Source: Phycisphaerae bacterium
Lineage (GTDB): Bacteria > Planctomycetota > Phycisphaerae > WQYP01
Direction of reading: 5' to 3'
Assembly: GCA_051955985.1 (NCBI GenBank)
Contig: JBQCGD010000071.1
Span: 27,036 to 91,035 of the forward strand
Length of the DNA: 64,000 nucleotides
Below are positions 1-64,000 of the stretch, one piece after another. The notes below the pieces were generated by a model that saw nothing but the letters and a program-made list of their open reading frames with translations, was not told where the DNA came from and ran no database searches. How positions within the stretch are numbered: position 1 is the first letter of the stretch; every line of letters starts with the position of its first letter. A program made the position numbers and the translations under genes.

Positions 1-787
1 GGATGATTTCGCGGTTGGAATAGCCGCGGCCGACGCCGAGGTTGTAGAACAAACCGTGTCCGGGCTTGAGGTTTTCGAGGAGGACGAGGTGTGCTTCGAC
101 GAGGTCCCAGACGTGGATGTAGTCGCGGATGCAGGTGCCGTCCTTGGTGGGGTAGTCGGTGCCGAAGAGGTCCATGTGGGATTTTTTGCCGAGGGCGACG
201 TTGAGGAGGACGGGGATGATGTGGGTTTCGGGGCGGTGGTCTTCGCCGATGGAGCCGTCGGGGGCGCAGCCGGCGACGTTGAAGTAGCGCGGGGCGGCGA
301 AGGCGAGGCCTTCGGCCTTGGCGGTGTCTTTGAGGATGTGTTCGACCATGAGTTTGGAGTCGCCGTAGGGATTGATGGGGTTTTGGGGGAGGTCTTCGGT
401 GATGGGCATTTTCGGCGGCATGCCGTAGGTGGCGCAGGTGGAGGAGAAGACGAGTTTTTTGATGCCGGCGGCGTGCATGGCGTCGAGCATGGAGACGGTG
501 TTGGAGACGTTGTTGCGGTAGTACTTGCGGGGGTCGGTGACGGACTCGCCGACGTAGGCGGATGCGGCAAAGTGCATCACCGCTTCGACTTTTTCTTTCT
601 GGAAGATGTCAATGATCTGGAAGGTGTTGGCGAGGTCGGCGACGTAGAACTTCGCGCGTGGATCAACGGCGGCGCGGTGGCCGTTGGAGAGATTGTCGAT
701 GCAGGTGACGGCATGGCCCTTTTGGACGAGCAGTTTGACCGCATGGGAGCCGATGTAGCCGGCCCCGCCGATGACGCAGATATTCAT
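1..787 (-). CDS. galE: UDP-glucose 4-epimerase (3' end cut by window edge)
   Basis: Minus-strand translation from ATG at 787 reads MNICVIGGAGYIGSH...; Rossmann GxxGxxG and SDR YxxxK (PYGDSK) motifs; absent from ORF track because it runs off the window. Confidence 0.8.
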   Translation of the reverse strand, partial: MNICVIGGAGYIGSHAVKLLVQKGHAVTCIDNLSNGHRAAVDPRAKFYVADLANTFQIIDIFQKEKVEAVMHFAASAYVGESVTDPRKYYRNNVSNTVSMLDAMHAAGIKKLVFSSTCATYGMPPKMPITEDLPQNPINPYGDSKLMVEHILKDTAKAEGLAFAAPRYFNVAGCAPDGSIGEDHRPETHIIPVLLNVALGKKSHMDLFGTDYPTKDGTCIRDYIHVWDLVEAHLVLLENLKPGHGLFYNLGVGRGYSNREII

Positions 788-1063
788 GAGAAACCTTCCG
801 TTAGAATGACTCGGGCCAGGGGCCGCGGGCGAGCAGGGGGCGGCCGGCCGGAACGTGTATTGTCTGAATTGCAGACGGCGCGCCAAGCGGTGAGGCGTGG
901 CGGGGTCCAGAAACGTTTTGGGGAAGAATCGGGGGGGGCGCCTGCAGATGGGAGCGTCCAGGATCGCCAGTCCATGGAAGGGGTGGGGTTGTTTTGTGCG
1001 GTCTTTGCGCGGCAATGGCGCTTGCGCTTTGTAGAACCGGTTCCCTTTCAGGAGGAGCATCCC

Positions 1064-1570
1064 ATGAGGAAGGTGGCGAGTGTTGCTGCAGGTCTGCTGA
1101 TCCTTGGGGCGATGGCGTGTCCGGCGCGGGCGGCGGGGGTGACCGCGGCGCTTCCGGACAACGACACCGCCCAGAAGATGGTCAACGATTTTGCGCCGTG
1201 GATCAGCGCGATCATCCAGCAGCGGTTTGCCGTGGCGAGCAAGATTTACCCATTGGAGAAATACGCGGAGACGCAACTGGAGAATTCCGGGGCGGCGCAG
1301 GTGTTCAGCAAGGTGACGCGGATCGACGACACGACGGTGTCGCTGGTGGGAGTGCATATCCTGGGGGACCACATCGGCACGGCGCTTTTTACGCTGCCGA
1401 CGGAGCACGGGGTGATCGCGATCAAGGTGTCGTATTACCGCTACGGCACGGACACGCACGTGGGGAAGGTGGAGATTGCAGACAAGTGGACGGAGATTGA
1501 GTTGCTGGCGGAGACGGTCAATGCGTTGCCGGCGCCGGTGACGGCGGTGTTGTCGAGCCGGGTGCAGTGA
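1064..1570 (+). CDS. hypothetical secreted protein (signal peptide MRKVASVAAGLLILGAMACPARA)
   Basis: GGAGGA RBS 8 nt upstream of ATG 1064; N-terminal signal peptide; 5' two-thirds of the listed 56..1570 ORF is antisense of galE and was discarded. Confidence 0.45.
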   Translation: MRKVASVAAGLLILGAMACPARAAGVTAALPDNDTAQKMVNDFAPWISAIIQQRFAVASKIYPLEKYAETQLENSGAAQVFSKVTRIDDTTVSLVGVHILGDHIGTALFTLPTEHGVIAIKVSYYRYGTDTHVGKVEIADKWTEIELLAETVNALPAPVTAVLSSRVQ

Positions 1571-1677
1571 GGGGGGTGGGCGGGGGTCTGGGGGCTGGGG
1601 AATGGGGTATGTGAATTCGTGGGTCTGGAGGGGGGTTTGAGGCTTTGGGTTGCAGGGCGGCATTCTTCGCGGACATG

Positions 1678-1702
1678 GCCGACGAGGGCGTCGGCCCCAC
1701 TT
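1678..1702 (-). repeat. family-E stop-adjacent hairpin GCCGACGAGGGCGTCGGCCCCACTTT
   Basis: Immediately 3' of ferredoxin gene stop; one of five near-identical copies. Confidence 0.5.
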
Positions 1703-2590
1703 TCAGGCGATGATGGGGTCGACGGTGGGGCCGCGGGGGGTGATGGTGATGGCGCGGGGTTCGGTGGGGCAGCGGTTTTCGCAGAGGCCGCAGCCGATGC
1801 AGATGTTTTTGCGGACGATGATTTTGCCGGTGAGGGGGCTGGCGGTGATGGCCTGGAGGCCGTTGTCGTTGGCGACGGGGCAGACGTCGATGCAGAGGGT
1901 GCAGTTTTCGCCGCGGTCGCGGAGGCAGGTGGCGTGATCGACTTTGGCGGTGCCCATGTCGATGTTCAACATGTCGAGCATCTGGAGCGCGCCGGAGGGG
2001 CATGACTGCATGCAGGCAAGTTCACTGCAGACGACGCAGGGCTGATCGGCGGGAACGACGTAGGGGAAGCCGTCGGCGGTGAGATGGTTGGGATCGAGCT
2101 GGATGGCGTCGGCGGGGCAGGCCTCGACGCATTTGGCGCAGCGTGAGCAGACCGACTCGAACTGGCCGGGGTCCATGGCGCCCGGGGGGCGGAGGTAGCG
2201 ATCGAGCAGGTGCTTTTTCTTCGGTGTTTCGGGCTTGCCGACGGGGAGCGAGTATTTGCCGATGTGAATCTGATCGAGCTTGGGGGGCTCGCTCTTCGCA
2301 AATCGTTCGGCCTGGTCGGGGATGGCCTCGATGGCGTTCAGGAGGGGGTTGATTTTGCGTTCGATGACGCCGGCAAAGGGAGAGAGGACCTCTTTCATGG
2401 CATCGGAGAAGAAATCGCGACGCTCCTTTGGGCGTACGGGCTTCACGCGGCGCACTTCGGAGGTCGGCCGCGGCGGAGGGGGGGGCACCGCGGGTTTCTG
2501 GGGCGGGACCTCCGGCGCGCGGGGCGGCGGGGCCGGGGATTTCGCGGGCTCGGGGGCGGGGGATTGTTCTGATTGCGTATCGCTCATCAC
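1703..2590 (-). CDS. 4Fe-4S ferredoxin-type protein with Pro-rich N-terminus (NapG/MauM-like)
   Basis: Four CxxCxxCxxxCP clusters (CSRCAKCVEACP, CVVCSELACMQSCP, CTLCIDVCP, CIGCGLCENRCP). Confidence 0.7.
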   Translation of the reverse strand: MMSDTQSEQSPAPEPAKSPAPPPRAPEVPPQKPAVPPPPPRPTSEVRRVKPVRPKERRDFFSDAMKEVLSPFAGVIERKINPLLNAIEAIPDQAERFAKSEPPKLDQIHIGKYSLPVGKPETPKKKHLLDRYLRPPGAMDPGQFESVCSRCAKCVEACPADAIQLDPNHLTADGFPYVVPADQPCVVCSELACMQSCPSGALQMLDMLNIDMGTAKVDHATCLRDRGENCTLCIDVCPVANDNGLQAITASPLTGKIIVRKNICIGCGLCENRCPTEPRAITITPRGPTVDPIIA

Positions 2591-2667
2591 TCTTGCCGAT
2601 ATTATACGCAGAGGGCCGCGTCGTTCTCGCGGTCCGGGGCATGCACTTTCGGAAATTCGGCGGACCG

Positions 2668-3315
2668 ATGCAAACGCTGCACGATTTTTTCCTGATTCTC
2701 CTGCCGTTGTTTGTGGTGATGGACCCGGCGGGGACGCTGCCGGTGTATGTGGCGTTGACCGCGCATTACACCGACGAGCAGCGGCGTCAGATCGCGGTGA
2801 AGGCGACGGTGGTGGCAGCGGTAACGGGGATCCTGTTCGTGGTTCTGGGGCAGGCGATATTTAATTTTCTGGGGATCCAGTTTGCGGATTTTCAGATTGC
2901 CGGGGGCATATTGCTGGTAATCCTGGCGGTGCTGGATCTGCTTAGTCCGGGGAAGCCGGCGGTGAATGAGGCGGCACAGACGGATCCGGCGGCGTCGATC
3001 GGGATTGTGCCGCTGGCAGTGCCGCTGATCGTGGGGCCGGCGACGATGACGACGAGCCTGCTGCTGGTGAACACGTACGCGAAGACGTATGGGCAGGTGC
3101 TGGTGGCGGCGATGGTGTGCGCGGGGCTGCTGCTGAACCTGGCGGTGCTTTTCGTGGCGATGTGGTTTTCGGGCCGGCTGGTGGCCCTCATCGGGCGGAA
3201 CACGATGAGCGTGGTGAACAAGATTGTGATGATCCTGCTGGCGGCGATTGCGGTCAGCTTGATACGCCAGGGGATCGTGAGTATTGTCAACGACCTCCGC
3301 GTGCCGCCGGTATGA
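2668..3315 (+). CDS. MarC family (UPF0056) integral membrane protein
   Basis: MQTLHDFFLILLPLFVVMDPAGTLPVYVAL... typical MarC N-terminus, 6 TM segments; start chosen at 2668 to avoid overlap with ferredoxin gene. Confidence 0.7.
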   Translation: MQTLHDFFLILLPLFVVMDPAGTLPVYVALTAHYTDEQRRQIAVKATVVAAVTGILFVVLGQAIFNFLGIQFADFQIAGGILLVILAVLDLLSPGKPAVNEAAQTDPAASIGIVPLAVPLIVGPATMTTSLLLVNTYAKTYGQVLVAAMVCAGLLLNLAVLFVAMWFSGRLVALIGRNTMSVVNKIVMILLAAIAVSLIRQGIVSIVNDLRVPPV

Positions 3316-3364
3316 AAGCGGTGGAGCGCGGCAGCCGCGTGATCCGCCCCGAAAGGTTTCCCCG

Positions 3365-3721
3365 ATGAACGAATCCGAAACGTCCGCAGGTCTGAGCCCC
3401 GAACAGAAGACTGTCCGGTATGCCCCGGGCTCGGTGGTGCGCATCACGCAGCAGATTCCCCGCCGCACGGATACGGTTGTCACGACCGTCACCGGCACGG
3501 TGATGCGGCAGGAGAGGCAGCCTTCCGGAAGCTGGTACGCCCGGAACGCAGGGAGCAAGGTGTGGCTCGACCGGCTGGTGATCCGGAAAGAGGATGGGGA
3601 GATCACGATTCTCAACCTGGATGAATACACGGTGGTGGAAGTGATTCGGGGGCCGGAGGCGGTTCGTGCGGAATCGCCGCTGGTGGTACCCGCCCGGGAT
3701 GCCGCCGCGGGTTTGACGTAA
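3365..3721 (+). CDS. hypothetical protein
   Basis: ORF with GAAAGG upstream of ATG 3365; no recognisable motif. Confidence 0.3.
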   Translation: MNESETSAGLSPEQKTVRYAPGSVVRITQQIPRRTDTVVTTVTGTVMRQERQPSGSWYARNAGSKVWLDRLVIRKEDGEITILNLDEYTVVEVIRGPEAVRAESPLVVPARDAAAGLT

Positions 3722-3735
3722 TCGCCCATTCCCGA

Positions 3736-5256
3736 TTATCGGAAGACGGTGTATGCCGCCGCAGCGATCAGGAGCGCCGGCGGGATGATCCATCGCAGGC
3801 GTCGGGGGCCGTGGAGTGAGAAGACCACGTAGAGCATGCAGACGAGCAGGACGGTCTGGTCGGCACCGGGGCGGCTCAATTCCCCCGCGCCGAAGTTGTT
3901 CAGGAGCATCGTCAGCAAGCCCAGGAGCAACGCCAGCACGCCGGCGAAATGGGGGGGGGTTGTGCCGCGGGGCCCGGCGCGCCAGCCGAGTCCCACCACC
4001 ACGATGCCGAGGACGATGAGCGGGAAGTCGAGCAGGCCGACGATCTGCTGGAAGAGTTTATCGGGGGAGGGCGTGGGGCGGGCTTCTTCGAGGAGGCAGG
4101 CAATGCCGAAGATCAGGAGCCCGATTTCACCGGCAGCCATGACCACAAAACCGCGTGCCCGGGTTGCCGGGGGGGACGGTTTGACGCAAATCAAGTAACC
4201 GGCGGCGATGATCCAGAGGGCGAGGGCCGGGAGGAGCATGAGGAAATCGGGGGAGAGCCACGTGAGGAGGAGCGCAAGGGCCATGACCGCGAAGTAGCGC
4301 GCGACGTTGTTGCGGTTCATGGCGATGATGGCGCCGGCCATGAGCCCGAGCAGTCCGGTGCTCAGAAGGGTGTGATCGAAGGGCTGGGCCTTGTGGTAGA
4401 GCAGTGGGTTGAGGAGCACGAGGGAGAAGAACCCGTCCGCGACGCGCATGCGGTGCCGCACACGGCGCGCGGCGATCGTGAAGGCAAAAGCCGCTGCCGC
4501 CAGGAGTGCAACGTTTGCCACATCCCCCAGGGTTGCACCGCCCGGGTGGTAGCTGACCTCCAGCATGGCGGCGGCGATCATTGCCCACCAGAGCGACCAT
4601 ACCAGCAGGGGTGACTGCAGGGCCAATCCCACCCAGCGCGCGACGGGCCGCAGCGAGGAGGTCCGCTGTCCCATCTTCGTCGCCCGCACCTCCCCGAGGG
4701 GGCATTCCTGCAGATTGGCCTTCACCGTGAGCTCGATGCCCACCGTTTCGGCATGGACGGACTCGACGCGCTGCCAGTCGACGAAGGCGGGATCGTAGGC
4801 GCGGAATTGCGATTCCACGTTTCCCGGGTCGATTCCGGCCAGGACGAAAAGCGCCCAGTCTGCGATGCTCCGCCGGTGGCCCCGGCATGCGACGACCGCG
4901 CAATGCTCTTCCCGCACCCGTCGCACCATTGCAGGAATCGCAGCGACATCGTCGGCGCCGCTCGGATTGAGCGTCACCACCACGTCTCCGGCGGCGGCGC
5001 GAAAGCCCTCTGCGTATCCGCCGGCGTCATGATCGGTCTGCTCGACCACCCGCATCGCGGGCGGCCGCGTGGGCAGCGCGTCGATCATCTCCAGCGCGGG
5101 CGCATCGCAGATGACGAGAAATTCGTGGGCGAATCCGTGCAGGGCCCCGTGCATCCGCTGCACCTGCGCGAGGAGCACCTGACCGTCGTGCGGCGCCGGC
5201 AGCACGACCGAAATCATCCGCGACTGCGTTGCCTCAGAAACCTCGCCGCTCGTCAT
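3736..5256 (-). CDS. glycosyltransferase family 2-like domain fused to polytopic membrane domain
   Basis: N-terminal ISVVLPAP... GT-A-like start, C-terminal two-thirds strongly hydrophobic multi-TM. Confidence 0.45.
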   Translation of the reverse strand: MTSGEVSEATQSRMISVVLPAPHDGQVLLAQVQRMHGALHGFAHEFLVICDAPALEMIDALPTRPPAMRVVEQTDHDAGGYAEGFRAAAGDVVVTLNPSGADDVAAIPAMVRRVREEHCAVVACRGHRRSIADWALFVLAGIDPGNVESQFRAYDPAFVDWQRVESVHAETVGIELTVKANLQECPLGEVRATKMGQRTSSLRPVARWVGLALQSPLLVWSLWWAMIAAAMLEVSYHPGGATLGDVANVALLAAAAFAFTIAARRVRHRMRVADGFFSLVLLNPLLYHKAQPFDHTLLSTGLLGLMAGAIIAMNRNNVARYFAVMALALLLTWLSPDFLMLLPALALWIIAAGYLICVKPSPPATRARGFVVMAAGEIGLLIFGIACLLEEARPTPSPDKLFQQIVGLLDFPLIVLGIVVVGLGWRAGPRGTTPPHFAGVLALLLGLLTMLLNNFGAGELSRPGADQTVLLVCMLYVVFSLHGPRRLRWIIPPALLIAAAAYTVFR

Positions 5257-5266
5257 GGCCCAACGC

Positions 5267-5692
5267 TTACTGGCACTTCGGACACGTGCCGTGCAGAACC
5301 ACTTCCGGGTAATGAATGCTGTACCTGCTGCCGACGCCTAATGACTTCACGAAGTCGCGAGGAATCTCGGCTTCTTTCAAGCATTCCACCTTGCCGCATT
5401 CCTCGCAGATAAAGTGGGGGTGCTGGTGCGCCGGGGCTTCCTGGGGATTACCGAGGGCATAGCGCGAGACGCCATCCTCGCCGCGCACGCGGTGAATCAC
5501 GCCCTTTTTGGTGAAGGTGTTCAACGTCCGGTAGATGGTGACGGTGTCGGTATGCGGCGGCAGCTTCGCCTGAATCTCAACGGCTCCCAGCGGCCGCGAC
5601 GAGCCCCCCAGCACCTCCAGCACGCCTGCCCGCACGGGCGTGCGCCGCAGCTTGCTCTGCCTGATCAGCCGTTCCACCAACTCGTCATTCAT
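5267..5692 (-). CDS. Fur family transcriptional regulator (Fur/Zur/PerR)
   Basis: Winged-helix N-terminus, HxH...CEECG...CPKC metal-site pattern typical of the Fur family. Confidence 0.75.
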   Translation of the reverse strand: MNDELVERLIRQSKLRRTPVRAGVLEVLGGSSRPLGAVEIQAKLPPHTDTVTIYRTLNTFTKKGVIHRVRGEDGVSRYALGNPQEAPAHQHPHFICEECGKVECLKEAEIPRDFVKSLGVGSRYSIHYPEVVLHGTCPKCQ

Positions 5693-5758
5693 GCCAGAAT
5701 CTTACCCCGCGGCCCCGGCATGGCAACCGGCGTTGGTTTCGAGGGGCGAGGCGCCGGC

Positions 5759-8305
5759 TCATCGGCGCGGGAGATTTCGCGCCTTTCGTCCGCCCTGCCT
5801 TTTGGCGGCAGGCGCGGGCGGTGCGGGGTCAGGCGTCGGCGCCGTCAGGGCGGGCCCGGTTGCGGCCGATGCGGGGGCTTTTGCAATCTCCCAGAGCCTG
5901 TAAATGACTTGAGGGTCGTGCCTCGGCGGGTCGGTTTGCGCCTGCGGGGCCACCGCAAATCGCCGCTTCCCGCCGAACGCCCGCACGTTCGCTATATTTC
6001 CCACCATCTGCATCGTGGGCACTTCCCAGTCCTCCACTTTTTTCACAACGCACCCATCCCCTGTCGGCGGCACCTCCACGCGCCCCACCCGGGGGCTCTC
6101 CTGCCGGACGAACATCACCCGGCGCCCTTCCGCCAGGTAGTGCGTAATCAGATCCATTTTGGCGCGCCGCAGTTCGCTGGCCGGCCGGGAGTTCCAGTTC
6201 CCGTTTTTGTCCTGCACGCCCAGCAGTTCCTCATAAAAACGGGAGCGCTCGAGCTGGATCGGATCGGGGTCATCCTGCTTATCCTTGTCGGAGTCCCGGA
6301 TCTCCACGCGGCGTTTTGAATCCGCAAAAAACGGTCCGTTGAAGAGCGTGTCGTTGATCAGTTGCCAGCCCCCCACCGCGTCGAGATCATTCAAGATGCG
6401 ATCTTCGCTGAAAATAACCGTCCCGGCCGGCGCCTTCTTTCGCAGGACATTGACTGTCGACCGCAGACCCACGAATTGCGTGTAGTTCGCCATCACCTGG
6501 GGCATGAAGTTGTGCAGGTTGATCCCGCACCCGATCGCCGTCAGGATGCCGGCGCCGAGCGCCATACCGACCTTTGCGGCGGCGAACTCCCGGTCAAAAA
6601 TCCAGATGCCCGCAATTACGAGGAGGATGAAGCCGGCGATCCCCATCCCCAGCCAGCTTTCCCACACAAAATCGCGAACCGCGGCCCACGTGGTCGTCAG
6701 GAGGGGGAGGCCCAGCTCGATGGGCGCATCATCGAGGTACAATGCCACGCAGATGAAGAAAAATGCCCCGAAGGCCGTGATGGCCAGCAGCGACGCCCAG
6801 CGCTCGCCCCGCAGCACGGCCAGGCCACGGTCCAGGAGCCAGAGCCCCGCGAAAACCAACCCCGGCACGATCGACATGAAAAAGCGCATGTACCCCAGGG
6901 TGTTTTCGCCACCCGGCGCCCAGTAGTAGAGCATGTACAACAATGTCGATGGCAGCACCCAGAGCGCCAGCAGCATCCCGAGCCGCCAGGCCGACCCCGC
7001 CATGGCAAACAACCCCGCGATCGCCAGCGGCCACAGGACGAACAGGCCGGTGTGGTTCAACTGCGTGACCATGGTTTCCCAGTTGCCCACGCGACCGGGG
7101 AGCCCGTCGCCAAAATCACCGCTCAGGTACTTCCAGGCGAAGCCGGTGCTTTCCCGGCAGTAGGTGTATCCGGTCTTCCACGGCGCGCCGAACGCGATCC
7201 AGCAGACCCCCGCGAGGACCGCAATGGGAATCGACCACGCCAGCATCAGCGAGAGCGATCCCCAGGCCCGCTTCCAGTTCATCCGGAAATTCAGGAGCGC
7301 GGCAAACAAGACGGGGAGGACCAGCAGGAACTCCGAGTAGCGGATGGTGCACGCATATCCCAGTGCGAACCCGCCGATCCAGGCGCGCCAGTTCTGCCCG
7401 GTACGGAGCCAGGAGAGCACGCCCCAGAATCCCACCGTCACGCAGAACAGCGTGGACGCATGCGAGTTCGCATCGTTGGCGTAGTAGAGGACCAGCGGAT
7501 TGCACGCCAGCCAGATCACGCCGAGCAGGCTCATGAAGGGCGTCACGGCCTGGCGGAAGAGAAAGTAGGCGAAGTAGCACGCCAGCACCGTGCAGAGCGG
7601 ATTGACCACGTACATGCCGTCGATGCCGCCGATCAAGCGTCCGAGGGCCGCGAGGAGCGGGAAGCCGAAGGGGTATTTCGCGTAGACCCGGTATTGCGCC
7701 GGCTGGGCCGCATCCGCGGGCCCGTACGGCTCGGTGATGATGTCCATGCGTCCGGCGAACTGGTAGGGCGTCTCGGGCACGAAGCTCAATCGATTCCGCA
7801 GCCAGTCAAACGCGTGCCATTGCTGCATGGATGAAGGCATTGGGTGTTCCGCGGCGCGTGCCAGCAGGTCCGCCGTCGGATCATGCAGATCGCGACGCAG
7901 GGGGTATGGCAACTGGGGCGTAAACAGGGCGCGCAGCCGGTCGTAACCGGTCCAGTTCGGCAACGGCCCGGGCGTGGCGGAAACGTCGACGGCGGGCGCG
8001 GGGCGCTCGGGCGAAAAGATGTTCCTGTCCCCCGCAATGAGCCGGGCGGTCATCAGATATCCGTTCTGATCCACCCCGGCATGCGCCCCGGCGTAAAAAA
8101 ACGACAGGGCGTATGCGTAGAGCCCCACGATTGCGATGAAAACCATCACGGCGAGCCAGCGCCGGCCGCTTTCCTCCTCCGGCGTGGGCCACAAGGGGCG
8201 TTCGGCAAGCGCCGGCGTCGAGCCTTTTCGGGGAGCGGGCACAGCCACGGATTCCGGCGGCCGCGAAGACGTCAAACCTGCTGGTGCCAAAGGGTAAGTC
8301 GACAT
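5759..8305 (-). CDS. large polytopic membrane protein, GT-C-fold glycosyltransferase-like (ArnT/PMT-like) with C-terminal soluble domain
   Basis: About 12 TM helices in first 560 aa then charged soluble tail; start placed at second Met (8305), first Met at 8353 also possible. Confidence 0.5.
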   Translation of the reverse strand: MSTYPLAPAGLTSSRPPESVAVPAPRKGSTPALAERPLWPTPEEESGRRWLAVMVFIAIVGLYAYALSFFYAGAHAGVDQNGYLMTARLIAGDRNIFSPERPAPAVDVSATPGPLPNWTGYDRLRALFTPQLPYPLRRDLHDPTADLLARAAEHPMPSSMQQWHAFDWLRNRLSFVPETPYQFAGRMDIITEPYGPADAAQPAQYRVYAKYPFGFPLLAALGRLIGGIDGMYVVNPLCTVLACYFAYFLFRQAVTPFMSLLGVIWLACNPLVLYYANDANSHASTLFCVTVGFWGVLSWLRTGQNWRAWIGGFALGYACTIRYSEFLLVLPVLFAALLNFRMNWKRAWGSLSLMLAWSIPIAVLAGVCWIAFGAPWKTGYTYCRESTGFAWKYLSGDFGDGLPGRVGNWETMVTQLNHTGLFVLWPLAIAGLFAMAGSAWRLGMLLALWVLPSTLLYMLYYWAPGGENTLGYMRFFMSIVPGLVFAGLWLLDRGLAVLRGERWASLLAITAFGAFFFICVALYLDDAPIELGLPLLTTTWAAVRDFVWESWLGMGIAGFILLVIAGIWIFDREFAAAKVGMALGAGILTAIGCGINLHNFMPQVMANYTQFVGLRSTVNVLRKKAPAGTVIFSEDRILNDLDAVGGWQLINDTLFNGPFFADSKRRVEIRDSDKDKQDDPDPIQLERSRFYEELLGVQDKNGNWNSRPASELRRAKMDLITHYLAEGRRVMFVRQESPRVGRVEVPPTGDGCVVKKVEDWEVPTMQMVGNIANVRAFGGKRRFAVAPQAQTDPPRHDPQVIYRLWEIAKAPASAATGPALTAPTPDPAPPAPAAKRQGGRKARNLPRR

Positions 8306-8487
8306 GGCGTCCTTCACACAACACAGAACCGCCGCAGTTATCGGCATTTCCAATCCGCGAACATGCTAAACGCATCGGCACTTCCGATGTTGCGGTCCAT
8401 GCGACTGTTCCCCATCCGCAAAAATCACGTTGCCGCCGCATCCAAGTCCTTCCCTCATTCGGCCGATGACACTGGAGAGGTCATTTC

Positions 8488-9270
8488 ATGCTCGATGAAT
8501 CCGCACTTGATATTGAGAATGCCGTTTCGGCCCACCTGATGCGCGAATCGCAGAAGATGGAGGAGGAGCTTCTGCAGGCCCGCGCGGTCCAGCGGTACCT
8601 TCTTCCGCCGGAGGTGCAGGAGCACGCGGGTTTCCGTACGGCGTTCGTGTATCACCCGCTGCACCATGTGGGCGGCGACTTCCTGGATACGCTGCTCCGC
8701 CCCGACGGAAAACTCGTCCTCATGATCGGTGATGTTTCCGGGCACGGCATGGCAGCGGCGCTCAGTTCCGCCATGCTCAAGACGGCGTTTCTCCGCCACG
8801 CCCCCGGCGCGAGCGGCCCGGGTCACCTGCTGTCGCTCATCGACGCGGAGCTCCACAAAACGGTCCGCTTCGGCCGCTTTGTGACTGCCATGATTGCCTG
8901 GTTTGATGTGGCGACAAGGACGCTGACCGTTTCTTCGGCCGGCCATCCGCCTGCACTCCTCATGCGGCGGGGCGAAGTTTCCCGGGTTGAGGCCGAGCCC
9001 CACCTGCCGCTTTTCACCGGGGATGCCGTTGAATACCCCGATGCGCCTGCGATCCAGATGCTGCCCGAGGACCGGCTCCTCCTGATGACCGACGGGGTGC
9101 TCGAAGCGACGCGCTCCTCCGGCGAGATGATCACCACCGACGAAGTGAGCAAGGTGGTCAGTTCCTGCCCGGTCGACGGCAACTTTGCGGCGTGCATCTT
9201 TGAATCGCTTTTCTTTTCCGATCTCGTCTTCAACGACGACGTGAGCCTGCTGGCGCTGGAAGTGAGATAG
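8488..9270 (+). CDS. PP2C-type Ser/Thr phosphatase, SpoIIE/RsbU family
   Basis: GDVSGHG metal-binding signature, LLLMTDG second Asp motif. Confidence 0.7.
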   Translation: MLDESALDIENAVSAHLMRESQKMEEELLQARAVQRYLLPPEVQEHAGFRTAFVYHPLHHVGGDFLDTLLRPDGKLVLMIGDVSGHGMAAALSSAMLKTAFLRHAPGASGPGHLLSLIDAELHKTVRFGRFVTAMIAWFDVATRTLTVSSAGHPPALLMRRGEVSRVEAEPHLPLFTGDAVEYPDAPAIQMLPEDRLLLMTDGVLEATRSSGEMITTDEVSKVVSSCPVDGNFAACIFESLFFSDLVFNDDVSLLALEVR

Positions 9271-9310
9271 CGGGGTACCGTCCGGTGCAATGGCCGGACC
9301 TGTTATCTGT

Positions 9311-10750
9311 TCACTTATCTCGTGGGAGAAACGGCCGCGCGCTCAACGACTTCCCGACCAGCGTGCGTCCCGCCCAGATATCCTTCAACTGCCCCGTCGT
9401 GATCGCCTGAGTCATGATGTTTCCGAGTGCCGTCGCTTCGACGGGCCCGGCGAGCACGCGCAGTCCGGTCGCATCCGCGGCCAATTGATTCAGCAGATGG
9501 TTCTGCGATCCCCCGCCGACGATGTGCAGCACCTTGAACTGCTTGCCGGTGATCTCCTCGAGCATCTTCAGGACGCGTGCATATCCGGCGGCGAGCGATT
9601 CGAGGATGACCCGCACGAATTCCCCATGCGTTTTCGGAATCCGCTGGTTCGTCCGGGTGCACTGCGCGACGATTTTGCCGGGCATGTTTCCGGGCGTGGA
9701 AAACGCGGGGTCCTCCACATCCAGCAGCGCGATGTTTGCATCCGCCGCCTCGGCCATCTGCGTCAGGGTGGCGTAATCGTATTCCGTCCCTTCGCGCTGC
9801 CACTCGCGCCGGCACTCCTGGAGCAGCCAGAGGCCGGCGAGGTTTTTCAGCAGACGGATTTTTCCGCCGACGCCCCCTTCGTTCGTCACGTTGTATTGCG
9901 CCGCTTTCTCGGTAAGCACGGGCTGGTCCGTCTCGGCCCCGAGGAGCGACCACGTGCCGCTGGAAAGGTAGAGCCAGTCACCCTGCGCGGGATTGGCCGG
10001 CACCGCGGCGACGGCGGAGGCGGTGTCGTGACCGCCGACGGCGATGACCGGGACGTTCGACAGCTTTTCATTCACTTGCGGGAGCACGGCGCCGCGGACG
10101 GAATTCTTTTCGCCCGGGATGGAGATCGGCGGGAACAGGGCGGGATCGATGCCGATGGTCTTGAGGACTTCCGGCGACCATTGCCGGGTCCTGGCATCGA
10201 GCATCTGCGACGTGGAGGCGATCGTGTAATCGGTGCCTTTCCGACCGGTGAGGAAATAGGTGACCAAGTCCGGCAGGAAGAGGATGCTCTTGGCCGCGGC
10301 CAACTGCGGCGAATTTCCGAGGGAGAGCGCGGCCATCTGGAAGAGCGTGTTGAGGGACATCGTCTGGATGCCGGTGATGGAGTAGATCTTCTCTTTGGGC
10401 ATCCGCGTGAAGACGGCCTCGACCATGGGTTCGGTCCGCGGGTCGCGATAGCAGACCGGGTTTCCGAGCAACTCTCCGTTGGCGTCGAGCAACCCGAAAT
10501 CCACGCCCCAGGTGTCGACGCCGATGCCGGAAATTTCGTGCCCGCTCGCCCCCTTTGCGATGCCGGTCTTGATCTCGTGCCAGAGGCGCAGGATGTCCCA
10601 ATGGAGGCGTTTTCCGACCTGCACGGAGATGTTGGGGAAGCGATGCAGCTCGGTGAGTTTAATTCCGGCGTCGGAGACGGTCCCGAGCATCACACGACCC
10701 GATTCTGCGCCCAGGTCTATCGCCAGGTAATGTTTCTCACCACTCGCCAT
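9311..10750 (-). CDS. rhaB: rhamnulokinase (FGGY carbohydrate kinase)
   Basis: LAIDLGAESGRVMLG, GIDTWGVDFGLLD, VGGHDTASAV, HIVGGGSQNHLLNQ motifs closely parallel E. coli RhaB. Confidence 0.8.
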   Translation of the reverse strand: MASGEKHYLAIDLGAESGRVMLGTVSDAGIKLTELHRFPNISVQVGKRLHWDILRLWHEIKTGIAKGASGHEISGIGVDTWGVDFGLLDANGELLGNPVCYRDPRTEPMVEAVFTRMPKEKIYSITGIQTMSLNTLFQMAALSLGNSPQLAAAKSILFLPDLVTYFLTGRKGTDYTIASTSQMLDARTRQWSPEVLKTIGIDPALFPPISIPGEKNSVRGAVLPQVNEKLSNVPVIAVGGHDTASAVAAVPANPAQGDWLYLSSGTWSLLGAETDQPVLTEKAAQYNVTNEGGVGGKIRLLKNLAGLWLLQECRREWQREGTEYDYATLTQMAEAADANIALLDVEDPAFSTPGNMPGKIVAQCTRTNQRIPKTHGEFVRVILESLAAGYARVLKMLEEITGKQFKVLHIVGGGSQNHLLNQLAADATGLRVLAGPVEATALGNIMTQAITTGQLKDIWAGRTLVGKSLSARPFLPRDK

Positions 10751-10841
10751 GATTCATTCCTCTCGCAAACGGATGCAGGCCCGATTGTAAGGCAGCGCCC
10801 GCAACTTGAGGAGGGATGGGGGTGTCAGCGGGGTGGTGATT

Positions 10842-11612
10842 TCAGCGTTTTGCCTGCGAGTGCTCGATCAGCCGCTGAACGTGGTCGTCCGGCAGGGCGA
10901 GCGCGCCGCCGCAGCTCTGGGCGGTCACGTAGGCCCGGGCGGCTTTTTGGGTCATGGCGGTCGCGGCGAGCACGGCTTCGGCCGTGGGACCGAGGGCGAT
11001 CATCCCGTGGTTGCCCAGCAGAATCGTCGCGGGTGGTTCGCCGTACTGGTTCATGTAGGTTTCCAGCCGGTACCGCAGTTCCACGGCAAGTGGCAATCCT
11101 GGATCCATGTAGGGGACAAAGAGCGAGCGCGGCCCGCACAACTGCACCTGCTGCGGAAAAAGGCGGACGGTGGCGAACGCTTCCGCCTTTGGGGAGGCCA
11201 TGATTCCGGCGACATAGGTGGGATGGGTGTGGCCGATGAAGCGGATTCCCGGGAGATCGAGGAGGACGGCGTGGAAGAAGGCTTCCTTCGAAGGCATGGG
11301 CGCGTGCGCCGGGCTGGCGGCGTGGAGGCAGTCGACGATGGCTGCGCGGCTGGCATTGGGTTTTCTGGCGACGAGCTGCAGCAGGGGCTCGAAGGTCAGC
11401 GGGACAAAATCGTCTTCCTTGGCTTTCTGGAGGTATTTCCCGGAGGCCTTGAGGAGGAAGGTCTTCCCATCCACTTTTGCCGAGCAGTCCCCTTCGTTGT
11501 GAATCACGTACTCATTGGCCGGATCGCCCAAGGCGTGAGCGAAGGGCAGGAGTTCGGCCACTACAGATCGATGCGGCATTTGCTCGGGTCCCCTAGAGAG
11601 ATGACGGCTCAT
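10842..11612 (-). CDS. class II aldolase/adducin family protein, putative rhamnulose-1-phosphate aldolase
   Basis: HTHP zinc-ligand motif, about 256 aa, immediately downstream of rhaB on same strand; RBS AGGAAGG before ATG 11612; appears as C-terminal part of artefactual 953-aa ORF in the track. Confidence 0.7.
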   Translation of the reverse strand: MSRHLSRGPEQMPHRSVVAELLPFAHALGDPANEYVIHNEGDCSAKVDGKTFLLKASGKYLQKAKEDDFVPLTFEPLLQLVARKPNASRAAIVDCLHAASPAHAPMPSKEAFFHAVLLDLPGIRFIGHTHPTYVAGIMASPKAEAFATVRLFPQQVQLCGPRSLFVPYMDPGLPLAVELRYRLETYMNQYGEPPATILLGNHGMIALGPTAEAVLAATAMTQKAARAYVTAQSCGGALALPDDHVQRLIEHSQAKR

Positions 11613-11792
11613 GATACCTTCCTCCTTTTTCCGGAGCGAACGGGAGGTGGGCGGAAGGAAGCGGCGGAGGGCGATAAAACCGGACTTTGCCGGCTTGCGA
11701 CCTGTGCTCTGCGGAGGCGGCGGCGGGCCGCGGGCAGGCCGTTTCCACCGTTGTGCTGCTTGATCTGCTACAATTGGCCGATGAGGTAAACG

Positions 11793-13556
11793 ATGGCGGC
11801 CTGGCGTGACGACAAAATTCTGGAGCTGGCCACCCAGCTTTCCTACTCTCCCGCGGAAAAGCGGCGGGAGCAGTTGGATGCCGCGATCGATCTCGTTCCC
11901 ACACTGCATCCGGACAAATCGTATCCGTGGGATTTCGTGCATTTTCGAATCACGGGGTTCCAACCGCGCGCGCATTCCGAGCACACGGTGGCGGGGAAGG
12001 TTCTGCTGGCGGACCTTTCCACGCTGATCGAATTTCTTTCGGACACGCTCTCGATCAAGGTGGATGAGCCGCTGGCGGCGGGGGAGAGCGTTTTGTCGAT
12101 GGAAGAGGTGTCGCGCAAGTTTTCGGTGTCGTTGAAGACGATTCAGCGGTGGCGGAAGCAGGGGCTGATCGCGCTGCGGTACATTTATCCGGACGGGCGG
12201 CGGCGGATTGGTTTCCGGGAAGCGGCGGCCGCGCAATTTGCCGCGGCGAACAGGGAGCGGGTGGAGAAGTCGGCGACGTTCAAGCAGCTGTCGGCGGAGG
12301 AACGCCGGCAGATCATCGAGCTTGCCCGGCGTTTCCTGTCGCACGCCGGGGGGGCGCGGCACTCGCTTACGGAGATTGCGCAGCGCATTGCGGAGCGCGT
12401 CGAGCGGAGCCCGGAGACGATCCGCTACACCATCCGGCAGTATGACGCCGATCACCCGGAGGCGGCGCTTTTTCCGGAGAACGGGGAGAGCATTCGCACG
12501 GACCGAAGCGCGGGGGCGGAGCCGGTGGACGGGGGCACGCCGGTCGGCGAGGCGGCGCAGGCCCAGGCGGCATTTGGCGGGAGCGATGCGGAGGAAGCCG
12601 CGGGGCAGCATGCGGAGAAACTTCGTTCGCTGCTGATTCCGTTCGTCCACAACCCGCTGTTCGAGCACCCGGATGCGGACAACATTATCCTGACGGTTTT
12701 GCCTGCCGAGGGGTTGGCCAAGGCGCAGGCGAGCGTGGCGGCGGGTACGAATCCGAAGGCGAACGATGTGCTGATGGCGCGGATGCCGCGGGATCTGCCG
12801 CCGTTTTTGGCCGACATTTTCATGCAGCCGATCATGCCGCAGGAACTGGAGACGGATGCGTTTCGGCGGATGAACTACCTGAAGTTCAAGGCGGCGAAGG
12901 CGCAGGCGATGCTGGCGGGGGAAAATGTCTCGGCCGATGCGGTGGCGGGGCTGGAAGCGCTGCTGGCGCAGGCGAACGAATTGAAGAACCAGCTGGTGCA
13001 GGCGAATCTGCGGGTGGCGGTGCACGTGGCTCGGAAGCACGAGCGGTCGAACCGGCCGTTGATCGAGCTGTTTTCGGATGCAACGGTGTGGCTGATGCGG
13101 GCGGCGGACAATTTTGATTTTGCGCGGGGCGGTTCGGAGCATCATGCGCGGTTTTCGACGTATGCCAGCTATGCAATTATGAAGAATTTCGCGCGGGACC
13201 GGGCGGATCGGCTGGCGGGGCCGGAGGCGCGGGTGCTCACCGGGCAGGAGGAGATTCTCAAGACGGTGGGGGCGCGGGAGCATGCGGCGGAAGCGGAGGC
13301 GCCGGCAAGCAATGCGGAGCTGCTGTCGCTGTTGAAGCAGTTGCCGGCGCGGGACCAGGAGCTGTTGACGCATCATTATGGGCTGAACACCGGGAAGGGG
13401 GAGACGGAGCCGCTGAGCTTGTCGCAAATCGGGGACAAGATGGGGATCACCAAGGCGCGGGTGCGGCAGTTGGAAGTGCGGGCGCTGCGGAAGCTGCGGC
13501 AGTTGCTGGAGACGCGGCGCGAACAGTTGCACCAGGCGACGTCCAAGCACAACTAG
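11793..13556 (+). CDS. RNA polymerase sigma-70 family factor with long N-terminal extension
   Basis: Region 2 (VAVHVARKHERSNRPLIELFSDATVWLMRAADNFD...FSTYASYAIMKNF) and region 4.2 HTH (LSLSQIGDKMGITKARVRQLEVRALRKLR); GAGGTAA RBS. Confidence 0.75.
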   Translation: MAAWRDDKILELATQLSYSPAEKRREQLDAAIDLVPTLHPDKSYPWDFVHFRITGFQPRAHSEHTVAGKVLLADLSTLIEFLSDTLSIKVDEPLAAGESVLSMEEVSRKFSVSLKTIQRWRKQGLIALRYIYPDGRRRIGFREAAAAQFAAANRERVEKSATFKQLSAEERRQIIELARRFLSHAGGARHSLTEIAQRIAERVERSPETIRYTIRQYDADHPEAALFPENGESIRTDRSAGAEPVDGGTPVGEAAQAQAAFGGSDAEEAAGQHAEKLRSLLIPFVHNPLFEHPDADNIILTVLPAEGLAKAQASVAAGTNPKANDVLMARMPRDLPPFLADIFMQPIMPQELETDAFRRMNYLKFKAAKAQAMLAGENVSADAVAGLEALLAQANELKNQLVQANLRVAVHVARKHERSNRPLIELFSDATVWLMRAADNFDFARGGSEHHARFSTYASYAIMKNFARDRADRLAGPEARVLTGQEEILKTVGAREHAAEAEAPASNAELLSLLKQLPARDQELLTHHYGLNTGKGETEPLSLSQIGDKMGITKARVRQLEVRALRKLRQLLETRREQLHQATSKHN

Positions 13557-13661
13557 ACAATGGAAACGTGGGCGGCGGGCACGGGGACGGCAGGAAAATT
13601 CCCTTTCTGGGAACGGATGGGGGGCGGATCCCGTTATGGCCATTGATCCATCTTTCAGCGA

Positions 13662-13967
13662 TTGGGACCTGCCATGCCGCACCACTGCCCTGCGTGTTCG
13701 CACGAAACTGCACAGAAGATTCGTTTCACGGCATGGGGCGGGGTGATTGGGCCGCGGCTGCTGTCGCTGGTGCGGTGCAACGGGTGCGGGGTGCAGTACA
13801 ACGGGAAGTCAGGGCGTCGGGTGGAGAAGGCGATCCGGGTGTACACGTCGGTGGCGCTGGGGGTGCTGATCCTGCTGGCGGGGTTGATGATTTATGCCCT
13901 GTTCACGCAGGGGGCGCCGGTGAAGAAGACGGTGGGGCATGGGCAGCCGGCGGGCATTGTTTCGTAA
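13662..13967 (+). CDS. small zinc-ribbon protein with C-terminal TM helix
   Basis: CPAC...CNGC four-Cys pattern then hydrophobic VALGVLILLAGLMIYALF. Confidence 0.35.
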   Translation: MGPAMPHHCPACSHETAQKIRFTAWGGVIGPRLLSLVRCNGCGVQYNGKSGRRVEKAIRVYTSVALGVLILLAGLMIYALFTQGAPVKKTVGHGQPAGIVS

Positions 13968-13985
13968 CGACATTTCGGACCCACG

Positions 13986-15601
13986 TTATTTGGCGGGGAG
14001 TTGCGCTTCGACGCGGTAGGCGATCATCTTGGTGGACGCCATCGTGATGAGGGTCTTGTTGTCGCGCCAGGTGATGGTGCTGCCGGCGAGGAAGGTTTCG
14101 AAGGGCGCGGACTGGTAATCGCCGTCGATACCGACGTAGAGGCGCATCATGCCGGGGTTGAGTTGCGCCTGGAAGGCGACGGTTTTGGAATCGGGAGAGA
14201 AGGTGATGGGGCAGGCGCAGAGGGCGGAGAAGTCGCGGGTGCCGATCTTGCCATCGACGGCGGCGTGCCAGCGCATTTTGTTGCGGATGCCATAGGCGAG
14301 GTGCTGGGAGTCGGGGGAGAAGGCGAGGGTGCCGGCGCCGACGGACTCGTAGGGGCCGAGGGGTTTTTGCTGTCCATCGCGGATGATGAAGGCCTGGTTG
14401 CCGCGGGCGATGGCGAAGGCGTAGTGGCGATGGTCGGGGGAGAGGGTGAAGGTTTGTTCGACGACGCCGTCGAAGGATTCACCGGTGGGGCGGTCGTTGA
14501 GGAAGAGGTTCCATGCGTTACCGCGGCGGGCGACGTAGAGAAGTTTTTCGGTTTTAGCGCTTTCGTTTTCGCGCGGGGCGAGGAAGGCGAGAGTTTCGGC
14601 GTTTACTTCATCGAAGGGGGTCGGGTATTCGGTGGCATTGATGACGACGTGCCATTTGTTTTTGGTTTTGGCGACGAAGGCGAGTTGTTTGGCGTCAGAG
14701 GAGAAGAGGAGGGAGTGCTGGAGGATGCCATCATATTGGGGGGATTGGAAGGGGGTGCGTTCGGTGGTGAAGACTTGCCAGCGTTTTTCGGGGAAGGCGG
14801 CATAGTAGGCGAGGCAGGAGGAGTCGGGGGCCCAGGTGTACCAGGGGAAGATGCGTGCGAGGAGGCGCGGCGGGGCGGTGTGGGATTCGGGCGGGGCGGG
14901 GATAGGGATGCCGTCTTCGAAGAGTTGCATGGTGTTGCGGCCACCCTGGCCGAGGACGAGGACGTGGCGGGAATCGGGGGAGAAGGACATGAGGCCGCAG
15001 TAGGGCAGATTGATGCCGCTTCCGCCTTCAGTGGGCCATTCTTTGCCATCGACGGTGATGTGCCAGTGGAAGTCTTTCTGGTGGATGGTGGCGACGTGTT
15101 GGGAGTCTGGGGAGAAGACGATGGGGCTGCCGCGGCCGCGGAGGCCGGGGATGTCCTGGGCGCCGGTGATGAGGGGCTTGTTGTTGTCGAGGATGGTCCA
15201 GGTGTCGCGGGATCTCATGGCGTAGCCGAGGTGGGCGGAGTCGGGGGAGAAGATGGCGGTGGAGAGTTCGACGGAGGCGAGGCCGGGGCGGCTGTCGAAG
15301 ATCATGCGGATGGGTTCGAGGTGCTGGGCTTCGGCGGATTTTGCATCGATGTTGGCGAGATCGGCGGGGGAGAGGAACCCGGCGTGGGTGGGGAAGGCGA
15401 GGTGGGCGTTGTCGGGGGAGATGTGGATTTCGAGCCCGCCGGCGAGGTGGCCGAGCTCGGTGGTGGTGGTGTGGAGGTCCTGGGGGACGTTGCCGATGAG
15501 GATGGAGAGGTCGCCGGGGGCGGCTTTGGCGGGGGTGGCGGTTCCGAGGGCGAGGAGGAGGAGGGAAGCACGGAGAGCGCGGAGGGCAGGGAGAGAGGGA
15601 G
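13986..15601 (-). CDS. secreted WD40-like (PD40/TolB-type) beta-propeller repeat protein; start codon unresolved
   Basis: Eight FSPDS-type repeats (IFSPDSAHLGY, VFSPDSQHVAT, SFSPDSRHVLV, TFSPDSKTVAF...), signal peptide LRASLLLLALGTATPAKAAPG; no in-frame ATG/GTG/TTG within 75 codons upstream of the signal peptide. Confidence 0.55.
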
Positions 15602-15621
15602 TCGGCGGTTTGGTTATGTGC

Positions 15622-15792
15622 GCTGCATGTGGGTGCCGGTTGTGGGTTTTTGAGCTGAAAATGGGGGTGCATTGGGGCAAAGGCGCAGCGGGCTGCGCCT
15701 TTGGGTGAGGAAGGGGCGCAGCGGGGCGCGCGTTTTGGGGGGGGTGGCTGCATGTGGGTGCAGTCTGGGTGGGGGGAGGCTGCATGGGGGTG
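15622..15792. promoter_or_regulatory. three direct repeats GCTGCATGTGGGTGC in divergent promoter region
   Basis: Copies at 15622..15637, 15746..15760, 15778..15792 (third has one mismatch) between PD40-propeller gene and NTase-like gene. Confidence 0.35.
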
Positions 15793-15983
15793 CAGGGTGT
15801 CGGGCGGGGTGGGAGGGGGTTGGGTTGTTTGGGGATGTGGAAGGTGGTGTGCACGAAGTTCCCCGCGTTCCGCAATTGAGTTTGACACAGAAAGTGGTGA
15901 GAGGCAAGTGGGTGGTTTGTATTTTGTTTGGAGGGCGGGGTTGGGTGGGACGGGCATAGGATGCTCCGTGCGAGAGCGGGCGC

Positions 15984-16592
15984 GTGTATACTGGTGAGAT
16001 GATTCCGTTGACTTCCGACATGACACTTTTGGACAGGATGGTGCTGGGCGTGGAACGGGTGCGCGATCGGTTGATGCGGGCGTCGGCGGCGCTGGAAGCG
16101 GCGGGAATCCCATATGCAGTGGCGGGAGGGAATGCGGTGGCGGCGTGGGTGGCGACGGTGGATGTGGCGGCGGTGCGGAATACGCAGGATGTGGATGTGC
16201 TGTTGCGGCGGGCGGATTTGGATGCAGCGGCGGTTGCGCTGGAGCGTGCGGGATTTATTCGCCGGAATGTGGCGGGGATGGAGGTGTTCCTGGATGGGCC
16301 GGAGGCGAAGGTGCGGGACGCGGTGCATGTGGTGATGGCGGGGGAGAAGGTGAAGCCGGAGTATGAGGCGGCGGCCCCGGATGTGGTGGAGTTTGCGAAG
16401 CCGGGGGAGGGGAACGTGCGGGTGGTGACGTTGGAGGGGTTGGTGCGGATGAAGCTGACCTCGTTTCGGGATAAGGATCGAACGCATCTGCGCGATATGT
16501 TGGAGGTGGGGTTGATCGATCAGGAGTGGGTTCGGCGGTTGGGGGGGACATTGGGGGCGCGGTTGCAGCAGTTGATTGATACGCCGGAGTAG
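15984..16592 (+). CDS. hypothetical protein, possible minimal nucleotidyltransferase fold
   Basis: AGIPYAVAGGNAVAAW...(13 aa)...DVDVLL resembles GS/GG-x(9-13)-DxD NTase signature; GTG at 15984 or ATG at 15999. Confidence 0.4.
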   Translation: MYTGEMIPLTSDMTLLDRMVLGVERVRDRLMRASAALEAAGIPYAVAGGNAVAAWVATVDVAAVRNTQDVDVLLRRADLDAAAVALERAGFIRRNVAGMEVFLDGPEAKVRDAVHVVMAGEKVKPEYEAAAPDVVEFAKPGEGNVRVVTLEGLVRMKLTSFRDKDRTHLRDMLEVGLIDQEWVRRLGGTLGARLQQLIDTPE

Positions 16593-16677
16593 TGAAGCGC
16601 AACGAGGCCGCGAAGTCGCAAGCGTTGGGGCGGGCACGTGCGTTGAATGAACGGTTTGGGTGTGGGGATTAAGATTA

Positions 16678-16704
16678 GCCGATGGGGGCGTCGACTCCAC
16701 TACT
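16678..16704 (-). repeat. family-E hairpin (degenerate copy GCCGATGGGGGCGTCGACTCCACTACT)
   Basis: At stop of FHA-PP2C gene. Confidence 0.45.
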
Positions 16705-18415
16705 CGCGGCGGGCGAGGAGGAAGGTGCGGTCGTCCTGGGACATGCCGAACTGGAGGGAATCGAGGAGATTGGTGAGTTGGGTGGAGAGGGCGTCGCAGG
16801 TGCAGGTGGGGGATGCTTTGATGAGGCGGGTGATGTGGTCGGCGAGAGGGTCTTCGCCGAGGAGGGTGCCGCCTTCGAGGGGGAGTTCGGTGAGGCCGTC
16901 GGTGAAGGTGACGAAGAAGGTGTTGGGGGGGAGGATGGTGGACTGGGAGAGGAGTTGGGCCTGGGGGTCGAGGCCGAGGGGCATGTTGGCTTCGGACTGG
17001 GTGAGTTGGAGGGCGCCATCGGGGGTGATGAGGAGGCCGGGAGGGTGGCCGGCGTTGATGATTTCGAGGGCACCGGTGGCGGGGTCGAGCATGGCGGCGA
17101 GTGCGGTGACGAAGGTGCCTTCGGTGAGGGATTCGGCGAGGTAGAGGTTGAGGTTCTGCATGATGTCGAGGAGTGGGGTGTTTGCGCGCATGGCGGTGTG
17201 GGTCATCATGTGGAGGCTGGAGGCGGTGAGTGCGGCGGGGAGCCCTTTGCCGCAGACGTCGGCGATGATGAGAAGAACCTGGCCGTTTTTGCCGGGGACG
17301 ATGTCGACGTAATCGCCGCCGACCCATTTGCAGGGGGTGAATCCGATGGCGACATCGAGGCCAGGGATTTTGAGGTTGCGGGGGACGAGGCGTTCCTGGA
17401 TGGCGTGAGCGCGGCCGAGTTCGCGTTCGATGGCGGCGTGGGCTTCGCCGAGTTTTTTGCCGGCCCAGGTGGTTTCGGCCTGCTGGAACTGTTTGACGGC
17501 GAGGGCGGCGAGGGCGAGCCATTCGGAGGTGGCGCACTCGGGAGGGAAGAGGACGTAGAGGAGGTCCATGTAGTGTTTTTCGGAGCGGATGGGGACAGCG
17601 ACGGCGGAGATGGCCATGACGTCGGAGGAGATGGAGAGTTCGGCGAAGTCGGGTGTGGGAGGCGGGGTAGGGTGGGGTGCGCTGCCACCCGCAGCACCGG
17701 CGCGAGAACCGGAGGTGTTGCCGGCGAGGACGGGCTCGTTGCGGGCGAGGATGGTGCGGAGCACGGTGCGGGAGACGTAGGGCTGCCAGTCTTTGTAATT
17801 GTCGGCGGCCTCGGCGGGGCAGAGAGGCTTGGGGGATTCGGTGAGGTTTTCCTTGGAGGCGCGGAGGACGAGTGCGGAGCGGCCGCGGAATTCGGAGGAG
17901 ACCATGAGTTTGCTGAGTGCGGCGAAGCGGGCGGCGGGGTCTTCGGTGGCGACGAGGTGCTGGCCGAACTCGGAGAGGGTGGAGAGGTGGGTGGCGGAGA
18001 GGCGCGGGGTGTCGAAGTCTTTGAGGCTGGCGATGCGGCCGACCTGGCCATCGACGACGGAGAGATTGGCGTCGATGGTGGTGGGTGCGGGCGGGGGTTC
18101 GGCGCGGGAGTCTTCGGCGGGGAGGAGGGTGAGGGCGAACTCGCCGAGCTGGAGGAGGTCGCCGGGCTTGATGACGGACTCGGTGACGCGGGCGCCGTTC
18201 ACGTGGGTTCCGTTGCGTGAGCCGAGGTCGCGGATCCACCAGCGGCCGAAGGGGTCGCGGACGATTTCGGCGTGGCGGCGGGAGATGGTGTTGGATTCGA
18301 GGGGGAGGGAAGCGTCGCGAATGCGGCCAATGAGGATGTTCTGCCCCTCGAGCTTGTGGCGGGAGGTGGCGCCGGCGGCGTTACGAACTTCGAGAGAGAG
18401 CGCAGTGGTGGCCAT
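16700..18415 (-). CDS. FHA domain-containing PP2C (SpoIIE-type) Ser/Thr phosphatase
   Basis: N-terminal FHA (GRIRDASLPLESNTISRRHAEIVRD...IRDLGSRNGTHVNG), C-terminal PP2C (GGDYVD...IADVCGKG...TDGLTE). Confidence 0.75.
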   Translation of the reverse strand: MATTALSLEVRNAAGATSRHKLEGQNILIGRIRDASLPLESNTISRRHAEIVRDPFGRWWIRDLGSRNGTHVNGARVTESVIKPGDLLQLGEFALTLLPAEDSRAEPPPAPTTIDANLSVVDGQVGRIASLKDFDTPRLSATHLSTLSEFGQHLVATEDPAARFAALSKLMVSSEFRGRSALVLRASKENLTESPKPLCPAEAADNYKDWQPYVSRTVLRTILARNEPVLAGNTSGSRAGAAGGSAPHPTPPPTPDFAELSISSDVMAISAVAVPIRSEKHYMDLLYVLFPPECATSEWLALAALAVKQFQQAETTWAGKKLGEAHAAIERELGRAHAIQERLVPRNLKIPGLDVAIGFTPCKWVGGDYVDIVPGKNGQVLLIIADVCGKGLPAALTASSLHMMTHTAMRANTPLLDIMQNLNLYLAESLTEGTFVTALAAMLDPATGALEIINAGHPPGLLITPDGALQLTQSEANMPLGLDPQAQLLSQSTILPPNTFFVTFTDGLTELPLEGGTLLGEDPLADHITRLIKASPTCTCDALSTQLTNLLDSLQFGMSQDDRTFLLARRE

Positions 18416-18557
18416 GGCGTTACCGGTGTGAATTCATGACCCTCGATTGGATGGTTCTACTGTACCGGAGGAGCGGCGACACTGCTAACTATTTCCACGC
18501 ATCGGTTTCGTCCGCGAAGGTATTGCGATTGCACGTGGCTTCGCATGGAGGTGCCGC

Positions 18558-19277
18558 ATGCCGGAGTGGTTGATTGTGATTGCGTGGATCGGGGTGGGCC
18601 TGGGCATTTTGTCGGCGGTGATGATCACGATTGATGAGCTGGCGGGGCACCCGCAGCACATGAAGATCATGAACGTGGTGTGGCCGCTGACGGGGCTGTG
18701 GGCGGGGCCGCTGGGGCTGCTGGGGTATTACCGGTTCGGGCGGTTGTCGACGCAGCATGTGATGATGGAAGCGAAAGAGCATGGGGAGACGCCGCCGTCG
18801 AAGAAGAAACCGTTCTGGGCGATCTCCGCGGTGGCGGCGACGCATTGCGGGAGCGGCTGCACGCTGGGCGATTTGATTGCGGAGTGGGGCGTGTTTTTTC
18901 TGCCGGTGGTGCTGACGTGGTTTGGGTACAGAACGATTTTCAGCGACAAGGTGTTTGCGACGTGGGTGATTGATTTCATCCTGGCGTTTCTGCTGGGGAT
19001 TCTGTTTCAGTACTTTACGATTGTGCCGATGAAGCATCTGCCGCCGGGCAAGGGGGTGTGGGCGGCGATCAAGGCGGATGCGTTGTCGCTGACGGCGTGG
19101 CAACTGGGGATGTATGGGTGGATGGCGATTGCGATCTTTGTGTTGTTTGATCATCACTTGCCGAAGACGAGCCCGGTGTTCTGGTTCATGATGCAGATTG
19201 CGATGGTGGCGGGGTTTTTGTGCGCGTATCCGGTGAACTGGTGGCTGGTGCGGTCGGGGATCAAGGAGAAGATGTGA
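18558..19277 (+). CDS. DUF4396-like integral membrane protein
   Basis: 6 TM helices, C-terminal YPVNWWLVRSGIKEKM motif. Confidence 0.55.
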   Translation: MPEWLIVIAWIGVGLGILSAVMITIDELAGHPQHMKIMNVVWPLTGLWAGPLGLLGYYRFGRLSTQHVMMEAKEHGETPPSKKKPFWAISAVAATHCGSGCTLGDLIAEWGVFFLPVVLTWFGYRTIFSDKVFATWVIDFILAFLLGILFQYFTIVPMKHLPPGKGVWAAIKADALSLTAWQLGMYGWMAIAIFVLFDHHLPKTSPVFWFMMQIAMVAGFLCAYPVNWWLVRSGIKEKM

Positions 19278-19419
19278 CGGCGCGGGGGGGGGCGCGGCTG
19301 GGAGATGAGCGCGTTGAGGGGATGCAATGTGTCGGGTGCATGGTTCGCGACGACGCAAGCGTAGGCGGGGATCGCCGTGTTGTGCGAGACGCTGCGCAGG
19401 TGAGGACCACAAGGGAAGA

Positions 19420-19447
19420 GCCGACGGGGGCGTCGGCTCCACTTTTA
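19420..19447 (-). repeat. family-E hairpin GCCGACGGGGGCGTCGGCTCCACTTTTA
   Basis: At stop of lipoprotein gene 19445..20647. Confidence 0.5.
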
Positions 19448-20647
19448 GCGGAGGATGCGGAAGTAGAAGACGTTGTCCTGCGGGGTGCCGGGGCTGGGTG
19501 GGGGGACGGTGATCTGGAGCGGGGCGCTCTGGCTGCCGCCGGCGCGGACGAGGAGCTCGTGCGGGCCCGGGGTGAGCGTGGCGGGGAGGATGTAGACGGT
19601 GCGGGGGAGGGTTTCCCAGTAGCGGATGTCGGCCTGGGAGCTGGCGGCGAGTGCGGCGCCGAGGGCCATGGCGCCGAGGCCGGCGAGCGCGATGCCGGTG
19701 TCGTGGCGTTGGGCGCCGTAGGCGGTGACGCCGGCGCCGGCGGCCATGGCGCCGGTGCCGATGACGGCCTTGGTTTTGCGAACGGTGTCGATGTCCTGCC
19801 AGCGTTGTTCCTGGGCCATGGCGAGGGTGTCGACCATGTGATAGGTCTCGTTGGGGTTGTTGACGACGTTGCCATCGACGAGGAGCTGGGCGGGGCCGAT
19901 GGGGCCGGCTTCGAGCGGGGTTGGGCCGAAGGCGGATTCTTCGTTGTACCACCCCTTGGGGGCGCGGCGCGGGCCTGCGCCGTAATCGACGAAGACGAGG
20001 GTGTTGACCTTGGGGTTCTGGACGTCGCGGATGACGGCGTTGAGGCGCGGGTCGTTTTTGACGGCGAGTTCGTAGTTTTCCTGGGCGAGGTCGGGGCGGT
20101 TGAGGCGCGAGTAGCAGAACCCGAGGCCGAAGTAGCCGAGGGCGAAGTTGGATTCGGCGGCCTGGTAGTGCTTGGGGTCATCGACGTTGGCGTAGGCGCG
20201 GAGTTTGAAGAGGGAGTTCTGGAAGGCGGCGCGGGCGTTTTCGTAGTCGTGCTTGATGAGGAAGGTGACGCCGAGGTAGTAGTGGGCCATGGCGCGTTCG
20301 AAGGGTTCGCCGGTCCAGACCTTGACGCCTTCCCAGAAGACGGCGGCGCCGGTGGTACGGCCGGTGTCGTTGACGTGGGTGGCGTTCATGACGTCGTAGG
20401 CGTTCATGAAGGCGGTTTCGGCGCCGGGGAGGTCGCCGGCGGCGATGGCGGCGGAGCCGTAGCGGCAGTTGTTGAGGACGTAGTCTTCGTTCTTCTTGGT
20501 GATGTCGGGGCGGAGCTGGGCTTCGGCGGCCGCGAAGTTGCCGACCTGGTAGTTGGCGATGGCGTTGCGTACTTCTTTGGGCGTGGTCTGGCAGCCGGTG
20601 GCGGCGAGCGCGGGGGCGATGAGGAGTGCGGGGAGGATGCGTTTCAT
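19445..20647 (-). CDS. lipoprotein with TPR-like region and Gly/Ala-rich C-terminal segment
   Basis: Lipobox LAATGC after MKRILPALLIAPA; first of three consecutive lipoprotein genes on minus strand. Confidence 0.5.
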   Translation of the reverse strand: MKRILPALLIAPALAATGCQTTPKEVRNAIANYQVGNFAAAEAQLRPDITKKNEDYVLNNCRYGSAAIAAGDLPGAETAFMNAYDVMNATHVNDTGRTTGAAVFWEGVKVWTGEPFERAMAHYYLGVTFLIKHDYENARAAFQNSLFKLRAYANVDDPKHYQAAESNFALGYFGLGFCYSRLNRPDLAQENYELAVKNDPRLNAVIRDVQNPKVNTLVFVDYGAGPRRAPKGWYNEESAFGPTPLEAGPIGPAQLLVDGNVVNNPNETYHMVDTLAMAQEQRWQDIDTVRKTKAVIGTGAMAAGAGVTAYGAQRHDTGIALAGLGAMALGAALAASSQADIRYWETLPRTVYILPATLTPGPHELLVRAGGSQSAPLQITVPPPSPGTPQDNVFYFRILR

Positions 20648-20699
20648 GGGGGCTCCGGGGAGTGCGACGGTCATTGGTAAATTGTAATTGGTAATTGGG

Positions 20700-21284
20700 T
20701 CAGTCGAGCATGCCTTTTTTGATTTGCTTGGAGGTTTCGTATTGGCCGGTCCAGAGTTCGGCGCCGGTGCGCAGGTTGGTGAGTTTGTACTGGCAGAGGT
20801 AGATGTCGCTGCGGCTCTTGGAGGTGGCGCGGGTGTCGGCGAGGAAGGTGGCCCAGAGGGCGTACTCGGGCTGGATGCGGTCTTCGGAGGGGCCGACGTC
20901 GGGGATTTCTTCGGCCTTGAGCTTTTCGTAATCGGACTTGTTCACGAGCCAGGTGAATTTGTCGTGCAGGGCGGGCTGGGCGGCGAGGAGGCCCTGGAGG
21001 CGGTGGACGAAGAGTTCCTTGCGGTTGTCGCGGATGATTTCGTTGGTCTGGTTTTCCACGGGCTTGATGACGATTTTCAGCGGGCCCTTCTGCATCTCCT
21101 GCTGGATGTAGGGGTCGCTCATGATGGCGGCGGCCATTTTGTTGGTCATGGCCTGCATGTCGTCGGAGTTCAGGAATGTGGTTGTGCGGTTTTTGCTGAT
21201 CGCTTCGGAGGAACAGCCGGCGAAGAAAACGCAAAACGCGAAACACAAAACACAAAACGCGCGGATGGAGAGCGGGGTCTGCAT
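20700..21284 (-). CDS. LpoB-like (TolB N-terminal-like fold) lipoprotein, paralog 1
   Basis: Lipobox FFAGC; KIVIKPVENQTNE and YALWATF...DIYLCQYKLTNLRTGAELWTGQYE mirror the paralog at 21390..21989; GAGGA RBS before ATG 21284. Confidence 0.5.
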   Translation of the reverse strand: MQTPLSIRAFCVLCFAFCVFFAGCSSEAISKNRTTTFLNSDDMQAMTNKMAAAIMSDPYIQQEMQKGPLKIVIKPVENQTNEIIRDNRKELFVHRLQGLLAAQPALHDKFTWLVNKSDYEKLKAEEIPDVGPSEDRIQPEYALWATFLADTRATSKSRSDIYLCQYKLTNLRTGAELWTGQYETSKQIKKGMLD

Positions 21285-21326
21285 CGGGGAAGGTCCTCGT
21301 GTGGGCATTCCGGGAGAACACTCAAC

Positions 21327-21371
21327 CGCGAAAACACAAAACCTTGCGAAGAGGAGGTTTTGTGTTTTGCG
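21327..21371. other. AC-rich hairpin AAAACACAAAACC-N12-GGTTTTGTGTTTT between tandem lipoprotein paralogs
   Basis: 13-bp perfect stem followed by T-rich tract; related AC-rich sequence recurs at 21228..21262. Confidence 0.4.
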
Positions 21372-21389
21372 TTCTGAGTTTTGGGTTTT

Positions 21390-21989
21390 TCAGTTCAGGG
21401 TTTTGACTTCGTACTGGCCGGTCCAGACTTCGGCGCCGGTGGTGAGGCTGGTGAGGCGGAACTGGCAGAGGTAGTAAGTGGTTTTGCCGTTGTTCATGCT
21501 GTAGAAGGTGCCGGCGAGGGCGTATTGGGGCTTGATGCGGGGATCCTGGGGCTGGGGGCCGCCGCGGGAGGCATCTTCGAAGGGGTCGTTGTTGTTGCCG
21601 CCGAGTTCTTCGCTCTGGAGTCGCTCGAGGGTGGCGCGGTCGGAGACGAAGAGGAGGCGGTCGCGGGTCTGGGCGGAGTTGAGGAGGCCCTTGAGGCGGG
21701 CGATGTAGATGTCCATGTTGCGGCCGGGCATGTCTTCGGTTTTGTTTTCGATGGACTTCATGACGATAGTGACGCGGTAGGGGTTTTGGGCGATTTCCGG
21801 GATGGCGACGAGGTCGGGGGCGAGTTTGCTGGTCATTTCGCGGAGGTCGCGGCTCTGCAGGCCGTGCTCGCCGCTTTGGACGGTGTCCATATCCGGGCGC
21901 ATTTCGTTGCGGTCTTTTTCGCAACCACCGAGGCCGACCGCGACTGCACCGATGATGCCGCAAACTGCGACGCACTTTGCAATACCCAT
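21390..21989 (-). CDS. LpoB-like lipoprotein, paralog 2
   Basis: Lipobox LGGC; YALAGTF...TYYLCQFRLTSLTTGAEVWTGQYE; GGAGGA RBS. Confidence 0.5.
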   Translation of the reverse strand: MGIAKCVAVCGIIGAVAVGLGGCEKDRNEMRPDMDTVQSGEHGLQSRDLREMTSKLAPDLVAIPEIAQNPYRVTIVMKSIENKTEDMPGRNMDIYIARLKGLLNSAQTRDRLLFVSDRATLERLQSEELGGNNNDPFEDASRGGPQPQDPRIKPQYALAGTFYSMNNGKTTYYLCQFRLTSLTTGAEVWTGQYEVKTLN

Positions 21990-22098
21990 AGATCCTCCGA
22001 AGGGGGGTAAAGAATGTCCCGTGTGAGGGTAATAGATTAAACCCCAGCGCGACGGTTAGTCAAAAGAGGCGGGATTTTTGGGGAGGAGGCGAGTGCGA

Positions 22099-22449
22099 TC
22101 AGCGGACGAGGACCTGGGCGGCGTATCCGATGCCGAAGGCGACGACCACGAGGCCGGTGAGGCTGGCCAGGAAGGCGCCGATGGCGGCGGGGAGAAGGCC
22201 GTGGAGCTGACCGCGGCTGGCGGTGACACGTGCGACGGCGGTGAGGGAGAGGAACACGATTGCGGCGCTTTCGAGGAGCAGAATGGTCATGCCGAAGATC
22301 GCATCGGCGGGGGTGCCGACGTCGCGAAGGAGACGGAGGGCCGCGACGATAAACGCGGCGTTGAAGAGTCCGGCGGCGAGGCCGACGAAGGCGAGGGTGC
22401 TCCGTTGGGGATGGATGGAACCGGCGGGGTCGTACGAGAGGAGGGTCAT
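22099..22449 (-). CDS. small hydrophobic membrane protein
   Basis: 116 aa, 3-4 predicted TM helices; no other support. Confidence 0.3.
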   Translation of the reverse strand: MTLLSYDPAGSIHPQRSTLAFVGLAAGLFNAAFIVAALRLLRDVGTPADAIFGMTILLLESAAIVFLSLTAVARVTASRGQLHGLLPAAIGAFLASLTGLVVVAFGIGYAAQVLVR

Positions 22450-22536
22450 GGGCGGTCTCCATTGCCAGGCCGACGTTCACCATGTTACCGTGAGGTGGGC
22501 TCCGGCGGCGCGTTTTTTTTCTTTCTGCCTTGCGGC

Positions 22537-23286
22537 ATGGGTCGGGGTCAAGGGCTGTTCGGAAAGGGCAGGTGGCGCGTGAGCGAAAGGCAAGGTGCTC
22601 CCGGCCGGAAGCCGGTAACTTCCGAAACCCTGGCGGGTTACGACCTGTGGGCGGGGAGCTACGATGCTCTCGACAATCCGCTGATTGCGATGGTGGATCG
22701 GGCGTTGGAGGTGGATCCGCCGGCGGTGGCGGGGAAGCGGGTGGTGGAACTGGGGTGCGGGACCGGACGGCTGGCGGAGTATTTTCTGGCGGCGAGTGCA
22801 GCGGCATACACGGGGGTGGACGGTTCGGCGGGAATGCTGGCGCGGGCGCGCGAGCGTTACGGGGTGACGGTGGCGCTGGGGGAGGGGGATGGGGCGGGTG
22901 CGTTGAATTGGGGGGCGGGCGGGTTTGACCTGGTGGTGGTGTCGCTGGTGCTGGAACATTTTGCGGAGATCCGGCCGGTGATTCGGAATGCGGCGCGGCT
23001 TGCGGTAAGCGGCGGTGAGTTGCGGATCCTGGAATTGCATCCGTCGCGGCAGCGGGCGGGGACGGGGGCTCATTTTCTGCACGAGGGGCGCGATGTGCGT
23101 TTGCCGAGCTATCCACACGAGGAGGCGGAATTTCGGGAGGAGCTGGCGCGGGCGGGATTTGAGGATGTGCGGATTGCGGAGCATGTGCCGGATGAGGAGA
23201 CGTTGGCGCGTTCGCCGCGGCTGGCGAAGTACCGGGGTATGACGCTGCTGCTGGAGGTGCGTGCGAATCGAAGAACGAAGGCGTAG
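22537..23286 (+). CDS. class I SAM-dependent methyltransferase
   Basis: Motif I VVELGCGTGRLA, motif II DLVVVSLVLEHF; start ATG 22537 or GTG 22579. Confidence 0.6.
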   Translation: MGRGQGLFGKGRWRVSERQGAPGRKPVTSETLAGYDLWAGSYDALDNPLIAMVDRALEVDPPAVAGKRVVELGCGTGRLAEYFLAASAAAYTGVDGSAGMLARARERYGVTVALGEGDGAGALNWGAGGFDLVVVSLVLEHFAEIRPVIRNAARLAVSGGELRILELHPSRQRAGTGAHFLHEGRDVRLPSYPHEEAEFREELARAGFEDVRIAEHVPDEETLARSPRLAKYRGMTLLLEVRANRRTKA

Positions 23287-23327
23287 CGGAACGACTTCCG
23301 CGGCGGGGGCGGCTACAATCAGGGTCT

Positions 23328-24485
23328 ATGTCAAAATCGCGCGCGAAAAAGAACGAGGAAGAAGTGGAGCATCACGCATTGCCGGCGCCCGAAGCGCTGG
23401 ATGCGAATGAAGCGGCCTCGCCGGACGATGCGGAGGATGGAGATGGGGAGATGTCGGCGGCGGGGGCGCCTTCCGGGCCGCCCGTGGCGGGGCAGGTGGT
23501 GACGTACGAGATCAAGCATGATCTGCAGAAGCGGGTGGATCTTTACTTGAAGGATCGATTGCCGGACTTTTCGCGGGCGATGCTGCAGAAGCTGGTGAAG
23601 TCAGGAGCGGTGATTGTGAATGAGCGGCCGGCGAAATCGTCGACGACGTTGCGGGCGGGGGATGTGCTGCGGGTGACGGTGCCGAAGCTGCAGCCCCCGG
23701 AGTCGCTGCCGGAGAACATTCCGCTCGACATCGTGCATGAGGATGATCAGTTCATCGCGATCAACAAGCAGTCGGGGCTGATTGTGCATCCGGCCCGGGG
23801 GCATTGGTCGGGGACGTTGATCAATGCGCTCCTGTATCACGCGCAGCAGACGCATTCGACGCTGTCGACGGGGAGCGATCCGTGGCGGCCGGGGATCATT
23901 CACCGGCTGGATCGGGACACGACGGGGTTGATCCTAATTGCGAAGACGGACGAGGCGCACTGGCGGATTGCCGGGCAGTTTGAGCGGCGGACGATTCGGA
24001 AGACCTATTTGGCGATTGTGCATGGGGAGTTTGAGCTGGAGTCGGACCTGATCGATGCGCCGCTGGCGGTGCACCCGAAAATCCGCGAGAAATATGCGGT
24101 GCGACGGGATATCGGGAAGCCGGCGCAGACGGTGTACACGGTGAAGGAGCGCTTCAAAGGGTACACGCTGCTGGAGCTGGCTCCGAAGACGGGGCGGACG
24201 CACCAGCTTCGCGTGCACTGTGCACACATCGGGCATCCGATTATCGGGGACACGATGTATGGGGGTCGGCAGATCACGGAAGAGGACATCGTTCCGAAAA
24301 CACACAATGCAAAGGTCAAAACTCAAACCGTACCCCCCCCACCGTTGATTACGCGGCAGGCGCTGCATGCGTACCGGTTGCAGTTTGTGCATCCGAGCAA
24401 GTTCACGCGGATGCATCTGGAGGCGCCGATGCCCGGGGACATGGGGCATATTTGCGAGTTGTTGCGAAAACATCGGACGCTCTGA
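23328..24485 (+). CDS. rluD: RluA/RluD-family pseudouridine synthase
   Basis: S4 domain then HRLDRDTTGLILIAK catalytic-Asp motif and GDTMYGG; acidic N-terminal extension. Confidence 0.8.
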   Translation: MSKSRAKKNEEEVEHHALPAPEALDANEAASPDDAEDGDGEMSAAGAPSGPPVAGQVVTYEIKHDLQKRVDLYLKDRLPDFSRAMLQKLVKSGAVIVNERPAKSSTTLRAGDVLRVTVPKLQPPESLPENIPLDIVHEDDQFIAINKQSGLIVHPARGHWSGTLINALLYHAQQTHSTLSTGSDPWRPGIIHRLDRDTTGLILIAKTDEAHWRIAGQFERRTIRKTYLAIVHGEFELESDLIDAPLAVHPKIREKYAVRRDIGKPAQTVYTVKERFKGYTLLELAPKTGRTHQLRVHCAHIGHPIIGDTMYGGRQITEEDIVPKTHNAKVKTQTVPPPPLITRQALHAYRLQFVHPSKFTRMHLEAPMPGDMGHICELLRKHRTL

Positions 24486-24497
24486 GGATTGCGGGTG

Positions 24498-24884
24498 TCA
24501 GCCGAAGCGCCGGATTGCCCACATCGCGCCGAGGACGAGCGCGAACAGCGCGGCAAACGCGACACATGCCAGGAAAAAGTAGAGCGCTACGGACGTGACG
24601 GATTGTGTTGCGCCGTCGGCGGAGGGGTTCGGGTTGGGATCGGCGGTTGGGAGGGGCGTTCCATAAGCGGTGACCGGATCCATCTGGGCGAGGACGGCTT
24701 CGATGTCGGCGAGGGTGGGTTTGGCGGTGCGGGCGGCGAGGAGGTCGCGGATGTGGGTTTCGAGGTCATCGACGATGGCGCGGCGCTGGTCGCGGGCGTT
24801 TCCGGAGCGGTGGAGGGTTTGTTCGACGGCATCGAGGTAGGCGTCGAGGCGGGATTTGGCCTCGGCGGAGAGGGAGAGCGTCAT
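24498..24884 (-). CDS. PadR-associated membrane-anchored protein
   Basis: ATG 24884 overlaps PadR stop in an ATGA junction; helical N-terminus and C-terminal TM helix; typical PadR-operon partner. Confidence 0.45.
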   Translation of the reverse strand: MTLSLSAEAKSRLDAYLDAVEQTLHRSGNARDQRRAIVDDLETHIRDLLAARTAKPTLADIEAVLAQMDPVTAYGTPLPTADPNPNPSADGATQSVTSVALYFFLACVAFAALFALVLGAMWAIRRFG

Positions 24885-25252
24885 TCGGTTGCTCCTTTCT
24901 TGTCGGTGGCCATGCGTTCGATGGAGGTGTTGAGGGATCGCCAATGGGCGAGCATCTGTTCGAGACGTCGATGGCCGGCGCGGGTGAGGCGGTAGTAGCG
25001 GCGCGGCGGGCCGGCGGGCGAGGGTTGGTGGCGGACGGCGACGAGTTGGTCGGCGGCAAGGCGGGCAAGGACGGGGTAGAGGGTGGATTCGGTAAGCGCG
25101 AGGTCGTCGAGTTCGGCCAGGCGCTGAAGGAGCTGGTAGCCGTAGAGTTCTTCGCGGCGGAGGGCGATGAGGACGAGGAGCTCGAGGAGCCCTTTGCGGA
25201 CCTGGGAGACCCAGGGGCCGGTCCATCCGCGGGATCTTTCCTGTTCAGTCAT
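24881..25252 (-). CDS. PadR family transcriptional regulator
   Basis: LLELLVLIALRREELYGYQLLQRLAEL...ESTLYPVLARL winged-helix signature. Confidence 0.7.
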   Translation of the reverse strand: MTEQERSRGWTGPWVSQVRKGLLELLVLIALRREELYGYQLLQRLAELDDLALTESTLYPVLARLAADQLVAVRHQPSPAGPPRRYYRLTRAGHRRLEQMLAHWRSLNTSIERMATDKKGATE

Positions 25253-25403
25253 GCCACTACCACGCGATGCAGAGTACCAGTACATCGTACTGCGTGGTAG
25301 TGGGAGCGCCAAGGAAAAGTTTCATATTATGGTTGCGGCGGCAACGCTTTGGCCGCGGGGAGGAAGAGGGAGCGTTTGGCGTGGGGGAAGCGGTTGATAC
25401 AAT

Positions 25404-26666
25404 GTGGGCGAGTGGCGTGGCGGGGACCGCGCGCCTGCGAACGAGAAATGTCCGCGATGTGACGGCTGGAGTGCCGATGTCCGGAGCAGGAGCAAGCTGT
25501 CGGTGAGTGAACCGGGATCATCCGTAGCGGGCGGTGGCGGGGGGGGAGCGGGGGAGACGGGAGGTGGGAGCGGCGCGGAAGTGGTGCGACCGCCGTTACA
25601 GCTCGTGCGCCTGCCGGTGGACAAGCCGCAGCCGGCGGTTTCGTTTTTACATGAACGGTCGCAGGGGGTGATGGATCTGATTGCGCATTTCTGGGAGCGG
25701 CTGGCGCAGACGCCGCCGTTGCAGCGGGGGGACTTGCACCTGGTGGTGGCGACGCCGACGGGGTCGGACGTGGTGAATATCAACACGCCGCAATTGGATG
25801 CGGGGAAGTTTTCGGGGGCGATGCTGTATGTGCCAAAGGCGCATCGGGCGGATGTGCTGGCATTGGACCCCCCTACTGCGGCGGCGTTTGCGGCGTATAT
25901 CAGCCATAAGGGGATGGAGGCAAGGTCCGATAATGTGGTTTCGGGTGCGGGGATGAATTCCGTAACTCCTGATTTAGTAAGCACTTCTGATTCTTCGGGT
26001 GGAACGTTACCGTTGACGGATTTGTCGAGCGTGGTGCGGGGGGCGGTGGCGTCGATGGAGTTGCCGGGGGATCCGGGGGTGGGGGGGAAAGGGGCGGGCG
26101 CGGCGGGGAATGGGAAGGTGCCGATTGATTTTTTGACGGGGCATGCGGAGGGGATTGGGTGGATGGTGCCGATGTTGTTGCCGGTGGTGCACAAGAAAGC
26201 GCCGGCGCGGGAGATGGTGAACGTGGTGATGCAATTGCCGGAAGGTGTTGTGTCAGAAGGGGATGGCAACGTTCGGGCGGCGAAGGAAGCGGACGTGCCG
26301 GTGCTGAACAAATGGCGGCGGATGTACAAGGAGGAGCGGGGGATTCTGTTTGATGCGGACCTGGATGCGTGGGTGCAGACGGGGCGGGTGTTTGTGTATG
26401 AACATGAAAAGCAGGTGGTGGCGGTGGCGAAGTTCGATTTGGAGCTGCCGCGGTTAATCGAGATAGGGGGGGTATTTACGTTTCCGGAGTTTCGGAAGAA
26501 GGGGTTCGGGGGGCGTATTGTGGCGGACCTGGCGGGGCGGATACGGGCGGCGGGGAAGACGCCGACGTTGCAGGTGGATGACCAGAATGGGCCGGCGTTA
26601 AAGCTGTATGAGGGGATGGGATGGCGGCCCATGGGGCGGTTGGCGCGGGTTTGGTTAACGGGGTAG
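25404..26666 (+). CDS. GNAT family N-acetyltransferase with about 300-aa unrecognised N-terminal region
   Basis: C-terminal GGVFTFPEFRKKGFGGRIVADLAGR (GNAT motif A); start uncertain (GTG 25404 or ATG 25671). Confidence 0.5.
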   Translation: MGEWRGGDRAPANEKCPRCDGWSADVRSRSKLSVSEPGSSVAGGGGGGAGETGGGSGAEVVRPPLQLVRLPVDKPQPAVSFLHERSQGVMDLIAHFWERLAQTPPLQRGDLHLVVATPTGSDVVNINTPQLDAGKFSGAMLYVPKAHRADVLALDPPTAAAFAAYISHKGMEARSDNVVSGAGMNSVTPDLVSTSDSSGGTLPLTDLSSVVRGAVASMELPGDPGVGGKGAGAAGNGKVPIDFLTGHAEGIGWMVPMLLPVVHKKAPAREMVNVVMQLPEGVVSEGDGNVRAAKEADVPVLNKWRRMYKEERGILFDADLDAWVQTGRVFVYEHEKQVVAVAKFDLELPRLIEIGGVFTFPEFRKKGFGGRIVADLAGRIRAAGKTPTLQVDDQNGPALKLYEGMGWRPMGRLARVWLTG

Positions 26667-26783
26667 CGAGGGGGGACTGGGGGTTGACTGGGGGTCGGTG
26701 GTGGGTTGGGTCGGGGTCTCTTATGGGGTAACTTGGGGTTTGTGGGCGGTCGACAAGGGGGGGTGATTGGGGCGGTAGGAGAC

Positions 26784-26797
26784 GTTCCACGTAGAAC
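26784..26797. promoter_or_regulatory. parS-like palindrome GTTCCACGTAGAAC (copy 1)
   Basis: 12/14 core match to the parS core GTTCCACGTGAAAC; 96 bp upstream of parB start. Confidence 0.4.
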
Positions 26798-26853
26798 TTT
26801 TGACTGCTTTGGTTGGGTTGGCGTTGACGTGCCGGGGGTGGTGGAGGTACAAG

Positions 26854-26867
26854 GTTCCACGTAGAAC
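26854..26867. promoter_or_regulatory. parS-like palindrome GTTCCACGTAGAAC (copy 2)
   Basis: Identical 14-mer 70 bp downstream of copy 1; 26 bp upstream of parB RBS. Confidence 0.4.
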
Positions 26868-26892
26868 ATTGCCTTGAGAAAGGAGTCTCGTG

Positions 26893-27843
26893 ATGACGTT
26901 GAAGGATCGACCACGGCTTGGGCGGGGGTTGAAGTCGCTTATCTCTACACCTGTCACCGTATCGCCTGCGGGCACGAATGGGTCGCCTACCCCCCCTGCC
27001 GAGAGCGTGCTGGAGACGGGGGAACGGTTGGCGTTGATCCCGGTGGAGGCGATTGATCCGAATCCGCACCAGCCGCGCGCGGCGATGGAGCCGACGGCGT
27101 TGCAGGAGCTGGCGAACTCCATCAAGCAGTCGGGCGTGTTGCAGCCGGTGATTGTGCGGCCGGGGGCACCGGTGAATGGGACGCCGCGGTATGAGCTGGT
27201 GGCGGGGCATCGGCGGACGGAGGCGGCGAAGCTGGCGGGGCTGGCGGTGGTGCCGGCGATTGTGCGGCAGGATACGACGGATGAACGACAGGCGGAGTGG
27301 GCGCTGATCGAGAACATCCAGCGGGAGGATCTCAATGCGATCGAGCGGGCGAAGGCGTACCGGGCGTACGTTGACAAGTTCTCGCTGACACATGGGCAGG
27401 CGGCGGAGCGGCTGGGGGAGGACCGAACAACGATCACGAACTTCCTGCGGCTGCTGGAGTTGAACCCGGGGGTGCAGGACCTGGTGGCGCGGGGGATCTT
27501 GTCGGCGGGGCATGCGAAGGTACTGGCGGGGGTAACGGACAAGGCGAAGCAGGATTCGTTTGCCAACAAGGCAGTGACGGAGGGGTTGAGCGTTCGGAAG
27601 TTGGAGGAGCTGGTGAGCGCCCCCCCCCTGCCCACCGAGACACCTGCAGAGACGACGGTGGCGGCGCATACGCGGACGCTGGCGGCGAAGAGTCCGCATG
27701 TGGTGGAGCTGGAGCAGGATCTTTCGCGGAAGCTGGGGACGAAGCTGCGGATTTTCCCGAGCAAGAAGAAGAACACGGGGAAGATCATGATCCAGTATTT
27801 TTCGCTCGATGAGTTTGACCGGATCGTCGAGAAGTTTAATTGA
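26893..27843 (+). CDS. parB: ParB/Spo0J partition protein
   Basis: LQELANSIKQSGVLQPVIVRP, ELVAGHRRTEAAKLAG (GHRR box), HTH; AAGGAG RBS. Confidence 0.8.
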   Translation: MTLKDRPRLGRGLKSLISTPVTVSPAGTNGSPTPPAESVLETGERLALIPVEAIDPNPHQPRAAMEPTALQELANSIKQSGVLQPVIVRPGAPVNGTPRYELVAGHRRTEAAKLAGLAVVPAIVRQDTTDERQAEWALIENIQREDLNAIERAKAYRAYVDKFSLTHGQAAERLGEDRTTITNFLRLLELNPGVQDLVARGILSAGHAKVLAGVTDKAKQDSFANKAVTEGLSVRKLEELVSAPPLPTETPAETTVAAHTRTLAAKSPHVVELEQDLSRKLGTKLRIFPSKKKNTGKIMIQYFSLDEFDRIVEKFN

Positions 27844-27886
27844 TTTATATATCTGCATATCTATACCACCTTGCAAAAGATCAATT

Positions 27887-27947
27887 GGCCACGAAAGACA
27901 CGAAGGGCACGAAATTGTTTCAGGGTGTGGAGCGGTTTCGTGTCGGA
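27887..27947. repeat. family-A repeat (GCCACGAAAGACACGAAGGGCACGAAATTGTTT...)
   Basis: Intergenic parB/rbsK; shares GCCACGAAAGACAC...CACGAAATT core with copies at 32541 and 37518; internal inverted repeat GACACGAAA...TTTCGTGTC. Confidence 0.5.
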
Positions 27948-27964
27948 CTTGAGGGAGCGACTTC

Positions 27965-29092
27965 ATGGCGAAGCGGATCGCCAAACCGGTGAGCAAGCGC
28001 GCGGCGAGGCCGGCGGGCGTGGCGCGTGGCGGGGTGGTGGAGCGCGCCGGGAAGGGGGAGCATTGGGGTGGGGGGGAGGCGAAGAAGCTGGAGGCGTTGC
28101 CGACGGATGCGCCGGGGCGTGCGTCGGTGGCGGGGCCGAAGTCGGGGGTGGGGGTGGTGGGGTCGTTGAACATGGATTTGGTGGTGCGCACGGAGACGAT
28201 GCCGCGGCCGGGGGAGACGGTGCTGGGGCAGGATTTGTTGCAGACTCGGGGGGGGACGGGGGCGAACCAGGCGGCGGCGGCGGGGCGGCTGTGGAACCGG
28301 AAGACGTCGGGGGCGAAGCTGATCGGGCGGATCGGGGAGGATGTTTTCGGGGAGAACATGCTGGTGGCGTTGAACAAGTGCAAGGTGGATGTGACGTCGG
28401 TGTTGAAGACGCGCGGGTCGCCTTCGGGGACGGCGATGATCCTGGTGGATCGGCATGGGGAGAATGCGATCGTGGTGGCGAGCGGGGCGAATCGGCAGTT
28501 GTCGGCGACGGATTTATTGGCGGAGCGGAAGACGATCGAGACGTCGGTGGTGCTGACGGCGCAGCTGGAGGTGCCGCACGATACGGTGGCGTGTGCATTT
28601 GCGTTGGCGCGGCGGTCGAATGTGTTGACGATTCTGGATCCAGCGCCGGCGCCTGCGGAGGGGTTGCCGGAGTCGTTGTATCATGTAGATATCTTGACAC
28701 CTAACCAGATGGAGGCGCAGATCCTGACGGGGATGCCGGTGCGGAATTTGGAGGAGGCGCGGCGTGCGGCGGAGCGGTTCTTGATTCGGGGGACGCGGAT
28801 CGTTGTGATGAAGATGGGGTCGCAGGGGGCGGCGATTGTGCAGAAGGATGAGCGCGGGGTGGAGACGGTGGTGCAGCATGTGACGGGGTATCGGATTCAG
28901 CCGGTGGACACGACGGCGGCGGGGGATGCGTTCACGGGGGCGCTGGCGGTGGGGCTGGCGGAGGGGATGCCGCTGGCGGCGGCGGTGAAGTTTGCGAATG
29001 CGGCGGGGGCGCTGGCGTGTTTGAAGCAGGGGGCGATGGGGGCGATACCGGGGCGCGCGGAGGTGGAGGGGTTTATGGCGGAGAGGGCGTGA
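27965..29092 (+). CDS. rbsK: ribokinase (PfkB family) with about 60-aa basic N-terminal extension
   Basis: VVGSLNMDLVV, GGTGANQAAAAGRL, C-terminal DTTAAGDAFTGALAVG; GAGGGA RBS before ATG 27965. Confidence 0.7.
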   Translation: MAKRIAKPVSKRAARPAGVARGGVVERAGKGEHWGGGEAKKLEALPTDAPGRASVAGPKSGVGVVGSLNMDLVVRTETMPRPGETVLGQDLLQTRGGTGANQAAAAGRLWNRKTSGAKLIGRIGEDVFGENMLVALNKCKVDVTSVLKTRGSPSGTAMILVDRHGENAIVVASGANRQLSATDLLAERKTIETSVVLTAQLEVPHDTVACAFALARRSNVLTILDPAPAPAEGLPESLYHVDILTPNQMEAQILTGMPVRNLEEARRAAERFLIRGTRIVVMKMGSQGAAIVQKDERGVETVVQHVTGYRIQPVDTTAAGDAFTGALAVGLAEGMPLAAAVKFANAAGALACLKQGAMGAIPGRAEVEGFMAERA

Positions 29093-29094
29093 AT

Positions 29095-29152
29095 CCCCCC
29101 CCGACGACGACGTAAACACGAAGGGATGAAGAGATGAAGGGACACGAAGGGG
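29095..29152. repeat. family-B repeat (CCCCCGACGACGACGTAAACACGAAGGGATGAAGAGATGAAGGGACACGAAGGG)
   Basis: Directly after rbsK stop; related to copy at 45927 and shares GAAGGGA/CACGAAG modules with family A. Confidence 0.45.
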
Positions 29153-29200
29153 GTGGGAGGGGGCTTGCTGTTGTTGGCGGGGGGTTCGACTGTTGTGCGA

Positions 29201-29238
29201 GAGGTGCCCGCGTCGCCTGCGGGCGACGGGCGTTGGGG
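29201..29238. repeat. family-C GC-rich palindromic repeat GAGGTGCCCGCGTCGCCTGCGGGCGACGGGCGTTGGGG (copy 1)
   Basis: Contains hairpin GTCGCC-TGCG-GGCGAC; three copies within 1.5 kb. Confidence 0.5.
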
Positions 29239-29266
29239 ATTGGGGTGCTTATCGTTCCTTATTTTG

Positions 29267-29515
29267 CTAGCTCCCGGGTGTATTCCTCAGGCCGACAGCG
29301 CCAATGATGAGCAGGAGAATATTCAGGAGGGCATTCGAACAAGCGACGGCGATGAGGAGGAAGGTGATACGCCTCGCGATGTTGCGCCAGGTGCGTTTGG
29401 TCGGGGCGATTGCCGCTATGCATACAAAGGCTAATTCTCCGATGACGGCCATGTTGCTGACATGGGGCGTTCCCCAGAACATCCAGTAGGGCTTGCATAG
29501 ATCGAGCCACCACAT
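29267..29515 (-). CDS. small membrane protein (low-GC islet)
   Basis: 82 aa, two TM helices, locally AT-richer DNA; weak RBS. Confidence 0.3.
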   Translation of the reverse strand: MWWLDLCKPYWMFWGTPHVSNMAVIGELAFVCIAAIAPTKRTWRNIARRITFLLIAVACSNALLNILLLIIGAVGLRNTPGS

Positions 29516-29775
29516 CAGGTTTGGTCCCTTGTAGAAGAGCTTGAGAGCGAAGCGCTCTGAAGGTTGGGGTGATTCTTTCCGTCCATGGGAAGTGTTGGGG
29601 CTGACCCTACGTCGGGAGCAGTTGCAAGTTCGAGGATAAAACTGTGGCGGGGTGCGTTGACGTTTTGCGGAAAATTCGGGGGGCGACTTGCAGGTGGGAG
29701 AGTCCATGATCCCCACCCCATGGAAGGGGTGGGCTTGTTCTCTAACAAGGTTTAGGCACCCTCGGTGGTCTAAGC

Positions 29776-29810
29776 GTGCCCGCGTCGCCTGCGGGCGACG
29801 GGCGTTGGGG
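29776..29810. repeat. family-C repeat copy 2
   Basis: GTGCCCGCGTCGCCTGCGGGCGACGGGCGTTGGGG. Confidence 0.5.
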
Positions 29811-29870
29811 TTTGTGCGTGGCGGAGGGGGTGGGAATCGGAATAATGGAGGGGAATGAGAAGGAGGTGTT

Positions 29871-30101
29871 ATGCTGGCGGAAGTGTTTGGGTTGGTGGGG
29901 GTGGTGATGGTGGTGTTGACGGGGATCGTCCACATCCTTTTAGCGATGGGTGTGTGGATGGATGCGCATGCGCTGGGGAAAGAAGGGCGGCGGGTGTATC
30001 TGCTTCCGGCGCCGTTGTGGGGGTTGACGACGCTGGTGATGGGGTTGGTGGGGGCGGCGGTGTATTGGGGGATGAATCGGTCGACGTTTCGGCGGGATTG
30101 A
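29871..30101 (+). CDS. small two-TM membrane protein
   Basis: AAGGAGG RBS 7 nt upstream of ATG; 76 aa, two hydrophobic helices. Confidence 0.4.
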   Translation: MLAEVFGLVGVVMVVLTGIVHILLAMGVWMDAHALGKEGRRVYLLPAPLWGLTTLVMGLVGAAVYWGMNRSTFRRD

Positions 30102-30210
30102 ATGCGGGAGATGTTTGTTTTTGAGGATGGGTCGCGCGTGGAATGTCCGTGGCCCTGCGCCGCCCGAGGCGGCGGGCATTGTCGGGGAGCGTGTTTTTTT
30201 GGAGCGAGAA

Positions 30211-30594
30211 ATGGTGGAAGTGTTGCGGGCGGCGTATGCGGCGTTGAATCGGGGGGATGTTGGGGCGGTGGTGGAGGTGTTGGATGCGGGGGTGGAGTGG
30301 ATTGAGCCGGCGGAGGTTGGGGGTGGGCGGCGGTTGCGGGGGGTGGAGGCGGTGACGGCGCATCTGGTGGCGGCGCGGGGGGCGTGGGCGGAGGGGGGGT
30401 GTGAGCCGGAGCGGTTTGTGGTGGCGGGGGAGCGGGTGGTGGTGGTTGTGCGGGTGCGGGTGCGGATGAAGGGGGAGACTCTGTGGCGGGAGGGGCGGGT
30501 GGTGGATGTGTATACTAGTGGCGGGGGGAAGGTGGTGGAGAAGCGGACGTTTATGGAGGAGGGGGAAGCGGTTGCGTGGGCGGGTGGGGCGTGA
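30211..30594 (+). CDS. NTF2-like (SnoaL/ketosteroid-isomerase-like) protein
   Basis: MVEVLRAAYAALNRGDVGAVVEVLDAGVEWIEP... and C-terminal beta-rich VVVVVRVRVRMKGETLWREGRVVDVYT typical of this fold. Confidence 0.45.
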   Translation: MVEVLRAAYAALNRGDVGAVVEVLDAGVEWIEPAEVGGGRRLRGVEAVTAHLVAARGAWAEGGCEPERFVVAGERVVVVVRVRVRMKGETLWREGRVVDVYTSGGGKVVEKRTFMEEGEAVAWAGGA

Positions 30595-30616
30595 GGGGCG
30601 GGTCGGGCTGTTTATG

Positions 30617-30660
30617 AGAGGTGCCCGCGTCGCCTGCGGGCGACGGGCGTCGGGCGTCGG
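30617..30660. repeat. family-C repeat copy 3
   Basis: GAGAGGTGCCCGCGTCGCCTGCGGGCGACGGGCGTCGGGCGTCGG. Confidence 0.5.
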
Positions 30661-30676
30661 GGGGAGAGGGGGTGGG

Positions 30677-31351
30677 TCAGGAGACGACGGATTGTTTTGG
30701 TTTTTGTAGGAGGGGGTCGGCGAGTTGGGCGGCGCGGAAGGCGCGGAGGCGGCGGGCGCAGGCGGGGCAGCTCATGCAGGGGAATTCGAGGTTCATCTGG
30801 CAGGACCAGCTTGCGGCGAAGGGGGCGGCCATCTGGTAGCCGAGCTCGATGACCTGCTGGTCTTCGAGGCCCATGAGGGGAGTCTTGAGGGTGAGGGGGG
30901 TTTCGGTGGAATAGAGGTCGAGGAGCTGGTTGAAGATCTGGACGAGTTCGATGTTGCGGGCGAGGGCGTCGGCTTGTTTTTGGTCGAGCTGGGCGCCCCA
31001 GATGAGGACGGAGGCGTGGATCTGGCGGGCGAAGCCGGCGCCGATGGTGAGGAGCTGGAGGTCGCGGAGGGGGATGAGGTTGGAGTAGGGGTCTGAGCCG
31101 GTGGAATGGACGACGCCGGCGGTTTCGGGGGGCCAGCTCATTTGACGGAGGTGTTGAGCGTCGATGGCCCAGGAGCGGAAGGGTTTGAAGTGGGCGACTT
31201 GTTTGTCGAAGGCGTTGGCGGCCTGGGCTTCGGGGGCGCGGGCGTCGCGGAGGTGGAGGAGGGCGATGCGGTATTCGCGGGAGGCGAGCGCGGCGGCGAC
31301 GAGGCTGTGGAGTCCGCCGGAGGAGAGGATGAGGGCGATGGCTTTGGGCAT
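30677..31351 (-). CDS. queC: 7-cyano-7-deazaguanine synthase
   Basis: PP-loop LSSGGLHS (SGGxDS), C-terminal zinc cysteines CQMNLEFPCMSCPAC. Confidence 0.75.
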   Translation of the reverse strand: MPKAIALILSSGGLHSLVAAALASREYRIALLHLRDARAPEAQAANAFDKQVAHFKPFRSWAIDAQHLRQMSWPPETAGVVHSTGSDPYSNLIPLRDLQLLTIGAGFARQIHASVLIWGAQLDQKQADALARNIELVQIFNQLLDLYSTETPLTLKTPLMGLEDQQVIELGYQMAAPFAASWSCQMNLEFPCMSCPACARRLRAFRAAQLADPLLQKPKQSVVS

Positions 31352-31533
31352 GGTGGTCCGCCTGATTTTTTGCGCGAAGTTGCAGGTCCAATAATGGGTA
31401 TCGGCGGGAGATGGGGGGGACTTGATGAACTTTATCGGGGGGTGGAGGAGGATATGTTCGCCTCGCTCCGCATCGCCCCCCCGCTGCGACGGCCGCCTGA
31501 AGGCGGAACTTCATACGGACGGAAGTCCGTACT

Positions 31534-32529
31534 TCAGCGGTCGAATGTCACGATGGTTTTGAGGCCGGCGGGGGGGTTGGCGAAGAAGGGTTCGAGCTGG
31601 TCGAGGGGGAGTCGTTTTGGGTTGGGGGGGGATTCGTCGATTTGGCGGGCGGCGGGTTGGTTGATGGCTTCGGGGAAGGGGCCGCAGCGGGAGCCGAGGA
31701 CGTTGATTTCATCGATGACGATGGGTGCGAGGTTAAGGGGCTTGTTGGCGGCGACGGTGGTTTTCATGACGAGGGTGCCGCGGGGGCGGAGGAGCTGGAG
31801 AGCGCGTTCGAAGCCTTCAGCGCGGCCGGTGCAGTCGATGACGACGTCCTGGTCGCGGGCGGTTGTGAGTTCGCGGTCGAGGAGGGTGCGGATGTTGTTG
31901 TTGGCGGCGCCGGTGCGGATGCGTTCGATGAGGGAGAGCTTGGATTCGTGTTTGCCGACGAGGGTGAGTTTGCAGCCGGTGCGGGCGAGGGTTTGGGCGA
32001 CGAGGAGGCCGAGGCGGCCGTCGCCGAGGACGGTGACCCGGGTGCGTTTTTCGATGGGGACCTGTCGGAGGATCTGGAAGGCGGCGGCGAGGGGTTCGAC
32101 GAAGACGGCTTCGTCGTTGGAGAGGTGGTCGGGGAGTGCGTGGAGGTTGCGGGTGGGGATGCGGAGGAAGTCGGCGAAGGCGCCATCGCGCCCCTGGATG
32201 CCGATGACGGAGCGGTGGAAGCAGTGGGAGGAGAGTCCGCGGTTGCACATGTCGCACTTGCCGCAGACGCAGTTGATTTCGCCGACGACGCGTTTACCGA
32301 GCCAGTGCTGGTCGTTGGGGGGTGCGCCTTTGGGGAGTGCGGTGACGGTGGCGACGAATTCGTGGCCGAGGACGCCGGTGAAGTTCATGTAGCCTTTGGC
32401 GATTTCGAGGTCGGTCTGGCAGACGCCGGCGGCGAGGATTTTGAGGAGGGCTTCACCGGGCGCGGGGATGGGGTCGGGGTGATTGCGTTGGAATTTGACG
32501 GAGGAACCGTCGAAGAGGATTGCGCGCAT
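31534..32529 (-). CDS. zinc-dependent alcohol dehydrogenase (MDR family)
   Basis: GHEFVATV, structural-zinc CVCGKCDMCNRGLSSHC, Rossmann TVLGDGRLGL. Confidence 0.75.
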   Translation of the reverse strand: MRAILFDGSSVKFQRNHPDPIPAPGEALLKILAAGVCQTDLEIAKGYMNFTGVLGHEFVATVTALPKGAPPNDQHWLGKRVVGEINCVCGKCDMCNRGLSSHCFHRSVIGIQGRDGAFADFLRIPTRNLHALPDHLSNDEAVFVEPLAAAFQILRQVPIEKRTRVTVLGDGRLGLLVAQTLARTGCKLTLVGKHESKLSLIERIRTGAANNNIRTLLDRELTTARDQDVVIDCTGRAEGFERALQLLRPRGTLVMKTTVAANKPLNLAPIVIDEINVLGSRCGPFPEAINQPAARQIDESPPNPKRLPLDQLEPFFANPPAGLKTIVTFDR

Positions 32530-32540
32530 GGTCGGGGCCT

Positions 32541-32612
32541 TTGAAGGGATTCGCAGCGGATAAATTAGCCACGAAAGACACTAAAGACACGAAATTTTTA
32601 CTGGTGGTGTGG
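32541..32612. repeat. family-A repeat (TTGAAGGGA...TAAATTAGCCACGAAAGACACTAAAGACACGAAATTTTT)
   Basis: Between ADH gene start and HEAT-lipoprotein stop. Confidence 0.5.
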
Positions 32613-32620
32613 GCGCTGGT

Positions 32621-33349
32621 TCAAGGCTGTGCGGCGGGTTTTGTGGCGGGCTGGTTGGCGGATTGGAACCATTGGAGCCATTCTTTGCCGTCGGGGCCGA
32701 TGTTCTGGTGGGTGATTTTGACGAGGGAGTCGTGTGCGAAGTAGACGACGCCGGCGTCGCGGTCGTCGAGGGCGTCGATGAGTGCGCGGATGGATTCGTT
32801 GGAGGGGTCGCTGTGGAGGGCTCGGGCGGCGTTGATGCGGACCTGGGTATCGGGGTCGGAGCGGACGGCGTTGGCGAGGGCGGAGGTGGCGGCGGTGGTG
32901 AAGGTGTAGGAGAGGGCCTTGGCGGCATCGCGGCGGACTTCGGGTTCACGGTCGGCGAGGCCGCCCTTGCCGTTGGATCCGCCGACGAGGAACTTGATGG
33001 CTTCGGGGCGGTGGGAGGAGCCGAGGGCTTCCATGGCCTGGGCGCGGACCATGGGGGAGGGGTCGGTGGTGAGGATTTCGTAGGCTTTCATGTAGGGGGC
33101 TTCGTGGCCGTAGGGCTTGGTTTCGAGCCAGGCGATGGCGTCGCGGCGTTCATCGGGGTTGGTGACGTTGAAGAGGTTGGCGGCGGCGTCTTCGGGGGAG
33201 CGGTTTTTGATGGCGCCCATCATGCGGGGGATGAGTTCGTTGAAATCGTGGGAGCGTTTGGCGGAGCCGCTGCAGGCGGTGAGGAAGAGCGCTGCGAGGA
33301 GGAGAGCGACGCGTGACGAGCGGTGGAGGGGGGATTGTGGGAGCATCAT
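32621..33349 (-). CDS. HEAT/PBS-lyase repeat lipoprotein
   Basis: Lipobox LTACSG; repeated D/E-P-x-V-R-x-x-A-A-x-A-L blocks. Confidence 0.6.
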   Translation of the reverse strand: MMLPQSPLHRSSRVALLLAALFLTACSGSAKRSHDFNELIPRMMGAIKNRSPEDAAANLFNVTNPDERRDAIAWLETKPYGHEAPYMKAYEILTTDPSPMVRAQAMEALGSSHRPEAIKFLVGGSNGKGGLADREPEVRRDAAKALSYTFTTAATSALANAVRSDPDTQVRINAARALHSDPSNESIRALIDALDDRDAGVVYFAHDSLVKITHQNIGPDGKEWLQWFQSANQPATKPAAQP

Positions 33350-33359
33350 GGTTCCTGTT

Positions 33360-34199
33360 TCAGGACTGTTCGGCGAGTTCGAGCATTTCGGGGGTCACCC
33401 AGACGGGCTGGCCGACGGATTCGCCGAGGAAACGGGAGGCGAGTCGTTCGAAGCGCTGGCCCTGGTCGGTGACGTAGCAGGTGAAGCGGCCTTCATGGGG
33501 GCTGTTGGAACGCGCGTGCATTGTATCGAGGTTGTCGCGGACCACCAATGCGGTTTGCTGTGCGGAGTCGATGAGGGTGACGGGTTCGCCGAGGGTTTCC
33601 TGGATGGCGTTGGCGAAGAGGGGGTAGTGGGTGCAGCCGAGGATGAGGGAGGAGACGTCGAGTTCGAGGAAGGGGGCGAGGTATTCGCGGAGGACGAGAC
33701 CGACGAGGAGGTCGGTGGGTTCGCGGCCTTCTTCGATCATGGGGACGAGGAGTGGGCAGGCGCGGCCGATGACCTGGAGGGTGGGGTTGATGCGGTGGAT
33801 GGCGTTGGAGTAGGCGTTGCTGGAGATGGTGGCTTCGGTGGCGATGAGGCCGACGCGTTTAAAGCCATTGCGTGCGGCTTCGACGGCGGCGCGGGCGCCG
33901 GGTTCGAGGACGCCGAGGACGGGGATGTCGAAATCATCCTGGAGTTTTTCGAGGGCGAGTGCCGAGGCGGTGTTGCAGGCGACGACGAGCATTTTGGGGT
34001 GGAGGCCCATGAGGAACTGGAGGCACTGACGGGTGAAGCGGTGGATGGTGGCGGCGGATTTTGTGCCGTAGGGGAGGCGTGCGGTGTCGCCGAAGTAGGC
34101 GATGGATTCGTTGGGGAGGAGTGTACGGATGGCCTTGGCGACGGTGAGGCCGCCGAGACCGGAATCGAAAACGCCGATGGGCGCTCCTGCCGCCGCCAT
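33360..34199 (-). CDS. murI: glutamate racemase
   Basis: IGVFDSGLGGLTV, VVACNTAS, LGCTHYP catalytic Cys motifs. Confidence 0.85.
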   Translation of the reverse strand: MAAAGAPIGVFDSGLGGLTVAKAIRTLLPNESIAYFGDTARLPYGTKSAATIHRFTRQCLQFLMGLHPKMLVVACNTASALALEKLQDDFDIPVLGVLEPGARAAVEAARNGFKRVGLIATEATISSNAYSNAIHRINPTLQVIGRACPLLVPMIEEGREPTDLLVGLVLREYLAPFLELDVSSLILGCTHYPLFANAIQETLGEPVTLIDSAQQTALVVRDNLDTMHARSNSPHEGRFTCYVTDQGQRFERLASRFLGESVGQPVWVTPEMLELAEQS

Positions 34200-34216
34200 A
34201 TGTGGCCTCCTTGCCG

Positions 34217-35026
34217 TTATGCCTGATCGGCAGTGTGTTCAGCGCCCGCGGCGAGCGGGGCGTCGGATTCGGGTGGCAACTCCGTTGCACTCACGTTGGG
34301 ATCAATGATTGCGGCTTCCGAGGGGAGGGGGCCTTCGCGCGCGAGGACGCCGAGTTCTTCGAGGGCGATCTGGGCGGCGCGTTGTTCGGCCTGTTTTTTG
34401 GCGGCGCCCCAGGCGCTGCCGAAGGCGCGGGAGCCGATGACGACGCGGACTTCGAAGCACTTGGAGTGGTCGGGGCCTTTTTCGTCGAGGAGTTCGTACA
34501 TGGGGGTGGCGTTGAGGGATTTCTGGGCGTGCTGCTGGAGGAGGGATTTGAAGTTTTGCTGGTGGGTAGTGGCGGCGTATTGTTCGATGTAGGGATCCAT
34601 GTAGCGGAGGATGAAGAGGCGGGCATGTTCGAAGCCGCCGTCGATGTAGATGGCGGCGATGATGCTTTCGAGGACGCCGGCGGCGAGGGAGGAGGGGCGT
34701 TCGGCGCGGCCGGTCATGCCTTTGCCGACGAAGATGAGGTCGGTGAGGCCGATGGCGTTGGCGACGGCGGCGCAGGTATTGCGGCTGACGACGGCGGATT
34801 TGAGCTTGGTGAGGTCGCCTTCGAGGTAACCGGGGAAGAGTTCGTAGAGGCGGTGGCAGACGACGAGTCCGAGGACGGAGTCGCCGAGGAATTCGAGGCG
34901 TTCGTTGGAGAGGCGGCGGTCGTCTGCGATGGAGGCGTGGGTGAGGGCTTCTTTGAGGAGGGCGTGATTGACGAAGCGGTAGCCGAGGACTGATTCACAT
35001 TGGGTGACGAGTTGTTCGAAATCCAT
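34217..35026 (-). CDS. rnc: ribonuclease III
   Basis: RNase III signature NERLEFLGDSVLGLVV, C-terminal dsRBD. Confidence 0.85.
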   Translation of the reverse strand: MDFEQLVTQCESVLGYRFVNHALLKEALTHASIADDRRLSNERLEFLGDSVLGLVVCHRLYELFPGYLEGDLTKLKSAVVSRNTCAAVANAIGLTDLIFVGKGMTGRAERPSSLAAGVLESIIAAIYIDGGFEHARLFILRYMDPYIEQYAATTHQQNFKSLLQQHAQKSLNATPMYELLDEKGPDHSKCFEVRVVIGSRAFGSAWGAAKKQAEQRAAQIALEELGVLAREGPLPSEAAIIDPNVSATELPPESDAPLAAGAEHTADQA

Positions 35027-35381
35027 CCAGACACCTTTAGAGGCCCAGTGAAGCTGCAGGGGGGCAGCGCGGGGGGAAATCGTGGGCAGGGTCTGGGGGT
35101 GGCGCGAAGCGCTGGAGCCGCCGTCCTTGCGTGGGCAGCACCAGCGGATGGCGATATCACCAGTCGCCTGCGAAGGTTACTGTATCGCGACGAAAAGGCG
35201 GACGCAATCAGAAAAGGGAACACTGGGAAGGCGAAGGAGGGGCGGACGGCCAAGAAATCAGTGGGAACGGTGTTGCGAAGACAGCCCCCTTTTCTGCTAT
35301 AGTTGGTGGTCCTTCAAGGACTTTGGCGGGTTCGTTCACCGCTAGATTGCCAATGGAACGATGTTCGCAGGAGAAACCGTG

Positions 35382-36239
35382 ATGGTTACCCGCCGAGGTT
35401 TCGCGCGCCGTGGGTTTACGCTCATCGAGCTGTTGGTCGTGGTGGCAATCATCGCGGTGTTGATTGCGATCCTGTTACCGTCGTTGGGGAAGGCGCGCGA
35501 GCAAGCGCGGATGACCCATTGTGCCAGCGGGATGAGACAGTGGGGAATTGCGCTCCAATACTATCTCAATGATTACGCGCAGGCGATGCCGCTGGAGGGC
35601 TCCACGAGTGCGCCCAGCGCCTCCAATCCAAATTTCATGGATGGGGGGAATTGGTTTAATGCGTTGCCTGACTACGTAAATGCCCCGCGTTACTACCTTC
35701 TCTATGCGGGATACAGTGCGCGGGTGGGGACGACCGTGACAGATTCCAACGGGACGGTGTGGACGATCACGAACGGCGGGCAGAACGGGGGCGGGTACAA
35801 GAATGCGTGGATCTGGTACTGTCAATCGCAACTGCAGAAGACCAAGAATTCCACTTCGGGCTTAAATTCGTTTCATTATGCGATGAATGGTGTACTGGAC
35901 GGGGCGGGGAGCAGCGGCACATGGGGCGGCGATTTGGGACAAATGTATGTGAAAGTAACAAGCATGGATGATCCGGCCTCGACGGTGTTTCTGTTCGAGC
36001 CGACGGGGAACAATCCCAACGATGTTCCCTCGAGCTCAACAGCGGCGGGTCTCGCGAGCAACATCGACGTGAAGCGACACAACGGCGCTGCGAACATCAA
36101 CTTTGTGGATGGTCATCAAGAAACGATTCGGCAAACGATCATGACGCCGAGCCGGCCGAACTCTTCGGCGGTGTGGACTTCAACGGCGCCGCGGCTGGTC
36201 TGGGGGCCGTTCAGCGGGCCGAAGCGCCCGGGGACCTGA
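35382..36239 (+). CDS. prepilin-type N-terminal cleavage/methylation domain protein with C-terminal H-X9-DG (DUF1559) motif, paralog 1
   Basis: [25 protein letters not shown]; C-terminal [13 protein letters not shown]. Confidence 0.7.
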
Positions 36240-36360
36240 GCTGACAGGAGCAGTGCTGATCCAAGTGCACGAAAAGGAATGGGCGCCGAAGCTTGGCGTC
36301 TTTTGGGGGTTTGGATTAACATCAGCACTCCATCTTTATGCTTCGAATTAGAGGGTCCTC

Positions 36361-37497
36361 ATGAAAGTTCTGATCAATCGCGCCGCGCTGGTGGAAGCCC
36401 TCGGCCTTGCTTCTTCTGTGGTTCTTTCGCGGACGCCGAAGCCGGTGTTGACGTGTGTGAAGCTGGTGGCGGGGACGGGGGCGGGCGGGACGGGGGCGAA
36501 GACGCTGACGGTGGTGGCGACGGACATGGAGCTGGCGCTGCAATACACGCTGACGCAGGTGGATATTGCGACGCCGGGGGTTGCGTTGATTCCGGCGGGG
36601 AAGCTTTCGGAGATTGTGAACAATTCGCCGGACGATACGCTGACGCTGGACACGAACCAGGACACGACAGCGATCAAGGGGTCGGATGCGCAGTACAAGG
36701 TGTTCGGGTACAACCCGGAGGAATTTCCGCCGGTGTCGTCGTTTGACGGGTCGCCGGACTTTTCGCTGACGGCGGGGAGCCTGCGGCAGCTGCTGGACCG
36801 GACGCGGTTTGCGGCGGCGCGCGAGATGACGCGGTATGCGATCAACGGCGTGCTGTTTGAGAAGAAGGGGAAGAAGCTGTCGCTGGTGGCGACGGACGGG
36901 CACCGGCTGGCACAGACGAAGGATGACACGATTTCGGAAGGGGGGAAGGATGTGTCGGCGGTGGTGCCGATCAAGGCAATCAACCTGATTGAGCGGCTGC
37001 TGACGGATCCGGAGCAGACGGTGTCGCTGCAGTTCAAGGAAAACAAGCTGTTTGTGCAGATCAGCTCGGAGACGGGGGGCGTGAGTGCGACGATGTCGAC
37101 ATCGCTGGTGGAGGGGACGTTCCCGCCGTACGGGGATGTGATTCCGAAGGATTCGGACAAGAAGGTGACGTTGAACCGGGAGCGGTTTTTCTCGGCGGTG
37201 CGGCGTGCGGCGTTGCTCACGAACGAGGAATCGAAGGGGGTGCGGCTGGCGTTTTCGAGCGGGACGTTGTCGATTTCTTCGCGGGCGCCGGAGATGGGCG
37301 AAGCGAAGATTGATCTGCCGATCGAATATGCAGGGGATGCGATTGAGATCGGGTTCAATCCGACGTATCTGCTGGACGCGTTGAAGGTGGCGGATCAGGA
37401 GACGGTGACGTTTGAGATGAAGACGCCGAACAAGCCGGGGCTGCTCAAAAGCGGTCCGGGGTTCTTGTATGTGGTGATGCCGGTGAATCTCAGCTGA
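36361..37497 (+). CDS. dnaN: DNA polymerase III beta sliding clamp
   Basis: MKVLINRAALVEALGL...three-domain clamp pattern, about 378 aa. Confidence 0.85.
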   Translation: MKVLINRAALVEALGLASSVVLSRTPKPVLTCVKLVAGTGAGGTGAKTLTVVATDMELALQYTLTQVDIATPGVALIPAGKLSEIVNNSPDDTLTLDTNQDTTAIKGSDAQYKVFGYNPEEFPPVSSFDGSPDFSLTAGSLRQLLDRTRFAAAREMTRYAINGVLFEKKGKKLSLVATDGHRLAQTKDDTISEGGKDVSAVVPIKAINLIERLLTDPEQTVSLQFKENKLFVQISSETGGVSATMSTSLVEGTFPPYGDVIPKDSDKKVTLNRERFFSAVRRAALLTNEESKGVRLAFSSGTLSISSRAPEMGEAKIDLPIEYAGDAIEIGFNPTYLLDALKVADQETVTFEMKTPNKPGLLKSGPGFLYVVMPVNLS

Positions 37498-37517
37498 GTT
37501 AGTGTGTTTTCCGGCTC

Positions 37518-37580
37518 ATTGAAGGGACGTAAATGAGCCACGAAAGACACTAAAGACACGAAATTGTTTTACGTTTTTTT
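37518..37580. repeat. family-A repeat (TTGAAGGGACGTAAATGAGCCACGAAAGACACTAAAGACACGAAATTGTTTT)
   Basis: Between dnaN and dciA; 37/38 identical to copy at 32563..32600. Confidence 0.5.
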
Positions 37581-37611
37581 GGCCTTTTGACGTGCAGATG
37601 CGGCTGTCTGC

Positions 37612-38082
37612 ATGATCGTGGGTTTTATGCCTCCCCGCAAAAAGAATAACGGCCAGAAGCCGGCCGCGCGCTCGAACGCGCCTTCGCCTGAGAACATCTC
37701 AAACCTGGAGATGCGGGGGGATCGGCTGAAGGTGTTTTCGCTGCAGACCCTGCTGACGAACAAGAAGAGCAAGGAGACGCGGGAGACTGCGAAGCTGGGG
37801 GAGGTGTTGTTGCCGTGGTTTGAGAAGATGGTGGAGAAGCCGGCAGAGAAGATGGAGGGGGTGCTGGAGCTGTGGATGGAGCTGGCGCCGCCAAATCTGA
37901 AGGAGCGTGCGCGGCTGGTGAGTTTTCAGCGGGGGACGCTGACGATCGCGGTGGAGTCGGCGACGGTGCGGGCGGAGCTGGATGGGCAGTTGCGGCAGGG
38001 GCTTTTGCGGAAGCTGCAGATGGGGTCGAAGGGGGCGATTTTTCGTATCAAGACATCGGTGCAGCCCTTACGGGAGATGTGA
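37612..38082 (+). CDS. dciA: DUF721 family protein, candidate DciA-type helicase loader
   Basis: C-terminal LELWMELAPPNLKERARLVSFQRGTLTIAVESATVRAELDGQLRQGLLRKL matches DUF721 hydrophobic pattern; immediately downstream of dnaN. Confidence 0.5.
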   Translation: MIVGFMPPRKKNNGQKPAARSNAPSPENISNLEMRGDRLKVFSLQTLLTNKKSKETRETAKLGEVLLPWFEKMVEKPAEKMEGVLELWMELAPPNLKERARLVSFQRGTLTIAVESATVRAELDGQLRQGLLRKLQMGSKGAIFRIKTSVQPLREM

Positions 38083-38089
38083 GCTTCTC

Positions 38090-38420
38090 GACAAGTTATC
38101 CACATGAGTGGTTATGAACTTGCCGTCCAGTTCCCTTCCGGGGTTTTAAGATAATGTTTTAAAAGAGAATAGTCTTCGTAAAGAGGCCTGTCGGCATGTG
38201 GATAACGGGGCCTGCTGTTCGTAAGACATTGCCAGGTATCAAGTTGCAGATGATCAGTTGATGATGGGCAGGTGCAGAAGCTGTCACTGGCGTGTCGCTG
38301 GGGGCTGTTTTTGGGCTCATAATGATGACAATTTCACTGTTGGCGGGGTTCATGGCGGGGGACTTGCGGGGGTGCGCTGTTTCGCGCCAGCAGCTCTCGA
38401 AAAGTTATCCACTGCGGACT
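38090..38420. other. candidate replication origin (oriC): DnaA boxes plus AT-rich tract
   Basis: TTATCCACA at 38096..38104, TGTGGATAA at 38197..38205, TTATCCACT at 38405..38413; AT-rich 38141..38180; 497-bp convergent intergenic gap after dnaN-dciA. Confidence 0.45.
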
Positions 38421-38579
38421 CACAATCGGCGCGACAAGGGGGGAAGGGGCGATGAACGGGTAAGTTACGGGGGTTTTGACGGGCGGGCATTTTGCCTGAT
38501 TGGGGGAGCGGAGCGAGCGCGAGGGGCGTCCTGAATCCCCACGCGGTGGGAGGCGTGGGCTTGGGGAGGGTGGGGAAGC

Positions 38580-39509
38580 TCAGGAGCGGTGTTCCCAGCC
38601 GGCGCGGGGCCAGGGATGTGGGCGGCTGTCGGGGTCGATTAGTTGGAGGGCGTGGTCGGCGGTGATGGTGCCGATGGCGGTGAGGGGGATGTCGGAGATG
38701 CCGATGATTGCGGGGGTTGCGTCGGGGTCGAGGGCGAAGAGGAGTTCGTAGTCTTCGCCGTCGGCAAGGGCGTGGAAGCCGGCGGGGAGGGAATCTTTTT
38801 TGGAGAGGGTCCAGGCATCTTCGTGGATGGGGAGCTGGGCGGTGTGGATCTGGGCGCCGACGTTGGAGGCGTTGCAGAGGCGGGGGAGGTCCTGGGCGAG
38901 GCCGTCGGAGAGGTCCATCATGGCGTGGAGGGCGGGGCCGGCGGCTTTGGCCAATTTTTGGGCGAGGTCGATGCGCGGTTTGAAGGCAAGGTGGCGGCCC
39001 AGAAGGGATCCGCCGAGAGCGCCGGAAACGAAGAGGGTGTCACCGGGCTTTGCGCCGCTGCGGGTGATGAGGTGTTGGCCCGTCGGAATGCGGCCGAGGG
39101 CGGAGACGGTGATGGCGAGGCGTTGATCCCAGATGCTCGTGTCGCCGCCGACGAGGGGGCAGTTCAATGCGGCGCCGGCGGCCTGGCAGGCGAGGAATAG
39201 TTCCTTGGCGAACTCTTCGCCGGAGCCGGGGCCTTCGTTGGGGAGGGCGACGGAGATCATGAGGGCGGCGGGGAGGCAGGCCATGGCGGCGCAGTCGGAG
39301 AGGCAGCGGTTGACGGCCTTGGTGCCGGCCTGCGCGGCGGAATGGTGCCGAAGGTCGAAGTGGACCTGGTCGAGGCATTGATCGATTTTGAGGATGGCGA
39401 GGGAGGGGGCGATGTCGACGGCGGCCATGTCGTCGCCGATGTTGAGTTTCACCGCAGGGTGTTGCGGGGTGTTTTGGCGGATCCAGGAGAGGAAGTCGTT
39501 TTCGCGCAT
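38580..39509 (-). CDS. thiL: thiamine-monophosphate kinase
   Basis: AIR-synthase-related fold (IGDDMAAVD..., GGDTS...); start at ATG 39509. Confidence 0.7.
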   Translation of the reverse strand: MRENDFLSWIRQNTPQHPAVKLNIGDDMAAVDIAPSLAILKIDQCLDQVHFDLRHHSAAQAGTKAVNRCLSDCAAMACLPAALMISVALPNEGPGSGEEFAKELFLACQAAGAALNCPLVGGDTSIWDQRLAITVSALGRIPTGQHLITRSGAKPGDTLFVSGALGGSLLGRHLAFKPRIDLAQKLAKAAGPALHAMMDLSDGLAQDLPRLCNASNVGAQIHTAQLPIHEDAWTLSKKDSLPAGFHALADGEDYELLFALDPDATPAIIGISDIPLTAIGTITADHALQLIDPDSRPHPWPRAGWEHRS

Positions 39510-39550
39510 GGGGCACGCGGTGGATGGAGGAATGGTTCGATGCGACACGA

Positions 39551-39586
39551 AAAATTTTAGCCGACGGGGGCGTCGGCTCCACGTTA
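39551..39586 (-). terminator. intrinsic terminator of pyc (family-E hairpin + U-run)
   Basis: On minus strand: TAA-CGUGGA-GCCGACG-CCCCC-GUCGGC-UAAAAUUUUU. Confidence 0.55.
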
Positions 39587-42500
39587 TTCGATTTCGATGA
39601 GGAGGTCGCCGGCGGCGACGAGGGTGCCGGGTTGGACGTCGATTTTGGCGATTTTGCCTTCGCGAGGGGAGTAGACGGCGGTTTCCATTTTCATGGCTTC
39701 GATGGAGAGGAGTTTAGCGCCCTTAGTGATGGTTTGGCCGAGGCTTACGCTGACGGCGGTGACTTTGCCGGGCATGGGGGCGCCGACGTGCTTGGGGTTC
39801 ATGCTGTCGGCCTTGGGGCGTTCGACTTTGGTTATAACTCGTTTGCGGTCAGGGACTTTGACTTCGCGGGGTTGGCCGTTGAGTTCGAAGAAGACGGTGA
39901 CCATGCCGTCGGGGTCGGGGTCGCCGACGGTGAGGAAGCGGACGAGGATGGTTTTGCCGGGCTCGATCTCGATGGGGATTTCCTGGTAGGGCTGTAACCC
40001 GTAGAAAAATGCGGTAGTTGGGATATTGGCGACGTCGCCGTAGTGTTTGCGGAAGCGTTCGAATTCGAGGAAGACCTGGGGGTACATGAGGTAGCTGGCG
40101 AGGTCGGTGTCGGAGGCGTCGCGGTGGATTTTTTCGCTCAATTCTGAACGGGTTTTGTCGAGATTTACCTTGGAAAGAGTCGCTCCGGGACGGTTTTTGA
40201 GCGGTTTTTCCTTGCCGAGGACAATTTTCTGGAGTTGTTTGGGGAATCCGCCGGTGGGCTGGCCGATGTCGCCGCGGAAGAATTCGACGACGGACTTGGG
40301 GAAGGCGAGGTGGCGGTCGGGGTCGAGGATGTCGGCGGGTTTGAGGTTGTTGGTGACCATGAAGAGGGCCATGTCGCCGACGATCTTGGAGGAGGGGGTG
40401 ACCTTGACGATGTCGCCGAAGAGCTGGTTGGCGTCGGCGTAGGCTTTTTCGACGTCGGGCCAGCGGGACTCGAGGCCGAGGGACTTGGCCTGGACGCGGA
40501 GGTTGGTGTACTGGCCGCCGGGCATTTCGTGCTGGTAGACGGAGGCGGTGGGGGCGAGCATGCCTTCTTCGAAGGGGGAGTAGAATCGGCGGACGGCTTC
40601 CCAGTAGTCGGAGTAGCGGGAGAGGGATTCGTCGGAGAGGCCGGTGTCGCGCGGGGTGTTGTGGAGAGCGGCGACGACGGCGTTCATGTTGGGCTGGGAG
40701 GTCATGCCGGACATGGAGGAGACGGCGCAGTCGACGATATTCACGCCGGCTTCGGCGGCCATGAGGTAAGCGCCGCCCTGGATGCCGGCGGTGTCGTGGG
40801 TGTGGAAGTGGATGGGGATGCCGACTTCGTCACGGAGGGCCTTGACGAGTTTGCGTGCGGCGAGGGGCTTGAGGAGGCCGGCCATGTCCTTGATGGCGAG
40901 GATGTGGGTGCCCATGCGTTCGAGTTCTTTGGCGAGTTTGACGTAGTAAGTGAGGGAGTACTTGTCGCGCTTGGGGTTGAGGATGTCGCCGGTGTAGCAG
41001 ATGGCGGCTTCGCAAAGGGCGTCGGTTTCGAGGACGGCTTCGATGGCGACCTTCATGTTCTCGGTCCAGTTGAGCGAGTCGAAGATGCGGAAGACATCCA
41101 TGCCGTGGGCGGCGGCGAGCTTGGCGAATTCCCTGACGACGTTGTCAGGGTAGTTGGTGTAGCCGAGGGCGTTGGAAGCGCGGAAGAGCATCTGGAAGAG
41201 GATGTTGGGGATTTCCTTGCGGAGCTGGGCGAGGCGTTCCCAGGGGTCTTCGCTGAGGAAGCGGAGGGCGGTATCGAAGGTGGCGCCGCCCCACATTTCG
41301 AGGGAGAAGAGTTGGGGGAGGTTGTGGGAGACGAAGGGTGCGGCGTTGAGCATGTCGATGGTGCGGACGCGCGTGGCGAGGAGGGACTGGTGGGCATCGC
41401 GCATGGTGGTGTCGGTGATGAGGAGTTTCTTTTGTTTGAGGACCCAGTCGGCGAATTTTTTGGGGCCGAGCTCTATCAGTTTGGTGCGGGTGCCGGGGGG
41501 GATCTGGTCAGCGCGGCCGATGGGGAGGAGGGGCGGGGGGGTCATGACGGAGAGGTCGGGTTTCTTTTTGATTTCGGGGCGGCTGTTGACGATGACATCG
41601 GCGAGGTAGGTGAGGAGGCGTGTGGCGCGGTCGCGGCGCTGGTGGAATTTGAAGAGGGCGGGGGTGGTGTCGATGAAGGTGGTGGTGGCTTTGCCGCTGT
41701 GGAAGTCGGGGTGGGCGACGAGGTTCTGGAGGAAGGGGATATTGGTTTTGACGCCGCGGATGCGGAACTCGGCGAGAGCGCGCTGGGTACGGGCGATGAC
41801 TTCCTCGAAGGTGCTGCCGAAGCAGGTGAGTTTGACGAGGAGGGAGTCGAAGTAGGGGGTGATCATGGCGCCGGAGTAGGCGGTGCCGCCGTCGAGGCGG
41901 ACGCCGTAGCCGGCGGGGGAACGGTAGGAGGTGATGCGGCCGTAGTCTGGGGTGAAGCCGTTGGCGGGGTCTTCGGAGGTGATGCGGGACTGGAGGGCGA
42001 CGCCGCGGAAGGTGAGGTTCTGCTGGCGTGGGAGGTTCATGGGGGCATCGTGGAGGTTGTATCCCTGGGCGACGCGGATCTGGGATTTGACGAGGTCGAT
42101 GCCGGTGATGAGTTCGGTGACGGTGTGTTCGACCTGGATGCGGGGGTTGACCTCGATGAAGAAGAATTCGTTGGTTTCGGCATCGACGAGGAATTCGACG
42201 GTGCCGGCGTTGCGGTAGTGGACCTGGCGGCCGATTTTGAGGGCGGCCTCGCAGATTTTCTGGCGGACGCCGAAGGGGAGGGAGACGGCGGGAGCGAGTT
42301 CGACGACTTTCTGGTGGCGGCGTTGGATGGTGCAGTCGCGTTCGAAGAGGTGGAGGAGGTTGCCGTGGGAATCGCCGAGGAGCTGGACTTCGATGTGTTT
42401 GGCGCGTTGGATGAAGCGTTCGAGGAAGACTTCGCCCTTGCCGAAGGCAGCGCCGGCTTCACGGGAGGCCTCGGCGAGTTTGTCCTGGAGTTCGGAGATT

Positions 42501-43018
42501 TCGCGGACGACGCGCATGCCGCGGCCGCCGCCACCGTGAGCGGCCTTGATGATGAGGGGGAATCCGATGCGTTTGGCTTCGCGTTGGACATCTTTCCAGT
42601 CGGAGACGGCGTCGTGGGTGCCGGGGACGATATCGACGCCGGCGGCGTCAGCGATTTTGCGGGCGGCGGTTTTGTCGCCGAATCCGCGGAGCATTTCGGG
42701 GGTGGGTCCGACGAAGGTGATGCCGGCGTCGGCGCAGGCCTGGGCGAAGTCGGCATTTTCGGAGAGGAAGCCGTAGCCGGGGTGGATGAATTCGACGCCG
42801 GTTTCCTTGGCGATCTGGATGATGGCGGGGATGTTGAGGTAGTTTTTGACGGGGGCGTCCGGGCCGCCGACCTGGTAGGCTTCGTCGGCCTTGAAGCGGT
42901 GGAGGGAGTAGCGGTCTTCGTGGGAGTAGATGGCGACGGTGCGGAAGCCGAGCTCGGTGGCGGCGCGCATGACGCGGATGGCGATTTCGGAGCGGTTGGC
43001 GACGAGTAATTTTTTCAT
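39584..43018 (-). CDS. pyc: pyruvate carboxylase
   Basis: N-terminal biotin carboxylase (MKKLLVANRSEIAIRVMRAA...), central carboxyltransferase, C-terminal biotinyl domain with EAMKME. Confidence 0.9.
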   Translation of the reverse strand: MKKLLVANRSEIAIRVMRAATELGFRTVAIYSHEDRYSLHRFKADEAYQVGGPDAPVKNYLNIPAIIQIAKETGVEFIHPGYGFLSENADFAQACADAGITFVGPTPEMLRGFGDKTAARKIADAAGVDIVPGTHDAVSDWKDVQREAKRIGFPLIIKAAHGGGGRGMRVVREISELQDKLAEASREAGAAFGKGEVFLERFIQRAKHIEVQLLGDSHGNLLHLFERDCTIQRRHQKVVELAPAVSLPFGVRQKICEAALKIGRQVHYRNAGTVEFLVDAETNEFFFIEVNPRIQVEHTVTELITGIDLVKSQIRVAQGYNLHDAPMNLPRQQNLTFRGVALQSRITSEDPANGFTPDYGRITSYRSPAGYGVRLDGGTAYSGAMITPYFDSLLVKLTCFGSTFEEVIARTQRALAEFRIRGVKTNIPFLQNLVAHPDFHSGKATTTFIDTTPALFKFHQRRDRATRLLTYLADVIVNSRPEIKKKPDLSVMTPPPLLPIGRADQIPPGTRTKLIELGPKKFADWVLKQKKLLITDTTMRDAHQSLLATRVRTIDMLNAAPFVSHNLPQLFSLEMWGGATFDTALRFLSEDPWERLAQLRKEIPNILFQMLFRASNALGYTNYPDNVVREFAKLAAAHGMDVFRIFDSLNWTENMKVAIEAVLETDALCEAAICYTGDILNPKRDKYSLTYYVKLAKELERMGTHILAIKDMAGLLKPLAARKLVKALRDEVGIPIHFHTHDTAGIQGGAYLMAAEAGVNIVDCAVSSMSGMTSQPNMNAVVAALHNTPRDTGLSDESLSRYSDYWEAVRRFYSPFEEGMLAPTASVYQHEMPGGQYTNLRVQAKSLGLESRWPDVEKAYADANQLFGDIVKVTPSSKIVGDMALFMVTNNLKPADILDPDRHLAFPKSVVEFFRGDIGQPTGGFPKQLQKIVLGKEKPLKNRPGATLSKVNLDKTRSELSEKIHRDASDTDLASYLMYPQVFLEFERFRKHYGDVANIPTTAFFYGLQPYQEIPIEIEPGKTILVRFLTVGDPDPDGMVTVFFELNGQPREVKVPDRKRVITKVERPKADSMNPKHVGAPMPGKVTAVSVSLGQTITKGAKLLSIEAMKMETAVYSPREGKIAKIDVQPGTLVAAGDLLIEIE

Positions 43019-43126
43019 GAACGGTTCCTGCGTGGGGGGCCGGCAAAGACCCGAGAGGATACACGAATCGTGCGGGGGCGGGAAGGCGGATAGGTGTTTT
43101 TCGCGGGGTTTTTGCGGGATTGGGGG

Positions 43127-43160
43127 GATTTTCGATTTTGGATTTTCGATTTTCGATTTG
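43127..43160. repeat. GATTTTC/GATTTTG heptamer tandem repeat (x5)
   Basis: gattttcgattttggattttcgattttcgatttgg in pyc upstream region. Confidence 0.55.
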
Positions 43161-43203
43161 GGGGGTGGGAAGGGGCGCCATGTGTTTTTGGGTATCCGCG
43201 CGG

Positions 43204-43240
43204 CATGCTTCTGACCACCGAGGTTGTGGTCAGAAGCATG
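43204..43240. promoter_or_regulatory. perfect 15-bp inverted repeat CATGCTTCTGACCAC-N7-GTGGTCAGAAGCATG upstream of pyc
   Basis: Perfect palindrome arms; candidate operator or RNA hairpin. Confidence 0.4.
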
Positions 43241-43266
43241 GCACCCGGCACGAGCGACAAAGTTTG

Positions 43267-43293
43267 GCCGACGGGGGCGTCGGCCCCACTTTA
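43267..43293 (-). repeat. family-E hairpin GCCGACGGGGGCGTCGGCCCCACTTTA
   Basis: At stop of DUF2950 gene. Confidence 0.5.
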
Positions 43294-44310
43294 TTGTTGG
43301 ACGGGGGTCCAGGAGTGGTCGGGGTTGTAGGATTGGAGGGCTTTGGCTTTTTGTGTGGTTTGGGGGCCGAGGTCTTTCTGGAAGACTTTGCCCTGGTGGT
43401 TGACGATGAAGGTCATGATGCCGGACTTGCCGTAGTCGGCGGGGTAGGCGATGAGGGCGAAGCCGGCGATCATGTGGCCGTTGATAACGTAGTTGTAGGC
43501 GCCGCCGGGGGCGGCGGCGCCTTGGGATTTGAGGATGCGGTAGTAGTAGCCGTGGAAGGGCTGGGGGTTGCGCGGGGAGCCGGAGATGGGGGCGTATCCT
43601 TCGCTGGAGGCCTGTGCGACGAGGGGGCCGAAGGGGCTCGAGGGCTGATTGTCGGCGGCGGGCCAGTAGAGGCCATCCTGTTTGCCGGTGGAGGAGCGGA
43701 GGCGTTGGGCGTATTCGAGGACCTGGTCGTTGTTGTGGTCCTGCATGGCGTATTCGCGTTGGGCCTGGACGTAGGCGCGGCAGATGGAGATGGTTTCGAG
43801 CTCATCGGCGCCGATGTGGCGGGCGAGGATTTCGTTGCGGCCGGCGTTGGTGTCGAAGAACCATTGGCCGTTGGAGGTTTTGGAGAGGGGGATGGGGAAG
43901 GGCCAGTCGTCGTTGCCGATGTGGAGGATGTCGGTGGTGGGGTTTTGCTGTTCGAGGGCGGCTTTTTCGAGGGTTTTCCGGGCGAAGGATTGGTAGTTGT
44001 TGGCGTCGGTGACGGGGTCGCCGGTGACGAGGTCGTGGGCGTCCTTGCCGAAGATTGCCTGGAGGTTGGCGTGGTCGTTTGATTGGACGGCGGAGAGGAG
44101 TGCGACGACGGCGGCGTCGGGGGTGGGGAAGGTTTGCTGGCCGGCGGCGGGGGCTCCGGGCTGGCCGTGGTGTTCCGGGGTGGAGGAGAGGTTTTGCGGG
44201 GAATTCGCATCGTCGCGGGCGTTGGCGCCGTGGGAGGCGCAGCCGGCGAGGACCAGGGATCCGGCGAGGGCGAAGGCGGCGACGGGGAGGTGGAAGGGGC
44301 GAGCGGGCAT
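43291..44310 (-). CDS. DUF2950-like lipoprotein
   Basis: Lipobox LAGCAS; C-terminal HGYYYRILKSQG...YNYVINGHMIAGFALIAYPADYGKSGIMTFIVNHQGKVFQKDLG; ATG 44310; 5' part of track ORF is artefact. Confidence 0.55.
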   Translation of the reverse strand: MPARPFHLPVAAFALAGSLVLAGCASHGANARDDANSPQNLSSTPEHHGQPGAPAAGQQTFPTPDAAVVALLSAVQSNDHANLQAIFGKDAHDLVTGDPVTDANNYQSFARKTLEKAALEQQNPTTDILHIGNDDWPFPIPLSKTSNGQWFFDTNAGRNEILARHIGADELETISICRAYVQAQREYAMQDHNNDQVLEYAQRLRSSTGKQDGLYWPAADNQPSSPFGPLVAQASSEGYAPISGSPRNPQPFHGYYYRILKSQGAAAPGGAYNYVINGHMIAGFALIAYPADYGKSGIMTFIVNHQGKVFQKDLGPQTTQKAKALQSYNPDHSWTPVQQ

Positions 44311-44350
44311 GGGGAACTCCTGCAAATGAAGGGACCGATGGTGGGGACGA

Positions 44351-45742
44351 TCAGCGGCGCATGGACTGGTGGCCGCGGCCGGCCTGGATGTTGGCGCCGC
44401 CGCCGTCGTTGTGGAAAGCGGGGGCGGGGGCGTTGTGGGGCTGGGCGGGCGCGGGGGTGGGGCGGGAGATGGGGGCGGGCGCGGGGGAAGGATGGGGGAG
44501 ACCTTCGACGGGGCGGCGGTTGTAGGCGCTGGTGGGGGGGCTGACGAAGTTGCCGCCGCGTTGGGGTTCAAAGCGTGGGGGTTGTGCGGGGCGGGATGGT
44601 TCGCTGGGGCGCGGCTGTTCGGTGGGGCGGTGCTGTTCGGGGCGTGGGGCTTCGACGGGGCGATGTTCCTGGGGGCGGGGTTGTTCGATCGGGCGATGTT
44701 CCTGCGGGCGCGGCTGTTCGATGGGGCGATGTTCTTCGGGGCGCGGGGCGGGGTGATTGGGGATGCCGATGACGGGGCGTTCGGGGGCGCGTTGGCGTTC
44801 TTCGGGGCGGTAGGGCTGGTGGACATTGAAAGCGTCGTGGTGGTTGCGATCGCCGTTGTTCCAGCCGGGGCCGCGGCGGTCGGGGGTGCGGTCGTTGCGA
44901 TGATCGCGGTCGGGGAAGTTGTGGGGGATGATAATGGGGCGTCCGGGGTTGTGGCGCCATTCGCGGAGGTGTTCATCGCGGTCGCGGCGATCGCGGTCGT
45001 GCCAGTCGCGGTCCCAGTGGACGCCTTCGTTGACGTGGTGGGCGCGCCAATCCCAGTCAAGGTTGAGCCACGGACCGATGCCGTAATGGGGACCGAAGGT
45101 GATGATGGGGCCACTGGGGTAGTAGGGGGGGCGGGAATAAACGAGGCCGGGGTCGTACTGGGGGACGTAGATGATGTTGGGCTGAGCGGGGAGGATTTCG
45201 ATGATGCCGTTGTCGTTGACGACCTGCTGCTGGGGCGTGGTGGCGAGGGTGTTGGCGGCGAGGGCTTCGCTGCGGAGCTGCTGGACGGTGTTCATGACAT
45301 CCTGGGGCTGGTTGGCGAAGGCGGCGCCGAGGGCGGCGGTCCAGTCGGGCTGGGTGGCGAGCATGTTGAGCACGGCGGGGTAGTGGAGAAGGGCCTGGAC
45401 GGAGGGGTCCCAGGGTTGGGCGGCGATATCGTCTTCGGAGGGGTTGGGGAAGTACTGGATCCATTCCTGGGCGGAGGCGATGTCCTGGGGGTAGGTGGCG
45501 GCGGCGAGAATCTGGGTAAGGAGGGGGTCGGGGTAAAGGGCGATGGGGCCGAGGAGCTGGCGGAGCTGATCGGCGGAGTAGGTGGGCACGGCGGGGGCGG
45601 TGGGGTAGGCGGGGACGGGTGGGGAGGTGTAATAGGCGCCGTTTTCCCCGGGGGTGTAGTAATAGGTCTGGGCGACGGCGGCGGAGGCGGCCAGGCCGAC
45701 GGAGGAAAGTGCGGCGATGAGCAAAGAATGTGAGCGTTTCAT
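44351..45742 (-). CDS. DUF3300-like secreted protein with Pro/His/Arg-rich repetitive C-terminus
   Basis: Signal peptide MKRSHSLLIAALSSVGLAASAAVA, GAGGTG RBS; DUF3300 genes are typically adjacent to DUF2950 genes. Confidence 0.55.
   Translation of the reverse strand: MKRSHSLLIAALSSVGLAASAAVAQTYYYTPGENGAYYTSPPVPAYPTAPAVPTYSADQLRQLLGPIALYPDPLLTQILAAATYPQDIASAQEWIQYFPNPSEDDIAAQPWDPSVQALLHYPAVLNMLATQPDWTAALGAAFANQPQDVMNTVQQLRSEALAANTLATTPQQQVVNDNGIIEILPAQPNIIYVPQYDPGLVYSRPPYYPSGPIITFGPHYGIGPWLNLDWDWRAHHVNEGVHWDRDWHDRDRRDRDEHLREWRHNPGRPIIIPHNFPDRDHRNDRTPDRRGPGWNNGDRNHHDAFNVHQPYRPEERQRAPERPVIGIPNHPAPRPEEHRPIEQPRPQEHRPIEQPRPQEHRPVEAPRPEQHRPTEQPRPSEPSRPAQPPRFEPQRGGNFVSPPTSAYNRRPVEGLPHPSPAPAPISRPTPAPAQPHNAPAPAFHNDGGGANIQAGRGHQSMRR
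44640..44760 (-). repeat. 33-nt tandem coding repeat (x4) in DUF3300 gene
   Basis: GGGCGATGTTCCTGGGGGCGGGGTTGTTCGATC-like units encoding EHRPIEQPRPQ x4. Confidence 0.6.
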
Positions 45743-45926
45743 GTTTTCACCTCGGCCAAAGGATGGGGCCTGTTTTGCAATTTGGCAAGAGCAATCCACG
45801 TGCGTGGCGCGCGTGGAGCGTCTTGATTCACTGGGAGATACGCGACGGAGGGCGGGGTGGGTCCGCAGTGGGGGGTGGATCGGTGGGTTTGCGCAGAGTG
45901 CAGTGGATCGGAAACTGATTACCACC

Positions 45927-45982
45927 GCCCCCGACGACGTAATCACGAAGAGATGAAGGGACGAAGGACCACGAAGAATGCC
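45927..45982. repeat. family-B repeat (CCCCCGACGACGTAATCACGAAGAGATGAAGGGACGAAGGACCACGAAG)
   Basis: In divergent intergenic region between DUF3300 gene and crtC-like gene. Confidence 0.45.
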
Positions 45983-46201
45983 GGGGGAGGTGCGAGGGAG
46001 ACGCGCGTGGAACGCTGGCTGTGGTGGTAAGGGTTAGAAACTGGGGAATTATAGAGAGGGCCGGCGATGCAAGGAGCAACGGGCGGGGGTGGTCAACTGT
46101 TACGTGGATGGGGGAACCTCCGATAACGTTCGAGTGCTGTAAGGGGAGAAAACTGCGGGATTTTCGATATTTAACGTAATTAAATGTAGGATGCGCGCGG
46201 C

Positions 46202-47482
46202 ATGGACCGTTATACTTTCCATGGAGCATGTCCAGGGGTCTTTAGGACCGAAACGAACATGGCACGAAACACGGAAATACCCAGGAATGGGGCACTGTCG
46301 GCACTTCGGAAAGGGCCGGTTACCGTCGAGGAGAACGGCGGATTCGGCGGCGCGCAGGATGAGTCGCGCTGGTCGGACGACGCTCAGCATTTGTTGAAGA
46401 CACCGGGGGCGTATGAGTGGTGGTATTTCCACGGGATATCGGCGGAGGGGAACGGGGTGATTTTCGCGGCGTTTGAGGGGCTTCCGTTCCGGCCGCCGCA
46501 GTTGCGGTCGAATCGTCGTTCGACGGCGTCGTCATTTGAGAAGCGGAGCCCGACGGCGGGGGGCGTGGCTTCGCCGGCGGCGTACATGGCGGTGTACCAA
46601 GGGGGGAAGAAGATTGCGCAATTTTTGAATGTGTATCCGACGGAGTCGCAGGCGGGGCGTGCGGGGGACATTCGCATTGGTCCGAACCGGATCATGTTCC
46701 GGGCGGACGGGTCGATCGGGATATCGGCGAAGGGGTATCCGTACGACGTGGTGCGAGGGCGGCCGCGGCATCGGTCGGACCGGGTGCTGGCGGCGCAACT
46801 GGATTTCACGCCGTCGTTTCCGGTGGCGCCGCATCACCGGGCATTTCGCGGGCCGAACGAAAACGGGGCGATGCATCACTGGATCCTGTCGTCGCCGCAC
46901 GGGGAGTTGACGGGAGCGGTGCAACTGGTGGATTCGCGGGAAAACAGCAGCGTGCTGGACGTGCAGATCGCGACGACGGGTTATCACGATTACGTGTACG
47001 GGCAGGGGGATCTTGCGGACGGCATCAGCAAGCAGATGTGGGGGTTTTTGCAGGGGGAGACGTGGACGGCGGTGTGGCACCAGACGATGTACCGGCACAC
47101 CAATGACCATGCGAACGGGCTGGTGCTGTTTGAGAAGGGGAAGAAGTCGGTGATCGTGGAGGCACCGGAGTCGAAGCTGGGCAATTTCCAGGTGGGCAAG
47201 TGGCTGACGCGGTATCCGGGGAGCATCGTGATGCACGGGGCGGACGAGAAGGGGCGTCCGGCGGAGCTGGTGTTGAAGCATGAGGGGCTGCTGGACGGTG
47301 CGCCGTTTCACACGGGGCTGTCGGCAAGCGGGACGCTGACGATTCCGGGTCGCGGGTCGTACACGGGGTCGGGGGCGTCGCACTCGCTGCAGTTGCGGCG
47401 GCTGCGGTGGCCCATTCTGTCGGACATGACGCTGCTGGCGATCATGCAGGTGCAGCGGGACGATCCGCTGTGGCAGCAGTGA
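46202..47482 (+). CDS. CrtC/AttH-like (hydroxyneurosporene synthase family) protein
   Basis: GAYEWWYFHGISAEG resembles CrtC N-terminal motif; start 46202 or 46259. Confidence 0.45.
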   Translation: MDRYTFHGACPGVFRTETNMARNTEIPRNGALSALRKGPVTVEENGGFGGAQDESRWSDDAQHLLKTPGAYEWWYFHGISAEGNGVIFAAFEGLPFRPPQLRSNRRSTASSFEKRSPTAGGVASPAAYMAVYQGGKKIAQFLNVYPTESQAGRAGDIRIGPNRIMFRADGSIGISAKGYPYDVVRGRPRHRSDRVLAAQLDFTPSFPVAPHHRAFRGPNENGAMHHWILSSPHGELTGAVQLVDSRENSSVLDVQIATTGYHDYVYGQGDLADGISKQMWGFLQGETWTAVWHQTMYRHTNDHANGLVLFEKGKKSVIVEAPESKLGNFQVGKWLTRYPGSIVMHGADEKGRPAELVLKHEGLLDGAPFHTGLSASGTLTIPGRGSYTGSGASHSLQLRRLRWPILSDMTLLAIMQVQRDDPLWQQ

Positions 47483-47574
47483 CGGGGAGAGAGGGTGGTT
47501 GGGGCGGGTGCTTTCCATGGGCATGGTGGTTGCATAGGATTCCCCTCCTTGGCGGTTGTGTCGGGAGGTGAAGC

Positions 47575-48051
47575 GTGGGTTTGAGCACGGCGTATCGGGT
47601 GATGCTGTTGGGTGCAGGGTTGATGGGGGCGGCGACGTTCGCGGGATGCGCGGCGGCGGGGTTTGCGGGGGATTTCATCGGGGGGACTTATGACGCGACG
47701 CAGCAGTTGTTCCAGGCGGGGAAGGCGGACACGTACGTGAATGCCAACTGGCAGGACGTGGTGGCGGCGATGCGTGCGGCGTCGGACAAGCTGATGCTGC
47801 ATGCGGTGAAGGAGCATGCGCATCCGGAGCAGTTGAAGGTGGTGCTGCAGGATGACCGGAAGCAGGATGTGACGATCACGATCGTGCGGCGGACGAACAC
47901 GATGACGGAGCTGCACGTGGATGTGGGGCTGCTGGGGCCGGAGGGGCTGGGGCGGCTGGTGCTGCGGGAGATTGCGCACGAGCTGCGGGACGCGATGACG
48001 GACCACCGGCTGGATCCGGACGAAGAGACGCCGCCGGCGACGCGCAAGTGA
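47575..48051 (+). CDS. small lipoprotein (DUF3568-like)
   Basis: Lipobox FAGCAAAG after LLGAGLMGAATF; GTG start. Confidence 0.45.
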   Translation: MGLSTAYRVMLLGAGLMGAATFAGCAAAGFAGDFIGGTYDATQQLFQAGKADTYVNANWQDVVAAMRAASDKLMLHAVKEHAHPEQLKVVLQDDRKQDVTITIVRRTNTMTELHVDVGLLGPEGLGRLVLREIAHELRDAMTDHRLDPDEETPPATRK

Positions 48052-48087
48052 GTTTCGCGCGGGGCGTGCCGGGCGAGTGGTGGGGGG

Positions 48088-48663
48088 TTACATGCCCATG
48101 TCGGTTTTGGTGAGGATGGGTTCGTAGGCGACGTTGGGAGCGGCCTGGAGGATGTTGTCTTTGCCGCCTTCGAGGCGGTCGAGGGCGACGATGACCTTGG
48201 TGACTTTGGCGCCGGCTTCGGTGATGTTTTTGATGGCTTCGATGACCTGGCCGCCGGTGGTGACGATGTCTTCGACGAGGACGACGTGGTCGCCTTTTTC
48301 GAGTTTGCCTTCGATGGTTTTGCTGGTGCCGTAGTCTTTCTTGGCGTTGCGGACGATGAAGAAGGGGAGGCGGGAGGCGAGGGAGGCGGAGGCGGCGAGG
48401 GCGACGGCGCCGAGTTCAGGGCCGGCGATGCGGGTGGTGCCGGCGGGGAGGCGTTTGGCGATTTCGCGGCCCATGGCTTCGAGGATGTCGGGCTGGGTTT
48501 CGAAGAGGTATTTGTCGAAGTAGAACTTGGATTTTTTGCCGGAGCGGAGGGTGAAATCGCCTTCGAGGAGGGCGACTTCCTTGACGCGTTTGGCGAGGGC
48601 GGGGTGGTCCACTTTGAGAACTCCAGAAACTGAAAAGGTCGAAGGTAAATACTTTGCGATCAA
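48088..48663 (-). CDS. pyrE: orotate phosphoribosyltransferase
   Basis: GDFTLRSGKKSKFYFD, PRPP motif VVLVEDIVTTGGQ; TTG start overlapping accA stop. Confidence 0.75.
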   Translation of the reverse strand: MIAKYLPSTFSVSGVLKVDHPALAKRVKEVALLEGDFTLRSGKKSKFYFDKYLFETQPDILEAMGREIAKRLPAGTTRIAGPELGAVALAASASLASRLPFFIVRNAKKDYGTSKTIEGKLEKGDHVVLVEDIVTTGGQVIEAIKNITEAGAKVTKVIVALDRLEGGKDNILQAAPNVAYEPILTKTDMGM

Positions 48664-49649
48664 ACTGCAACGGCGTCTGTGCCGAGTTTGCGGATTCGGT
48701 CGTAGCGGTGGTCGGTGAGTTTTTCGACGGGGATGCGTTTTAATTCGCGGAGGGTTTTATCGATGTAGCGTTCGAGGGCGTCGGCGGCGGCGCGGGGGTT
48801 TCGGTGGGCGGCGCCGAGGGGTTCTTCGATGATTTCGTCGATGATGTTGAGTTCTTTGAGGTGTTTGCTGGTGAGCTTTAAGGCTTCGGCGGCTTCGGGG
48901 GCGTTTTTGCCGTCTTTCCAGAGGATGCCGGAGCAGCCTTCGGGGGAGATGACGGAGTACCAGGCGTACTGCAGCATGGCGAGCCGGTCGCCGACGCCGA
49001 TGCCGAGTGCGCCGCCGGAGCCGCCTTCGCCGATGACGATGCAGACGATGGGGACCTTGAGGCGGGCCATTTCGCGGAGGTTGACGGCGATGGCTTCTGC
49101 GACGCCGCGTTCTTCGGAGCCGATGCCGGGGTAGGCGCCGGGGGTATCGATGAAGGTGACGATGGGGAGGCCGAACTTTTCGGCGAATTCCATTTTCTGG
49201 AGCGCCTTGCGGTAGCCTTCGGGGTGGGCGCAGCCGAAGTTGCAGGCGATTTTTTCCTTGGTATCGCGGCCCTTGTGGTGGCCGACGACCATGACCTTGT
49301 GGCCGCCGATGCGGCCCATGCCGGTGACGATGGTTTTGTCGTCGCCGAAGGTGCGGTCGCCGTGGAGTTCGTCGAAGTCCTTGACGATCATTTCGATGTA
49401 GTCGCGGGTCTGGGGGCGTGCGGGGTGGCGGGCGACCTGGACGGTTTCCCAGGCGGATAGGTTCTGGTAGGTCTTTTTGAGCAGCGCGGTGAGGTTCTGG
49501 CGGAGGGAGTTGATCTCGGCGGCGTAGTCGGCGCCCTTGGTTTCCTGGAGGGCGACGAGGTCGGCGATCTGGCGTTCGAGGGCGAGGATGGGTTTCTCGA
49601 ACTCGAGGGGCATGACGGCGGTTTTGGCTTTGGGTTCTTCTTTGGCCAT
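48660..49649 (-). CDS. accA: acetyl-CoA carboxylase carboxyltransferase alpha subunit
   Basis: RHPARPQTRDYI, FIDTPGAYPGIGSEERG, IVIGEGGSGGAL; start at ATG 49649. Confidence 0.85.
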   Translation of the reverse strand: MAKEEPKAKTAVMPLEFEKPILALERQIADLVALQETKGADYAAEINSLRQNLTALLKKTYQNLSAWETVQVARHPARPQTRDYIEMIVKDFDELHGDRTFGDDKTIVTGMGRIGGHKVMVVGHHKGRDTKEKIACNFGCAHPEGYRKALQKMEFAEKFGLPIVTFIDTPGAYPGIGSEERGVAEAIAVNLREMARLKVPIVCIVIGEGGSGGALGIGVGDRLAMLQYAWYSVISPEGCSGILWKDGKNAPEAAEALKLTSKHLKELNIIDEIIEEPLGAAHRNPRAAADALERYIDKTLRELKRIPVEKLTDHRYDRIRKLGTDAVAV

Positions 49650-49940
49650 GGGAATCTCCATTCGCAAACGCGGCATCCTGCCGGGGGAACAGGTGGGGAT
49701 TGTAGCAGATCGGGGCGGGGGAAGGTGATCTTCGGGTGCGCCGGATGGCCCAAAGAGAGGCAAAAAGTGCACCGGTTTTGGCTCTAAATGCAAGTCTTCC
49801 ACATTGTAAGAACCCGGTGAGAGGCATAAGTTGGGGGCATCGCTTTTCCGCGGAGCGACTCTTCATTTCACCGGCGCGGACGAGACAGCGCTTCGTCACA
49901 TTTCTTTGCAGGCTGGCCCGACGTCTATTTGGAGGTTGGT

Positions 49941-50801
49941 ATGCAGATCCGGAAACGGGCATTTACGCTCATCGAGTTGTTGGTGGTAGTGGCGATCATC
50001 GCCGTGCTCATCGCGATTCTCCTGCCGTCGCTGGGCAAAGCGCGGGACCGGGCGAAGACGACGGTGTGCGCGGGGAACCTGCGTTCATGGAACCAGGTGA
50101 TGACCATCTATCAGAGTTTGTACGACGGGTACCAGGTGCCGTGCCGGATGTATTCGGGAAGTGCGACGAACTGGGGATGGTACGGTGCAAGTTTGATAGG
50201 ACCGTCGATGGGTCTGAACGTGACGAGCAGCAGTTCGAGCCAGTCGGCGACGAACCCGGGGTGGGCGCGGGACAAGATCTTGTCGATGCTGATGTGTCCG
50301 GCGGTGGTTCACCCGGACAACGTGCATCCGAAGGGGTGGTATGGCGGGTACACGTACAACCAGACGATGGGATACGGTCTGACCAAGGAGTCGGACGCCA
50401 ATGCTCACATGAAGCTGCAGTGGCAGGGCGTGAGCACGAACTATCCGGACGGCTGGAAGCCGGTGAAGCGGGATCTGCTGCCGCGGCATCAGCTCATCAT
50501 GATGGACGTGCGGAACATGACGAAGACGACGAGCGACAGCGACAATGCGTTTGCGAAGTTCACGGGGAGTTCGACGAACCTGTTGCCGCCGAACGGGACG
50601 GACCAGACGACGAACAAGGATGAAGCGGGGACGCCGCACTCGGATGGGAAGAAGGCGAACATGCTGTTTGCGGACGGGCAGGTGGTGTGTGACGATCCGC
50701 TGAAGATGTGGCCGGACATGAAGAACAACGCGACGAAGAAGGACTGGATTGTCGATCGGATGGTGGAGCCGACGGCAACGAACGCCGGCTTCCCATATTG
50801 A
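49941..50801 (+). CDS. prepilin-type N-terminal + H-X9-DG protein, paralog 2
   Basis: [39 protein letters not shown]; C-terminal [15 protein letters not shown]. Confidence 0.7.
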
Positions 50802-50831
50802 TCTTCATCATCGTCGGAATGAAAGCAAAGA

Positions 50832-50858
50832 GGCTCCGCAATTGCGGGGCCTTTTTTA
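50832..50858 (+). terminator. intrinsic terminator after pseudopilin paralog 2
   Basis: GGCTCCGC-AATT-GCGGGGCC then TTTTTT. Confidence 0.55.
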
Positions 50859-51225
50859 TTCGGTATGTCGTGGGGGGTGGCCCCGCGAGCGAAGAATCAT
50901 AAGAAAGACTTAAGAGGAATTGGAACTATGGAGGGAGGGACGCGCGGGAGATCGGCGGAGAGGGAAGAACGTGCAGTATTCGGCGGGTTTTTGCAGGGGA
51001 TGGGGGGAGCGCTGCGCACTTTTGGCGGCGGAGATTGCACAAAACGGAGGCGAAAAGTGTACGTATTTTGGCCCTAAGTGCAATCTTTGCCCATTGTAAC
51101 AATGGCGATAGAGAACTAAGTTCAGTATGTCGCTTCTCCGCGGAGCGAACGTCAATTCATAACGCGGAAAAAGAGCACCTGGACGAAGTTGTTTTCAGTC
51201 GGTGCGGCGTACATTCGGAGGTTGT

Positions 51226-52086
51226 ATGAAGATGCAGAAACGAGCATTCACGCTCATCGAACTGCTGGTGGTGGTGGCGATTATTGCGGTGCTGATTGCG
51301 ATCCTGTTGCCGTCGCTGGGCAAGGCGCGGGATCGGGCGAAGCAGACGGCGTGTGCGTCGAACGTGCGGTCGCTGTGGGGCGGCATCAACAACTATGCGG
51401 CGGAATGGGATGGCTACATTCTTCCGGCGCGTTTGAAGGGCGGGAGCACGCAAAGCTGGATCTGGTCGGGTGTGGATGTGCTCGGGCCGGAGTTCGGGAT
51501 GGGCCGGGGCGTGGTGAGCAATGGGACTTACCAGGCACAGCAGTACGAGAAGATCAACGCGATGCTGCACTGCCCGGCAATGCCGACGTATGGCGATCCG
51601 CTGTCGGTTGCAAATGGCACCATCCAGGGGGTTGTGGCGGATTACACGTACAACCAGAATCTCGGCGATGGCGGAAATGTGCTGACGACGTCGCCGCTGG
51701 TCTACAAATTCCCCTTCCGGCGGCTGGGCGACCTGCGGCCGGACATCCTGGTGATGACCGAGCTGCACCCGCCGGTGGAGCGTGGGAAGAACGACTGGTC
51801 GTTTGACAACATCCAGCGCCTGCTGACGCTGCAAAGCCCGGCGGACGCCTCGAACCACGGCACGACGCCGATGGCGGGCACTCCGCACGGCGGCGGGACC
51901 ACGGCCAACATGCTGTTCACGGATGGAAGCATCGTGTGTGACCGGCCCAACCGGATGTCGATTCCGCCGGCCCCGACTTCGCCGCCGTACGCGACGAATG
52001 GCTCGCTTACGAAGACCCTGGATTACCTGTTGAAGCCCGATGTTGCCGACGGCACGAACGGCCCCAACCCGTACAACCACCAGTAA
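51226..52086 (+). CDS. prepilin-type N-terminal + H-X9-DG protein, paralog 3
   Basis: [39 protein letters not shown] identical leader to paralog 2; C-terminal [15 protein letters not shown]. Confidence 0.7.
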
Positions 52087-52109
52087 CGAGCGCAAACGGT
52101 TAAAAAACA

Positions 52110-52144
52110 AAGAGGAGCGGCTTCGGCTGCTCCTCTTTTTTTTG
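52110..52144. terminator. bidirectional intrinsic terminator (pseudopilin paralog 3 / cysS)
   Basis: AAGAGGAGC-loop-GCTCCTCTT flanked by A-run upstream and T-run downstream. Confidence 0.6.
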
Positions 52145-52166
52145 CGGATGGTTCAGGCGGGGGTCT

Positions 52167-53831
52167 TCAACCGGGGGGCAGGGGCGCGAGGCGGGGGCGC
52201 CAGTTGGAGCCGGTGGGGGTGTCTTTGACTTCGACGCCGAGGGCGGTGAGCTGTTTGCGGAGCTCGTCGGATTGGGGCCAGTCCTTGGCGGCGCGGGCGT
52301 GGGCGCGCTGGGTCATGAGGGCTTCGATTTTGGCGGTGGTTTCAACATCGAGGCCGCGGAGAGGGGGGAAGATGACGGCGAGGACGTGATCGATTTTTTT
52401 GAGGGTGGCGAGGGCGCTGCGGGCCTGGGGGAAGGGGATTTTCTTTTGCTTGGTCAGGGGGGCTTCCCAGGAGTGGAGCAGGCCGAGGGCGGCGGCGATG
52501 TTGAGGTCGTCGTCCATGGCGGCGGCGAATTCGTCGAGGAGCTTTTGATCAGGAGCGGAGAGCTCGGGGTCCGGGGTCTGGGTCCCGGGGTCCGGGTGCA
52601 GGATGGAATGGCCCGCGGCTTCGTCGATGCTTGCGACGGTCGTTTGCAGCTTTTCGGCGAGGTCGCGCAGGCGGCCGAGGGCGCTGGCGGCGTCGTGGAG
52701 GCCCTGGAGGGAGAAGTTCATCGACTCGCGGTAGCGGGTGTTGATGAGGGCGAGGCGGATGGCGAGGGGGTCGAACCCCCCCCCGCCTTTCTGGACCAGG
52801 TCGCGGATGGCAAAGAAGTTGCCCTTGGATTTGGACATTTTCTGGCCATCGACCATGAGGTGGCGGGTGTGCATCCAGAACTGGGAGAATTTTTTGCCGG
52901 TGGCGGCTTCGGACTGTGCGATCTCGCATTCGTGGTGGGGGAAGATGTTGTCTTCGCCGCCGGTGTGGATATCGATGGAGGGTCCGAGGAGGCTGGTGGC
53001 CATGGCGCTGCACTCGATATGCCAGCCGGGGTAGCCGGTGCCCCAGGGGGAGGGCCATTTCATGATGTGGCGTTCGTCGGGTTTCCAGAGGAAGAAGTCA
53101 GCGGGGTGTTTTTTGGCGGCGGAATCGGCGGTGCGACCGCCGGCGCCGTGGGAGAGTTGTTCGACGGAGTTGCCGGAGAGTTTGCCGTAGGAGGGGAAGG
53201 AGGCGACGTTGTAGTAGACGACGCCGTCTGGGGCGAGGTAGGCGTGGTTGTTTTGGAGGAGGGTGTCGATCATGGAGATGAAGGGCTGGATGAAGCGGGT
53301 GGGGCGGGGCATGATGGCGTTTTTGGGGCGGAATTCAGAATTCAGAATTCGGGATTCAGAAGTGTCGGAGTCGGGGGCGGCGTCGTAGTCCTGGACGATT
53401 TCGAGCTGGAGCGCGCGGGCGTCGTTGAGGAAGGCGTCGACGAAGAACTGGGCGACTTCGTAGGGGTCGTCGGGGTTTTCGACGAGGGCCTTGCCTTGTT
53501 TTTTGGATTCTTTTTTGAGGTTTTCGCCGGCCTTGGTCATTTTGTCTTCGCCGGTGGCATCGGCGAGGGCGTCGTCGGTCATGTGGCCGACGTCGGTCAT
53601 GTTCATGACGTGGCGGACTTTTGCGCCGCGGAATTCGAGGTAGCGGCGGAGGAGGTCGGCGAAGAGGAACGCGCGGAAGTTGCCGATGTGGGCGTAGTCG
53701 TAGACGGTGGGGCCGCAGGTGTAGAGTTTGATGGTGCTGCCGGCGAGGGGGTTCTGGGGATCGGGTCCGGGCTGGAGGGGCGTGAAGGTTTGGAGTTCGT
53801 GGGCGAGGGTGTTGTAGAAGCGCGTGGGCAT
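52167..53831 (-). CDS. cysS: cysteine--tRNA ligase
   Basis: HIGN (HIGH-type) and KMSKSKGN motifs, zinc Cys, anticodon-binding C-terminus; extra inserts relative to E. coli CysS. Confidence 0.85.
   Translation of the reverse strand: MPTRFYNTLAHELQTFTPLQPGPDPQNPLAGSTIKLYTCGPTVYDYAHIGNFRAFLFADLLRRYLEFRGAKVRHVMNMTDVGHMTDDALADATGEDKMTKAGENLKKESKKQGKALVENPDDPYEVAQFFVDAFLNDARALQLEIVQDYDAAPDSDTSESRILNSEFRPKNAIMPRPTRFIQPFISMIDTLLQNNHAYLAPDGVVYYNVASFPSYGKLSGNSVEQLSHGAGGRTADSAAKKHPADFFLWKPDERHIMKWPSPWGTGYPGWHIECSAMATSLLGPSIDIHTGGEDNIFPHHECEIAQSEAATGKKFSQFWMHTRHLMVDGQKMSKSKGNFFAIRDLVQKGGGGFDPLAIRLALINTRYRESMNFSLQGLHDAASALGRLRDLAEKLQTTVASIDEAAGHSILHPDPGTQTPDPELSAPDQKLLDEFAAAMDDDLNIAAALGLLHSWEAPLTKQKKIPFPQARSALATLKKIDHVLAVIFPPLRGLDVETTAKIEALMTQRAHARAAKDWPQSDELRKQLTALGVEVKDTPTGSNWRPRLAPLPPG
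53331..53370. repeat. family-D AT-rich tandem repeat GAATTCAGAATTCAGAATTCGGGATTCAGAAG (inside cysS coding, in frame)
   Basis: Low-GC tandem hexamer-like units; encodes ESRILNSEF within a CysS insertion. Confidence 0.5.
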
Positions 53832-53957
53832 GCGGAGGTCCTGTGTGGGCGGTTTTGCAGCGGGGAATTGTAGGGCGCGAGGGGGCGGGTGGGTAGGGGA
53901 GGGGCTCCCGTGGGAGGAGCGGCGCGGGAGGGGCGTGTGGGCGCGCGGCGGCGGAGG

Positions 53958-54770
53958 TCAGATGTGGCGGAAGAGTTCCTTGAGGAGTTTGTGCTCGAGG
54001 TTGGGATCGTGGCCGACGACGTACCAGGTGGGGGAGATGTTTTTGGTGACGGCGGGGGTGTAATCGGAGCGGAGGGAGACCTGTGCGCGGCCGAAGCCGG
54101 AGCCTTCGACGAAGACGGGACCGCCGATGGTTTCGATGGGGTTGTTCTGGCGTTCGACGAGGACCTCGATGGCGATTTCGTAGAAGTCGGGTTTGTCGGG
54201 GACCTTGGAGATGGAGAGGCGCACGGTGCGCTGCTGCATGTTGATGGTGTTTTCCATGGCGTTTTTGAAGGTAGTCTGCTCGGGCTTCCAGGGTTCGACG
54301 AACTGGGCGCTGGGGAGCGGCTGGGTGGTGAGGATGCCGAGGCGGTAGTCTTTGCGGTCGAGGCGGAAGCCGCAGTCGGTGAGGAGTTTCATGGCCTGCT
54401 GCCAGATGTTGTCGTAGGAGGCGTGGTAGATGTAACGGGAGGTCTGGTTGGGGTTGATCACCTTGACGACGAGGTGTTCGCCGGGGTGGGCGGGTTCGGT
54501 GGCGGCGGGCTCGGTGCTGGGCTGGGTGGTGGGTTTGAAGGGCTGGGTGCTGGAGAGGAGGGGGGCGAGTTCGGGGATGGCCTGGCCTTCGGCGATTTGC
54601 GTGGTGGCGACGGCGGGGGCGGTGCTGGCGGACTGGGTGGCCGGCTGGGTGCCGGGGGCATCGGGGACCCACATCTCGACGCGGCGGATGGGCTGGATGG
54701 GCTGGATGTTGGAGGTGCAGCCGGCGAGCGCAACGGAGGCGACAGCGAGGGTGAGGAGGAGCTTGTTCAT
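53958..54770 (-). CDS. lipoprotein of unknown function
   Basis: MNKLLLTLAVASVALAGCTSN lipobox; ATG 54770; 5' part of track ORF 53958..55421 is artefact overlapping motB-like gene. Confidence 0.45.
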   Translation of the reverse strand: MNKLLLTLAVASVALAGCTSNIQPIQPIRRVEMWVPDAPGTQPATQSASTAPAVATTQIAEGQAIPELAPLLSSTQPFKPTTQPSTEPAATEPAHPGEHLVVKVINPNQTSRYIYHASYDNIWQQAMKLLTDCGFRLDRKDYRLGILTTQPLPSAQFVEPWKPEQTTFKNAMENTINMQQRTVRLSISKVPDKPDFYEIAIEVLVERQNNPIETIGGPVFVEGSGFGRAQVSLRSDYTPAVTKNISPTWYVVGHDPNLEHKLLKELFRHI

Positions 54771-54840
54771 GGGGGGGATTGTAACGGGTTGGCGAGCGGC
54801 GGGCGAGGTGGGCGGCGGGGGGAATGGCGGAGTTTCGGGA

Positions 54841-55626
54841 TTACTCCGGTTCCTTCGATGTCGGGGCGGTGGCGGGCTGGTCGGGGGAGACGGTGGGGGT
54901 GGGGGCGAAATCGCTGGCGGTGGCTTCGGTGGTGAAGACTTCGACGCGGCGGTTTTCGCGGAGGCTGGCGGCATCGTAGACGCCGGTGCGGAGCGGCTCG
55001 AAGGCGCCGCAGGCGACCGGGCGCATGGTGCGCTGATCGATTTCGTCTTTTGTGAGCTCGCGGATGACGGCCATGGCGCGCTGGTAGGAGAGGGAGAGGC
55101 CCTGGGGGTCGTCAGGGCGGAGGGAGAGTTCGTCGGCGGAGACGTGGCCCTTGACCATGAGGACGAGGTTGAGGCCGCGGACGCGGTCGGCGATCTGGTG
55201 GATGGTGTCGATGGCCTCTGGGGAGAGCTTGGTTTGGCCGGCGTCGAAGATGATTTTTCCGCCGGTGACGTTGTCCTTGCCCATGCGGATGGTCTGGACT
55301 TCGAGGTTGGCGCCGTCGGCGCCTTTGCTGGTTTTCTGGCTGGCGCCCTGGAGGGTGTCAACGGGGGGACCGGGGATGCCCTTGTAGCGTTTGTAGGCCT
55401 GGAGGAATTCGGGGTTGGCATCGGAGGGGGGTTCGTAGGAGGGGTCGAAGGTGGCCTTAATGGCGGCCATGGTGTCCATCTGCTGTTTTTCGCCGCCCTG
55501 TTTGAGGGCGTAGAGCACGACGAAGAAGGACATCATGAGGGTGACGAGGTCGGCGAAGGAGACGATCCACATGGGGGCGGATTCGCCTGCGGGCTCGGGG
55601 GCGGCGGCTTTTTTCTTCATGGCCAT
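54841..55626 (-). CDS. MotB/OmpA-family protein (stator B-subunit-like with peptidoglycan-binding C-terminus)
   Basis: PMWIVSFADLVTLMMSFFVVLYAL TM with conserved Asp, C-terminal OmpA-like domain. Confidence 0.65.
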   Translation of the reverse strand: MAMKKKAAAPEPAGESAPMWIVSFADLVTLMMSFFVVLYALKQGGEKQQMDTMAAIKATFDPSYEPPSDANPEFLQAYKRYKGIPGPPVDTLQGASQKTSKGADGANLEVQTIRMGKDNVTGGKIIFDAGQTKLSPEAIDTIHQIADRVRGLNLVLMVKGHVSADELSLRPDDPQGLSLSYQRAMAVIRELTKDEIDQRTMRPVACGAFEPLRTGVYDAASLRENRRVEVFTTEATASDFAPTPTVSPDQPATAPTSKEPE

Positions 55627-55641
55627 GGGGCACCGGAGGTC

Positions 55642-55669
55642 AATTCAGAATTCAGAGTTCAGAATTCAG
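55642..55669. repeat. family-D repeat AATTCAGAATTCAGAGTTCAGAATTCAG (intergenic motA/motB)
   Basis: Same unit as 53331..53370. Confidence 0.5.
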
Positions 55670-55703
55670 CGTGCGTTGGAGGCGCTCGTGAATCCAGGAC
55701 GGA

Positions 55704-56534
55704 TTACTTCTTGGCATCGCCGCCGGCCGGGGCGATGTGTGCCCGTTCGCCGTGGGAGAGGAAGCTGAGGAGTTTGGATTCGACGATGCGGGGGTTGTCG
55801 CCGGCCTGGATGGAGAGGATGCCCTGGATGATGATCTGCTTGTTGAAGAGTTCTTCCTTGGAGCGGACGGCGAGTTTGTCGCAGAGGGGGCCGCAGATGA
55901 CGTTGGCCCAGATGGTGCCGTAGAGGGTACCGAGGAGTGCGATCTGGAGGGAGTGGGCGATGGTGGCGGCCTGGTTGTCGCTGCTGCCGCCTTTTTCGCC
56001 GGCGGCGGGAGCGGCCATGTTTTTGAACATACAGACCTGGCCGACGAGGGTGGCGGTGAGACCGAGCGCGGGTCCGTACTTGCCCATGAGTTCGAACATT
56101 TTGCGGCCATGGTGGTGGCGTTCTTCGATGGAGGAGAGCTCGATGGACATGACCTGCTCGATGACGGCGGGGTCGGCGCCGTCGATGGCGAGCTGGAGGC
56201 CTTTTTTGAGGAAGGGGTCCTCGGAGGTTTTGACGGAATTTTCGAGGGCGAGGACGCCGTCGCGGCGGGCGATTTCGGCGAACTGGACGATCTGCTGAAT
56301 GAGGTGTGCGGCGTGGACATCCTTGTGGAAGAGGCATTTTTTGATGTAGGCGGGGAGGCCCTTGGAGGCGTGCCAGGGCATGGACATGATGGCAAGGCCG
56401 ATGGCGCCGCCCATGACAAGCACGAACCCTTCGGTGGAGTAGAAGACGCCGAACTGGCCTTCGGTGCCTTCGTACATGGCGAACATGATGCCGCCAAAGG
56501 CGAGAAGGAACCCGATGATGGTTGCGATGTCCAT
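55704..56534 (-). CDS. MotA/TolQ/ExbB proton-channel family protein
   Basis: 4 TM helices, C-terminal GTLYGTIWANVICGPL conserved plug/TM3-4; start ATG 56534. Confidence 0.65.
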   Translation of the reverse strand: MDIATIIGFLLAFGGIMFAMYEGTEGQFGVFYSTEGFVLVMGGAIGLAIMSMPWHASKGLPAYIKKCLFHKDVHAAHLIQQIVQFAEIARRDGVLALENSVKTSEDPFLKKGLQLAIDGADPAVIEQVMSIELSSIEERHHHGRKMFELMGKYGPALGLTATLVGQVCMFKNMAAPAAGEKGGSSDNQAATIAHSLQIALLGTLYGTIWANVICGPLCDKLAVRSKEELFNKQIIIQGILSIQAGDNPRIVESKLLSFLSHGERAHIAPAGGDAKK

Positions 56535-56878
56535 GCCTGAAATCCTGCCCGTTGGGTCGGGGAGCGGCGTGCTCCCTGCAAGCGCTTTATCGGCCAGCCG
56601 TGCGCGGGGGTTAACCTGGGGAAGCTGTGCAGGTCGCACGTCCGGGAAAAAAGGTCAGAACGGGCGGCGGGGCGCTGGTCCACGCCTCGCCGGCCCGCGG
56701 TGACAACCCTCTTATCGGCCAGCGGAGCGATGACCTGAGGCAGCGATAAAAATCGCCTTGAAATGGGGTGGAGCGGGGGAGGCAAAACATCCTACCGATG
56801 GGGTGATGCGTATCCCGCATTGGTAACCGCGCCGCAGGAGCGGTTTGTCGTGGGGTTCCCCCTGGAAATGAGGGTGAT

Positions 56879-57617
56879 TATGCGTTTGCTTTCCCGTCTG
56901 GTTGTTCCGTTGTGTTTGATCGGGTTTGTGGTGGGTCTGACCGGCTGCGGCGGGCCCACGCAGCGCGAGCGGGCTCAGCTCAAGTACTTCCAGAAAAGTT
57001 ATCAGCGGACGGTGAGCACCGACCGCTACGCCGTGGCGCCGCCGGACGTGATCACCATTCACGCGCCGCTGGCCCCCGAGGTGAACAATGTGAAGCAGCA
57101 GGTGGCGCCGGATGGCACGCTGAACCTGGATCTGCTCAACCGTGTGTACGTCGCCGGCATGTCGCCGCAGGAAATTGAGAACCTGCTGGCCGAGAAACTG
57201 CGCACGTTCTATAAGGACGTGAAGGTGCAGATTGACGTGGAGTACAAGAGCCAGTGGTACTACGTGTTCGGGCAGACGGATCATTCCGGGCCGAAGCGTT
57301 ACACGGGGCGCGACACGCTGGTGAGCGCGCTGGCGGAAGCGCAGCCGACGCAGCTCGGGTGGCCGGAGCGTATTTATGTGATCAAGCCGTCGCCGGATCC
57401 GGATCAGCGGCACGTGACGGTGGTGAACCTGAAGGAAATCGTGGAACAGGGGGATTCGACGGCGAACGTGCTGCTGGAGCAGGATGACATTGTGTACGTG
57501 CCGTACAACCCGCTGGCGGCGATCGGGGTGTCGGTGCAGAACCTGCTGTTCCCGGCGCAGCCCGTGATCCAGGCGGCGGGGAGTGCGTCGGCCCTAAGCT
57601 ACGGCGCCGGGTTCTGA
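56879..57617 (+). CDS. polysaccharide export protein, Wza-like (Poly_export/SLBB) lipoprotein
   Basis: Lipobox LTGCGG; PPDVITIHAP...GTLNLDLLNRVYVAGMSPQEIE...; GAGGGTG RBS. Confidence 0.6.
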
Positions 57618-57652
57618 TGCTCGAACCGCCATAGGTGTGAATGCTCCTGAAA

Positions 57653-57686
57653 GCTCCGCGGTGTTTGCGGGGCTCTCTTTTTTTTG
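57653..57686 (+). terminator. putative intrinsic terminator after wza-like gene
   Basis: GCTCCGCGGTGTTTGCGGGGC then TCTCTTTTTTTT. Confidence 0.4.
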
Positions 57687-57776
57687 CAGCTTGCGGGAAA
57701 GCGCGCCTCCCGGCCTCGCCGGCTTTCCGGCTTCTCTTCCGCGCGTTACGCTTTCGGCGTTTTCGAAGGAGCACAC

Positions 57777-58220
57777 ATGCTGAAAACGCCGATTCTGCAC
57801 CCGCAGATCCTTGCCGCGCTCGGCCGGGCCGGGCATTCGTCGAAAATTCTGATCGCCGACGGCAATTACCCGTTTCACACGAAAAGGGGTCCGAACGCGG
57901 AGGTGGTATTTCTGAACTTTGCGCCGGGGCAGATGAACGTGACGGACGTGCTCATCGGCCTGGCGAACACGGTGCCGATCGAGCTGGCGGAAGTGATGGA
58001 GCCGATGAAGACCGGCCCGTACGCGATGAAGAACGATCCGCCGATCTTTGAGGAGTTCCGCAAGATTCTCAAAGCGCGAAATGCCTCGCTGGACCTGACA
58101 AAGATCGAGCGCTTCGCGTTTTATGATGCAGCGGGAACGAAGGACGTGACGCTGACCATCGCCACCGGCGAGCAGCGGATTTACGCCAACATTCTGCTGA
58201 CGATCGGCGTGGTGATGTGA
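57777..58220 (+). CDS. RbsD/FucU family sugar mutarotase/pyranase
   Basis: MLKTPILHPQILAALGRAGHSSKILIADGNYP. Confidence 0.7.
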   Translation: MLKTPILHPQILAALGRAGHSSKILIADGNYPFHTKRGPNAEVVFLNFAPGQMNVTDVLIGLANTVPIELAEVMEPMKTGPYAMKNDPPIFEEFRKILKARNASLDLTKIERFAFYDAAGTKDVTLTIATGEQRIYANILLTIGVVM

Positions 58221-58309
58221 CCGCGGCCCAAACAGGGCCGGCGGCCGGTTGCTTCGCCTTTACACTGCGCTAATAATGCCAGCGACACGAACACAGGAAC
58301 GAGTGCGCC

Positions 58310-58933
58310 ATGTTCAATTTGTTGCCGAAGGACACGGTTTTTTACGACCTGTTTGAAGGTCTGGCCACGCATGCGGTGTCCTGCGCGAACCACCTGCGGT
58401 CGCTGGCCAGCGGTTTTCCGGAATCGATGGAACAGGTGCATCGCATCCGCCAGGAGGAGCATGATGCCGACCAGCTCACGCACCAGGCGCTGGAGCGGCT
58501 TGACCGGACGTTCATCACGCCGTTCGACCGCGAAGACATCCACGCGCTGGTGGGGGAGCTGGACACGATCACGGACAACATCAATGCGCTGGCGAAGCGG
58601 CTCAGCTCGTACCACGTGAAGGCGATGGAGCCGGCGTTTGTGAAGCAGACGGAGATCCTGGTGCAGGCGACGATCGCGCTGGCCGAGGCCGTCAAGCTGC
58701 TGCGGACGACGCGCAAACTGACGGACCTGCAGGCGAAGATCATCGAGGTGCACCGGCTGGAGAACGTGGGGGATGACAACCACCTCGCCGCGATTTCCAA
58801 GCTCTTCGAGCCCGGCACCGACGCTTTGCACGTGATCAAGTGGAAAGAATTTTTCTCATTCATCGAGTCGGCCATCGACGGCTGCGAAGACGCAACCAAC
58901 GTGATCGAACGCATCATCCTCAAGAACGGGTAA
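58310..58933 (+). CDS. DUF47 (PhoU-like) phosphate transport regulator
   Basis: Helical 207 aa, directly upstream of PiT transporter as in canonical pairing. Confidence 0.7.
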   Translation: MFNLLPKDTVFYDLFEGLATHAVSCANHLRSLASGFPESMEQVHRIRQEEHDADQLTHQALERLDRTFITPFDREDIHALVGELDTITDNINALAKRLSSYHVKAMEPAFVKQTEILVQATIALAEAVKLLRTTRKLTDLQAKIIEVHRLENVGDDNHLAAISKLFEPGTDALHVIKWKEFFSFIESAIDGCEDATNVIERIILKNG

Positions 58934-58945
58934 GACTACACCGGC

Positions 58946-60094
58946 ATGCAGATTCCCCTCCATATCCTGGCGGCTTCCACCACCACGGCCGCCGCGACCA
59001 CCACGGCGCCGGCCGTCAGCTTCGCGCTCGTGGCCGTCATCATCGGCGTCGCGCTCGTGTTCGATTTCCTCAACGGCTTCCACGATGCGGCCAATTCGAT
59101 CGCCACCGTGGTCTCCACGCGCGTCCTTTCGCCCATGCAGGCGGTGATCTGGGCGGCGTTCTTCAATTTCGTCGCGGCGTTCGTCTTCGGCACGCAGGTG
59201 GCGGACACGATCTCCAAGAAGCTCGTCAACGTCTCGATGCTCGGCGGGCCGGTGGAGCAGGTCCACGTGATTTTCGCCGGCCTCATTGCCGCGATCATCT
59301 GGAACATCCTCACGTGGCTGCTTGCCCTGCCCACTTCCTCCTCGCACGCGCTGATTTCCGGATTCGCCGGCGCGGCCATCGCGAAGGCGGGCATCGGCGT
59401 GATTGAGCCGGCGGGCTGGATACTGGTGCTGGCGGGCATCGTGTTTTCACCGCTGTTCGGGTTCATCCTGGGCACCATCAACATGGTGGTGGTGTCGTGG
59501 CTGTTCCGGTTTTCCACGCCGTCGCGCGTCGATTCGCTCTTCCGGCGGCTGCAGTTGTTTTCCGCCGGGATTTATTCCCTGGGCCACGGGGGCAACGACG
59601 CGCAGAAAACCATGGGCATCATCTACGCCCTGATGATCGCCGCCGGACCCCAGTTCGCCGTGTACGCCCAGCCCAACAAGGATCCGTCGCACTGGTCGCA
59701 TTACCTCAACATCTTCGGCCATCAACACGCGATGGCCTGGTGGATCATTCTCGCCTGCCAGGCGGCGATGGGCCTCGGCACGGTCTTCGGCGGGTGGCGC
59801 ATCGTGAAAACCATGGGTTCCGGCATCACGCGCCTCCAGCCGGTGGGGGGGTTCTGTGCAGAAACGGCCGCGGCGATGACGATCATCGGGTTCACCACCG
59901 TCGGCGGCGTGCCGATCTCGACGACGCATGCGATCACCGGCGCCATCCTGGGCGTGGGCACGACCCGCTCGATCCGGGCGGTGCGCTGGATCTGGGGGCA
60001 GCGCATTGTGATCGCGTGGATTCTCACCATTCCGTGCTCCGCCTTCATTGCAGCGGTGGCGTACTTCGTCATCCGCGCGGTCTTCGGCGCCTAG
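58946..60094 (+). CDS. pitA: inorganic phosphate transporter, PiT family
   Basis: GFHDAANSIATVVSTRVL and GGNDAQKTMGII duplicated PiT signatures. Confidence 0.8.
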   Translation: MQIPLHILAASTTTAAATTTAPAVSFALVAVIIGVALVFDFLNGFHDAANSIATVVSTRVLSPMQAVIWAAFFNFVAAFVFGTQVADTISKKLVNVSMLGGPVEQVHVIFAGLIAAIIWNILTWLLALPTSSSHALISGFAGAAIAKAGIGVIEPAGWILVLAGIVFSPLFGFILGTINMVVVSWLFRFSTPSRVDSLFRRLQLFSAGIYSLGHGGNDAQKTMGIIYALMIAAGPQFAVYAQPNKDPSHWSHYLNIFGHQHAMAWWIILACQAAMGLGTVFGGWRIVKTMGSGITRLQPVGGFCAETAAAMTIIGFTTVGGVPISTTHAITGAILGVGTTRSIRAVRWIWGQRIVIAWILTIPCSAFIAAVAYFVIRAVFGA

Positions 60095-60098
60095 GCCG

Positions 60099-63000
60099 TC
60101 ACCCCGGCGAATCGTTCAACACTTCGACCGCCTGCTTCGGCGCGAGGAACAGCAGCGTCGCCCGCGCCACGCGGAATCCCAGGATGTCCGATGCCGCACG
60201 CAGGTAATACTGCATCTGCCGCTGGTACTCCGGCAGGTTTTTCTGCCAGGTGAAGGGTGAATCGGTTTTGTAATCGAGGATCTCGGCGGATTGTTCGCGC
60301 GCGTGCACCAGCAGCAGATCGATGGTGCCGCGGATGGTGGGCCAGTCGGCGGGATCCGGGGAGGGGGCGGACGACGTGGGAAGCGGGGCGCTCCAGGCAA
60401 AGGGGATTTCGCGGCGGATGCGGGCGTGCGCGTCGCCGGCGGCGAGGATCACCCGCTGGAGCGGCGGAGTGGTGAGAACCCAGAGAATCCCATCGATATC
60501 GGCGCGCTTTGCATCGTCGGCGGTAAGTCGCTTTTTCGCCGTCAGCGCCTCCAGGAAGCGTGCGAGGTCCTCCCGGCTCCGGCAGGCGCTGAAATCGAGC
60601 AGCTCGAGCACGCGGTGGGTGGCCACGCCGCGAAGACGCGATTCCTCCGCCGCCAGAGTCAGCCCCTGCAGCAGGCCGCGCGGCCGTACATCGTCCGCCT
60701 CTTCGCCGAGGCTGCGGAGCTCCGAAACGGTGAAGACAGCCGGCTGGTTCGCCAGTTCGTGATGGGCGTAGGTGCCGGTGACGCGCGCCACCAGGTCGCG
60801 CGGTTCGTCGGCATCCCGCGTCGCCGGGAGCGGTTCCCCCGCCATCAGCCGGCGAAGGAGTTTGTCCTGCTCCAGCCCGACCGCGGTCGCCGCCGCCGCG
60901 GGCGCGGGTTCGTGGACGGAAATCTCCACTTGCGCGTCGGCCGCCGGCGCCTGCTCCGGCCAGCGCACGCGCATCGGGGAACTCGCCAGCGCCGGCACGA
61001 TCCAATCGAGGAAATGCCGGCCCCGGACCAGCACATCCTCCGCCAGCGGCCCGGCGCCATTCCCGCGCCACTCCGCGCGCTTGGATTCGAGCCACCGGGT
61101 TCGATCGATGTGCCCGGTCAGAATCAGGTGATCCCGCGCGCGGGTGAGCGCGACGTACAAAAGCCGCAGCTCCTCGGCGCGCATGCTGCGCTCGTTGTCG
61201 TTGAGGATGCACGCGGAGGCGGCGGAGGGGTAGTACACGTTGCGCTCCACGTCGGCCACGTGCATGCCGATGCCGAGGCGGCGGTGCACGAACACCGGGC
61301 CGCTGGAGCGCAGGTTCAGCATTCCGCCGAGTCCGGCCGCGATCACCACCGGGAACTCCAGCCCCTTCGACTTGTGCACCGACATGATGCGCACCACGTC
61401 GGACGCTTCGGAAAGCACCGGCGCCTCGCCGAAGTCCCCCTCCTGCTCGCGCAGCTTTTCGATGAAGCGGAGGAACCGGTGCAGCCCCTGCTTGCTGAAG
61501 CCGGCGAACTTGAGCGCCCGCTGGTGGAGCGCACCGAGGTTGGCGATGCGCTGGTCGCCCGCATCAAGGCCGGCGAGGAACGGCATGATCCGCGCATCGC
61601 TGTAAATGCGTGCAAGGCCTTCATGCAGCGGCCGCGTGCGCAGGAGCTCGCGCCAACCCGCGAGCTTTCGAAGGAACACGGTGAGCCGCCGCACCAGCGA
61701 TTCGTCGCGCGCCGGCGGGTCGCGCATGAGATCGGTCTGCTCTCCCGGCGGGAGCACGTACCGATGCACCGCCGCAGCGAACGGCACGCGCTTGCGGTCG
61801 AACGTCAGCCGGATGGTGGCGAGATCATCGTGCGAAAAGCGACCGTAGGGGCCGAGCAACACAGTCGCCATCGGGATGTCCTGCTGCGCGTTGTCGAGCA
61901 CATGCAGCAGCGCGAGGGTGTCGCGCACCTCCGCCGCATCGAAGTAGCCGGTGGAGAGATCCGCGTGCACCGGGATGCCGCGCTGCGACAGCGCGCGGGC
62001 GAAGATCATCGCCTTGTCTTTCATGGAGCGGAGCAGGATCGCGATGTCGCGGTAGGCGAGGGGACGGACGCTGCCGTCGCGCGTCACGATGCCGCGCGAT
62101 TCCCGCATCAATGTCTCGATCCGCCCGGCGACCATCTGCGCCTCGAGCTCCACCGCGGAGAGAAGCTCCCTGGGCGCTTCCTCGCTGCCGTTCTCCTCCG
62201 CCTCCTCCTTCGTGGCGACGAGGTGCACTTCCACGGGCGCGCCGTCGAAGAGCGTGAGCGTCTCATGCCCGCGCGGCGGCGCCGCCGCCGGCGAAGGCTC
62301 GAGCGCGTGACCGTCCCCGTACTGCACGCCCGCCACCTCCGGCGTGAGCACCTTGGCAAACAGTCCGTTCATGGCCTCGAGCAGCTTTGCCTGCGACCGG
62401 AAATTGTGCGGCAACGCGACATGCCCCTCCGCCACCTCCGCCGCACGCGCCCGCTGGATGCGCGCCGAAAAGAGCACCGGATCGGCGAGGCGAAACCCGT
62501 AGATCGACTGCTTCACGTCCCCCACGACGAAAAGATTTCCCTTGCCGCCAAAACTTTCCGCCGAGCGCACCGCCGCCAGAAGCGCCTCCTGCAGCGGGTT
62601 GATGTCCTGGAATTCATCCACAAGCACGTGCCGGTATCGTCCGCGCAGTTCCGCCGCCGCAAGGCTGTCCTTCGCGGTGAGCAGGTTGAGCGTGAGCCGC
62701 TCGAGGTCGGAAAAATCGAGCCGGTTCATGGCGCGCTTGGCCGCCGTGTACGTCTTCTCAAAATCCGCGACGAGCTCGAGCAGCACGCCCAGCGGCCCGC
62801 GCAGCCCCGCCATCGCCTGCGACATCTCCTCCGCGGTGTGCACCAGCACGGTGCTGCAGATGCTTTTCAGGCGGTCCTTCGTTTTTTCCCACGTGCGCTT
62901 CTTCAGGTCGTCGAAACCGTCGATCTGCATGCTCTTGAGCGTGGGCCATTTCTGCGACAGCGCCTGGCAGACGTCCTGGAGCGCAGCCGCCCCCTCCTCG

Positions 63001-63845
63001 CACAGCCGCCGGTGCCCCGCCTCGAGCTTTCGTGCGACATTGCGCAGCTCCGCGGCCATCGGCGAATCCGGCCCCGCGTGGCGCGACGCATCCTCCGCCG
63101 CGCGCTGCGCGAAAATCCCCGCCAGCCGCACCTGCCCCGCGGCCACGTCCTGCACAAACCGCTCAAACATCCGCCGGCACCCGTCGCCGGTGTGGTTCTC
63201 GCGGGCCTCCTCCAGGTAGCGCACGGGGTCCGCCGTCGTCGCCAGCATGGTGTAGACGCGCAGCAGCATGTCCCGGCAATTCGAATCGCGCCCCTGCGCG
63301 TACGCTTCGAAAAAGTCCGCAAAGGCCGCCGCCCGCGCATCCTCCGCCGGCAATCGATGCCACCGCGCCAGCACCTCCTCGATCGCCTCTTCGCGCATCA
63401 GTCGCGTTTCGTCCTCATCGACCAGCTCGAACGCCGGGTCGATCTGGGCCTCATGAAAATGCTGGCGCAGCACGCGAGCGCAGAACGCGTGCAGGGTGGA
63501 AATGCTCGCCCGCTCCACCATCGCCGCCTGCCGCTGCAGCCAACCGCGCCGCTCCGCCGCCAGCCGTCCGCCCTCCTCGGCATCGCGGAGTTTCTTGAGA
63601 ATCGCCGCCGCGATGCGCGTGCGCATCTCGTTCGCCGCCGCCTCGGTGAAGGTCAGCACCAGCAATTCGTCCACCCCGCACCCGCCCGCGACCTGTTCAC
63701 ACACCAGCCGCGCGCATCGCTCCGCCAGCACTGCCGTCTTCCCGGAACCCGCCGCGGCCGAAACGACCAGGTCCCCGGCGACATGCTCAATCGCCTTCCG
63801 CTGCTGCTCCGTCCACGTGCGCTCCTGCTTCGATGCCTGCATCAC
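60099..63845 (-). CDS. addA: ATP-dependent helicase/nuclease subunit A (UvrD-like helicase + C-terminal PD-(D/E)XK nuclease)
   Basis: Walker A AAAGSGKT, DEFQDINPLQ, C-terminal nuclease GTIDLLLVH...EILDYKTD; GTG 63845 or ATG 63842. Confidence 0.8.
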   Translation of the reverse strand: MMQASKQERTWTEQQRKAIEHVAGDLVVSAAAGSGKTAVLAERCARLVCEQVAGGCGVDELLVLTFTEAAANEMRTRIAAAILKKLRDAEEGGRLAAERRGWLQRQAAMVERASISTLHAFCARVLRQHFHEAQIDPAFELVDEDETRLMREEAIEEVLARWHRLPAEDARAAAFADFFEAYAQGRDSNCRDMLLRVYTMLATTADPVRYLEEARENHTGDGCRRMFERFVQDVAAGQVRLAGIFAQRAAEDASRHAGPDSPMAAELRNVARKLEAGHRRLCEEGAAALQDVCQALSQKWPTLKSMQIDGFDDLKKRTWEKTKDRLKSICSTVLVHTAEEMSQAMAGLRGPLGVLLELVADFEKTYTAAKRAMNRLDFSDLERLTLNLLTAKDSLAAAELRGRYRHVLVDEFQDINPLQEALLAAVRSAESFGGKGNLFVVGDVKQSIYGFRLADPVLFSARIQRARAAEVAEGHVALPHNFRSQAKLLEAMNGLFAKVLTPEVAGVQYGDGHALEPSPAAAPPRGHETLTLFDGAPVEVHLVATKEEAEENGSEEAPRELLSAVELEAQMVAGRIETLMRESRGIVTRDGSVRPLAYRDIAILLRSMKDKAMIFARALSQRGIPVHADLSTGYFDAAEVRDTLALLHVLDNAQQDIPMATVLLGPYGRFSHDDLATIRLTFDRKRVPFAAAVHRYVLPPGEQTDLMRDPPARDESLVRRLTVFLRKLAGWRELLRTRPLHEGLARIYSDARIMPFLAGLDAGDQRIANLGALHQRALKFAGFSKQGLHRFLRFIEKLREQEGDFGEAPVLSEASDVVRIMSVHKSKGLEFPVVIAAGLGGMLNLRSSGPVFVHRRLGIGMHVADVERNVYYPSAASACILNDNERSMRAEELRLLYVALTRARDHLILTGHIDRTRWLESKRAEWRGNGAGPLAEDVLVRGRHFLDWIVPALASSPMRVRWPEQAPAADAQVEISVHEPAPAAAATAVGLEQDKLLRRLMAGEPLPATRDADEPRDLVARVTGTYAHHELANQPAVFTVSELRSLGEEADDVRPRGLLQGLTLAAEESRLRGVATHRVLELLDFSACRSREDLARFLEALTAKKRLTADDAKRADIDGILWVLTTPPLQRVILAAGDAHARIRREIPFAWSAPLPTSSAPSPDPADWPTIRGTIDLLLVHAREQSAEILDYKTDSPFTWQKNLPEYQRQMQYYLRAASDILGFRVARATLLFLAPKQAVEVLNDSPG

Positions 63846-64000
63846 GCCGCCCCTCCCATGTCCAGCCGCATGCGTTCCAGCACTTCCTCGCGCTTCATCC
63901 GCGGCACATCGCGATAGGTCCCGCTCGCCCGGTCAAACGGGCAGAGGCTGAAGAAATCGCACGCATCGCACGGCGATTCCTTCTGCGCGCGATACGGCGC
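63842..64000 (-). CDS. addB: helicase/nuclease subunit B C-terminal fragment (5' part beyond window)
   Basis: Minus-strand reading ...SPCDACDFFSLCPFD...RMRLDMGGAA* gives Fe-S cluster cysteines of AddB C-terminus; stop overlaps addA start. Confidence 0.5.
   Translation of the reverse strand, partial: APYRAQKESPCDACDFFSLCPFDRASGTYRDVPRMKREEVLERMRLDMGGAA

Follow-up and report, generated by a model that had tools for sequence, protein, structure and literature searches.

Repetitive extragenic palindromes (REPs) are a known class of small mobile bacterial repeat and, to our knowledge, they are well studied in Proteobacteria but barely in Planctomycetota. The RAYT gene is usually single-copy per genome and is typically flanked by its REPs, and REPIN-RAYT systems were reportedly described by Bertels and Rainey in 2011 in Pseudomonas and Enterobacteria. 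In the operational definition of Quentin et al. 2018 (PMC6006769), a REP is a hairpin whose stem is completely paired over 7 bp or more and closed by a 2-5 nt loop, with GTAG or GTGG lying 0-2 nt ahead of the stem on its 5' side. The GTAG-tagged superfamily of Di Nocera, De Gregorio & Rocco 2013 (PMC3733652) includes families from PVC bacteria, namely Opitutus terrae and Rhodopirellula baltica, and GTGG heads are found in the PVC bacterium O. terrae. According to the same report, GTAG REPs usually lie less than 20 bp from the end of the upstream ORF, their heads sometimes supply the TAG stop codon, and some copies lie in frame inside genes, tRNA synthetase genes among them. It has been shown with REPtrons that changing GTAG to GTGG in vitro retargets cleavage to CC while CA is still allowed (Corneloup et al. 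2021, PMC8266576). In the passages of PMC12306157 that recount the work of Liang, Rudd & Deutscher 2015, E. coli REPs located no more than 15 nt from the stop codon stall ribosomes, and stop-proximal REPs lower the expression of the upstream gene. Here we report on a stretch of 64,000 nt from a Phycisphaerae MAG, called the window below, that contains five elements which fit the definition of Quentin et al. 2018.

When the window was scanned with the GTGG-headed 23-mer allowing up to 3 mismatches, exactly five sites were found, all on the minus strand, where none was expected in 64 kb (Table 1). With the 18-mer core and up to 2 mismatches there were six matches in the window compared to 0.09 expected from shuffles, and a covariance-model search with its filters disabled returned the identical five sites at 36-47 bits, the next-best match, at 16 bits, being one of these sites read on the opposite strand. 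The shuffles and this gap in score exclude chance GC palindromes as the source of the five copies. The sixth 18-mer match, at 43501-43518, was rejected as a headless chance GC palindrome within the DUF2950 coding sequence. Neither the 23-mer scan nor the covariance model detected weaker REP copies beyond these five in the 64 kb, and the DNA around the five is unrelated from site to site. The claim of the preliminary description that five stop-adjacent hairpins are present at the ends of unrelated minus-strand genes was thus borne out by the 23-mer scan, the shuffles, and the covariance model. As a separate observation, the strand that bears GTGG is the C-rich strand and, by the usual skew rule, it is tentatively not the lagging-strand template.

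Table 1. REP copies and stop codons of the upstream genes in the window (positions of the whole stretch)
Feature	Positions	23-mer positions	Strand	Stop-to-GTGG gap (nt)	Description
REP copy 1	1677..1700	1678-1700	-	2	GTGG-G-GCCGACG-CCCT-CGTCGGC-C; 46.5 bits
TGA stop, 4Fe-4S ferredoxin gene	1703..1705		-		2 nt ahead of copy 1 head
REP copy 2, degenerate	16677..16700	16678-16700	-	-1	GTGG-A-GTCGACG-CCCC-CATCGGC-T; 35.9 bits
TAG stop, FHA-SpoIIE/PP2C gene	16700..16702		-		1-nt overlap with copy 2 head
REP copy 3	19418..19442	19420-19442	-	2	GTG-GAGCCGACG-CCCC-CGTCGGCTC; 9-bp stem; 46.7 bits
TAA stop, TPR-repeat gene	19445..19447		-		2 nt ahead of copy 3 head
REP copy 4	39559..39582	39560-39582	-	1	GTGG-A-GCCGACG-CCCC-CGTCGGC-T, then AAAATTTTT; 42.4 bits
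TAA stop, pyruvate carboxylase gene	39584..39586		-		1 nt ahead of copy 4 head
REP copy 5	43266..43289	43267-43289	-	1	GTGG-G-GCCGACG-CCCC-CGTCGGC-C; 46.4 bits
TAA stop, DUF2950 gene	43291..43293		-		1 nt ahead of copy 5 head

The consensus of the window copies, read on the minus strand, is (A)AGTGG-R-GCCGACG-CCCC-CGTCGGC-Y, in which an A-rich lead is followed by the GTGG head, a single base whose pairing partner lies just past the stem, the 7-bp GCCGACG/CGTCGGC stem, and the CCCC loop, and the repeated unit is about 26-28 nt in all. The hairpin was first proposed to be a 7-bp stem with a pentaloop; it is instead a stem of 8 bp (9 bp in copy 3), made up of the 7 bp and the R-Y basal pair, with a CCCC tetraloop, for which copy 1 has the variant CCCT. 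The basal pair covaries (GC 22, AU 5, CG 2, UA 1, UG 1). A perfect stem of 8-9 bp with a 4-nt loop is present in four of the five copies, GTGG is 1 nt ahead of the stem (0 nt when the R-Y pair is taken as part of the stem) in all five, and a GT[AG]G head is present in 39 of the 41 unique copies pooled from all sources. The RNA fold of copy 1 is -19.3 kcal/mol (z = -2.3) and that of copy 5 is -22.8 kcal/mol (z = -5.1), and in the latter the helix can be extended through the flanks AAAGU/ACUUU; for copy 3 the z-score is -4.4 as RNA and -4.7 as DNA. The stem of copy 2 contains a mismatch and a wobble, for which reason this copy is taken to be a decayed member, and it folds no better than shuffles, as RNA (z = -0.01) or as DNA. 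Except for copy 2, the hairpin is predicted to be stable both as RNA and as single-stranded DNA.

The five upstream genes are all real by Pfam, with domains that reach the C-terminus, and their products are a 4Fe-4S ferredoxin, an FHA plus SpoIIE/PP2C protein, a TPR protein (the gene ahead of copy 3, which had been called a lipoprotein gene), pyruvate carboxylase (pyc), and a DUF2950 protein. The TAG codon of the FHA-PP2C gene takes its last base from the first G of the copy 2 head, and this is the sole stop among the five genes that is completed by a head. The hairpin in the RNA begins 3-6 nt past the stop codon. This adjacency is not random, the P value being about 5.5e-8 if copies are placed uniformly and still about 3e-4 if they may fall only at stop-like triplets of non-coding DNA. 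That the stops are made by the element or that the ORFs are over-called was excluded for the pyc, DUF2950, TPR, and ferredoxin genes, whose stops are considered native because orthologues without the REP terminate at the same residue. Three copies, including copies 1 and 3, are between convergent genes, two are between unidirectional genes, and none is between divergent genes, and all are within 2 nt of the upstream stop; the window copies are exclusively 3' of genes, which is the extragenic location expected of REPs. Copy 4 is between pyc and an AIR-synthase-like gene, the true start codon of which (ATG) lies near 39509. An operon-internal position was considered for copy 1 and rejected, as the ORF 2-1663 is over-extended and a plus-strand gene converges there. 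Such strict stop adjacency is the unusual feature of the five copies.

The exact 23-mer was found at 15 genome loci and 16 metagenome loci on contigs of Planctomycetales, Phycisphaerae, Tepidisphaerales, and Bryobacteraceae, and this exact sequence is common to Planctomycetota and Acidobacteriota, the near-invariance of the stem across phyla being partly due to ascertainment because the scans used the exact 23-mer. Besides single units, there are tail-tail dimers (one in L007 and two in L022), head-head dimers (L008 and L009), tandem arrays (L004, L010, and L017), and heterodimers with GTAG-headed partners whose loop is CCCTC; two copies are in frame within genes and some are far from stops. 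The dimers and clusters known from REPs are therefore formed by copies elsewhere and not by those in the window. Of 41 flank positions after the stem, 24 are C and 33 are C or A, which is a weak observation, and no fixed target dinucleotide was seen in the 5' flanks. Viral contigs contained no exact copy, and a phage-borne element was rejected on this ground. No RAYT/Y1 HUH transposase gene was detected in the window and 38 loci by tblastn and HUH...Y motif scans, the tblastn queries being approximate sequences of E. coli RayT and of a PVC-type Y1 protein. In L022 the gene bracketed by a REP pair is an Mrr-type restriction gene, and in L011 the bracketed genes, judged by eye, are a putative nucleotidyltransferase-type pair.

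What the unit has in common with the GTAG-tagged superfamily is a GT[AG]G head that stays unpaired and lies 0-1 nt away from a perfect GC-rich stem of 7-9 bp with a short loop, its occurrence as single units, head-head, tail-tail, and tandem groups, and two-subtype heterodimers, its location between convergent or unidirectional genes near the end of the upstream ORF, a head that sometimes gives the TAG stop, and in-frame intragenic copies. It differs in its host, here a Phycisphaerae MAG, in that all five window copies are singletons with no nearby REP partner by the covariance model, and in a far tighter stop adjacency (-1 to +2 nt in all five). Identity with the O. terrae families was excluded as far as these can be reconstructed from the intragenic peptide table of PMC3733652, among which GCCGACG-CCCC-CGTCGGC is unmatched, and peptide searches for the unit gave no match in the REP-encoded peptides that could be drawn from the supplement of that paper. 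A literature search for the 18-mer found no paper containing it. The hairpin with a tetranucleotide guide is shared with REPIN-RAYT systems and REPtrons, where it is read on single-stranded DNA by an HUH Y1 enzyme, and a weak likeness is that CC or CA is common after the stem here; unlike in those systems, where a REPIN is made of two inverted REPs a short spacer apart that work as one unit, the window has no such doublet, and mobility is inferred solely from empty orthologous sites. With stop-proximal REPs of E. coli the unit shares a stable hairpin a few nt past the stop and within the mRNA footprint of the ribosome, but only 11% of E. coli REPs are that close (RepRanger count) compared to five of five here, and they are bulged imperfect palindromes whereas four of the five stems here are perfect. 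The CGTC-tagged REP superfamily has an unpaired terminal CGTC tag, an 8-9 bp stem starting with A-T pairs, and a CCA-like tail; membership was excluded since CGTC is here purely a part of the paired stem and the stem base is G-C. A known RNA family was likewise excluded, there being no Rfam 15 match at gathering score in the whole window.

When orthologous sites were examined, sites 1, 2, 4, and 5 were empty in relatives whose flanking proteins are 77-89% identical. Site 1 (ferredoxin) is empty in L038, site 4 (pyc) is empty in L032 and L034, and at site 5 (DUF2950) L032 has a canonical terminator in the orthologous position and no REP. Site 2 (FHA-PP2C) is empty in three relatives (L035, L036, and L037), whose version of the gene terminates in ...RRV-TAA compared to ...RRE-TAG in the window. 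Site 3 (TPR) is empty in L036, and L035 carries the identical 23-mer at the orthologous place (5749-5771), the identity being 23/23 despite unalignable flanks and a protein identity of about 85%. The copy in L006 showed no orthology with any window site. Presence and absence thus differ at orthologous sites, as in an insertion polymorphism, and because four of the five sites are empty in close relatives with the genes otherwise intact, the REP appears dispensable at each site. The identity at site 3 amid diverged flanks points to constraint or concerted evolution over simple selfish turnover. Together with the GTGG head, the perfect GC stem, the short loop, the unrelated flanks, the 3' location, and the dimers in other genomes, the presence or absence at orthologous sites supports the original suggestion of a REP-like element. 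We consider it probable that the five elements are GTAG/GTGG-tagged REPs that were spread by a RAYT and have a stop-proximal 3' UTR hairpin effect, and judged from the sequences they are most likely RAYT-type mobile palindromes retained at gene 3' ends. Against this reading stand the negative transposase search in the window and 38 loci, the lack of doublets among the five copies, the identity at site 3, the 5' flanks with no fixed target dinucleotide and, tentatively, the placement of GTGG on the C-rich strand.

An alternative explanation is that the unit is a host-selected cis element and not mainly mobile, serving as a protein-binding site, in DNA or RNA, that controls termination, 3'-end processing, or translation termination. 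This would agree with a primary sequence conserved beyond structure, which holds also for the CCCC loop and for the GTGG head that is left unpaired, with the unchanged TPR-gene copy in two species, with the strict placement relative to genuine stop codons, and with the same 23-mer in several phyla, but the last of these is inflated by the exact-23-mer search. We regard it as improbable, as the unit is dispensable per site, is found elsewhere in dimers, tandem arrays, and coding regions and far from stops, and has decayed in copy 2.

Rho-independent terminators also have a GC-rich hairpin at the gene 3' end but here, as stated in the preliminary description, no U tract adjoins four of the five copies on the sense strand. 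The pyc copy (copy 4) was called a classical terminator, which is overstated, since its U run does not begin until 5 nt past the stem and the hairpin is an insertion missing from the closest relatives. Canonical hairpin-plus-U-tract terminators are present elsewhere in the window, and because of this and the four missing U tracts we conclude that the five copies are not ordinary terminators. They also differ from terminators in having a conserved primary sequence and a conserved unpaired head and in that the unit is found inside genes and arrays in other genomes. It is very doubtful that they are non-canonical terminators, either intrinsic ones without a U tract or bidirectional ones for convergent genes, which arose at these gene ends or were co-opted there: a GC-rich hairpin does lie directly 3' of each gene, three of the five are between convergent genes, and a lenient terminator pattern is passed by the pyc copy and by copy 5 when it is read on the plus strand (hairpin + CCACTTTATT), but the unpaired GTGG head and the identical stem across phyla are not terminator traits, copy 2 does not fold better than shuffles, and at the DUF2950 site a relative has a canonical terminator in place of the REP. 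Least probable of all is that they are leftovers or targets of other, RAYT-independent mobile elements, such as subterminal hairpins of IS200/IS605-derived miniature elements or IS110/IS3-type insertion sites, with which the lack of a RAYT in the window and 38 loci and the hairpin-plus-guide architecture of IS200/IS605 ends (PMC8266576) would agree, but no copy is flanked by a transposase or a longer conserved element, the unit is only about 26-28 nt and has unrelated flanks, viral contigs have no copies, and a GT[AG]G head directly 5' of a perfect palindrome with head-head and tail-tail dimers is the signature of a REP.

If the elements are RAYT-spread REPs, a RAYT-type HUH tyrosine transposase would spread copies via single-stranded DNA by reading the hairpin and the GTGG 'guide', and a copy, once fixed, would be transcribed as the first part of the 3' UTR. 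The hairpin would then be inside the mRNA stretch covered by the terminating ribosome and, judging from this position, it could shield the 3' end of the mRNA or delay the ribosome: it may block 3'-to-5' exonucleases and so set a stable mRNA 3' end right after the coding sequence, and it may slow or stall the ribosome at termination. The stop adjacency would result either from selection for such an effect or from insertion that favours the A/T which the stop context offers in a GC-rich genome. A further reading, which we think unlikely, is that in this strongly strand-skewed lineage the REP has been domesticated and coupled to termination, 3-6 nt past the genuine stops of genes on the C-rich strand, orthologous copies being kept sequence-identical while their flanks diverge; it would then modulate the release of ribosomes, trans-translation, or the loading of Rho on C-rich mRNAs, or else be a binding site for a protein common to several phyla.

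What is new is a REP family of the GTGG-tagged type with strict stop adjacency, the REP class itself being already known. It provides a clean example of a REP from Planctomycetota, one whose head is GTGG and whose 8-bp stem is perfectly paired, and its association with stop codons in the window is all-or-none. For annotation it is a warning that such hairpins are not to be labelled terminators. If the stop association is an insertion preference, it would inform how RAYT-type enzymes choose their targets in GC-rich genomes. If it is functional, the effect of stop-proximal REPs on translation in E. coli would extend to a distant phylum, and these genes would be a simple natural system for testing the effect of REPs on translation.

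The head-bearing pattern GTGGRGCCGACGCCCCCGTCGGC, in which the head is the GTGG (or GTAG) tetranucleotide 5' of the stem, had exactly five matches in the window when up to three mismatches were allowed, all on the minus strand, against 0 expected by chance, which confirms the five near-identical minus-strand elements of the preliminary description. The 18-mer core GCCGACGGGGGCGTCGGC with up to two mismatches matched six times in the window, where dinucleotide shuffles predict 0.09. The sixth of these (43501) lies headless within the DUF2950 coding sequence and was rejected as a chance GC palindrome. When a covariance model built from 40 unique copies was run over the window with filters off, the five sites scored 36-47 bits and everything else 16 bits or less, and therefore hidden degenerate copies are absent from the window. 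The five copies have unrelated flanks, and thus the repeated unit is only about 26-28 nt, (A)A-GTGG-R-GCCGACG-CCCC-CGTCGGC-Y. The AAGUGG lead noticed earlier has its counterpart in an enrichment of A at -3 to -1 before the head, in 16-20 of 41 copies, despite the GC-rich surroundings.

Positions of the REP copies in the window, with the Pfam-confirmed upstream gene and the gap between its stop codon and the head
Feature	Positions	Strand	Upstream gene	Gap (nt)
REP copy 1	1678-1700	minus	4Fe-4S ferredoxin	2
REP copy 2	16678-16700	minus	FHA+SpoIIE (PP2C) phosphatase	-1
REP copy 3	19420-19442	minus	TPR protein	2
REP copy 4	39560-39582	minus	pyruvate carboxylase (pyc)	1
REP copy 5	43267-43289	minus	DUF2950 protein	1

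When folded as RNA, four of the five copies form an 8-9 bp GC helix closed by a CCCC tetraloop, at -14 to -23 kcal/mol (flanks included) and z of -2.3 to -5.1, and the hairpin is also stable as single-stranded DNA (z -3.6 and -4.7). Copy 2, whose stem contains a C-A mismatch and a wobble, shows no folding advantage over shuffled sequence. Across the 40 unique copies the bases flanking the stem covary (GC 22, AU 5, CG 2, UA 1, UG 1), which shows that the helix is truly 8 bp, and the inner seven pairs are almost invariant, an invariance that is partly ascertainment because the copies were gathered with a near-exact pattern.

In large surveys the operational definition of a REP (repetitive extragenic palindrome) asks for a stem paired throughout, at least 7 bp long and closed by a loop of 2-5 nt, with GTAG or GTGG lying 0-2 nt 5' of it (PMC6006769), and the window unit falls within this definition. 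The GTAG-tagged superfamily has members in the PVC superphylum, with GTGG heads predominating in one O. terrae family; its REPs occur as single units and as head-head (HH) and tail-tail (TT) dimers, are enriched between convergent or unidirectional genes at under 20 bp from where the upstream ORF ends, sometimes supply the TAG stop from their heads, and have in-frame intragenic copies, tRNA synthetase genes included (PMC3733652). The window unit and its copies elsewhere match this behaviour, although the O. terrae units, compared only as reconstructed from the peptide table of PMC3733652, differ from it in sequence. The 18-mer core had no match in the literature searched. Because it falls within the definition and behaves like the superfamily, the unit is assigned to the GTAG/GTGG REP superfamily as an additional member. 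The only defining feature for which the search came up empty is a cognate RAYT (REP-associated HUH Y1 transposase), whose gene was found neither in the window nor in 38 other loci. The earlier REP-like reading was thus right, given the repetition, head, hairpin, location 3' of genes, insertion polymorphism and dimers elsewhere.

The species-representative genome collection contains the exact 23-mer in 15 stretches, in MAGs of Planctomycetales, Phycisphaerae and Tepidisphaerales and in MAGs of Bryobacteraceae/Bryobacterales (Acidobacteriota), one copy of the latter being on a 1.49-Mb contig; one more match comes from a 2-kb contig assigned to Actinomycetota by binning. It was also found in 16 metagenome contigs, and an exact search of viral contigs found none. 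Many single units in these other loci lie shortly 3' of the stops of unrelated genes (2-17 nt after those of DUF4432, GNAT, SDR and HTH genes). TT dimers were seen in L007 (1 nt apart) and twice in L022 (1877-1947 and 3091-3161), HH dimers in L008 and L009, and tandem groups in L004, L010 and L017, and there are heterodimers in which units with a GTAG-C head and CCCTC loop pair with GTGG-G/CCCCC units. The two TT dimers of L022 flank a segment of about 1.1 kb whose sole gene is an Mrr-type restriction gene (Mrr_N domain), which suggests a REP-flanked cassette. In Bryobacteraceae a second hairpin, GCCGGACCCCCTGGTCCGGC, always comes after the REP unit; in L001, L002, L012 and L030 (Bryobacteraceae and related contigs) a second hairpin, GCYGGACCCCCTGGTCCRGC, comes directly after the REP in every case. 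In Acidobacteriota, REP and second hairpin are a lineage-specific two-hairpin composite. Two REP-like copies are intragenic and in frame, in purH of L025 (3387-3409) and in cysS of L032 (1467-1489), both essential genes. The former encodes SGADAPVG in the PurH linker and the latter SGTDTPVGL in a CysRS variable loop, where the CysRS of the window has a different and longer insert.

The unusual feature of the window copies is their invariant placement against stop codons. The domains of all five upstream genes extend to the C-terminus, and the stops are native since orthologues without the element end at the same residue. The exception is FHA-PP2C, which ends ...RRE-TAG in the window versus ...RRV-TAA in relatives, the first G of the head doubling as the last G of the TAG stop. 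The probability that all five heads lie at -1 to +2 nt of a stop is about 5.5e-8 under uniform placement, each in its own intergenic space, and about 3e-4 that all five fall at genuine stops when choosing among minus-strand TAA, TGA and TAG in non-coding DNA, on a gene map that is approximate. Copies 1-3 lie between convergent genes, the partners being the plus-strand gene 1064-1570, NTP_transf_5 and DUF4396; copies 4 and 5 lie between genes of the same direction, and none of the five is between divergent genes. Around copy 1, the minus-strand ORF 2-1663 is an over-extension of an epimerase gene that really starts near 787 (96% identical to L038), the plus-strand gene 1064-1570 that converges on the ferredoxin gene matches a 170-aa L038 protein at 77% identity, and a relative (relative B: L034, L035, L038) has in this region an extra 169-aa gene that the window is without. 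The stop adjacency may reflect either selection or an insertion preference for an A/T-containing stop context, and a strict target dinucleotide is incompatible with the varied 5' flanks (AA, TA, AA, C, A, CC).

A Phycisphaerae MAG encodes a protein that equals the pyruvate carboxylase of the window at 100% identity. When the orthologous sites were compared, relative A (L032, L033, L036; pyc 89% identical to that of the window) lacked the element after pyc, DUF2950, TPR and FHA-PP2C, with a canonical terminator in place of the REP after DUF2950. Relative B (pyc 86%, FHA-PP2C 83% and ferredoxin 87% identical) lacked it after pyc, FHA-PP2C and the ferredoxin gene, and L037 (FHA-PP2C 87% identical) after FHA-PP2C. 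Presence/absence polymorphism is thus seen at four of the five window sites. After its TPR gene, however, relative B has the identical 23-mer, likewise placed 2 nt past the TAA but with CC as spacer versus AA in the window, and neither flank of this copy can be aligned between the two. This copy was either conserved under constraint, homogenised, or inserted twice. That identical orthologous copy and the conservation of unpaired bases would suit a host-selected protein-binding element, an explanation weakened by the empty orthologous sites, by the decay of copy 2, and by the occurrence of arrays and intragenic copies in other genomes. A terminator without a U tract would explain a hairpin after a stop, but the U tracts are missing while the head and primary sequence are conserved, and canonical intrinsic terminators with U tracts do exist in the window, for example after 49929-50801(+) and 21390-21989(-), with a bidirectional one at about 52109-52138. 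The organism's normal terminator is therefore not a hairpin that lacks a U tract. The description of the pyc copy as a classical terminator is a weak reading. The idea that another mobile element left the unit behind or targets it has little support, nothing further being conserved around the copies.

Other repeats also occur. A second palindromic family, GTGCCCGCGTCGCCTGCGGGCGACGGGCGTYGGGG, is present three times in the window (29204-29238, 29776-29810 and 30621-30655), and related copies lie about 35-45 nt past the FHA-PP2C stop in L035 and L037, at the gene end where the window has a REP. A third, a short intergenic repeat on the plus strand, consists of tandem 9-mers, CACGAAAGA-CACKAAAGA-CAC, at 27890-27910, 32570-32590 and 37539-37559 (six pattern matches at three sites versus 1.4 expected), with similar CACGAAG runs in intergenic DNA of L035 and L036. 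Upstream of pyc, a 272-nt spacer holds 4.7 copies of a GATTTTC 7-nt tandem repeat (43127-43159), adjoined by an 11-bp hairpin at about 43207-43237.

In window 1-4000 and 12000-56000 the GC skew reaches extreme values (+0.25 to +0.47) irrespective of gene orientation, minus-strand genes being C3-rich and plus-strand genes G3-rich. Islands of about zero skew (4000-11000 and 57000-64000) carry ordinary genes, namely PMT_2 glycosyltransferase, SpoIIE and FGGY kinase in one and PHO4 and an AddA-like helicase-nuclease in the other. The dnaN-dciA pair (36361-38082) has no dnaA alongside, and its locus is not visibly a replication origin because the skew keeps its sign there. Skew is strong in some relatives (L034 +0.34, L035 -0.34, L037 -0.42, L006 +0.30) and much weaker in another (L032 -0.10, L036 +0.04). 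In the strongly skewed lineage all copies (the five of the window and those of L035 and L006) have GTGG in the C-rich strand, which also encodes the genes that precede them. In the window, 5 of about 20 minus-strand and none of about 20 plus-strand genes are followed by a copy (Fisher p = 0.047), a figure from one window in which replication-strand and gene-orientation bias are confounded.

By established REP biology, a RAYT-type HUH enzyme that works on the folded single strand, with the tetranucleotide head as guide, would have spread the unit. In vitro, changing GTAG to GTGG shifted cleavage to CC, with CA still allowed (PMC8266576). CC or CA is often directly 3' of the stem in the copies examined, which agrees weakly with the guide model. 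A ribosome whose A site holds a stop codon spans about 3-6 nt of downstream mRNA. Since the stem starts 3-6 nt past the stop codon, inside this span, a terminating ribosome would have to open a strong GC helix at its base. A stop-adjacent hairpin is, in addition, the arrangement classically associated with REP protection against 3' exonucleases. In E. coli, REPs under 16 nt away from the stop cause ribosome stalling and lower expression, according to the account of Liang et al. 2015 in PMC12306157, and the stalling geometry in that account is the same as that of the window copies. From position we infer that the REP hairpin would act at the RNA level, where it may stall the ribosome, shield the mRNA from 3' exonucleases, or both.

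Follow-up and report, generated by a model that had tools for sequence, protein, structure and literature searches.

Two probable parS sites upstream of a parB gene without an adjacent parA in Phycisphaerae

Introduction

Two identical 14-mers, GTTCCACGTAGAAC, lie directly upstream of a parB gene in a 64 kb stretch of DNA from a Phycisphaerae bacterium (the whole stretch is hereafter called the window). Are they the parS sites of the ParB protein encoded next to them and, if so, how do they relate to the parS sequences already described? The original prediction was that they could form a variant parS dialect used for ParB loading and autoregulation by an orphan parB. No paper on ParABS in Phycisphaerae was found in the literature searched. 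The DNA inspected here comprises the 64 kb of the source genome and ±10 kb around parB in 15 related loci, which were retrieved from genomes and metagenomes and whose ParB proteins share 54–89% identity with that of the window. Together with the window, these relatives make up the 16 loci of what is called the clade below. All the evidence comes from uncultured MAGs and is at the sequence level. Table 1 presents the features of the region.

Table 1. Features of the parB region, in window coordinates
Feature	Coordinates	Strand	Basis and remarks
GNAT/FR47 acetyltransferase gene	25404..26666	+	Pfam; start codon uncertain
Distal site, 16-mer cGTTCCACGTAGAACt	26783-26798		
Distal site, predicted parS, GTTCCACGTAGAAC	26784..26797	.	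Exact match; reproduced in second assembly
-35-like hexamer TTGACG, putative parB promoter	26824..26829	+	TTG invariant in alignment A1
-10-like hexamer TACAAG	26848..26853	+	18 nt after -35; abuts proximal site; promoter role inferred
Proximal site, 16-mer gGTTCCACGTAGAACa	26853-26868		
Proximal site, predicted parS, GTTCCACGTAGAAC	26854..26867	.	Exact match
Shine-Dalgarno GGAG within conserved block GAGAAaGGAGTCTC	26882..26885	+	7 nt before ATG; conserved in alignment A1
parB, 316 aa, chromosomal-type ParB/Spo0J	26893..27843	+	Pfam, PDB matches, database identity
PfkB-family carbohydrate kinase gene	27965..29092	+	Pfam PfkB, E 1e-62; syntenic in 10 clade loci
dnaN (DNA polymerase III beta clamp)	36361..37497	+	tblastn, 60% identity to L012 gene
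dciA-like gene (replicative helicase loader family)	37612..38082	+	tblastn to L012 DciA, E 3e-20

A ParB protein of the chromosomal type

Three Pfam domains, ParB_N, HTH_ParB, and ParB_C (PF02195, PF17762, and PF23552), are found in the protein, all above the cut-off (E-values of 7e-29, 5e-33, and 2e-13, respectively). Its best matches in the PDB are Spo0J from B. subtilis and the ParB proteins from M. xanthus, T. thermophilus, C. crescentus, and H. pylori, with E-values ranging from 6e-44 to 4e-38. The protein is 100% identical to a database entry (P0001) annotated as 'ParB/RepB/Spo0J family partition protein [Phycisphaerae bacterium]'. The start of this entry corresponds to the ATG at 26893 and not to the GTG at 26890, and an exact-protein look-up with the GTG start returned no match.

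ParB proteins that bind parS are separated from Noc-type binders by residues R173 and G201 (PMC7383237). The window ParB keeps both of them, as well as N178 and G170 (Caulobacter numbering), and is thus of the parS type rather than the Noc type; its residues at positions 179 (F) and 184 (E) occupy permissive positions. Four DNA-contact residues of the clade ParB proteins are atypical, namely H162, E171, D172, and K204. Three of these (E171, D172, and K204) are also present in distant ParB proteins whose sites are all perfect palindromes. The R204K change was considered as the cause of a relaxed specificity and set aside, the metagenome sample having been selected with the pattern GHAK. Because of this selection and of the residues shared with distant proteins, no conclusion about specificity is drawn from the contact positions.

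A separate observation concerns box II, which reads GHRRTEAA instead of the canonical GERRxRAA. This variant is found throughout the clade (16 loci, counting the window) and in the 22 database homologues examined (22/22), down to 56% identity. Compared with the GERRxR motif required for CTP binding and hydrolysis, the glycine and the two central arginines are kept, the glutamate is replaced by a histidine, and the last arginine by a glutamate. In M. xanthus, E93 has been proposed to act as the catalytic base in CTP hydrolysis and is hydrogen-bonded to Q52 and to R97, the latter being the last arginine of the box II motif; the E93A substitution leads to slower hydrolysis and wider spreading (bioRxiv 10.1101/2021.05.05.442810). 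The equivalents of E93 and R97 covary across 95 ParB loci, a sample biased by one search pattern that contained AGHRR: 47 loci carry Glu/Arg and 44 His/non-Arg, with only one His/Arg and three Glu/non-Arg loci. By contrast, the equivalents of Q52, R54, E126, and N127 are kept in 92 of the 95 loci and are conserved in the window ParB. Other lineages of the His type have an adjacent parA, so the variant appears to be recurrent rather than unique to the clade. A literature search combining 'GHRR' and ParB found no paper describing it. CTP-dependent clamping by the window ParB, given its GHRRTE box II, is assumed in what follows.

Two palindromic sites upstream of parB

The 14-mer GTTCCACGTAGAAC occurs exactly twice in the 64 kb, as originally reported, both times on the + strand, with a start-to-start distance of 70 bp. 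The distal copy is located at -109 and the proximal one at -39 relative to the parB ATG. When up to two mismatches are allowed, four strand-matches are observed, a number reached by none of 100 dinucleotide-preserving shuffles (mean of 0.28 matches). A scan of the whole 64 kb for the palindrome GTTCCACGTGGAAC with at most two mismatches revealed nothing besides the two sites. The sequences flanking the 14–16 bp of the sites are not repeated between the copies.

Both sites are inverted repeats of the TGTTNCACGTGNAACA class, 14–16 bp in length. The reported match to the canonical parS core GTTCCACGTGAAAC at 12 of 14 positions is correct, as is the self-complementarity of the 14-mer at 12 of 14 positions; the match to GTTCCACGTGGAAC reaches 13/14. 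Each site is indeed a single G-to-A change away from GTTCCACGTGGAAC, and the dyad is broken at this one position. The central GA-to-AG swap described earlier arises when the Bacillus-type consensus, with its GAAAC half, is taken as the reference, and is to be replaced by one transition from the 16-bp palindrome TGTTCCACGTGGAACA. The distal 16-mer matches TGTTCCACGTGGAACA at 13 of 16 positions and the proximal one at 14 of 16. The proximal 16-mer also differs by three mismatches from TGTTNCACGTGAAACA, and scanning the window for the latter with up to three mismatches recovered this site and one unrelated hit, and nothing else. An independent read-level assembly from the same organism (L096) is identical over the 124 nt upstream of parB, which indicates that both A-variants are real and are not assembly errors.

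Two further readings of the region were tried and abandoned. The half-site GTTCYAC is found 17 times where 9.0 +/- 3.0 are expected, four of the 17 coming from the full sites, which is unconvincing as a sign of a nucleoid-associated role like that known in P. aeruginosa. An RNA element in the spacer was also considered, and was dropped after a search of the whole window against Rfam detected no RNA family.

Conservation of the sites with their ParB

Two sites are found upstream of parB in all 15 Phycisphaerae relatives, although the remainder of the spacer has diverged, so that their conservation with the cognate ParB is independent of the flanks. The spacer alignment A1 (nine sequences, mean column identity of 55%) has as invariant columns the two sites (13 and 11 of 14 positions), the TTG of the -35-like hexamer, and the ribosome-binding site with the start. 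A scan of some 306 kb of clade DNA, with up to two mismatches allowed, returned the twin sites only. The same palindrome adjoins parB at distant ParB loci (43–50% identity). The first nine related loci were also scanned for exact copies of the canonical core GTTNCACGTGAAAC, and none was found.

The distal and the proximal sites have different histories. At the distal site, every relative but L014, which has TGTTCTACGTAGAACA, carries the perfect (T)GTTCCACGTGGAAC(A) (14 of 15). Since this site is perfect in the two closest relatives (ParB identities of 89% and 87%), the distal G-to-A change is recent and limited to the window. At the proximal site, L001/L016, L003, L005, L007, L010, L011, and L013 have the A-variant too, at the homologous position; L004 has it with one extra change and L006 in mirrored form, and the site is a perfect palindrome in L002, L008, L012, and L017. 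On the ParB tree, the proximal A-variant extends from the basal member L013 (57% identity) through to the crown. The G-to-A change is thus old and widespread at the proximal site and recent, restricted to the window, at the distal one. This bears on the claim that the identity of the two copies betrays selection: selection is well supported by the conservation in 15 relatives, but the identity itself is no argument for it, the distal A being recent.

From these alignments, the lineage consensus is the perfect palindrome TGTTCCACGTGGAACA. Binding to this sequence as parS has been demonstrated experimentally in P. aeruginosa and P. putida, and the parS of M. xanthus, TGTTCCACGTGGAACG, is nearly identical to it (PMC4368675, PMC7022226). 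In P. aeruginosa, the CACGTG core is important for affinity, and the weakest site, parS5, combines a GTTCTAC half with a second mismatch (PMC4368675). The G-to-A change of the window falls within the CACGTG core, which may make both window sites sub-optimal and somewhat weaker than the perfect palindrome.

The L014 locus carries TGTTCTACGTAGAACA at both sites, so that all four half-sites are GTTCTAC. Its ParB has the same residues as clade members with GTTCCAC sites at the specificity positions (R173/F179/D184/G201), and among the ten scored DNA-contact positions the sole difference is D172E, which is shared with L013. Because all the half-sites of L014 are GTTCTAC with the specificity positions unchanged, the clade ParB evidently accepts, on this comparative evidence, either C or T at one position of the half-site (GTTCYAC).

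A proximal site locked to the putative parB promoter

The proximal site occupies a fixed position with respect to a conserved promoter-like element. The distance from TTGAC[GCA] to the proximal site is 22–24 nt in 12 of 16 loci, whereas the distance between the two sites varies across loci from 62 to 429 bp. In relatives, the proximal site is directly preceded by a TAcAAg, GACAAT, or CATAAT block and starts 0–1 nt after this conserved -10-like hexamer. The proposal of TTGACG-N18-TACAAG as the promoter is founded on conservation: TACAAG is weak, with four of six positions matching the consensus, and a scanner with strict consensus settings predicted no promoter and no terminator between 26600 and 28000. 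With this geometry, the transcription start would be expected inside the proximal parS. The proximal site is likely to be an operator for parB, and the fixed spacing points to a combination of ParB loading and autorepression, both of which had been suggested originally and are made plausible by the conserved sites and the promoter-locked one.

Genomic context and the whereabouts of parA

The gene upstream of parB is a GNAT gene, as had been noted, with a GNAT/FR47 domain according to Pfam. It immediately precedes parB in 15 clade loci; more distant ParB loci lack it at that position. The gene downstream, previously named ribokinase, is a sugar kinase of the PfkB family, for which the identity of ribokinase itself is plausible.

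The dnaN and dciA-like genes lie 9.5 kb downstream of parB in the window, an arrangement shared with the two closest relatives, L010 and L011. In L012, dnaA-dnaN-dciA begin only 2.5 kb downstream of parB. The L012 dnaN gene used as query carries three DNA_pol3_beta Pfam domains, and the Pfam DciA domain was matched in both L010 and L012. The window contains neither a dnaA gene nor a sign change of the GC skew, which is strongly positive between 10 and 58 kb and near zero at 4–10 and 58–64 kb, with no clear minimum. The dnaN-dciA context fits an origin-proximal centromere, to the extent that gene order can indicate one.

The skew also bears on the G-tract-rich stretch that had been pointed out ahead of the sites (26668–26760). 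This stretch is real, with 55% G (97th percentile), and a function for it as a G-quadruplex or in regulation was considered. Such a role was rejected: the window contains 43 clusters of G4-type motifs on the + strand and 0 on the - strand, which identifies the G-tract as part of the background strand skew, and relatives show no conservation of the stretch. The + strand GC skew is 0.25–0.47 between 10 and 58 kb, irrespective of gene orientation.

No ParA-like ORF was detected in the window by tblastn, either with a Soj-type ParA (E<=10) or with a ParA fragment from the clade (E<=1e-3). The arrangement of a parAB operon, with parA immediately upstream, is not seen, and no clade locus has an adjacent parA. 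The sole ParA-like match in the clade loci is located 9.6 kb upstream of parB in L012; it is of the Soj type, with the Walker A motif KGGVGKTT. Solitary Soj-type parA genes occur in related Phycisphaerae (L012, L098, and L099). ParA homologues that share about 70% identity, among them one from a Phycisphaerae MAG annotated as ParA, stand alone, with neither parB nor parS less than 10 kb away, and no parS was found near the solitary parA of L098 and L099. In other species, an LG[R/K]GL motif is used for contact with ParA (PMC12207404). The window ParB carries it at its N-terminus as LGRGL, in MTLKDRPRLGRGLKSLI, and PRLGRGL (P7-L13) is nearly invariant in 22 homologues. Given the unlinked Soj-type parA genes of relatives and the LGRGL motif, a ParA partner is expected. 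The term orphan is therefore apt for the lack of parA next to parB and in the window, and misleading if taken to mean ParA-less: by these comparisons, parB is rather unlinked from parA.

Proposed function and alternative explanations

It is highly probable, on the comparisons above, that the 14-mers are genuine parS sites of their own ParB, derived from the clade palindrome TGTTCCACGTGGAACA with tolerance for C or T (TGTTCYACGTRGAACA); in both window sites, one half is of the T type. ParB dimers would bind both sites through their helix-turn-helix domain and, upon CTP binding, would close into clamps that slide onto the flanking DNA. The partition complex so formed would lie some 9.5 kb away from dnaN-dciA and would serve as cargo for an unlinked Soj-type ParA and/or as a loading point for SMC. 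ParB bound to the proximal site, right after the -10-like hexamer, would hinder RNA polymerase and thus lead to self-repression of parB. The distal site, at its variable distance, may act as a second loading point that raises the local ParB concentration. We infer the binding itself, the loading of clamps, the repression of parB, the role as a centromere, and the partnership with ParA.

The alternative that survives best is that the sites form an autoregulatory operator pair only, with the real centromere located elsewhere, in the form of further, stronger parS sites and possibly of a second parAB operon. The locking of the proximal site to the promoter, the imperfection of both window sites, and the location of parA elsewhere would be in keeping with such a situation, as would the extent of the DNA inspected, namely 64 kb of the genome and ±10 kb in relatives. 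However, the twin sites are the only ones in the approximately 306 kb of clade DNA, the solitary parA genes of L098 and L099 have no parS beside them, and the locus is near dnaN/dciA, and near dnaA in L012. Moreover, any ParB-bound parS loads clamps in known systems, so that the operator and centromere roles are compatible. We consider an exclusively regulatory role improbable.

A second alternative, that of a true new dialect, holds that ParB has co-evolved to prefer CACGTAG/GTTCTAC and that the A-variant is the optimal site. The persistence of the proximal A-variant from the basal L013 to the crown, its mirrored form in L006 and symmetric form at both L014 sites, and the unusual DNA-contact residues H162, E171, D172, and K204 could all be taken as signs of it. 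Yet 14 of 15 relatives have a perfect CACGTGG palindrome as their distal site, and L002, L008, L012, and L017 have a perfect proximal one as well. As for the contact residues, E171, D172, and K204 are common to distant ParB proteins with perfect sites throughout, and K204 is uninformative in a sample selected on GHAK. A dialect in this strong sense is decidedly improbable. What stands of the earlier proposal is the recurrence of the GTTCTAC half and the acceptance of C or T; the site of the lineage as a whole is an already known palindrome. Finally, it is hardly credible that the sites are operators for another transcription factor or a non-functional local duplication: a PadR-family gene (Pfam) does lie 1.5 kb upstream on the opposite strand, and regulators other than ParB can bind CACGTG-core palindromes, but the sites accompany parB in every relative, including those with differing neighbours (L004, L012-L015), and distant ParB loci devoid of GNAT and PadR genes, their sequence equals a published parS (PMC4368675), and a duplication would not leave the flanks outside the 14–16 bp unrepeated.

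Within the preferred reading, that of genuine parS sites, a more far-reaching version can be formulated, which we regard as tentative and rather unlikely. The clade would have a pared-down partition system in which one pair of parS sites is both the whole centromere and the auto-operator, with parA unlinked, specificity relaxed to GTTCYAC, and the E93-R97 pair turned into His-Glu. If this were true, the His-Glu swap may alter the CTP-hydrolysis timer, and hence the clamp lifetime and the spreading distance.

Implications

The tie between parS-type sites and parB, present in 15 of 15 relatives, provides a parS assignment backed by conservation for an uncultured Phycisphaerae lineage. As a putative centromere marker close to dnaN/dciA, the sites could help to anchor origin regions in MAGs, and the locus offers a clean natural case of a putative parS site locked to a parB promoter. 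In addition, the GTTCTAC half-site and the GHRRTEAA box, with its covariation from E/R to H/non-R, are natural variants for the biochemistry of ParB specificity and of the CTP timer.

Comparison with known systems

A close likeness is to the parS sites of Pseudomonas and Myxococcus, which share the 16-bp palindrome of the clade consensus (TGTTCCACGTGGAACA, or a version ending in AACG). There too, natural variants with one or two mismatches coexist with perfect sites in a hierarchy of affinities, as exemplified by parS5 with its GTTCTAC half in P. aeruginosa (PMC4368675, PMC7022226). This half is a weak outlier in P. aeruginosa, whereas it is recurrent in the clade and exclusive in L014. P. aeruginosa, P. 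putida, and M. xanthus have parA-parB operons and 4–22 sites across the ori domain; here, two sites are seen and parA is unlinked. Unlike in these species, the clade sites bracket the putative parB promoter.

Systems of the Bacillus and Caulobacter type, with parS of sequence TGTTNCACGTGAAACA and a ParB acting as a CTP clamp, have a ParB of the same family, with the same domain order and with R173 and G201, and a site next to or within parB and close to replication genes. The differences lie in the half-site, GTTTCAC in their case and GTTCCAC or GTTCTAC in the clade, and in box II, GERRxRAA as opposed to GHRRTEAA. S. pneumoniae has an orphan parB and four oriC-proximal parS sites, and thus resembles the window in the lack of an adjacent parA and in the few sites near replication genes (PMC7022226). 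By contrast with S. pneumoniae, a ParA partner is expected here, since related Phycisphaerae have a Soj-type ParA and the window ParB has LGRGL.

KorB and the plasmid ParB repressors have a palindromic site that overlaps their own promoter, as is proposed for the window ParB, which would imply autorepression together with clamp loading. The window ParB nevertheless has its best structural matches among chromosomal Spo0J/ParB proteins (6e-44 to 4e-38, as opposed to 2e-11 for KorB), its context is chromosomal with no KorA-like partner, and repression is proposed here from geometry alone. Taken together, the locus appears to be a chromosome-partition centromere of the ordinary sort, with minor lineage-specific variations, rather than a new kind of system. 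It departs from the textbook in five respects: the unlinked parA, the two sites seen, the promoter-locked site, the tolerance for GTTCTAC, and the non-canonical box II. Partial precedents exist in the orphan parB of S. pneumoniae, the parS mismatch variants of P. aeruginosa, and the autorepressors of the KorB type, and none of these findings overturns the current ParABS model.

Gene context of parB

Within the clade, which comprises the window and 15 related Phycisphaerae loci, parB is directly preceded by a gene encoding a GNAT/FR47 acetyltransferase in 15 loci (L001–L003, L005–L008, and L010–L017), and the C-terminal half of this protein shows 53–85% identity. Loci whose ParB is more distant lack this gene next to parB. 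Several relatives have a distal parS that begins at the GNAT stop codon or only a few bases away: in L014 the site is overlapped by a TGA, and in L015 it is abutted by a TAA. The ribosome-binding region of parB is kept almost base for base in the clade, with the clade form GAGAAnGGAGTCTC, and its GGAG is surrounded by a short GAGA...TCTC inverted repeat. This region may simply be a strong conserved ribosome-binding site. Several short repeats found in the spacer of the closest relative, L010, are not present in the window. The coordinates of these and other features are collected in the table.

Features of the window and of related loci
Feature	Locus	Position	Details
GNAT/FR47 acetyltransferase gene	window	25404-26666	directly 5' of parB (26893-27843)
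parB ribosome-binding region	window	26875-26888	GAGAAAGGAGTCTC
ParB box II	window	27205-27228	GHRRTEAA; ParB residues ~105-112
dnaN, then dciA-like gene	window	36361-38082	
Short repeats containing GGTAC/GTACC, several	L010	9830-9880	spacer upstream of distal parS; TTTTGGTACGGTTCTGTACCATTTTAGTACCGTTTTGGTACCGTTT
parS sites	L014	9806-9821 and 9968-9983	both the perfect alternative palindrome TGTTCTACGTAGAACA
dnaA-dnaN-dciA order	L012	13506-16815	
Soj-type parA	L098	10001-10807	Phycisphaerae relative
Soj-type parA	L099	10001-10801	Phycisphaerae relative
Soj-type parA	L012	1-477 (- strand)	Phycisphaerae relative

In Phycisphaerae relatives, Soj-type parA stands alone, with neither parB nor parS up to 10 kb away; the genes beside it vary by locus (ftsK, DUF1844, or a GntR-type regulator). 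A second set of parB genes without an adjoining parA was observed in L018–L036 and L046, whose ParB proteins are 42–50% identical to that of the window. These loci have a canonical GERR in box II and lack the GNAT neighbour; they carry perfect TGTTCCACGTGGAACA sites upstream of parB, and often one just past the parB stop, at roughly +770 to +975 relative to the parB start.

Strand asymmetry and replication genes

The window (1–64000) displays an extreme strand asymmetry, with a GC skew of 0.25–0.47 over about 12 to 58 kb that holds whichever way the genes point, and that drops to about 0 at 4–10 kb and past 58 kb. All 43 clusters of G4-type motifs in the window lie on the + strand. No dnaA lies beside dnaN in the window. 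Since dnaA, dnaN, and dciA stand in this order in L012, dnaA has become separated from dnaN in the sublineage of the window.

Variation in parS

In L014, whose ParB is 68% identical to that of the window, each of the two parS sites carries a symmetric double substitution. Single-base core variants, repeated over several sites, were also noted in other ParB lineages. Five human-gut and other metagenome contigs (L054, L055, L062, L067, and L076) harbor three copies of TGTTCCATGTGGAACA, with a CATG core, and one TGTTCCACATGGAACA within 3.5 kb upstream of parA-parB, and TGTTCCATGTGGAACA is present at two sites in L028. Since these lineages repeat single-base core variants of their own, parS variants at one position appear to be common.

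A modified box II in ParB

Throughout the clade (L001–L008 and L010–L017; database homologues P0001–P0120), GHRRTEAA replaces the GERRxRAA of box II. Over 95 loci, a sample biased by the AGHRR search pattern used, the two altered positions covary, with E/R in 47, H/non-R in 44, H/R in 1, and E/non-R in 3. The remaining catalytic-site residues of ParB are kept. In the ParB of M. xanthus, the box II glutamate E93 is the proposed catalytic base and R97 its partner arginine (bioRxiv 10.1101/2021.05.05.442810); the clade proteins harbor a histidine at the equivalent of E93 and a glutamate at that of R97.

Follow-up and report, generated by a model that had tools for sequence, protein, structure and literature searches.

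Small repeats that lie between genes influence operon expression and genome plasticity and interrupt assemblies. The REP and MITE families known to date are lineage-specific, and eukaryotic Foldback transposons have inverted terminal arms that are built from short tandem sub-repeats. REP and REPIN sequences are repetitive extragenic palindromes mobilised by RAYT tyrosine transposases; one end bears a conserved GTAG or CGTC tag that stays unpaired, and their families are mostly species- or genus-specific (PMC3733652). Roles in transcript stability or translational coupling have been proposed for the cyanobacterial STRR repeats (PMC2670836). Here, we describe five loci with CACGAAG-type repeats in a 64-kb stretch of DNA from a Phycisphaerae bacterium (the window, i.e. 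the whole stretch that was analysed). No description of a CACGAAG repeat family was found in the searchable literature. The five loci are best explained as members of a single family of non-coding, miniature repeats of insertional origin, a reading that we consider fairly probable.

Repeat loci in the window

A preliminary description of the window had reported five intergenic loci in two families, A and B. All five are present where it placed them, far beyond chance, and all are indeed intergenic. The gene context that it gave is also correct; the genes beside the copies are those for parB, a pfkB-family kinase, dnaN, a HEAT-repeat protein, an alcohol dehydrogenase, DciA and DUF3300. The loci and their parts are:

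27867..27944, + strand: A1 insertion, in the spacer from parB (stop 27843) to the pfkB-family kinase gene (ATG 27965)
27879-27889, + strand: A1 head, GATCAATTGGC
27890-27898, 27899-27907 and 27908-27916, + strand: A1 units CACGAAAGA, CACGAAGGG and CACGAAATT
27936-27944: A1 partial inverted unit, TTTCGTGTC
29095..29163, + strand: B1, an old decayed copy, 3 nt past the pfkB stop (29090-29092) in a convergent spacer
29095-29102: B1 C-run
29103-29116: B1 head, GACGACGACGTAAA
29117-29124, 29125-29132, 29133-29140 and 29141-29150: B1 units CACGAAGG, GATGAAGA, GATGAAGG and GACACGAAGG
29151-29163: B1 G-run, which could pair with the C-run
32537..32615, + strand: A2 insertion, between the HEAT-repeat gene (- strand, stop 32621) and the alcohol dehydrogenase gene (- strand, start 32529), antisense to both
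32541-32549, + strand: A2 TTGAAGGGA
32556-32569, + strand: A2 head, GCGGATAAATTAGC
32570-32578, 32579-32587 and 32588-32596, + strand: A2 units CACGAAAGA, CACTAAAGA and CACGAAATT
37498..37586, + strand: A3 insertion, which abuts the dnaN stop (37495-37497) and precedes the promoter-like TTGACG of dciA
37499-37512: A3 inverted partial array, TTAGTGTGTTTTCC
37513-37520 and 37532-37539: A3 stem, GGCTCATT pairing with AATGAGCC, loop containing GAAGGGACGTA
37539-37547, 37548-37556 and 37557-37565, + strand: A3 units CACGAAAGA, CACTAAAGA and CACGAAATT, followed by a T-rich tail
37587-37616: promoter-like site upstream of dciA
45923..45992, + strand: B2, likewise a decayed copy, in the divergent spacer that separates DUF3300 (- strand) from the gene at 46202 (+ strand)
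45923-45933 and 45981-45992: B2 closing stem, CACCGCCCCCG pairing with CCGGGGGAGGTG
45933-45943: B2 head, GACGACGTAAT
45944-45977: B2 units CACGAAGA, GATGAAGG, GACGAAGG and ACCACGAAGA

These loci form a genuine dispersed intergenic repeat family, as had been proposed. The sequence GCCACGAAAGACAC occurs exactly three times (27888, 32568 and 37537), always on the + strand; with up to two mismatches there are six matches where 0.62 are expected, and none of 100 shuffles reached six. Local-alignment scores were 70 for A3 against A2, 51 for A3 against A1 and 62 for B1 against B2, whereas the best unrelated 100-nt window scored 23 (mean 13.3, sd 3.8). The copies thus score 9-15 sd above the window background when compared with each other. 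A2 and A3, for which 37 of 38 identical positions had been reported, agree at about 35 of 36 positions over TAAAT..GAAATT, with one difference, which is close to that figure. TRF detects 2.8 copies of the 9-nt unit CACGAAAGA at A1, A2 and A3, and units of 8 nt at B1 and B2. The arm HMM matches A1 at 27879-27919 (E=9e-12), A2 at 32556-32598 (E=7e-12) and A3 at 37525-37568 (E=4e-11), and it finds no further A copies elsewhere in the 64 kb. The short modules by themselves are weak evidence: CACGAARG alone gives 8 matches against 4.4 expected, GATGAAGGGAC alone gives 3 against 1.45, and GATGAAG occurs 26 times on the G-rich + strand.

The division into two families does not hold. The modules are shared, and arm alignment unites A and B in one family. 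The Phycisphaerae arm alignment has a head and units common to the copies; B1, its orthologue in the relative L310 and B2 align with the same head, and composites of a C-run, CGACGACG, TAAAT and GGCCACGAAAG occur in L082 and L003. The arm is about 45 nt long and consists of the head GACGnnTAAAT-nGC, preceded by a C-run in older copies, and three to four tandem units of 8-9 nt (CACGAARGN), in which CAC is invariant and a purine tract follows. The complete element is a foldback of two inverted arms, as exemplified in a relative (L121, 7331-7416). In the window we see single arms with remnants of a second arm.

Insertion and decay of the copies

At the positions of A1, A2 and A3, the syntenic contigs L309, L310 and L311 have clean gaps of 75-90 nt between flanks that are 80-89% identical. 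The A1 segment is missing from the parB-pfkB spacer of all three relatives. At the A2 site, only a 13-nt spacer separates the two called genes in L309 and L310. A3 is missing in all three and also in L312, and there the conserved TTGACG region lies 4-30 nt past the stop. The A copies are therefore young: they entered intergenic DNA after the split from relatives of ~82% DNA identity. DnaN is 95-98% identical in the three relatives without A copies at these origin-proximal sites.

Further copies were sought, and relatives carry their own (L310, 3-42; L312, 7902-7942). Past the same pfkB stop codon, the short-repeat modules differ between relatives, and in a short-read Logan assembly of the same organism, one contig breaks off within the A3 array. 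An insertional origin is thus supported by the clean gaps, the near-identity of A2 and A3 including their non-repetitive head, the relatives' own copies, the differing modules past pfkB and the assembly break at A3. No target-site duplication was readable at the filled-versus-empty junctions of A1, A2 and A3, where the ~18% divergence of the empty sites blurs the junctions.

The B copies are older. The positional orthologue of B1 lies at 2270-2304 of L310 and has CACGAAG in each of its four units; the spacer matching B2 yielded no CACGAAG array in L310 or L311. On the + strand, the window shows a genome-wide bias towards C>G and C>T: of 201 differences in dnaN, 103 are C>G and 40 are C>T, with a single reverse C>G. 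Because the L310 orthologue has CACGAAG where the window has GATGAAG, and because the + strand has this C>G/C>T bias, the B copies are decayed copies whose CAC triplets turned into GAT or GAC through the strong + strand loss of C in this genome. Together, young A and decayed B copies provide an internal clock for an extreme strand-asymmetric C-to-G/T mutation pressure.

Arrays across phyla and phages

The core tTnAAC-(CACGAAGGN)x3 (tTnAAC-CACGAAGGN-CACGAAGGN-CACGAAG), comprising 27 bases, occurs in at least nine bacterial phyla and also in phages, with at least 119 genomic stretches that contain the motif. The copies in the window are the Phycisphaerae branch of this much wider family. The suggestion of a lineage-specific element must therefore be abandoned, because the same core, flanking AAC, palindromic partner arrangement and post-stop position recur in at least nine phyla and in phages. 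Cyanobacteria are not among the hosts in the matches listed.

Raw abundance does not distinguish the motif, which gave 59 viral stretches versus 42 and 91 for two control 9-mer patterns; the case for a family rests on architecture. In the left flank of the matches listed, position -2 is A in 76 of 114 and position -1 is C in 95 of 114; the unit number is exactly three in 109 of 125 arrays. Of the 125 genomic arrays listed, 57 (~46%) have an inverted partner no more than 300 nt away, as do 15 of 65 viral arrays, versus 0 of 43 and 0 of 90 for the controls (0/133 together). Palindromic forms occur in at least seven phyla, with interiors of 9-280 nt that sometimes hold other palindromes nested inside. 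Distant inverted arrays enclose ordinary genes (DJ-1, TauE, rhomboid, histidine kinase), and no recurrent gene family was seen up to 900 nt from the arrays at the 119 loci among the matches listed.

This architecture bears on the idea that there is no element at all, only simple-sequence DNA from local replication slippage in purine-rich spacers with a compositional resemblance. Tandem 9-mers of like composition are common, as the 42 and 91 viral stretches of the control patterns illustrate, several other short tandem arrays occur in the window, relatives have different short repeats at the same post-pfkB site, and the short modules alone are not significant. Slippage would leave unexplained, however, that A2 and A3, non-repetitive head included, agree at about 35 of 36 positions, that alignment scores lie 9-15 sd above background, that flanking AAC, exactly three units and inverted partners are conserved where controls have no partners, and that insertions bring in the head along with the repeats. 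Slippage is largely refuted, and we regard it as highly improbable.

The arrays are placed asymmetrically with respect to genes. Among the matches listed, 17 of 87 non-coding arrays have a sense stop codon within 30 nt upstream of their 5' end, versus 0 of 87 with an antisense stop within 30 nt beyond their 3' end, and about 40 distinct arrays lie 1-45 nt past the stop of a long ORF. In phages with portal and tail genes, arrays lie between structural genes on the coding strand; in a phage tail operon (L178), the array fills the whole 30-nt intergenic spacer (TGA cggaac ... CACGAA ATG). Convergent, divergent and tandem spacers, with both orientations, all hold arrays (19, 16, 16 and 13 among the matches listed), and start codons show no excess just downstream.

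We considered whether the arrays act in cis as RNA elements of 3' UTRs and intercistronic regions. The transcribed purine-rich, U-poor triple repeat, by itself or with its inverted copy, would then be selected for an action on mRNA such as a 3' exonuclease block, an RNase III site, ribosome retention for coupled re-initiation or modulation of termination. Recurrence across phyla would then reflect contact with a conserved machine. The sense orientation right past stops (17 vs 0 within 30 nt), the roughly 40 listed arrays shortly downstream of long ORFs, the L178 array between two phage tail-operon genes, the long hairpins that many copies could form with a partner and the sequence identity across phyla all fit this explanation, and such roles have been proposed for cyanobacterial STRR repeats (PMC2670836). 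Yet A2 runs antisense to the genes on either side, B2 sits between divergent genes, arrays occur in all spacer types and both orientations (19, 16, 16, 13), start codons are not enriched just downstream and the element is absent at the same genes in close relatives.

Folding gives a similar picture. A 9-bp inverted repeat had been described in A1 (GACACGAAA/TTTCGTGTC); it is exact over 7 bp (CACGAAA 27908-27914 / TTTCGTG 27936-27942) but not over 9 bp, and is extended by one G.T position and one G-C pair. As RNA, A1 folds into a 17-pair hairpin with G-U pairs at 27906-27944 (-23.3 kcal/mol, z = -2.4). A3 reaches -24.4 kcal/mol on the + strand (z -1.7) and -21.2 on the - strand (z -3.4), and B2 reaches -29.2 kcal/mol on the minus strand (z -3.5). 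The five window copies fold differently, two of them no better than shuffles, and arm pairs show little compensatory change. No Rfam family matches, with 0 matches at the gathering score in the whole window and 0 at E<=10 in 27700-29300. A small RNA family, which had also been suggested, has no support, given the lack of a consistent fold, the antisense orientation of A2 and the variable unit positions of paired arms, which show no convincing covariation. A cis-acting RNA role is, in our judgement, unlikely but not negligible.

Paired arms are informative about what is conserved. The heptad is kept in both arms, while the two N positions agree in only 27 of 53 (18 expected) and 21 of 53 pairs (14 expected). 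The preliminary description had also suggested a protein-binding array, which here would be an operator-, iteron- or centromere-like DNA site for a cellular protein involved in origin-proximal chromosome organisation, made up of three CACGAAG heptads spaced at 9 bp in direct and inverted sets. Conservation of the heptad rather than of pairing, with free 2-nt spacers, and the unit number of three in 109 of 125 listed arrays would suit such a site, as would the position of the window copies, which lie near parB, dnaN, dciA and a putative oriC and are all found in an 18-kb stretch around parB, dnaN and a DnaA-box cluster (38096-38413). The DnaA boxes of this cluster lie outside the repeats, however, and the repeats contain no match to the DnaA box (TTATCCACA) or to parS (TGTTTCACGTGAAACA, 0 matches with up to three mismatches). 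Elsewhere, arrays are found beside unrelated genes and within the structural operons of phages, and close relatives lack the A copies at these very positions, which weakens this reading. A double-stranded DNA site would not readily account for the bias in orientation relative to stops, and a 9-bp spacing does not hold sites on one helix face in B-DNA geometry. We consider a DNA-binding array quite improbable.

The insertional reading that we favour describes a miniature foldback element resembling REPIN/RAYT, MITE, foldback or cyanobacterial STRR repeats. Such elements would spread in trans via an enzyme that recognises the repeated CACGAAG heptads rather than a base-paired stem, since the heptad is kept in both arms while the N positions agree poorly. 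All five window copies lie on the G-rich strand, though many adjoining genes are on the other strand; copies in L003, L082 and L014 are also on the G-rich strand, and those in L123 and L312 lie on the + strand in stretches of positive skew. This shared strand orientation of copies in strongly skewed genomes makes a single-stranded DNA route possible. One array in L121 lies on the C-rich strand, and among the matches listed there is no general strand bias across all phyla (G-rich 34 vs C-rich 23). A sense copy just 3' of a stop codon would give the 3' UTR or intercistronic RNA a purine tract poor in U and, with a partner arm, an interrupted long hairpin. An inserted copy may be neutral, or may have a modest effect on mRNA 3'-end stability, processing or translational coupling.

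Several observations weaken this explanation: no mobilising enzyme was found and no target-site duplication was readable, single arms are frequent, the core is near-identical across phyla and there is no general strand bias. Single arms make up about half of the arrays, among them all five in the window, and would be poor substrates for hairpin-dependent transposition. The near-identity of a 27-nt core across phyla is atypical of REP and MITE families, and hints at constraint from conserved cell machinery instead. Tentatively, and with rather low confidence, tTnAAC-(CACGAAGGN)x3 (27-33 nt) could be a signal common to bacteria and phages that is kept by a conserved partner, either a broad-host-range trans-acting mobilisation enzyme or post-stop translation-termination/RNA-decay machinery; either way, it would be an undescribed element class rather than one more lineage-specific REP.

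Comparison with known repeat systems

A cross-phylum core that is directional past stops needs explaining, by an unusually promiscuous mobilisation system or by contact with conserved machinery. Acidobacteriota, Chloroflexota and phages have almost the same core, and the family should therefore be masked or labelled. CACGAAG units have no stop codon in any frame and hence extend spurious ORFs, as in the ORF calls here.

Like integron attC sites, the elements can form an imperfect palindrome directly past an ORF stop in fixed orientation, with outer AAC...GTT. Sites of the attC type have R''-L''...L'-R' boxes with extrahelical bases and mark the 3' end of mobile cassettes in arrays. In contrast to attC sites, the elements described here follow housekeeping genes (parB, dnaN) rather than cassettes, without cassette arrays; single arms are common, and on informal inspection an R''/L'' box structure is not apparent in the sequences. 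With MITEs and foldback elements they share small size, non-autonomous insertion and two inverted arms of tandem sub-repeats around an interior of 9-280 nt. They differ in that many copies are single arms, that no related autonomous element, IS or transposase was found near any copy, and that no target-site duplication is readable at A1-A3, with empty sites ~18% diverged.

STRR repeats resemble the family as short intergenic arrays of tandem 7-nt-class units that can form hairpins with an inverted array. The CACGAAG units, however, measure 8-9 nt with an invariant CAC, number a fixed three and follow a conserved non-repetitive head, and the hosts among the matches listed are at least nine other phyla and phages, whereas those of STRR are cyanobacteria. 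The window also contains heptamer arrays, one with an inverted partner (AAAACAC/AAAACGC at 21226 and 21357).

REP and REPIN sequences are likewise short, non-coding and dispersed in intergenic DNA, mainly downstream of coding regions, often as inverted doublets able to fold into larger hairpins, and their presence varies between related genomes. A genuine REP-type hairpin family with a GTGG tag is also present in the window (16666, 19408, 39548 and 43255). In line with the preliminary description, in which no described REP class was recognised, the CACGAAG family lacks a terminal GTAG or CGTC and has tTnAAC as its left flank, or GACGnnTAAAT-nGC in Phycisphaerae. No gene for a RAYT (Y1 HUH transposase) adjoins any copy within 900 nt at the 119 loci among the matches listed. 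Whereas the REP unit is an imperfect palindrome of 20-40 bp with an 8-9-bp stem, the CACGAAG arm is a triple direct repeat without self-complementarity, which needs a second inverted arm or flanking sequence to form a hairpin, and its core is nearly identical across phyla.

A single repeat family in the window

Five repeat copies, all on the + (forward) strand, were analysed:

27867-27944, +, copy A1
29095-29163, +, copy B1
32537-32615, +, copy A2
37498-37586, +, copy A3
45923-45992, +, copy B2

All five loci could be read from the sequence as the preliminary description had reported them. The sequence GCCACGAAAGACAC occurs exactly three times in the window, each time on the + strand. Allowing up to two mismatches gave six matches, against 0.62 expected, and 0 of 100 shuffles reached six. 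TRF detected the 9-nt unit CACGAAAGA at 2.8 repeats at every A locus and 8-nt units at every B locus. The near-identity claimed for A2 and A3 was borne out, with one difference from TAAAT through GAAATT. Local alignment scores were 70 for A3 and A2, 51 for A3 and A1, and 62 for B1 and B2; the best unrelated 100-nt window on either strand scored 23 (mean 13.3, sd 3.8). Counts of the isolated short modules in the window were not significant, owing to the strong purine and G richness of the + strand. The neighbouring genes were confirmed as parB, a pfkB-family kinase, an alcohol dehydrogenase, a HEAT-repeat protein, dnaN, dciA and DUF3300. The 9-bp inverted repeat proposed within A1 held in part, with seven exact base pairs and G.T and G-C at the remaining positions.

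An HMM of the arm (a head followed by three or four tandem units of CAC plus a purine tract) found no further A copies in the 64 kb. For the same organism, a Logan contig built from short reads terminates within the A3 array, as repeats are expected to cause. The exact A-type pattern was found at only three loci in a metagenome scan, and close relatives are therefore rare in that collection.

The DnaN protein assigns the organism to a Phycisphaerae MAG (Planctomycetota). We aligned the window copies with other arrays of this clade (L310, L312, L003, L082, L035, L121, L123 and L104). The arm consensus of ~45 nt is gACGnaTAAATkGC-CACGAAAGa-CACnAAAGa-CACGAAAtt. The B copies have the same head as the A copies (C-run, GACGACG, TAA), followed by four units of 8-9 nt. 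Moreover, two loci of another Phycisphaerae MAG (L082 and L003) carry a composite of C-run, CGACGACG, TAAAT and GGCCACGAAAG, which bridges the A and B forms. With a common head and common units, the two separate subfamilies proposed earlier merge into one family, to which all window copies belong. In L121 (7331-7416) two facing arms form a palindrome of ~85 nt, head included.

Relatives, strand asymmetry and other repeats

The dnaN neighbourhood was compared with those of four relatives, L309, L310, L311 and L312, whose DnaN proteins are 98%, 97%, 95% and 90% identical, respectively. Gene order is kept in L309, L310 and L311, at a DNA identity of 80-89%. Spacers at the A1, A2 and A3 sites are short in the relatives, and each copy coincides exactly with a clean 75-90-nt gap in the alignments. 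For instance, the conserved TTGACG...dciA region follows the dnaN stop within a few bases in the relatives, and after 88 nt in the window. Copies do occur at other sites in related genomes, where the preliminary description had suggested counting them: at L310 3-42, upstream of parB, and at L312 7902-7942, 13 nt after a stop codon.

A positional orthologue of B1 lies immediately 3' of the pfkB stop in L310, and four of four of its units read CACGAAG. The same site contains GGTAATT heptamers and an CCACAAATGAACACGAATGAACACAAAT array in L309, and GTGGCTC heptamers in L311. These different modules imply that short-repeat modules repeatedly land or turn over in this spacer. In the window, C>G and C>T changes on the + strand separate the GATGAAG units from CACGAAG, the direction of C>G being taken from the family consensus rather than from an outgroup. 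This signature also dominates the coding differences between window and relatives. In dnaN, 103 of 201 differences from relative to window are C to G on the + strand, with one in reverse, and 40 of 201 are C to T. In the minus-strand pyruvate carboxylase gene, a C of the relative corresponds to a G of the window on the + strand at 217 of 562 differences, versus 11 in reverse. Since the B units carry this coding-wide erosion, the B copies are old and eroded and the A copies recent. The copies are polymorphic for insertion and differ in age.

Differences between window and relatives also include a stretch of ~1.5 kb (29160-30670) that is unlike L309 3347-5383 and L310 2324-4375 and contains ORFs without a Pfam match. 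In L309 and L310 the corresponding interval, between pfkB and queC, has a gene for a 680-aa PMT_2 glycosyltransferase, which is absent from L311.

The window shows an unusual, strongly strand-asymmetric C-to-G transversion signature, with C>T and A>G ranking after C>G. Between 12000 and 58000 the + strand has an extreme GC skew of +0.3 to +0.45 irrespective of gene strand, and third codon positions on this strand are 67-78% G and 6-15% C. The skew is ~0 at 4-10 kb and 58-64 kb. In the syntenic region of relatives with 95-98% identical DnaN it is just +0.07 to +0.14, and in L312, a highly skewed Phycisphaerae MAG, it switches from -0.42 to +0.25 ~6 kb upstream of dnaN.

The arrays of strongly skewed Phycisphaerae genomes nearly always occupy the G-rich strand, as do five of five in the window, despite many opposite-strand neighbour genes, and those in L003, L082, L014, L123 and L312; one array, in L121, is an exception. 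A replication-strand bias across all phyla was rejected (34 G-rich versus 23 C-rich, not significant).

The 500-nt spacer 3' of dciA is a candidate oriC, which would give the order dnaN-dciA-oriC without dnaA beside dnaN:

38083-38580, candidate oriC with an AT-rich stretch
38096, +, DnaA box TTATCCACA
38197, -, DnaA box TTATCCACA
38405, DnaA box TTATCCACT

This spacer is conserved in part among the relatives, and the GC skew keeps its sign across it. It is improbable that the repeats themselves form an origin-linked DNA-binding array, given that these sites are missing from the relatives. An identity as parS or DnaA boxes was likewise rejected, as no match to either occurs inside the repeats.

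Several other repeats were found in the window:

16666-16706, 19408-19448, 39548-39588 and 43255-43295, REP-type hairpin, four copies in the same orientation
20669-20698, 7-nt array of GGTAATT
21226-21260 with 21357-21405, 7-nt array of AAAACGC/AAAACAC with its inverted copy 100 nt off
43127-43159, 7-nt array of GATTTTC
53331-53361, 7-nt array of GAATTCA
55642-55669, 7-nt array of AATTCAG

The REP-type hairpin reads GCCGACG-GGGG-CGTCGGC followed by (T/C)CCAC on the + strand, and GTGG-AGCCGACG-CCCC-CGTCGGCT on the minus strand, with an 8-bp stem, a 4-nt loop and a GTAG-like tag. Two of the four hairpins have a terminator-like score, and at the 43255 site the relatives have an ordinary hairpin-plus-T-run terminator instead. 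Most 7-nt arrays lie in spacers of co-directional genes; GGTAATT also occurs 3' of the pfkB stop in L309. The interval 43160-43255, from the GATTTTC array to the REP-type hairpin, contains a near-perfect 37-nt palindrome, catgcttctgaccaccgaggttgtggtcagaagcatg, which is not in the PYC-DUF2950 spacer of the relatives. The spacers of this genome seem colonised by several module families, many of them CAC plus purines.

Architecture across phyla and phages

The wider family has the core tTnAAC-(CACGAAGGN)x3. A scan with the pattern CACGAARGNCACNAARGNCACGAA, using one genome per species, retrieved at least 119 genomic stretches. The matches listed span Planctomycetota, Verrucomicrobiota and relatives, Acidobacteriota, Chloroflexota, Gemmatimonadota, Bacteroidota, Sumerlaeota, all Proteobacteria classes and others. 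A further 59 stretches came from viral contigs. The suggestion that the element might be lineage-specific was therefore abandoned.

Two control patterns of the same composition, a reversed and a permuted unit, were run on the viral contigs and gave 42 and 91 stretches; tandem 9-mers are common there, mostly as long coding arrays. Abundance was dropped as evidence, since the chance estimate of ~1 hit is a naive null and the controls were as frequent in viral contigs. It is architecture, not abundance, that distinguishes the family. Among the matches listed, the unit number is exactly three in 109 of 125 genomic arrays, and left-flank positions are conserved (T at -5 in 70/114, A at -2 in 76/114, C at -1 in 95/114). 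An inverted copy lies within 300 nt of 57 of these 125 genomic arrays and of 15 of 65 viral arrays, versus 0/43 and 0/90 for the control patterns in viral contigs. At least seven phyla contain palindromic forms, whose arms are separated by 9-280 nt, in some cases with other palindromes nested within. The subfamilies track taxonomy: a TTATC flank marks Chloroflexota and an ATGGC head Phycisphaerae, and units are of AAAG or AAGG type. The unusual feature is a core that is nearly invariant across phyla and phages.

Sister motifs of like build, an AAC flank followed by three CAC-purine units of 9-10 nt (e.g. CCACGGATGAACACGGATG, CCACCGATGAACACCGATGG and CCACAAATGAACACGAATGAACACAAAT), adjoin CACGAAG arrays in L157, L126, L032, L104, L309 (3290-3320) and other loci. 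Their shared build suggests a superfamily of CAC-purine triple repeats.

In the arm pairs the CACGAAG heptad is retained in both arms, and free positions agree only a little above chance, in 27/53 (18 by chance) and 21/53 cases (14 by chance). The constraint appears to act on sequence rather than on pairing, and the predicted hairpins would be broken every 9 bp. Folds differ among the five window copies; only those of A1, A3 and B2 are better than in shuffles. In agreement with the preliminary description, no Rfam class matched them (0 hits at gathering score for the whole window; 0 at E≤10 around A1 and B1).

Placement, proposed mode of spread and known repeat classes

Array placement relative to stop codons is directional. 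Genes at the array loci were called with a simple heuristic based on ORFs and GC3. By these calls, a same-strand coding-like ORF ended ≤30 nt upstream of the array 5' end in 17 of 87 non-coding arrays, and an opposite-strand ORF ended ≤30 nt beyond the 3' end in 0/87. About 40 distinct arrays sit 1-45 nt 3' of a stop, and in several arrays the conserved TAAC or TGAnC flank itself contributes that stop. This bias could partly reflect tolerance of the site, because the 5' flank provides stop codons and the units have none. In real phages, which carry portal, tape-measure and tail-assembly genes, the arrays are on the coding strand, in the gaps between structural genes, and one array forms the entire 30-nt spacer. 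A 5'-UTR or promoter role was rejected: start codons showed no excess downstream of arrays, and the repeats contain no promoter-like match.

All-against-all clustering of ORFs within 900 nt at the 119 loci yielded no linked gene family, only ABC ATPases at five loci. Downstream ORFs were unrelated and mostly spurious, with one clear PDDEXK_3 (GxxExxY) gene. We had presumed that these repeats precede GxxExxY and four-helix-bundle genes, and the data showed no such enrichment. At a few loci an array is directly upstream of, or read into, a PDDEXK_3 gene: L073 5352-5801 (Dehalococcoidia; Pfam E=6.5e-42), L026 and L108 (Planctomycetaceae). Such genes can acquire spurious N-terminal TKDTKGTK or HEGHEGHE extensions in annotation. 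A composite transposon was also discarded, as the genes enclosed by distant inverted arrays are ordinary.

The reading with most support is a miniature insertional repeat of foldback type, whose arms would be arrays of a recognised heptad and which a putative enzyme would move in trans. A single-stranded DNA route is suggested by, and only by, the strand bias in skewed genomes; the mode of mobilisation, like any effect on mRNA, we infer. Pure slippage is excluded, because the non-repetitive heads are common to the copies. Its main competitor is an RNA element of the 3' UTR or intercistronic region that is under selection. That reading accounts better for the orientation bias and the cross-phylum identity, but worse for copies that are antisense or in divergent spacers, for the element being absent from relatives and for the missing covariation.

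Searches of the accessible literature by sequence or translated peptide returned no description of the CACGAAG family, and nothing relevant was found under 'GxxExxY'. REP/REPIN elements are intergenic, follow ORFs and form hairpins as inverted doublets (PMC3733652), and cyanobacterial STRR repeats show like intergenic hairpin-forming behaviour (PMC2670836). The CACGAAG family resembles both in being intergenic, post-ORF and present in hairpin-forming inverted doublets. In contrast to REPs, which the preliminary description rightly did not recognise here, it has no self-palindromic unit and no GTAG or CGTC tag, and no RAYT gene was seen next to its copies at the 119 loci. It differs from STRR repeats in its period, fixed unit number and host range. 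We filed the CACGAAG family as a kind of small dispersed palindromic or tandem repeats.
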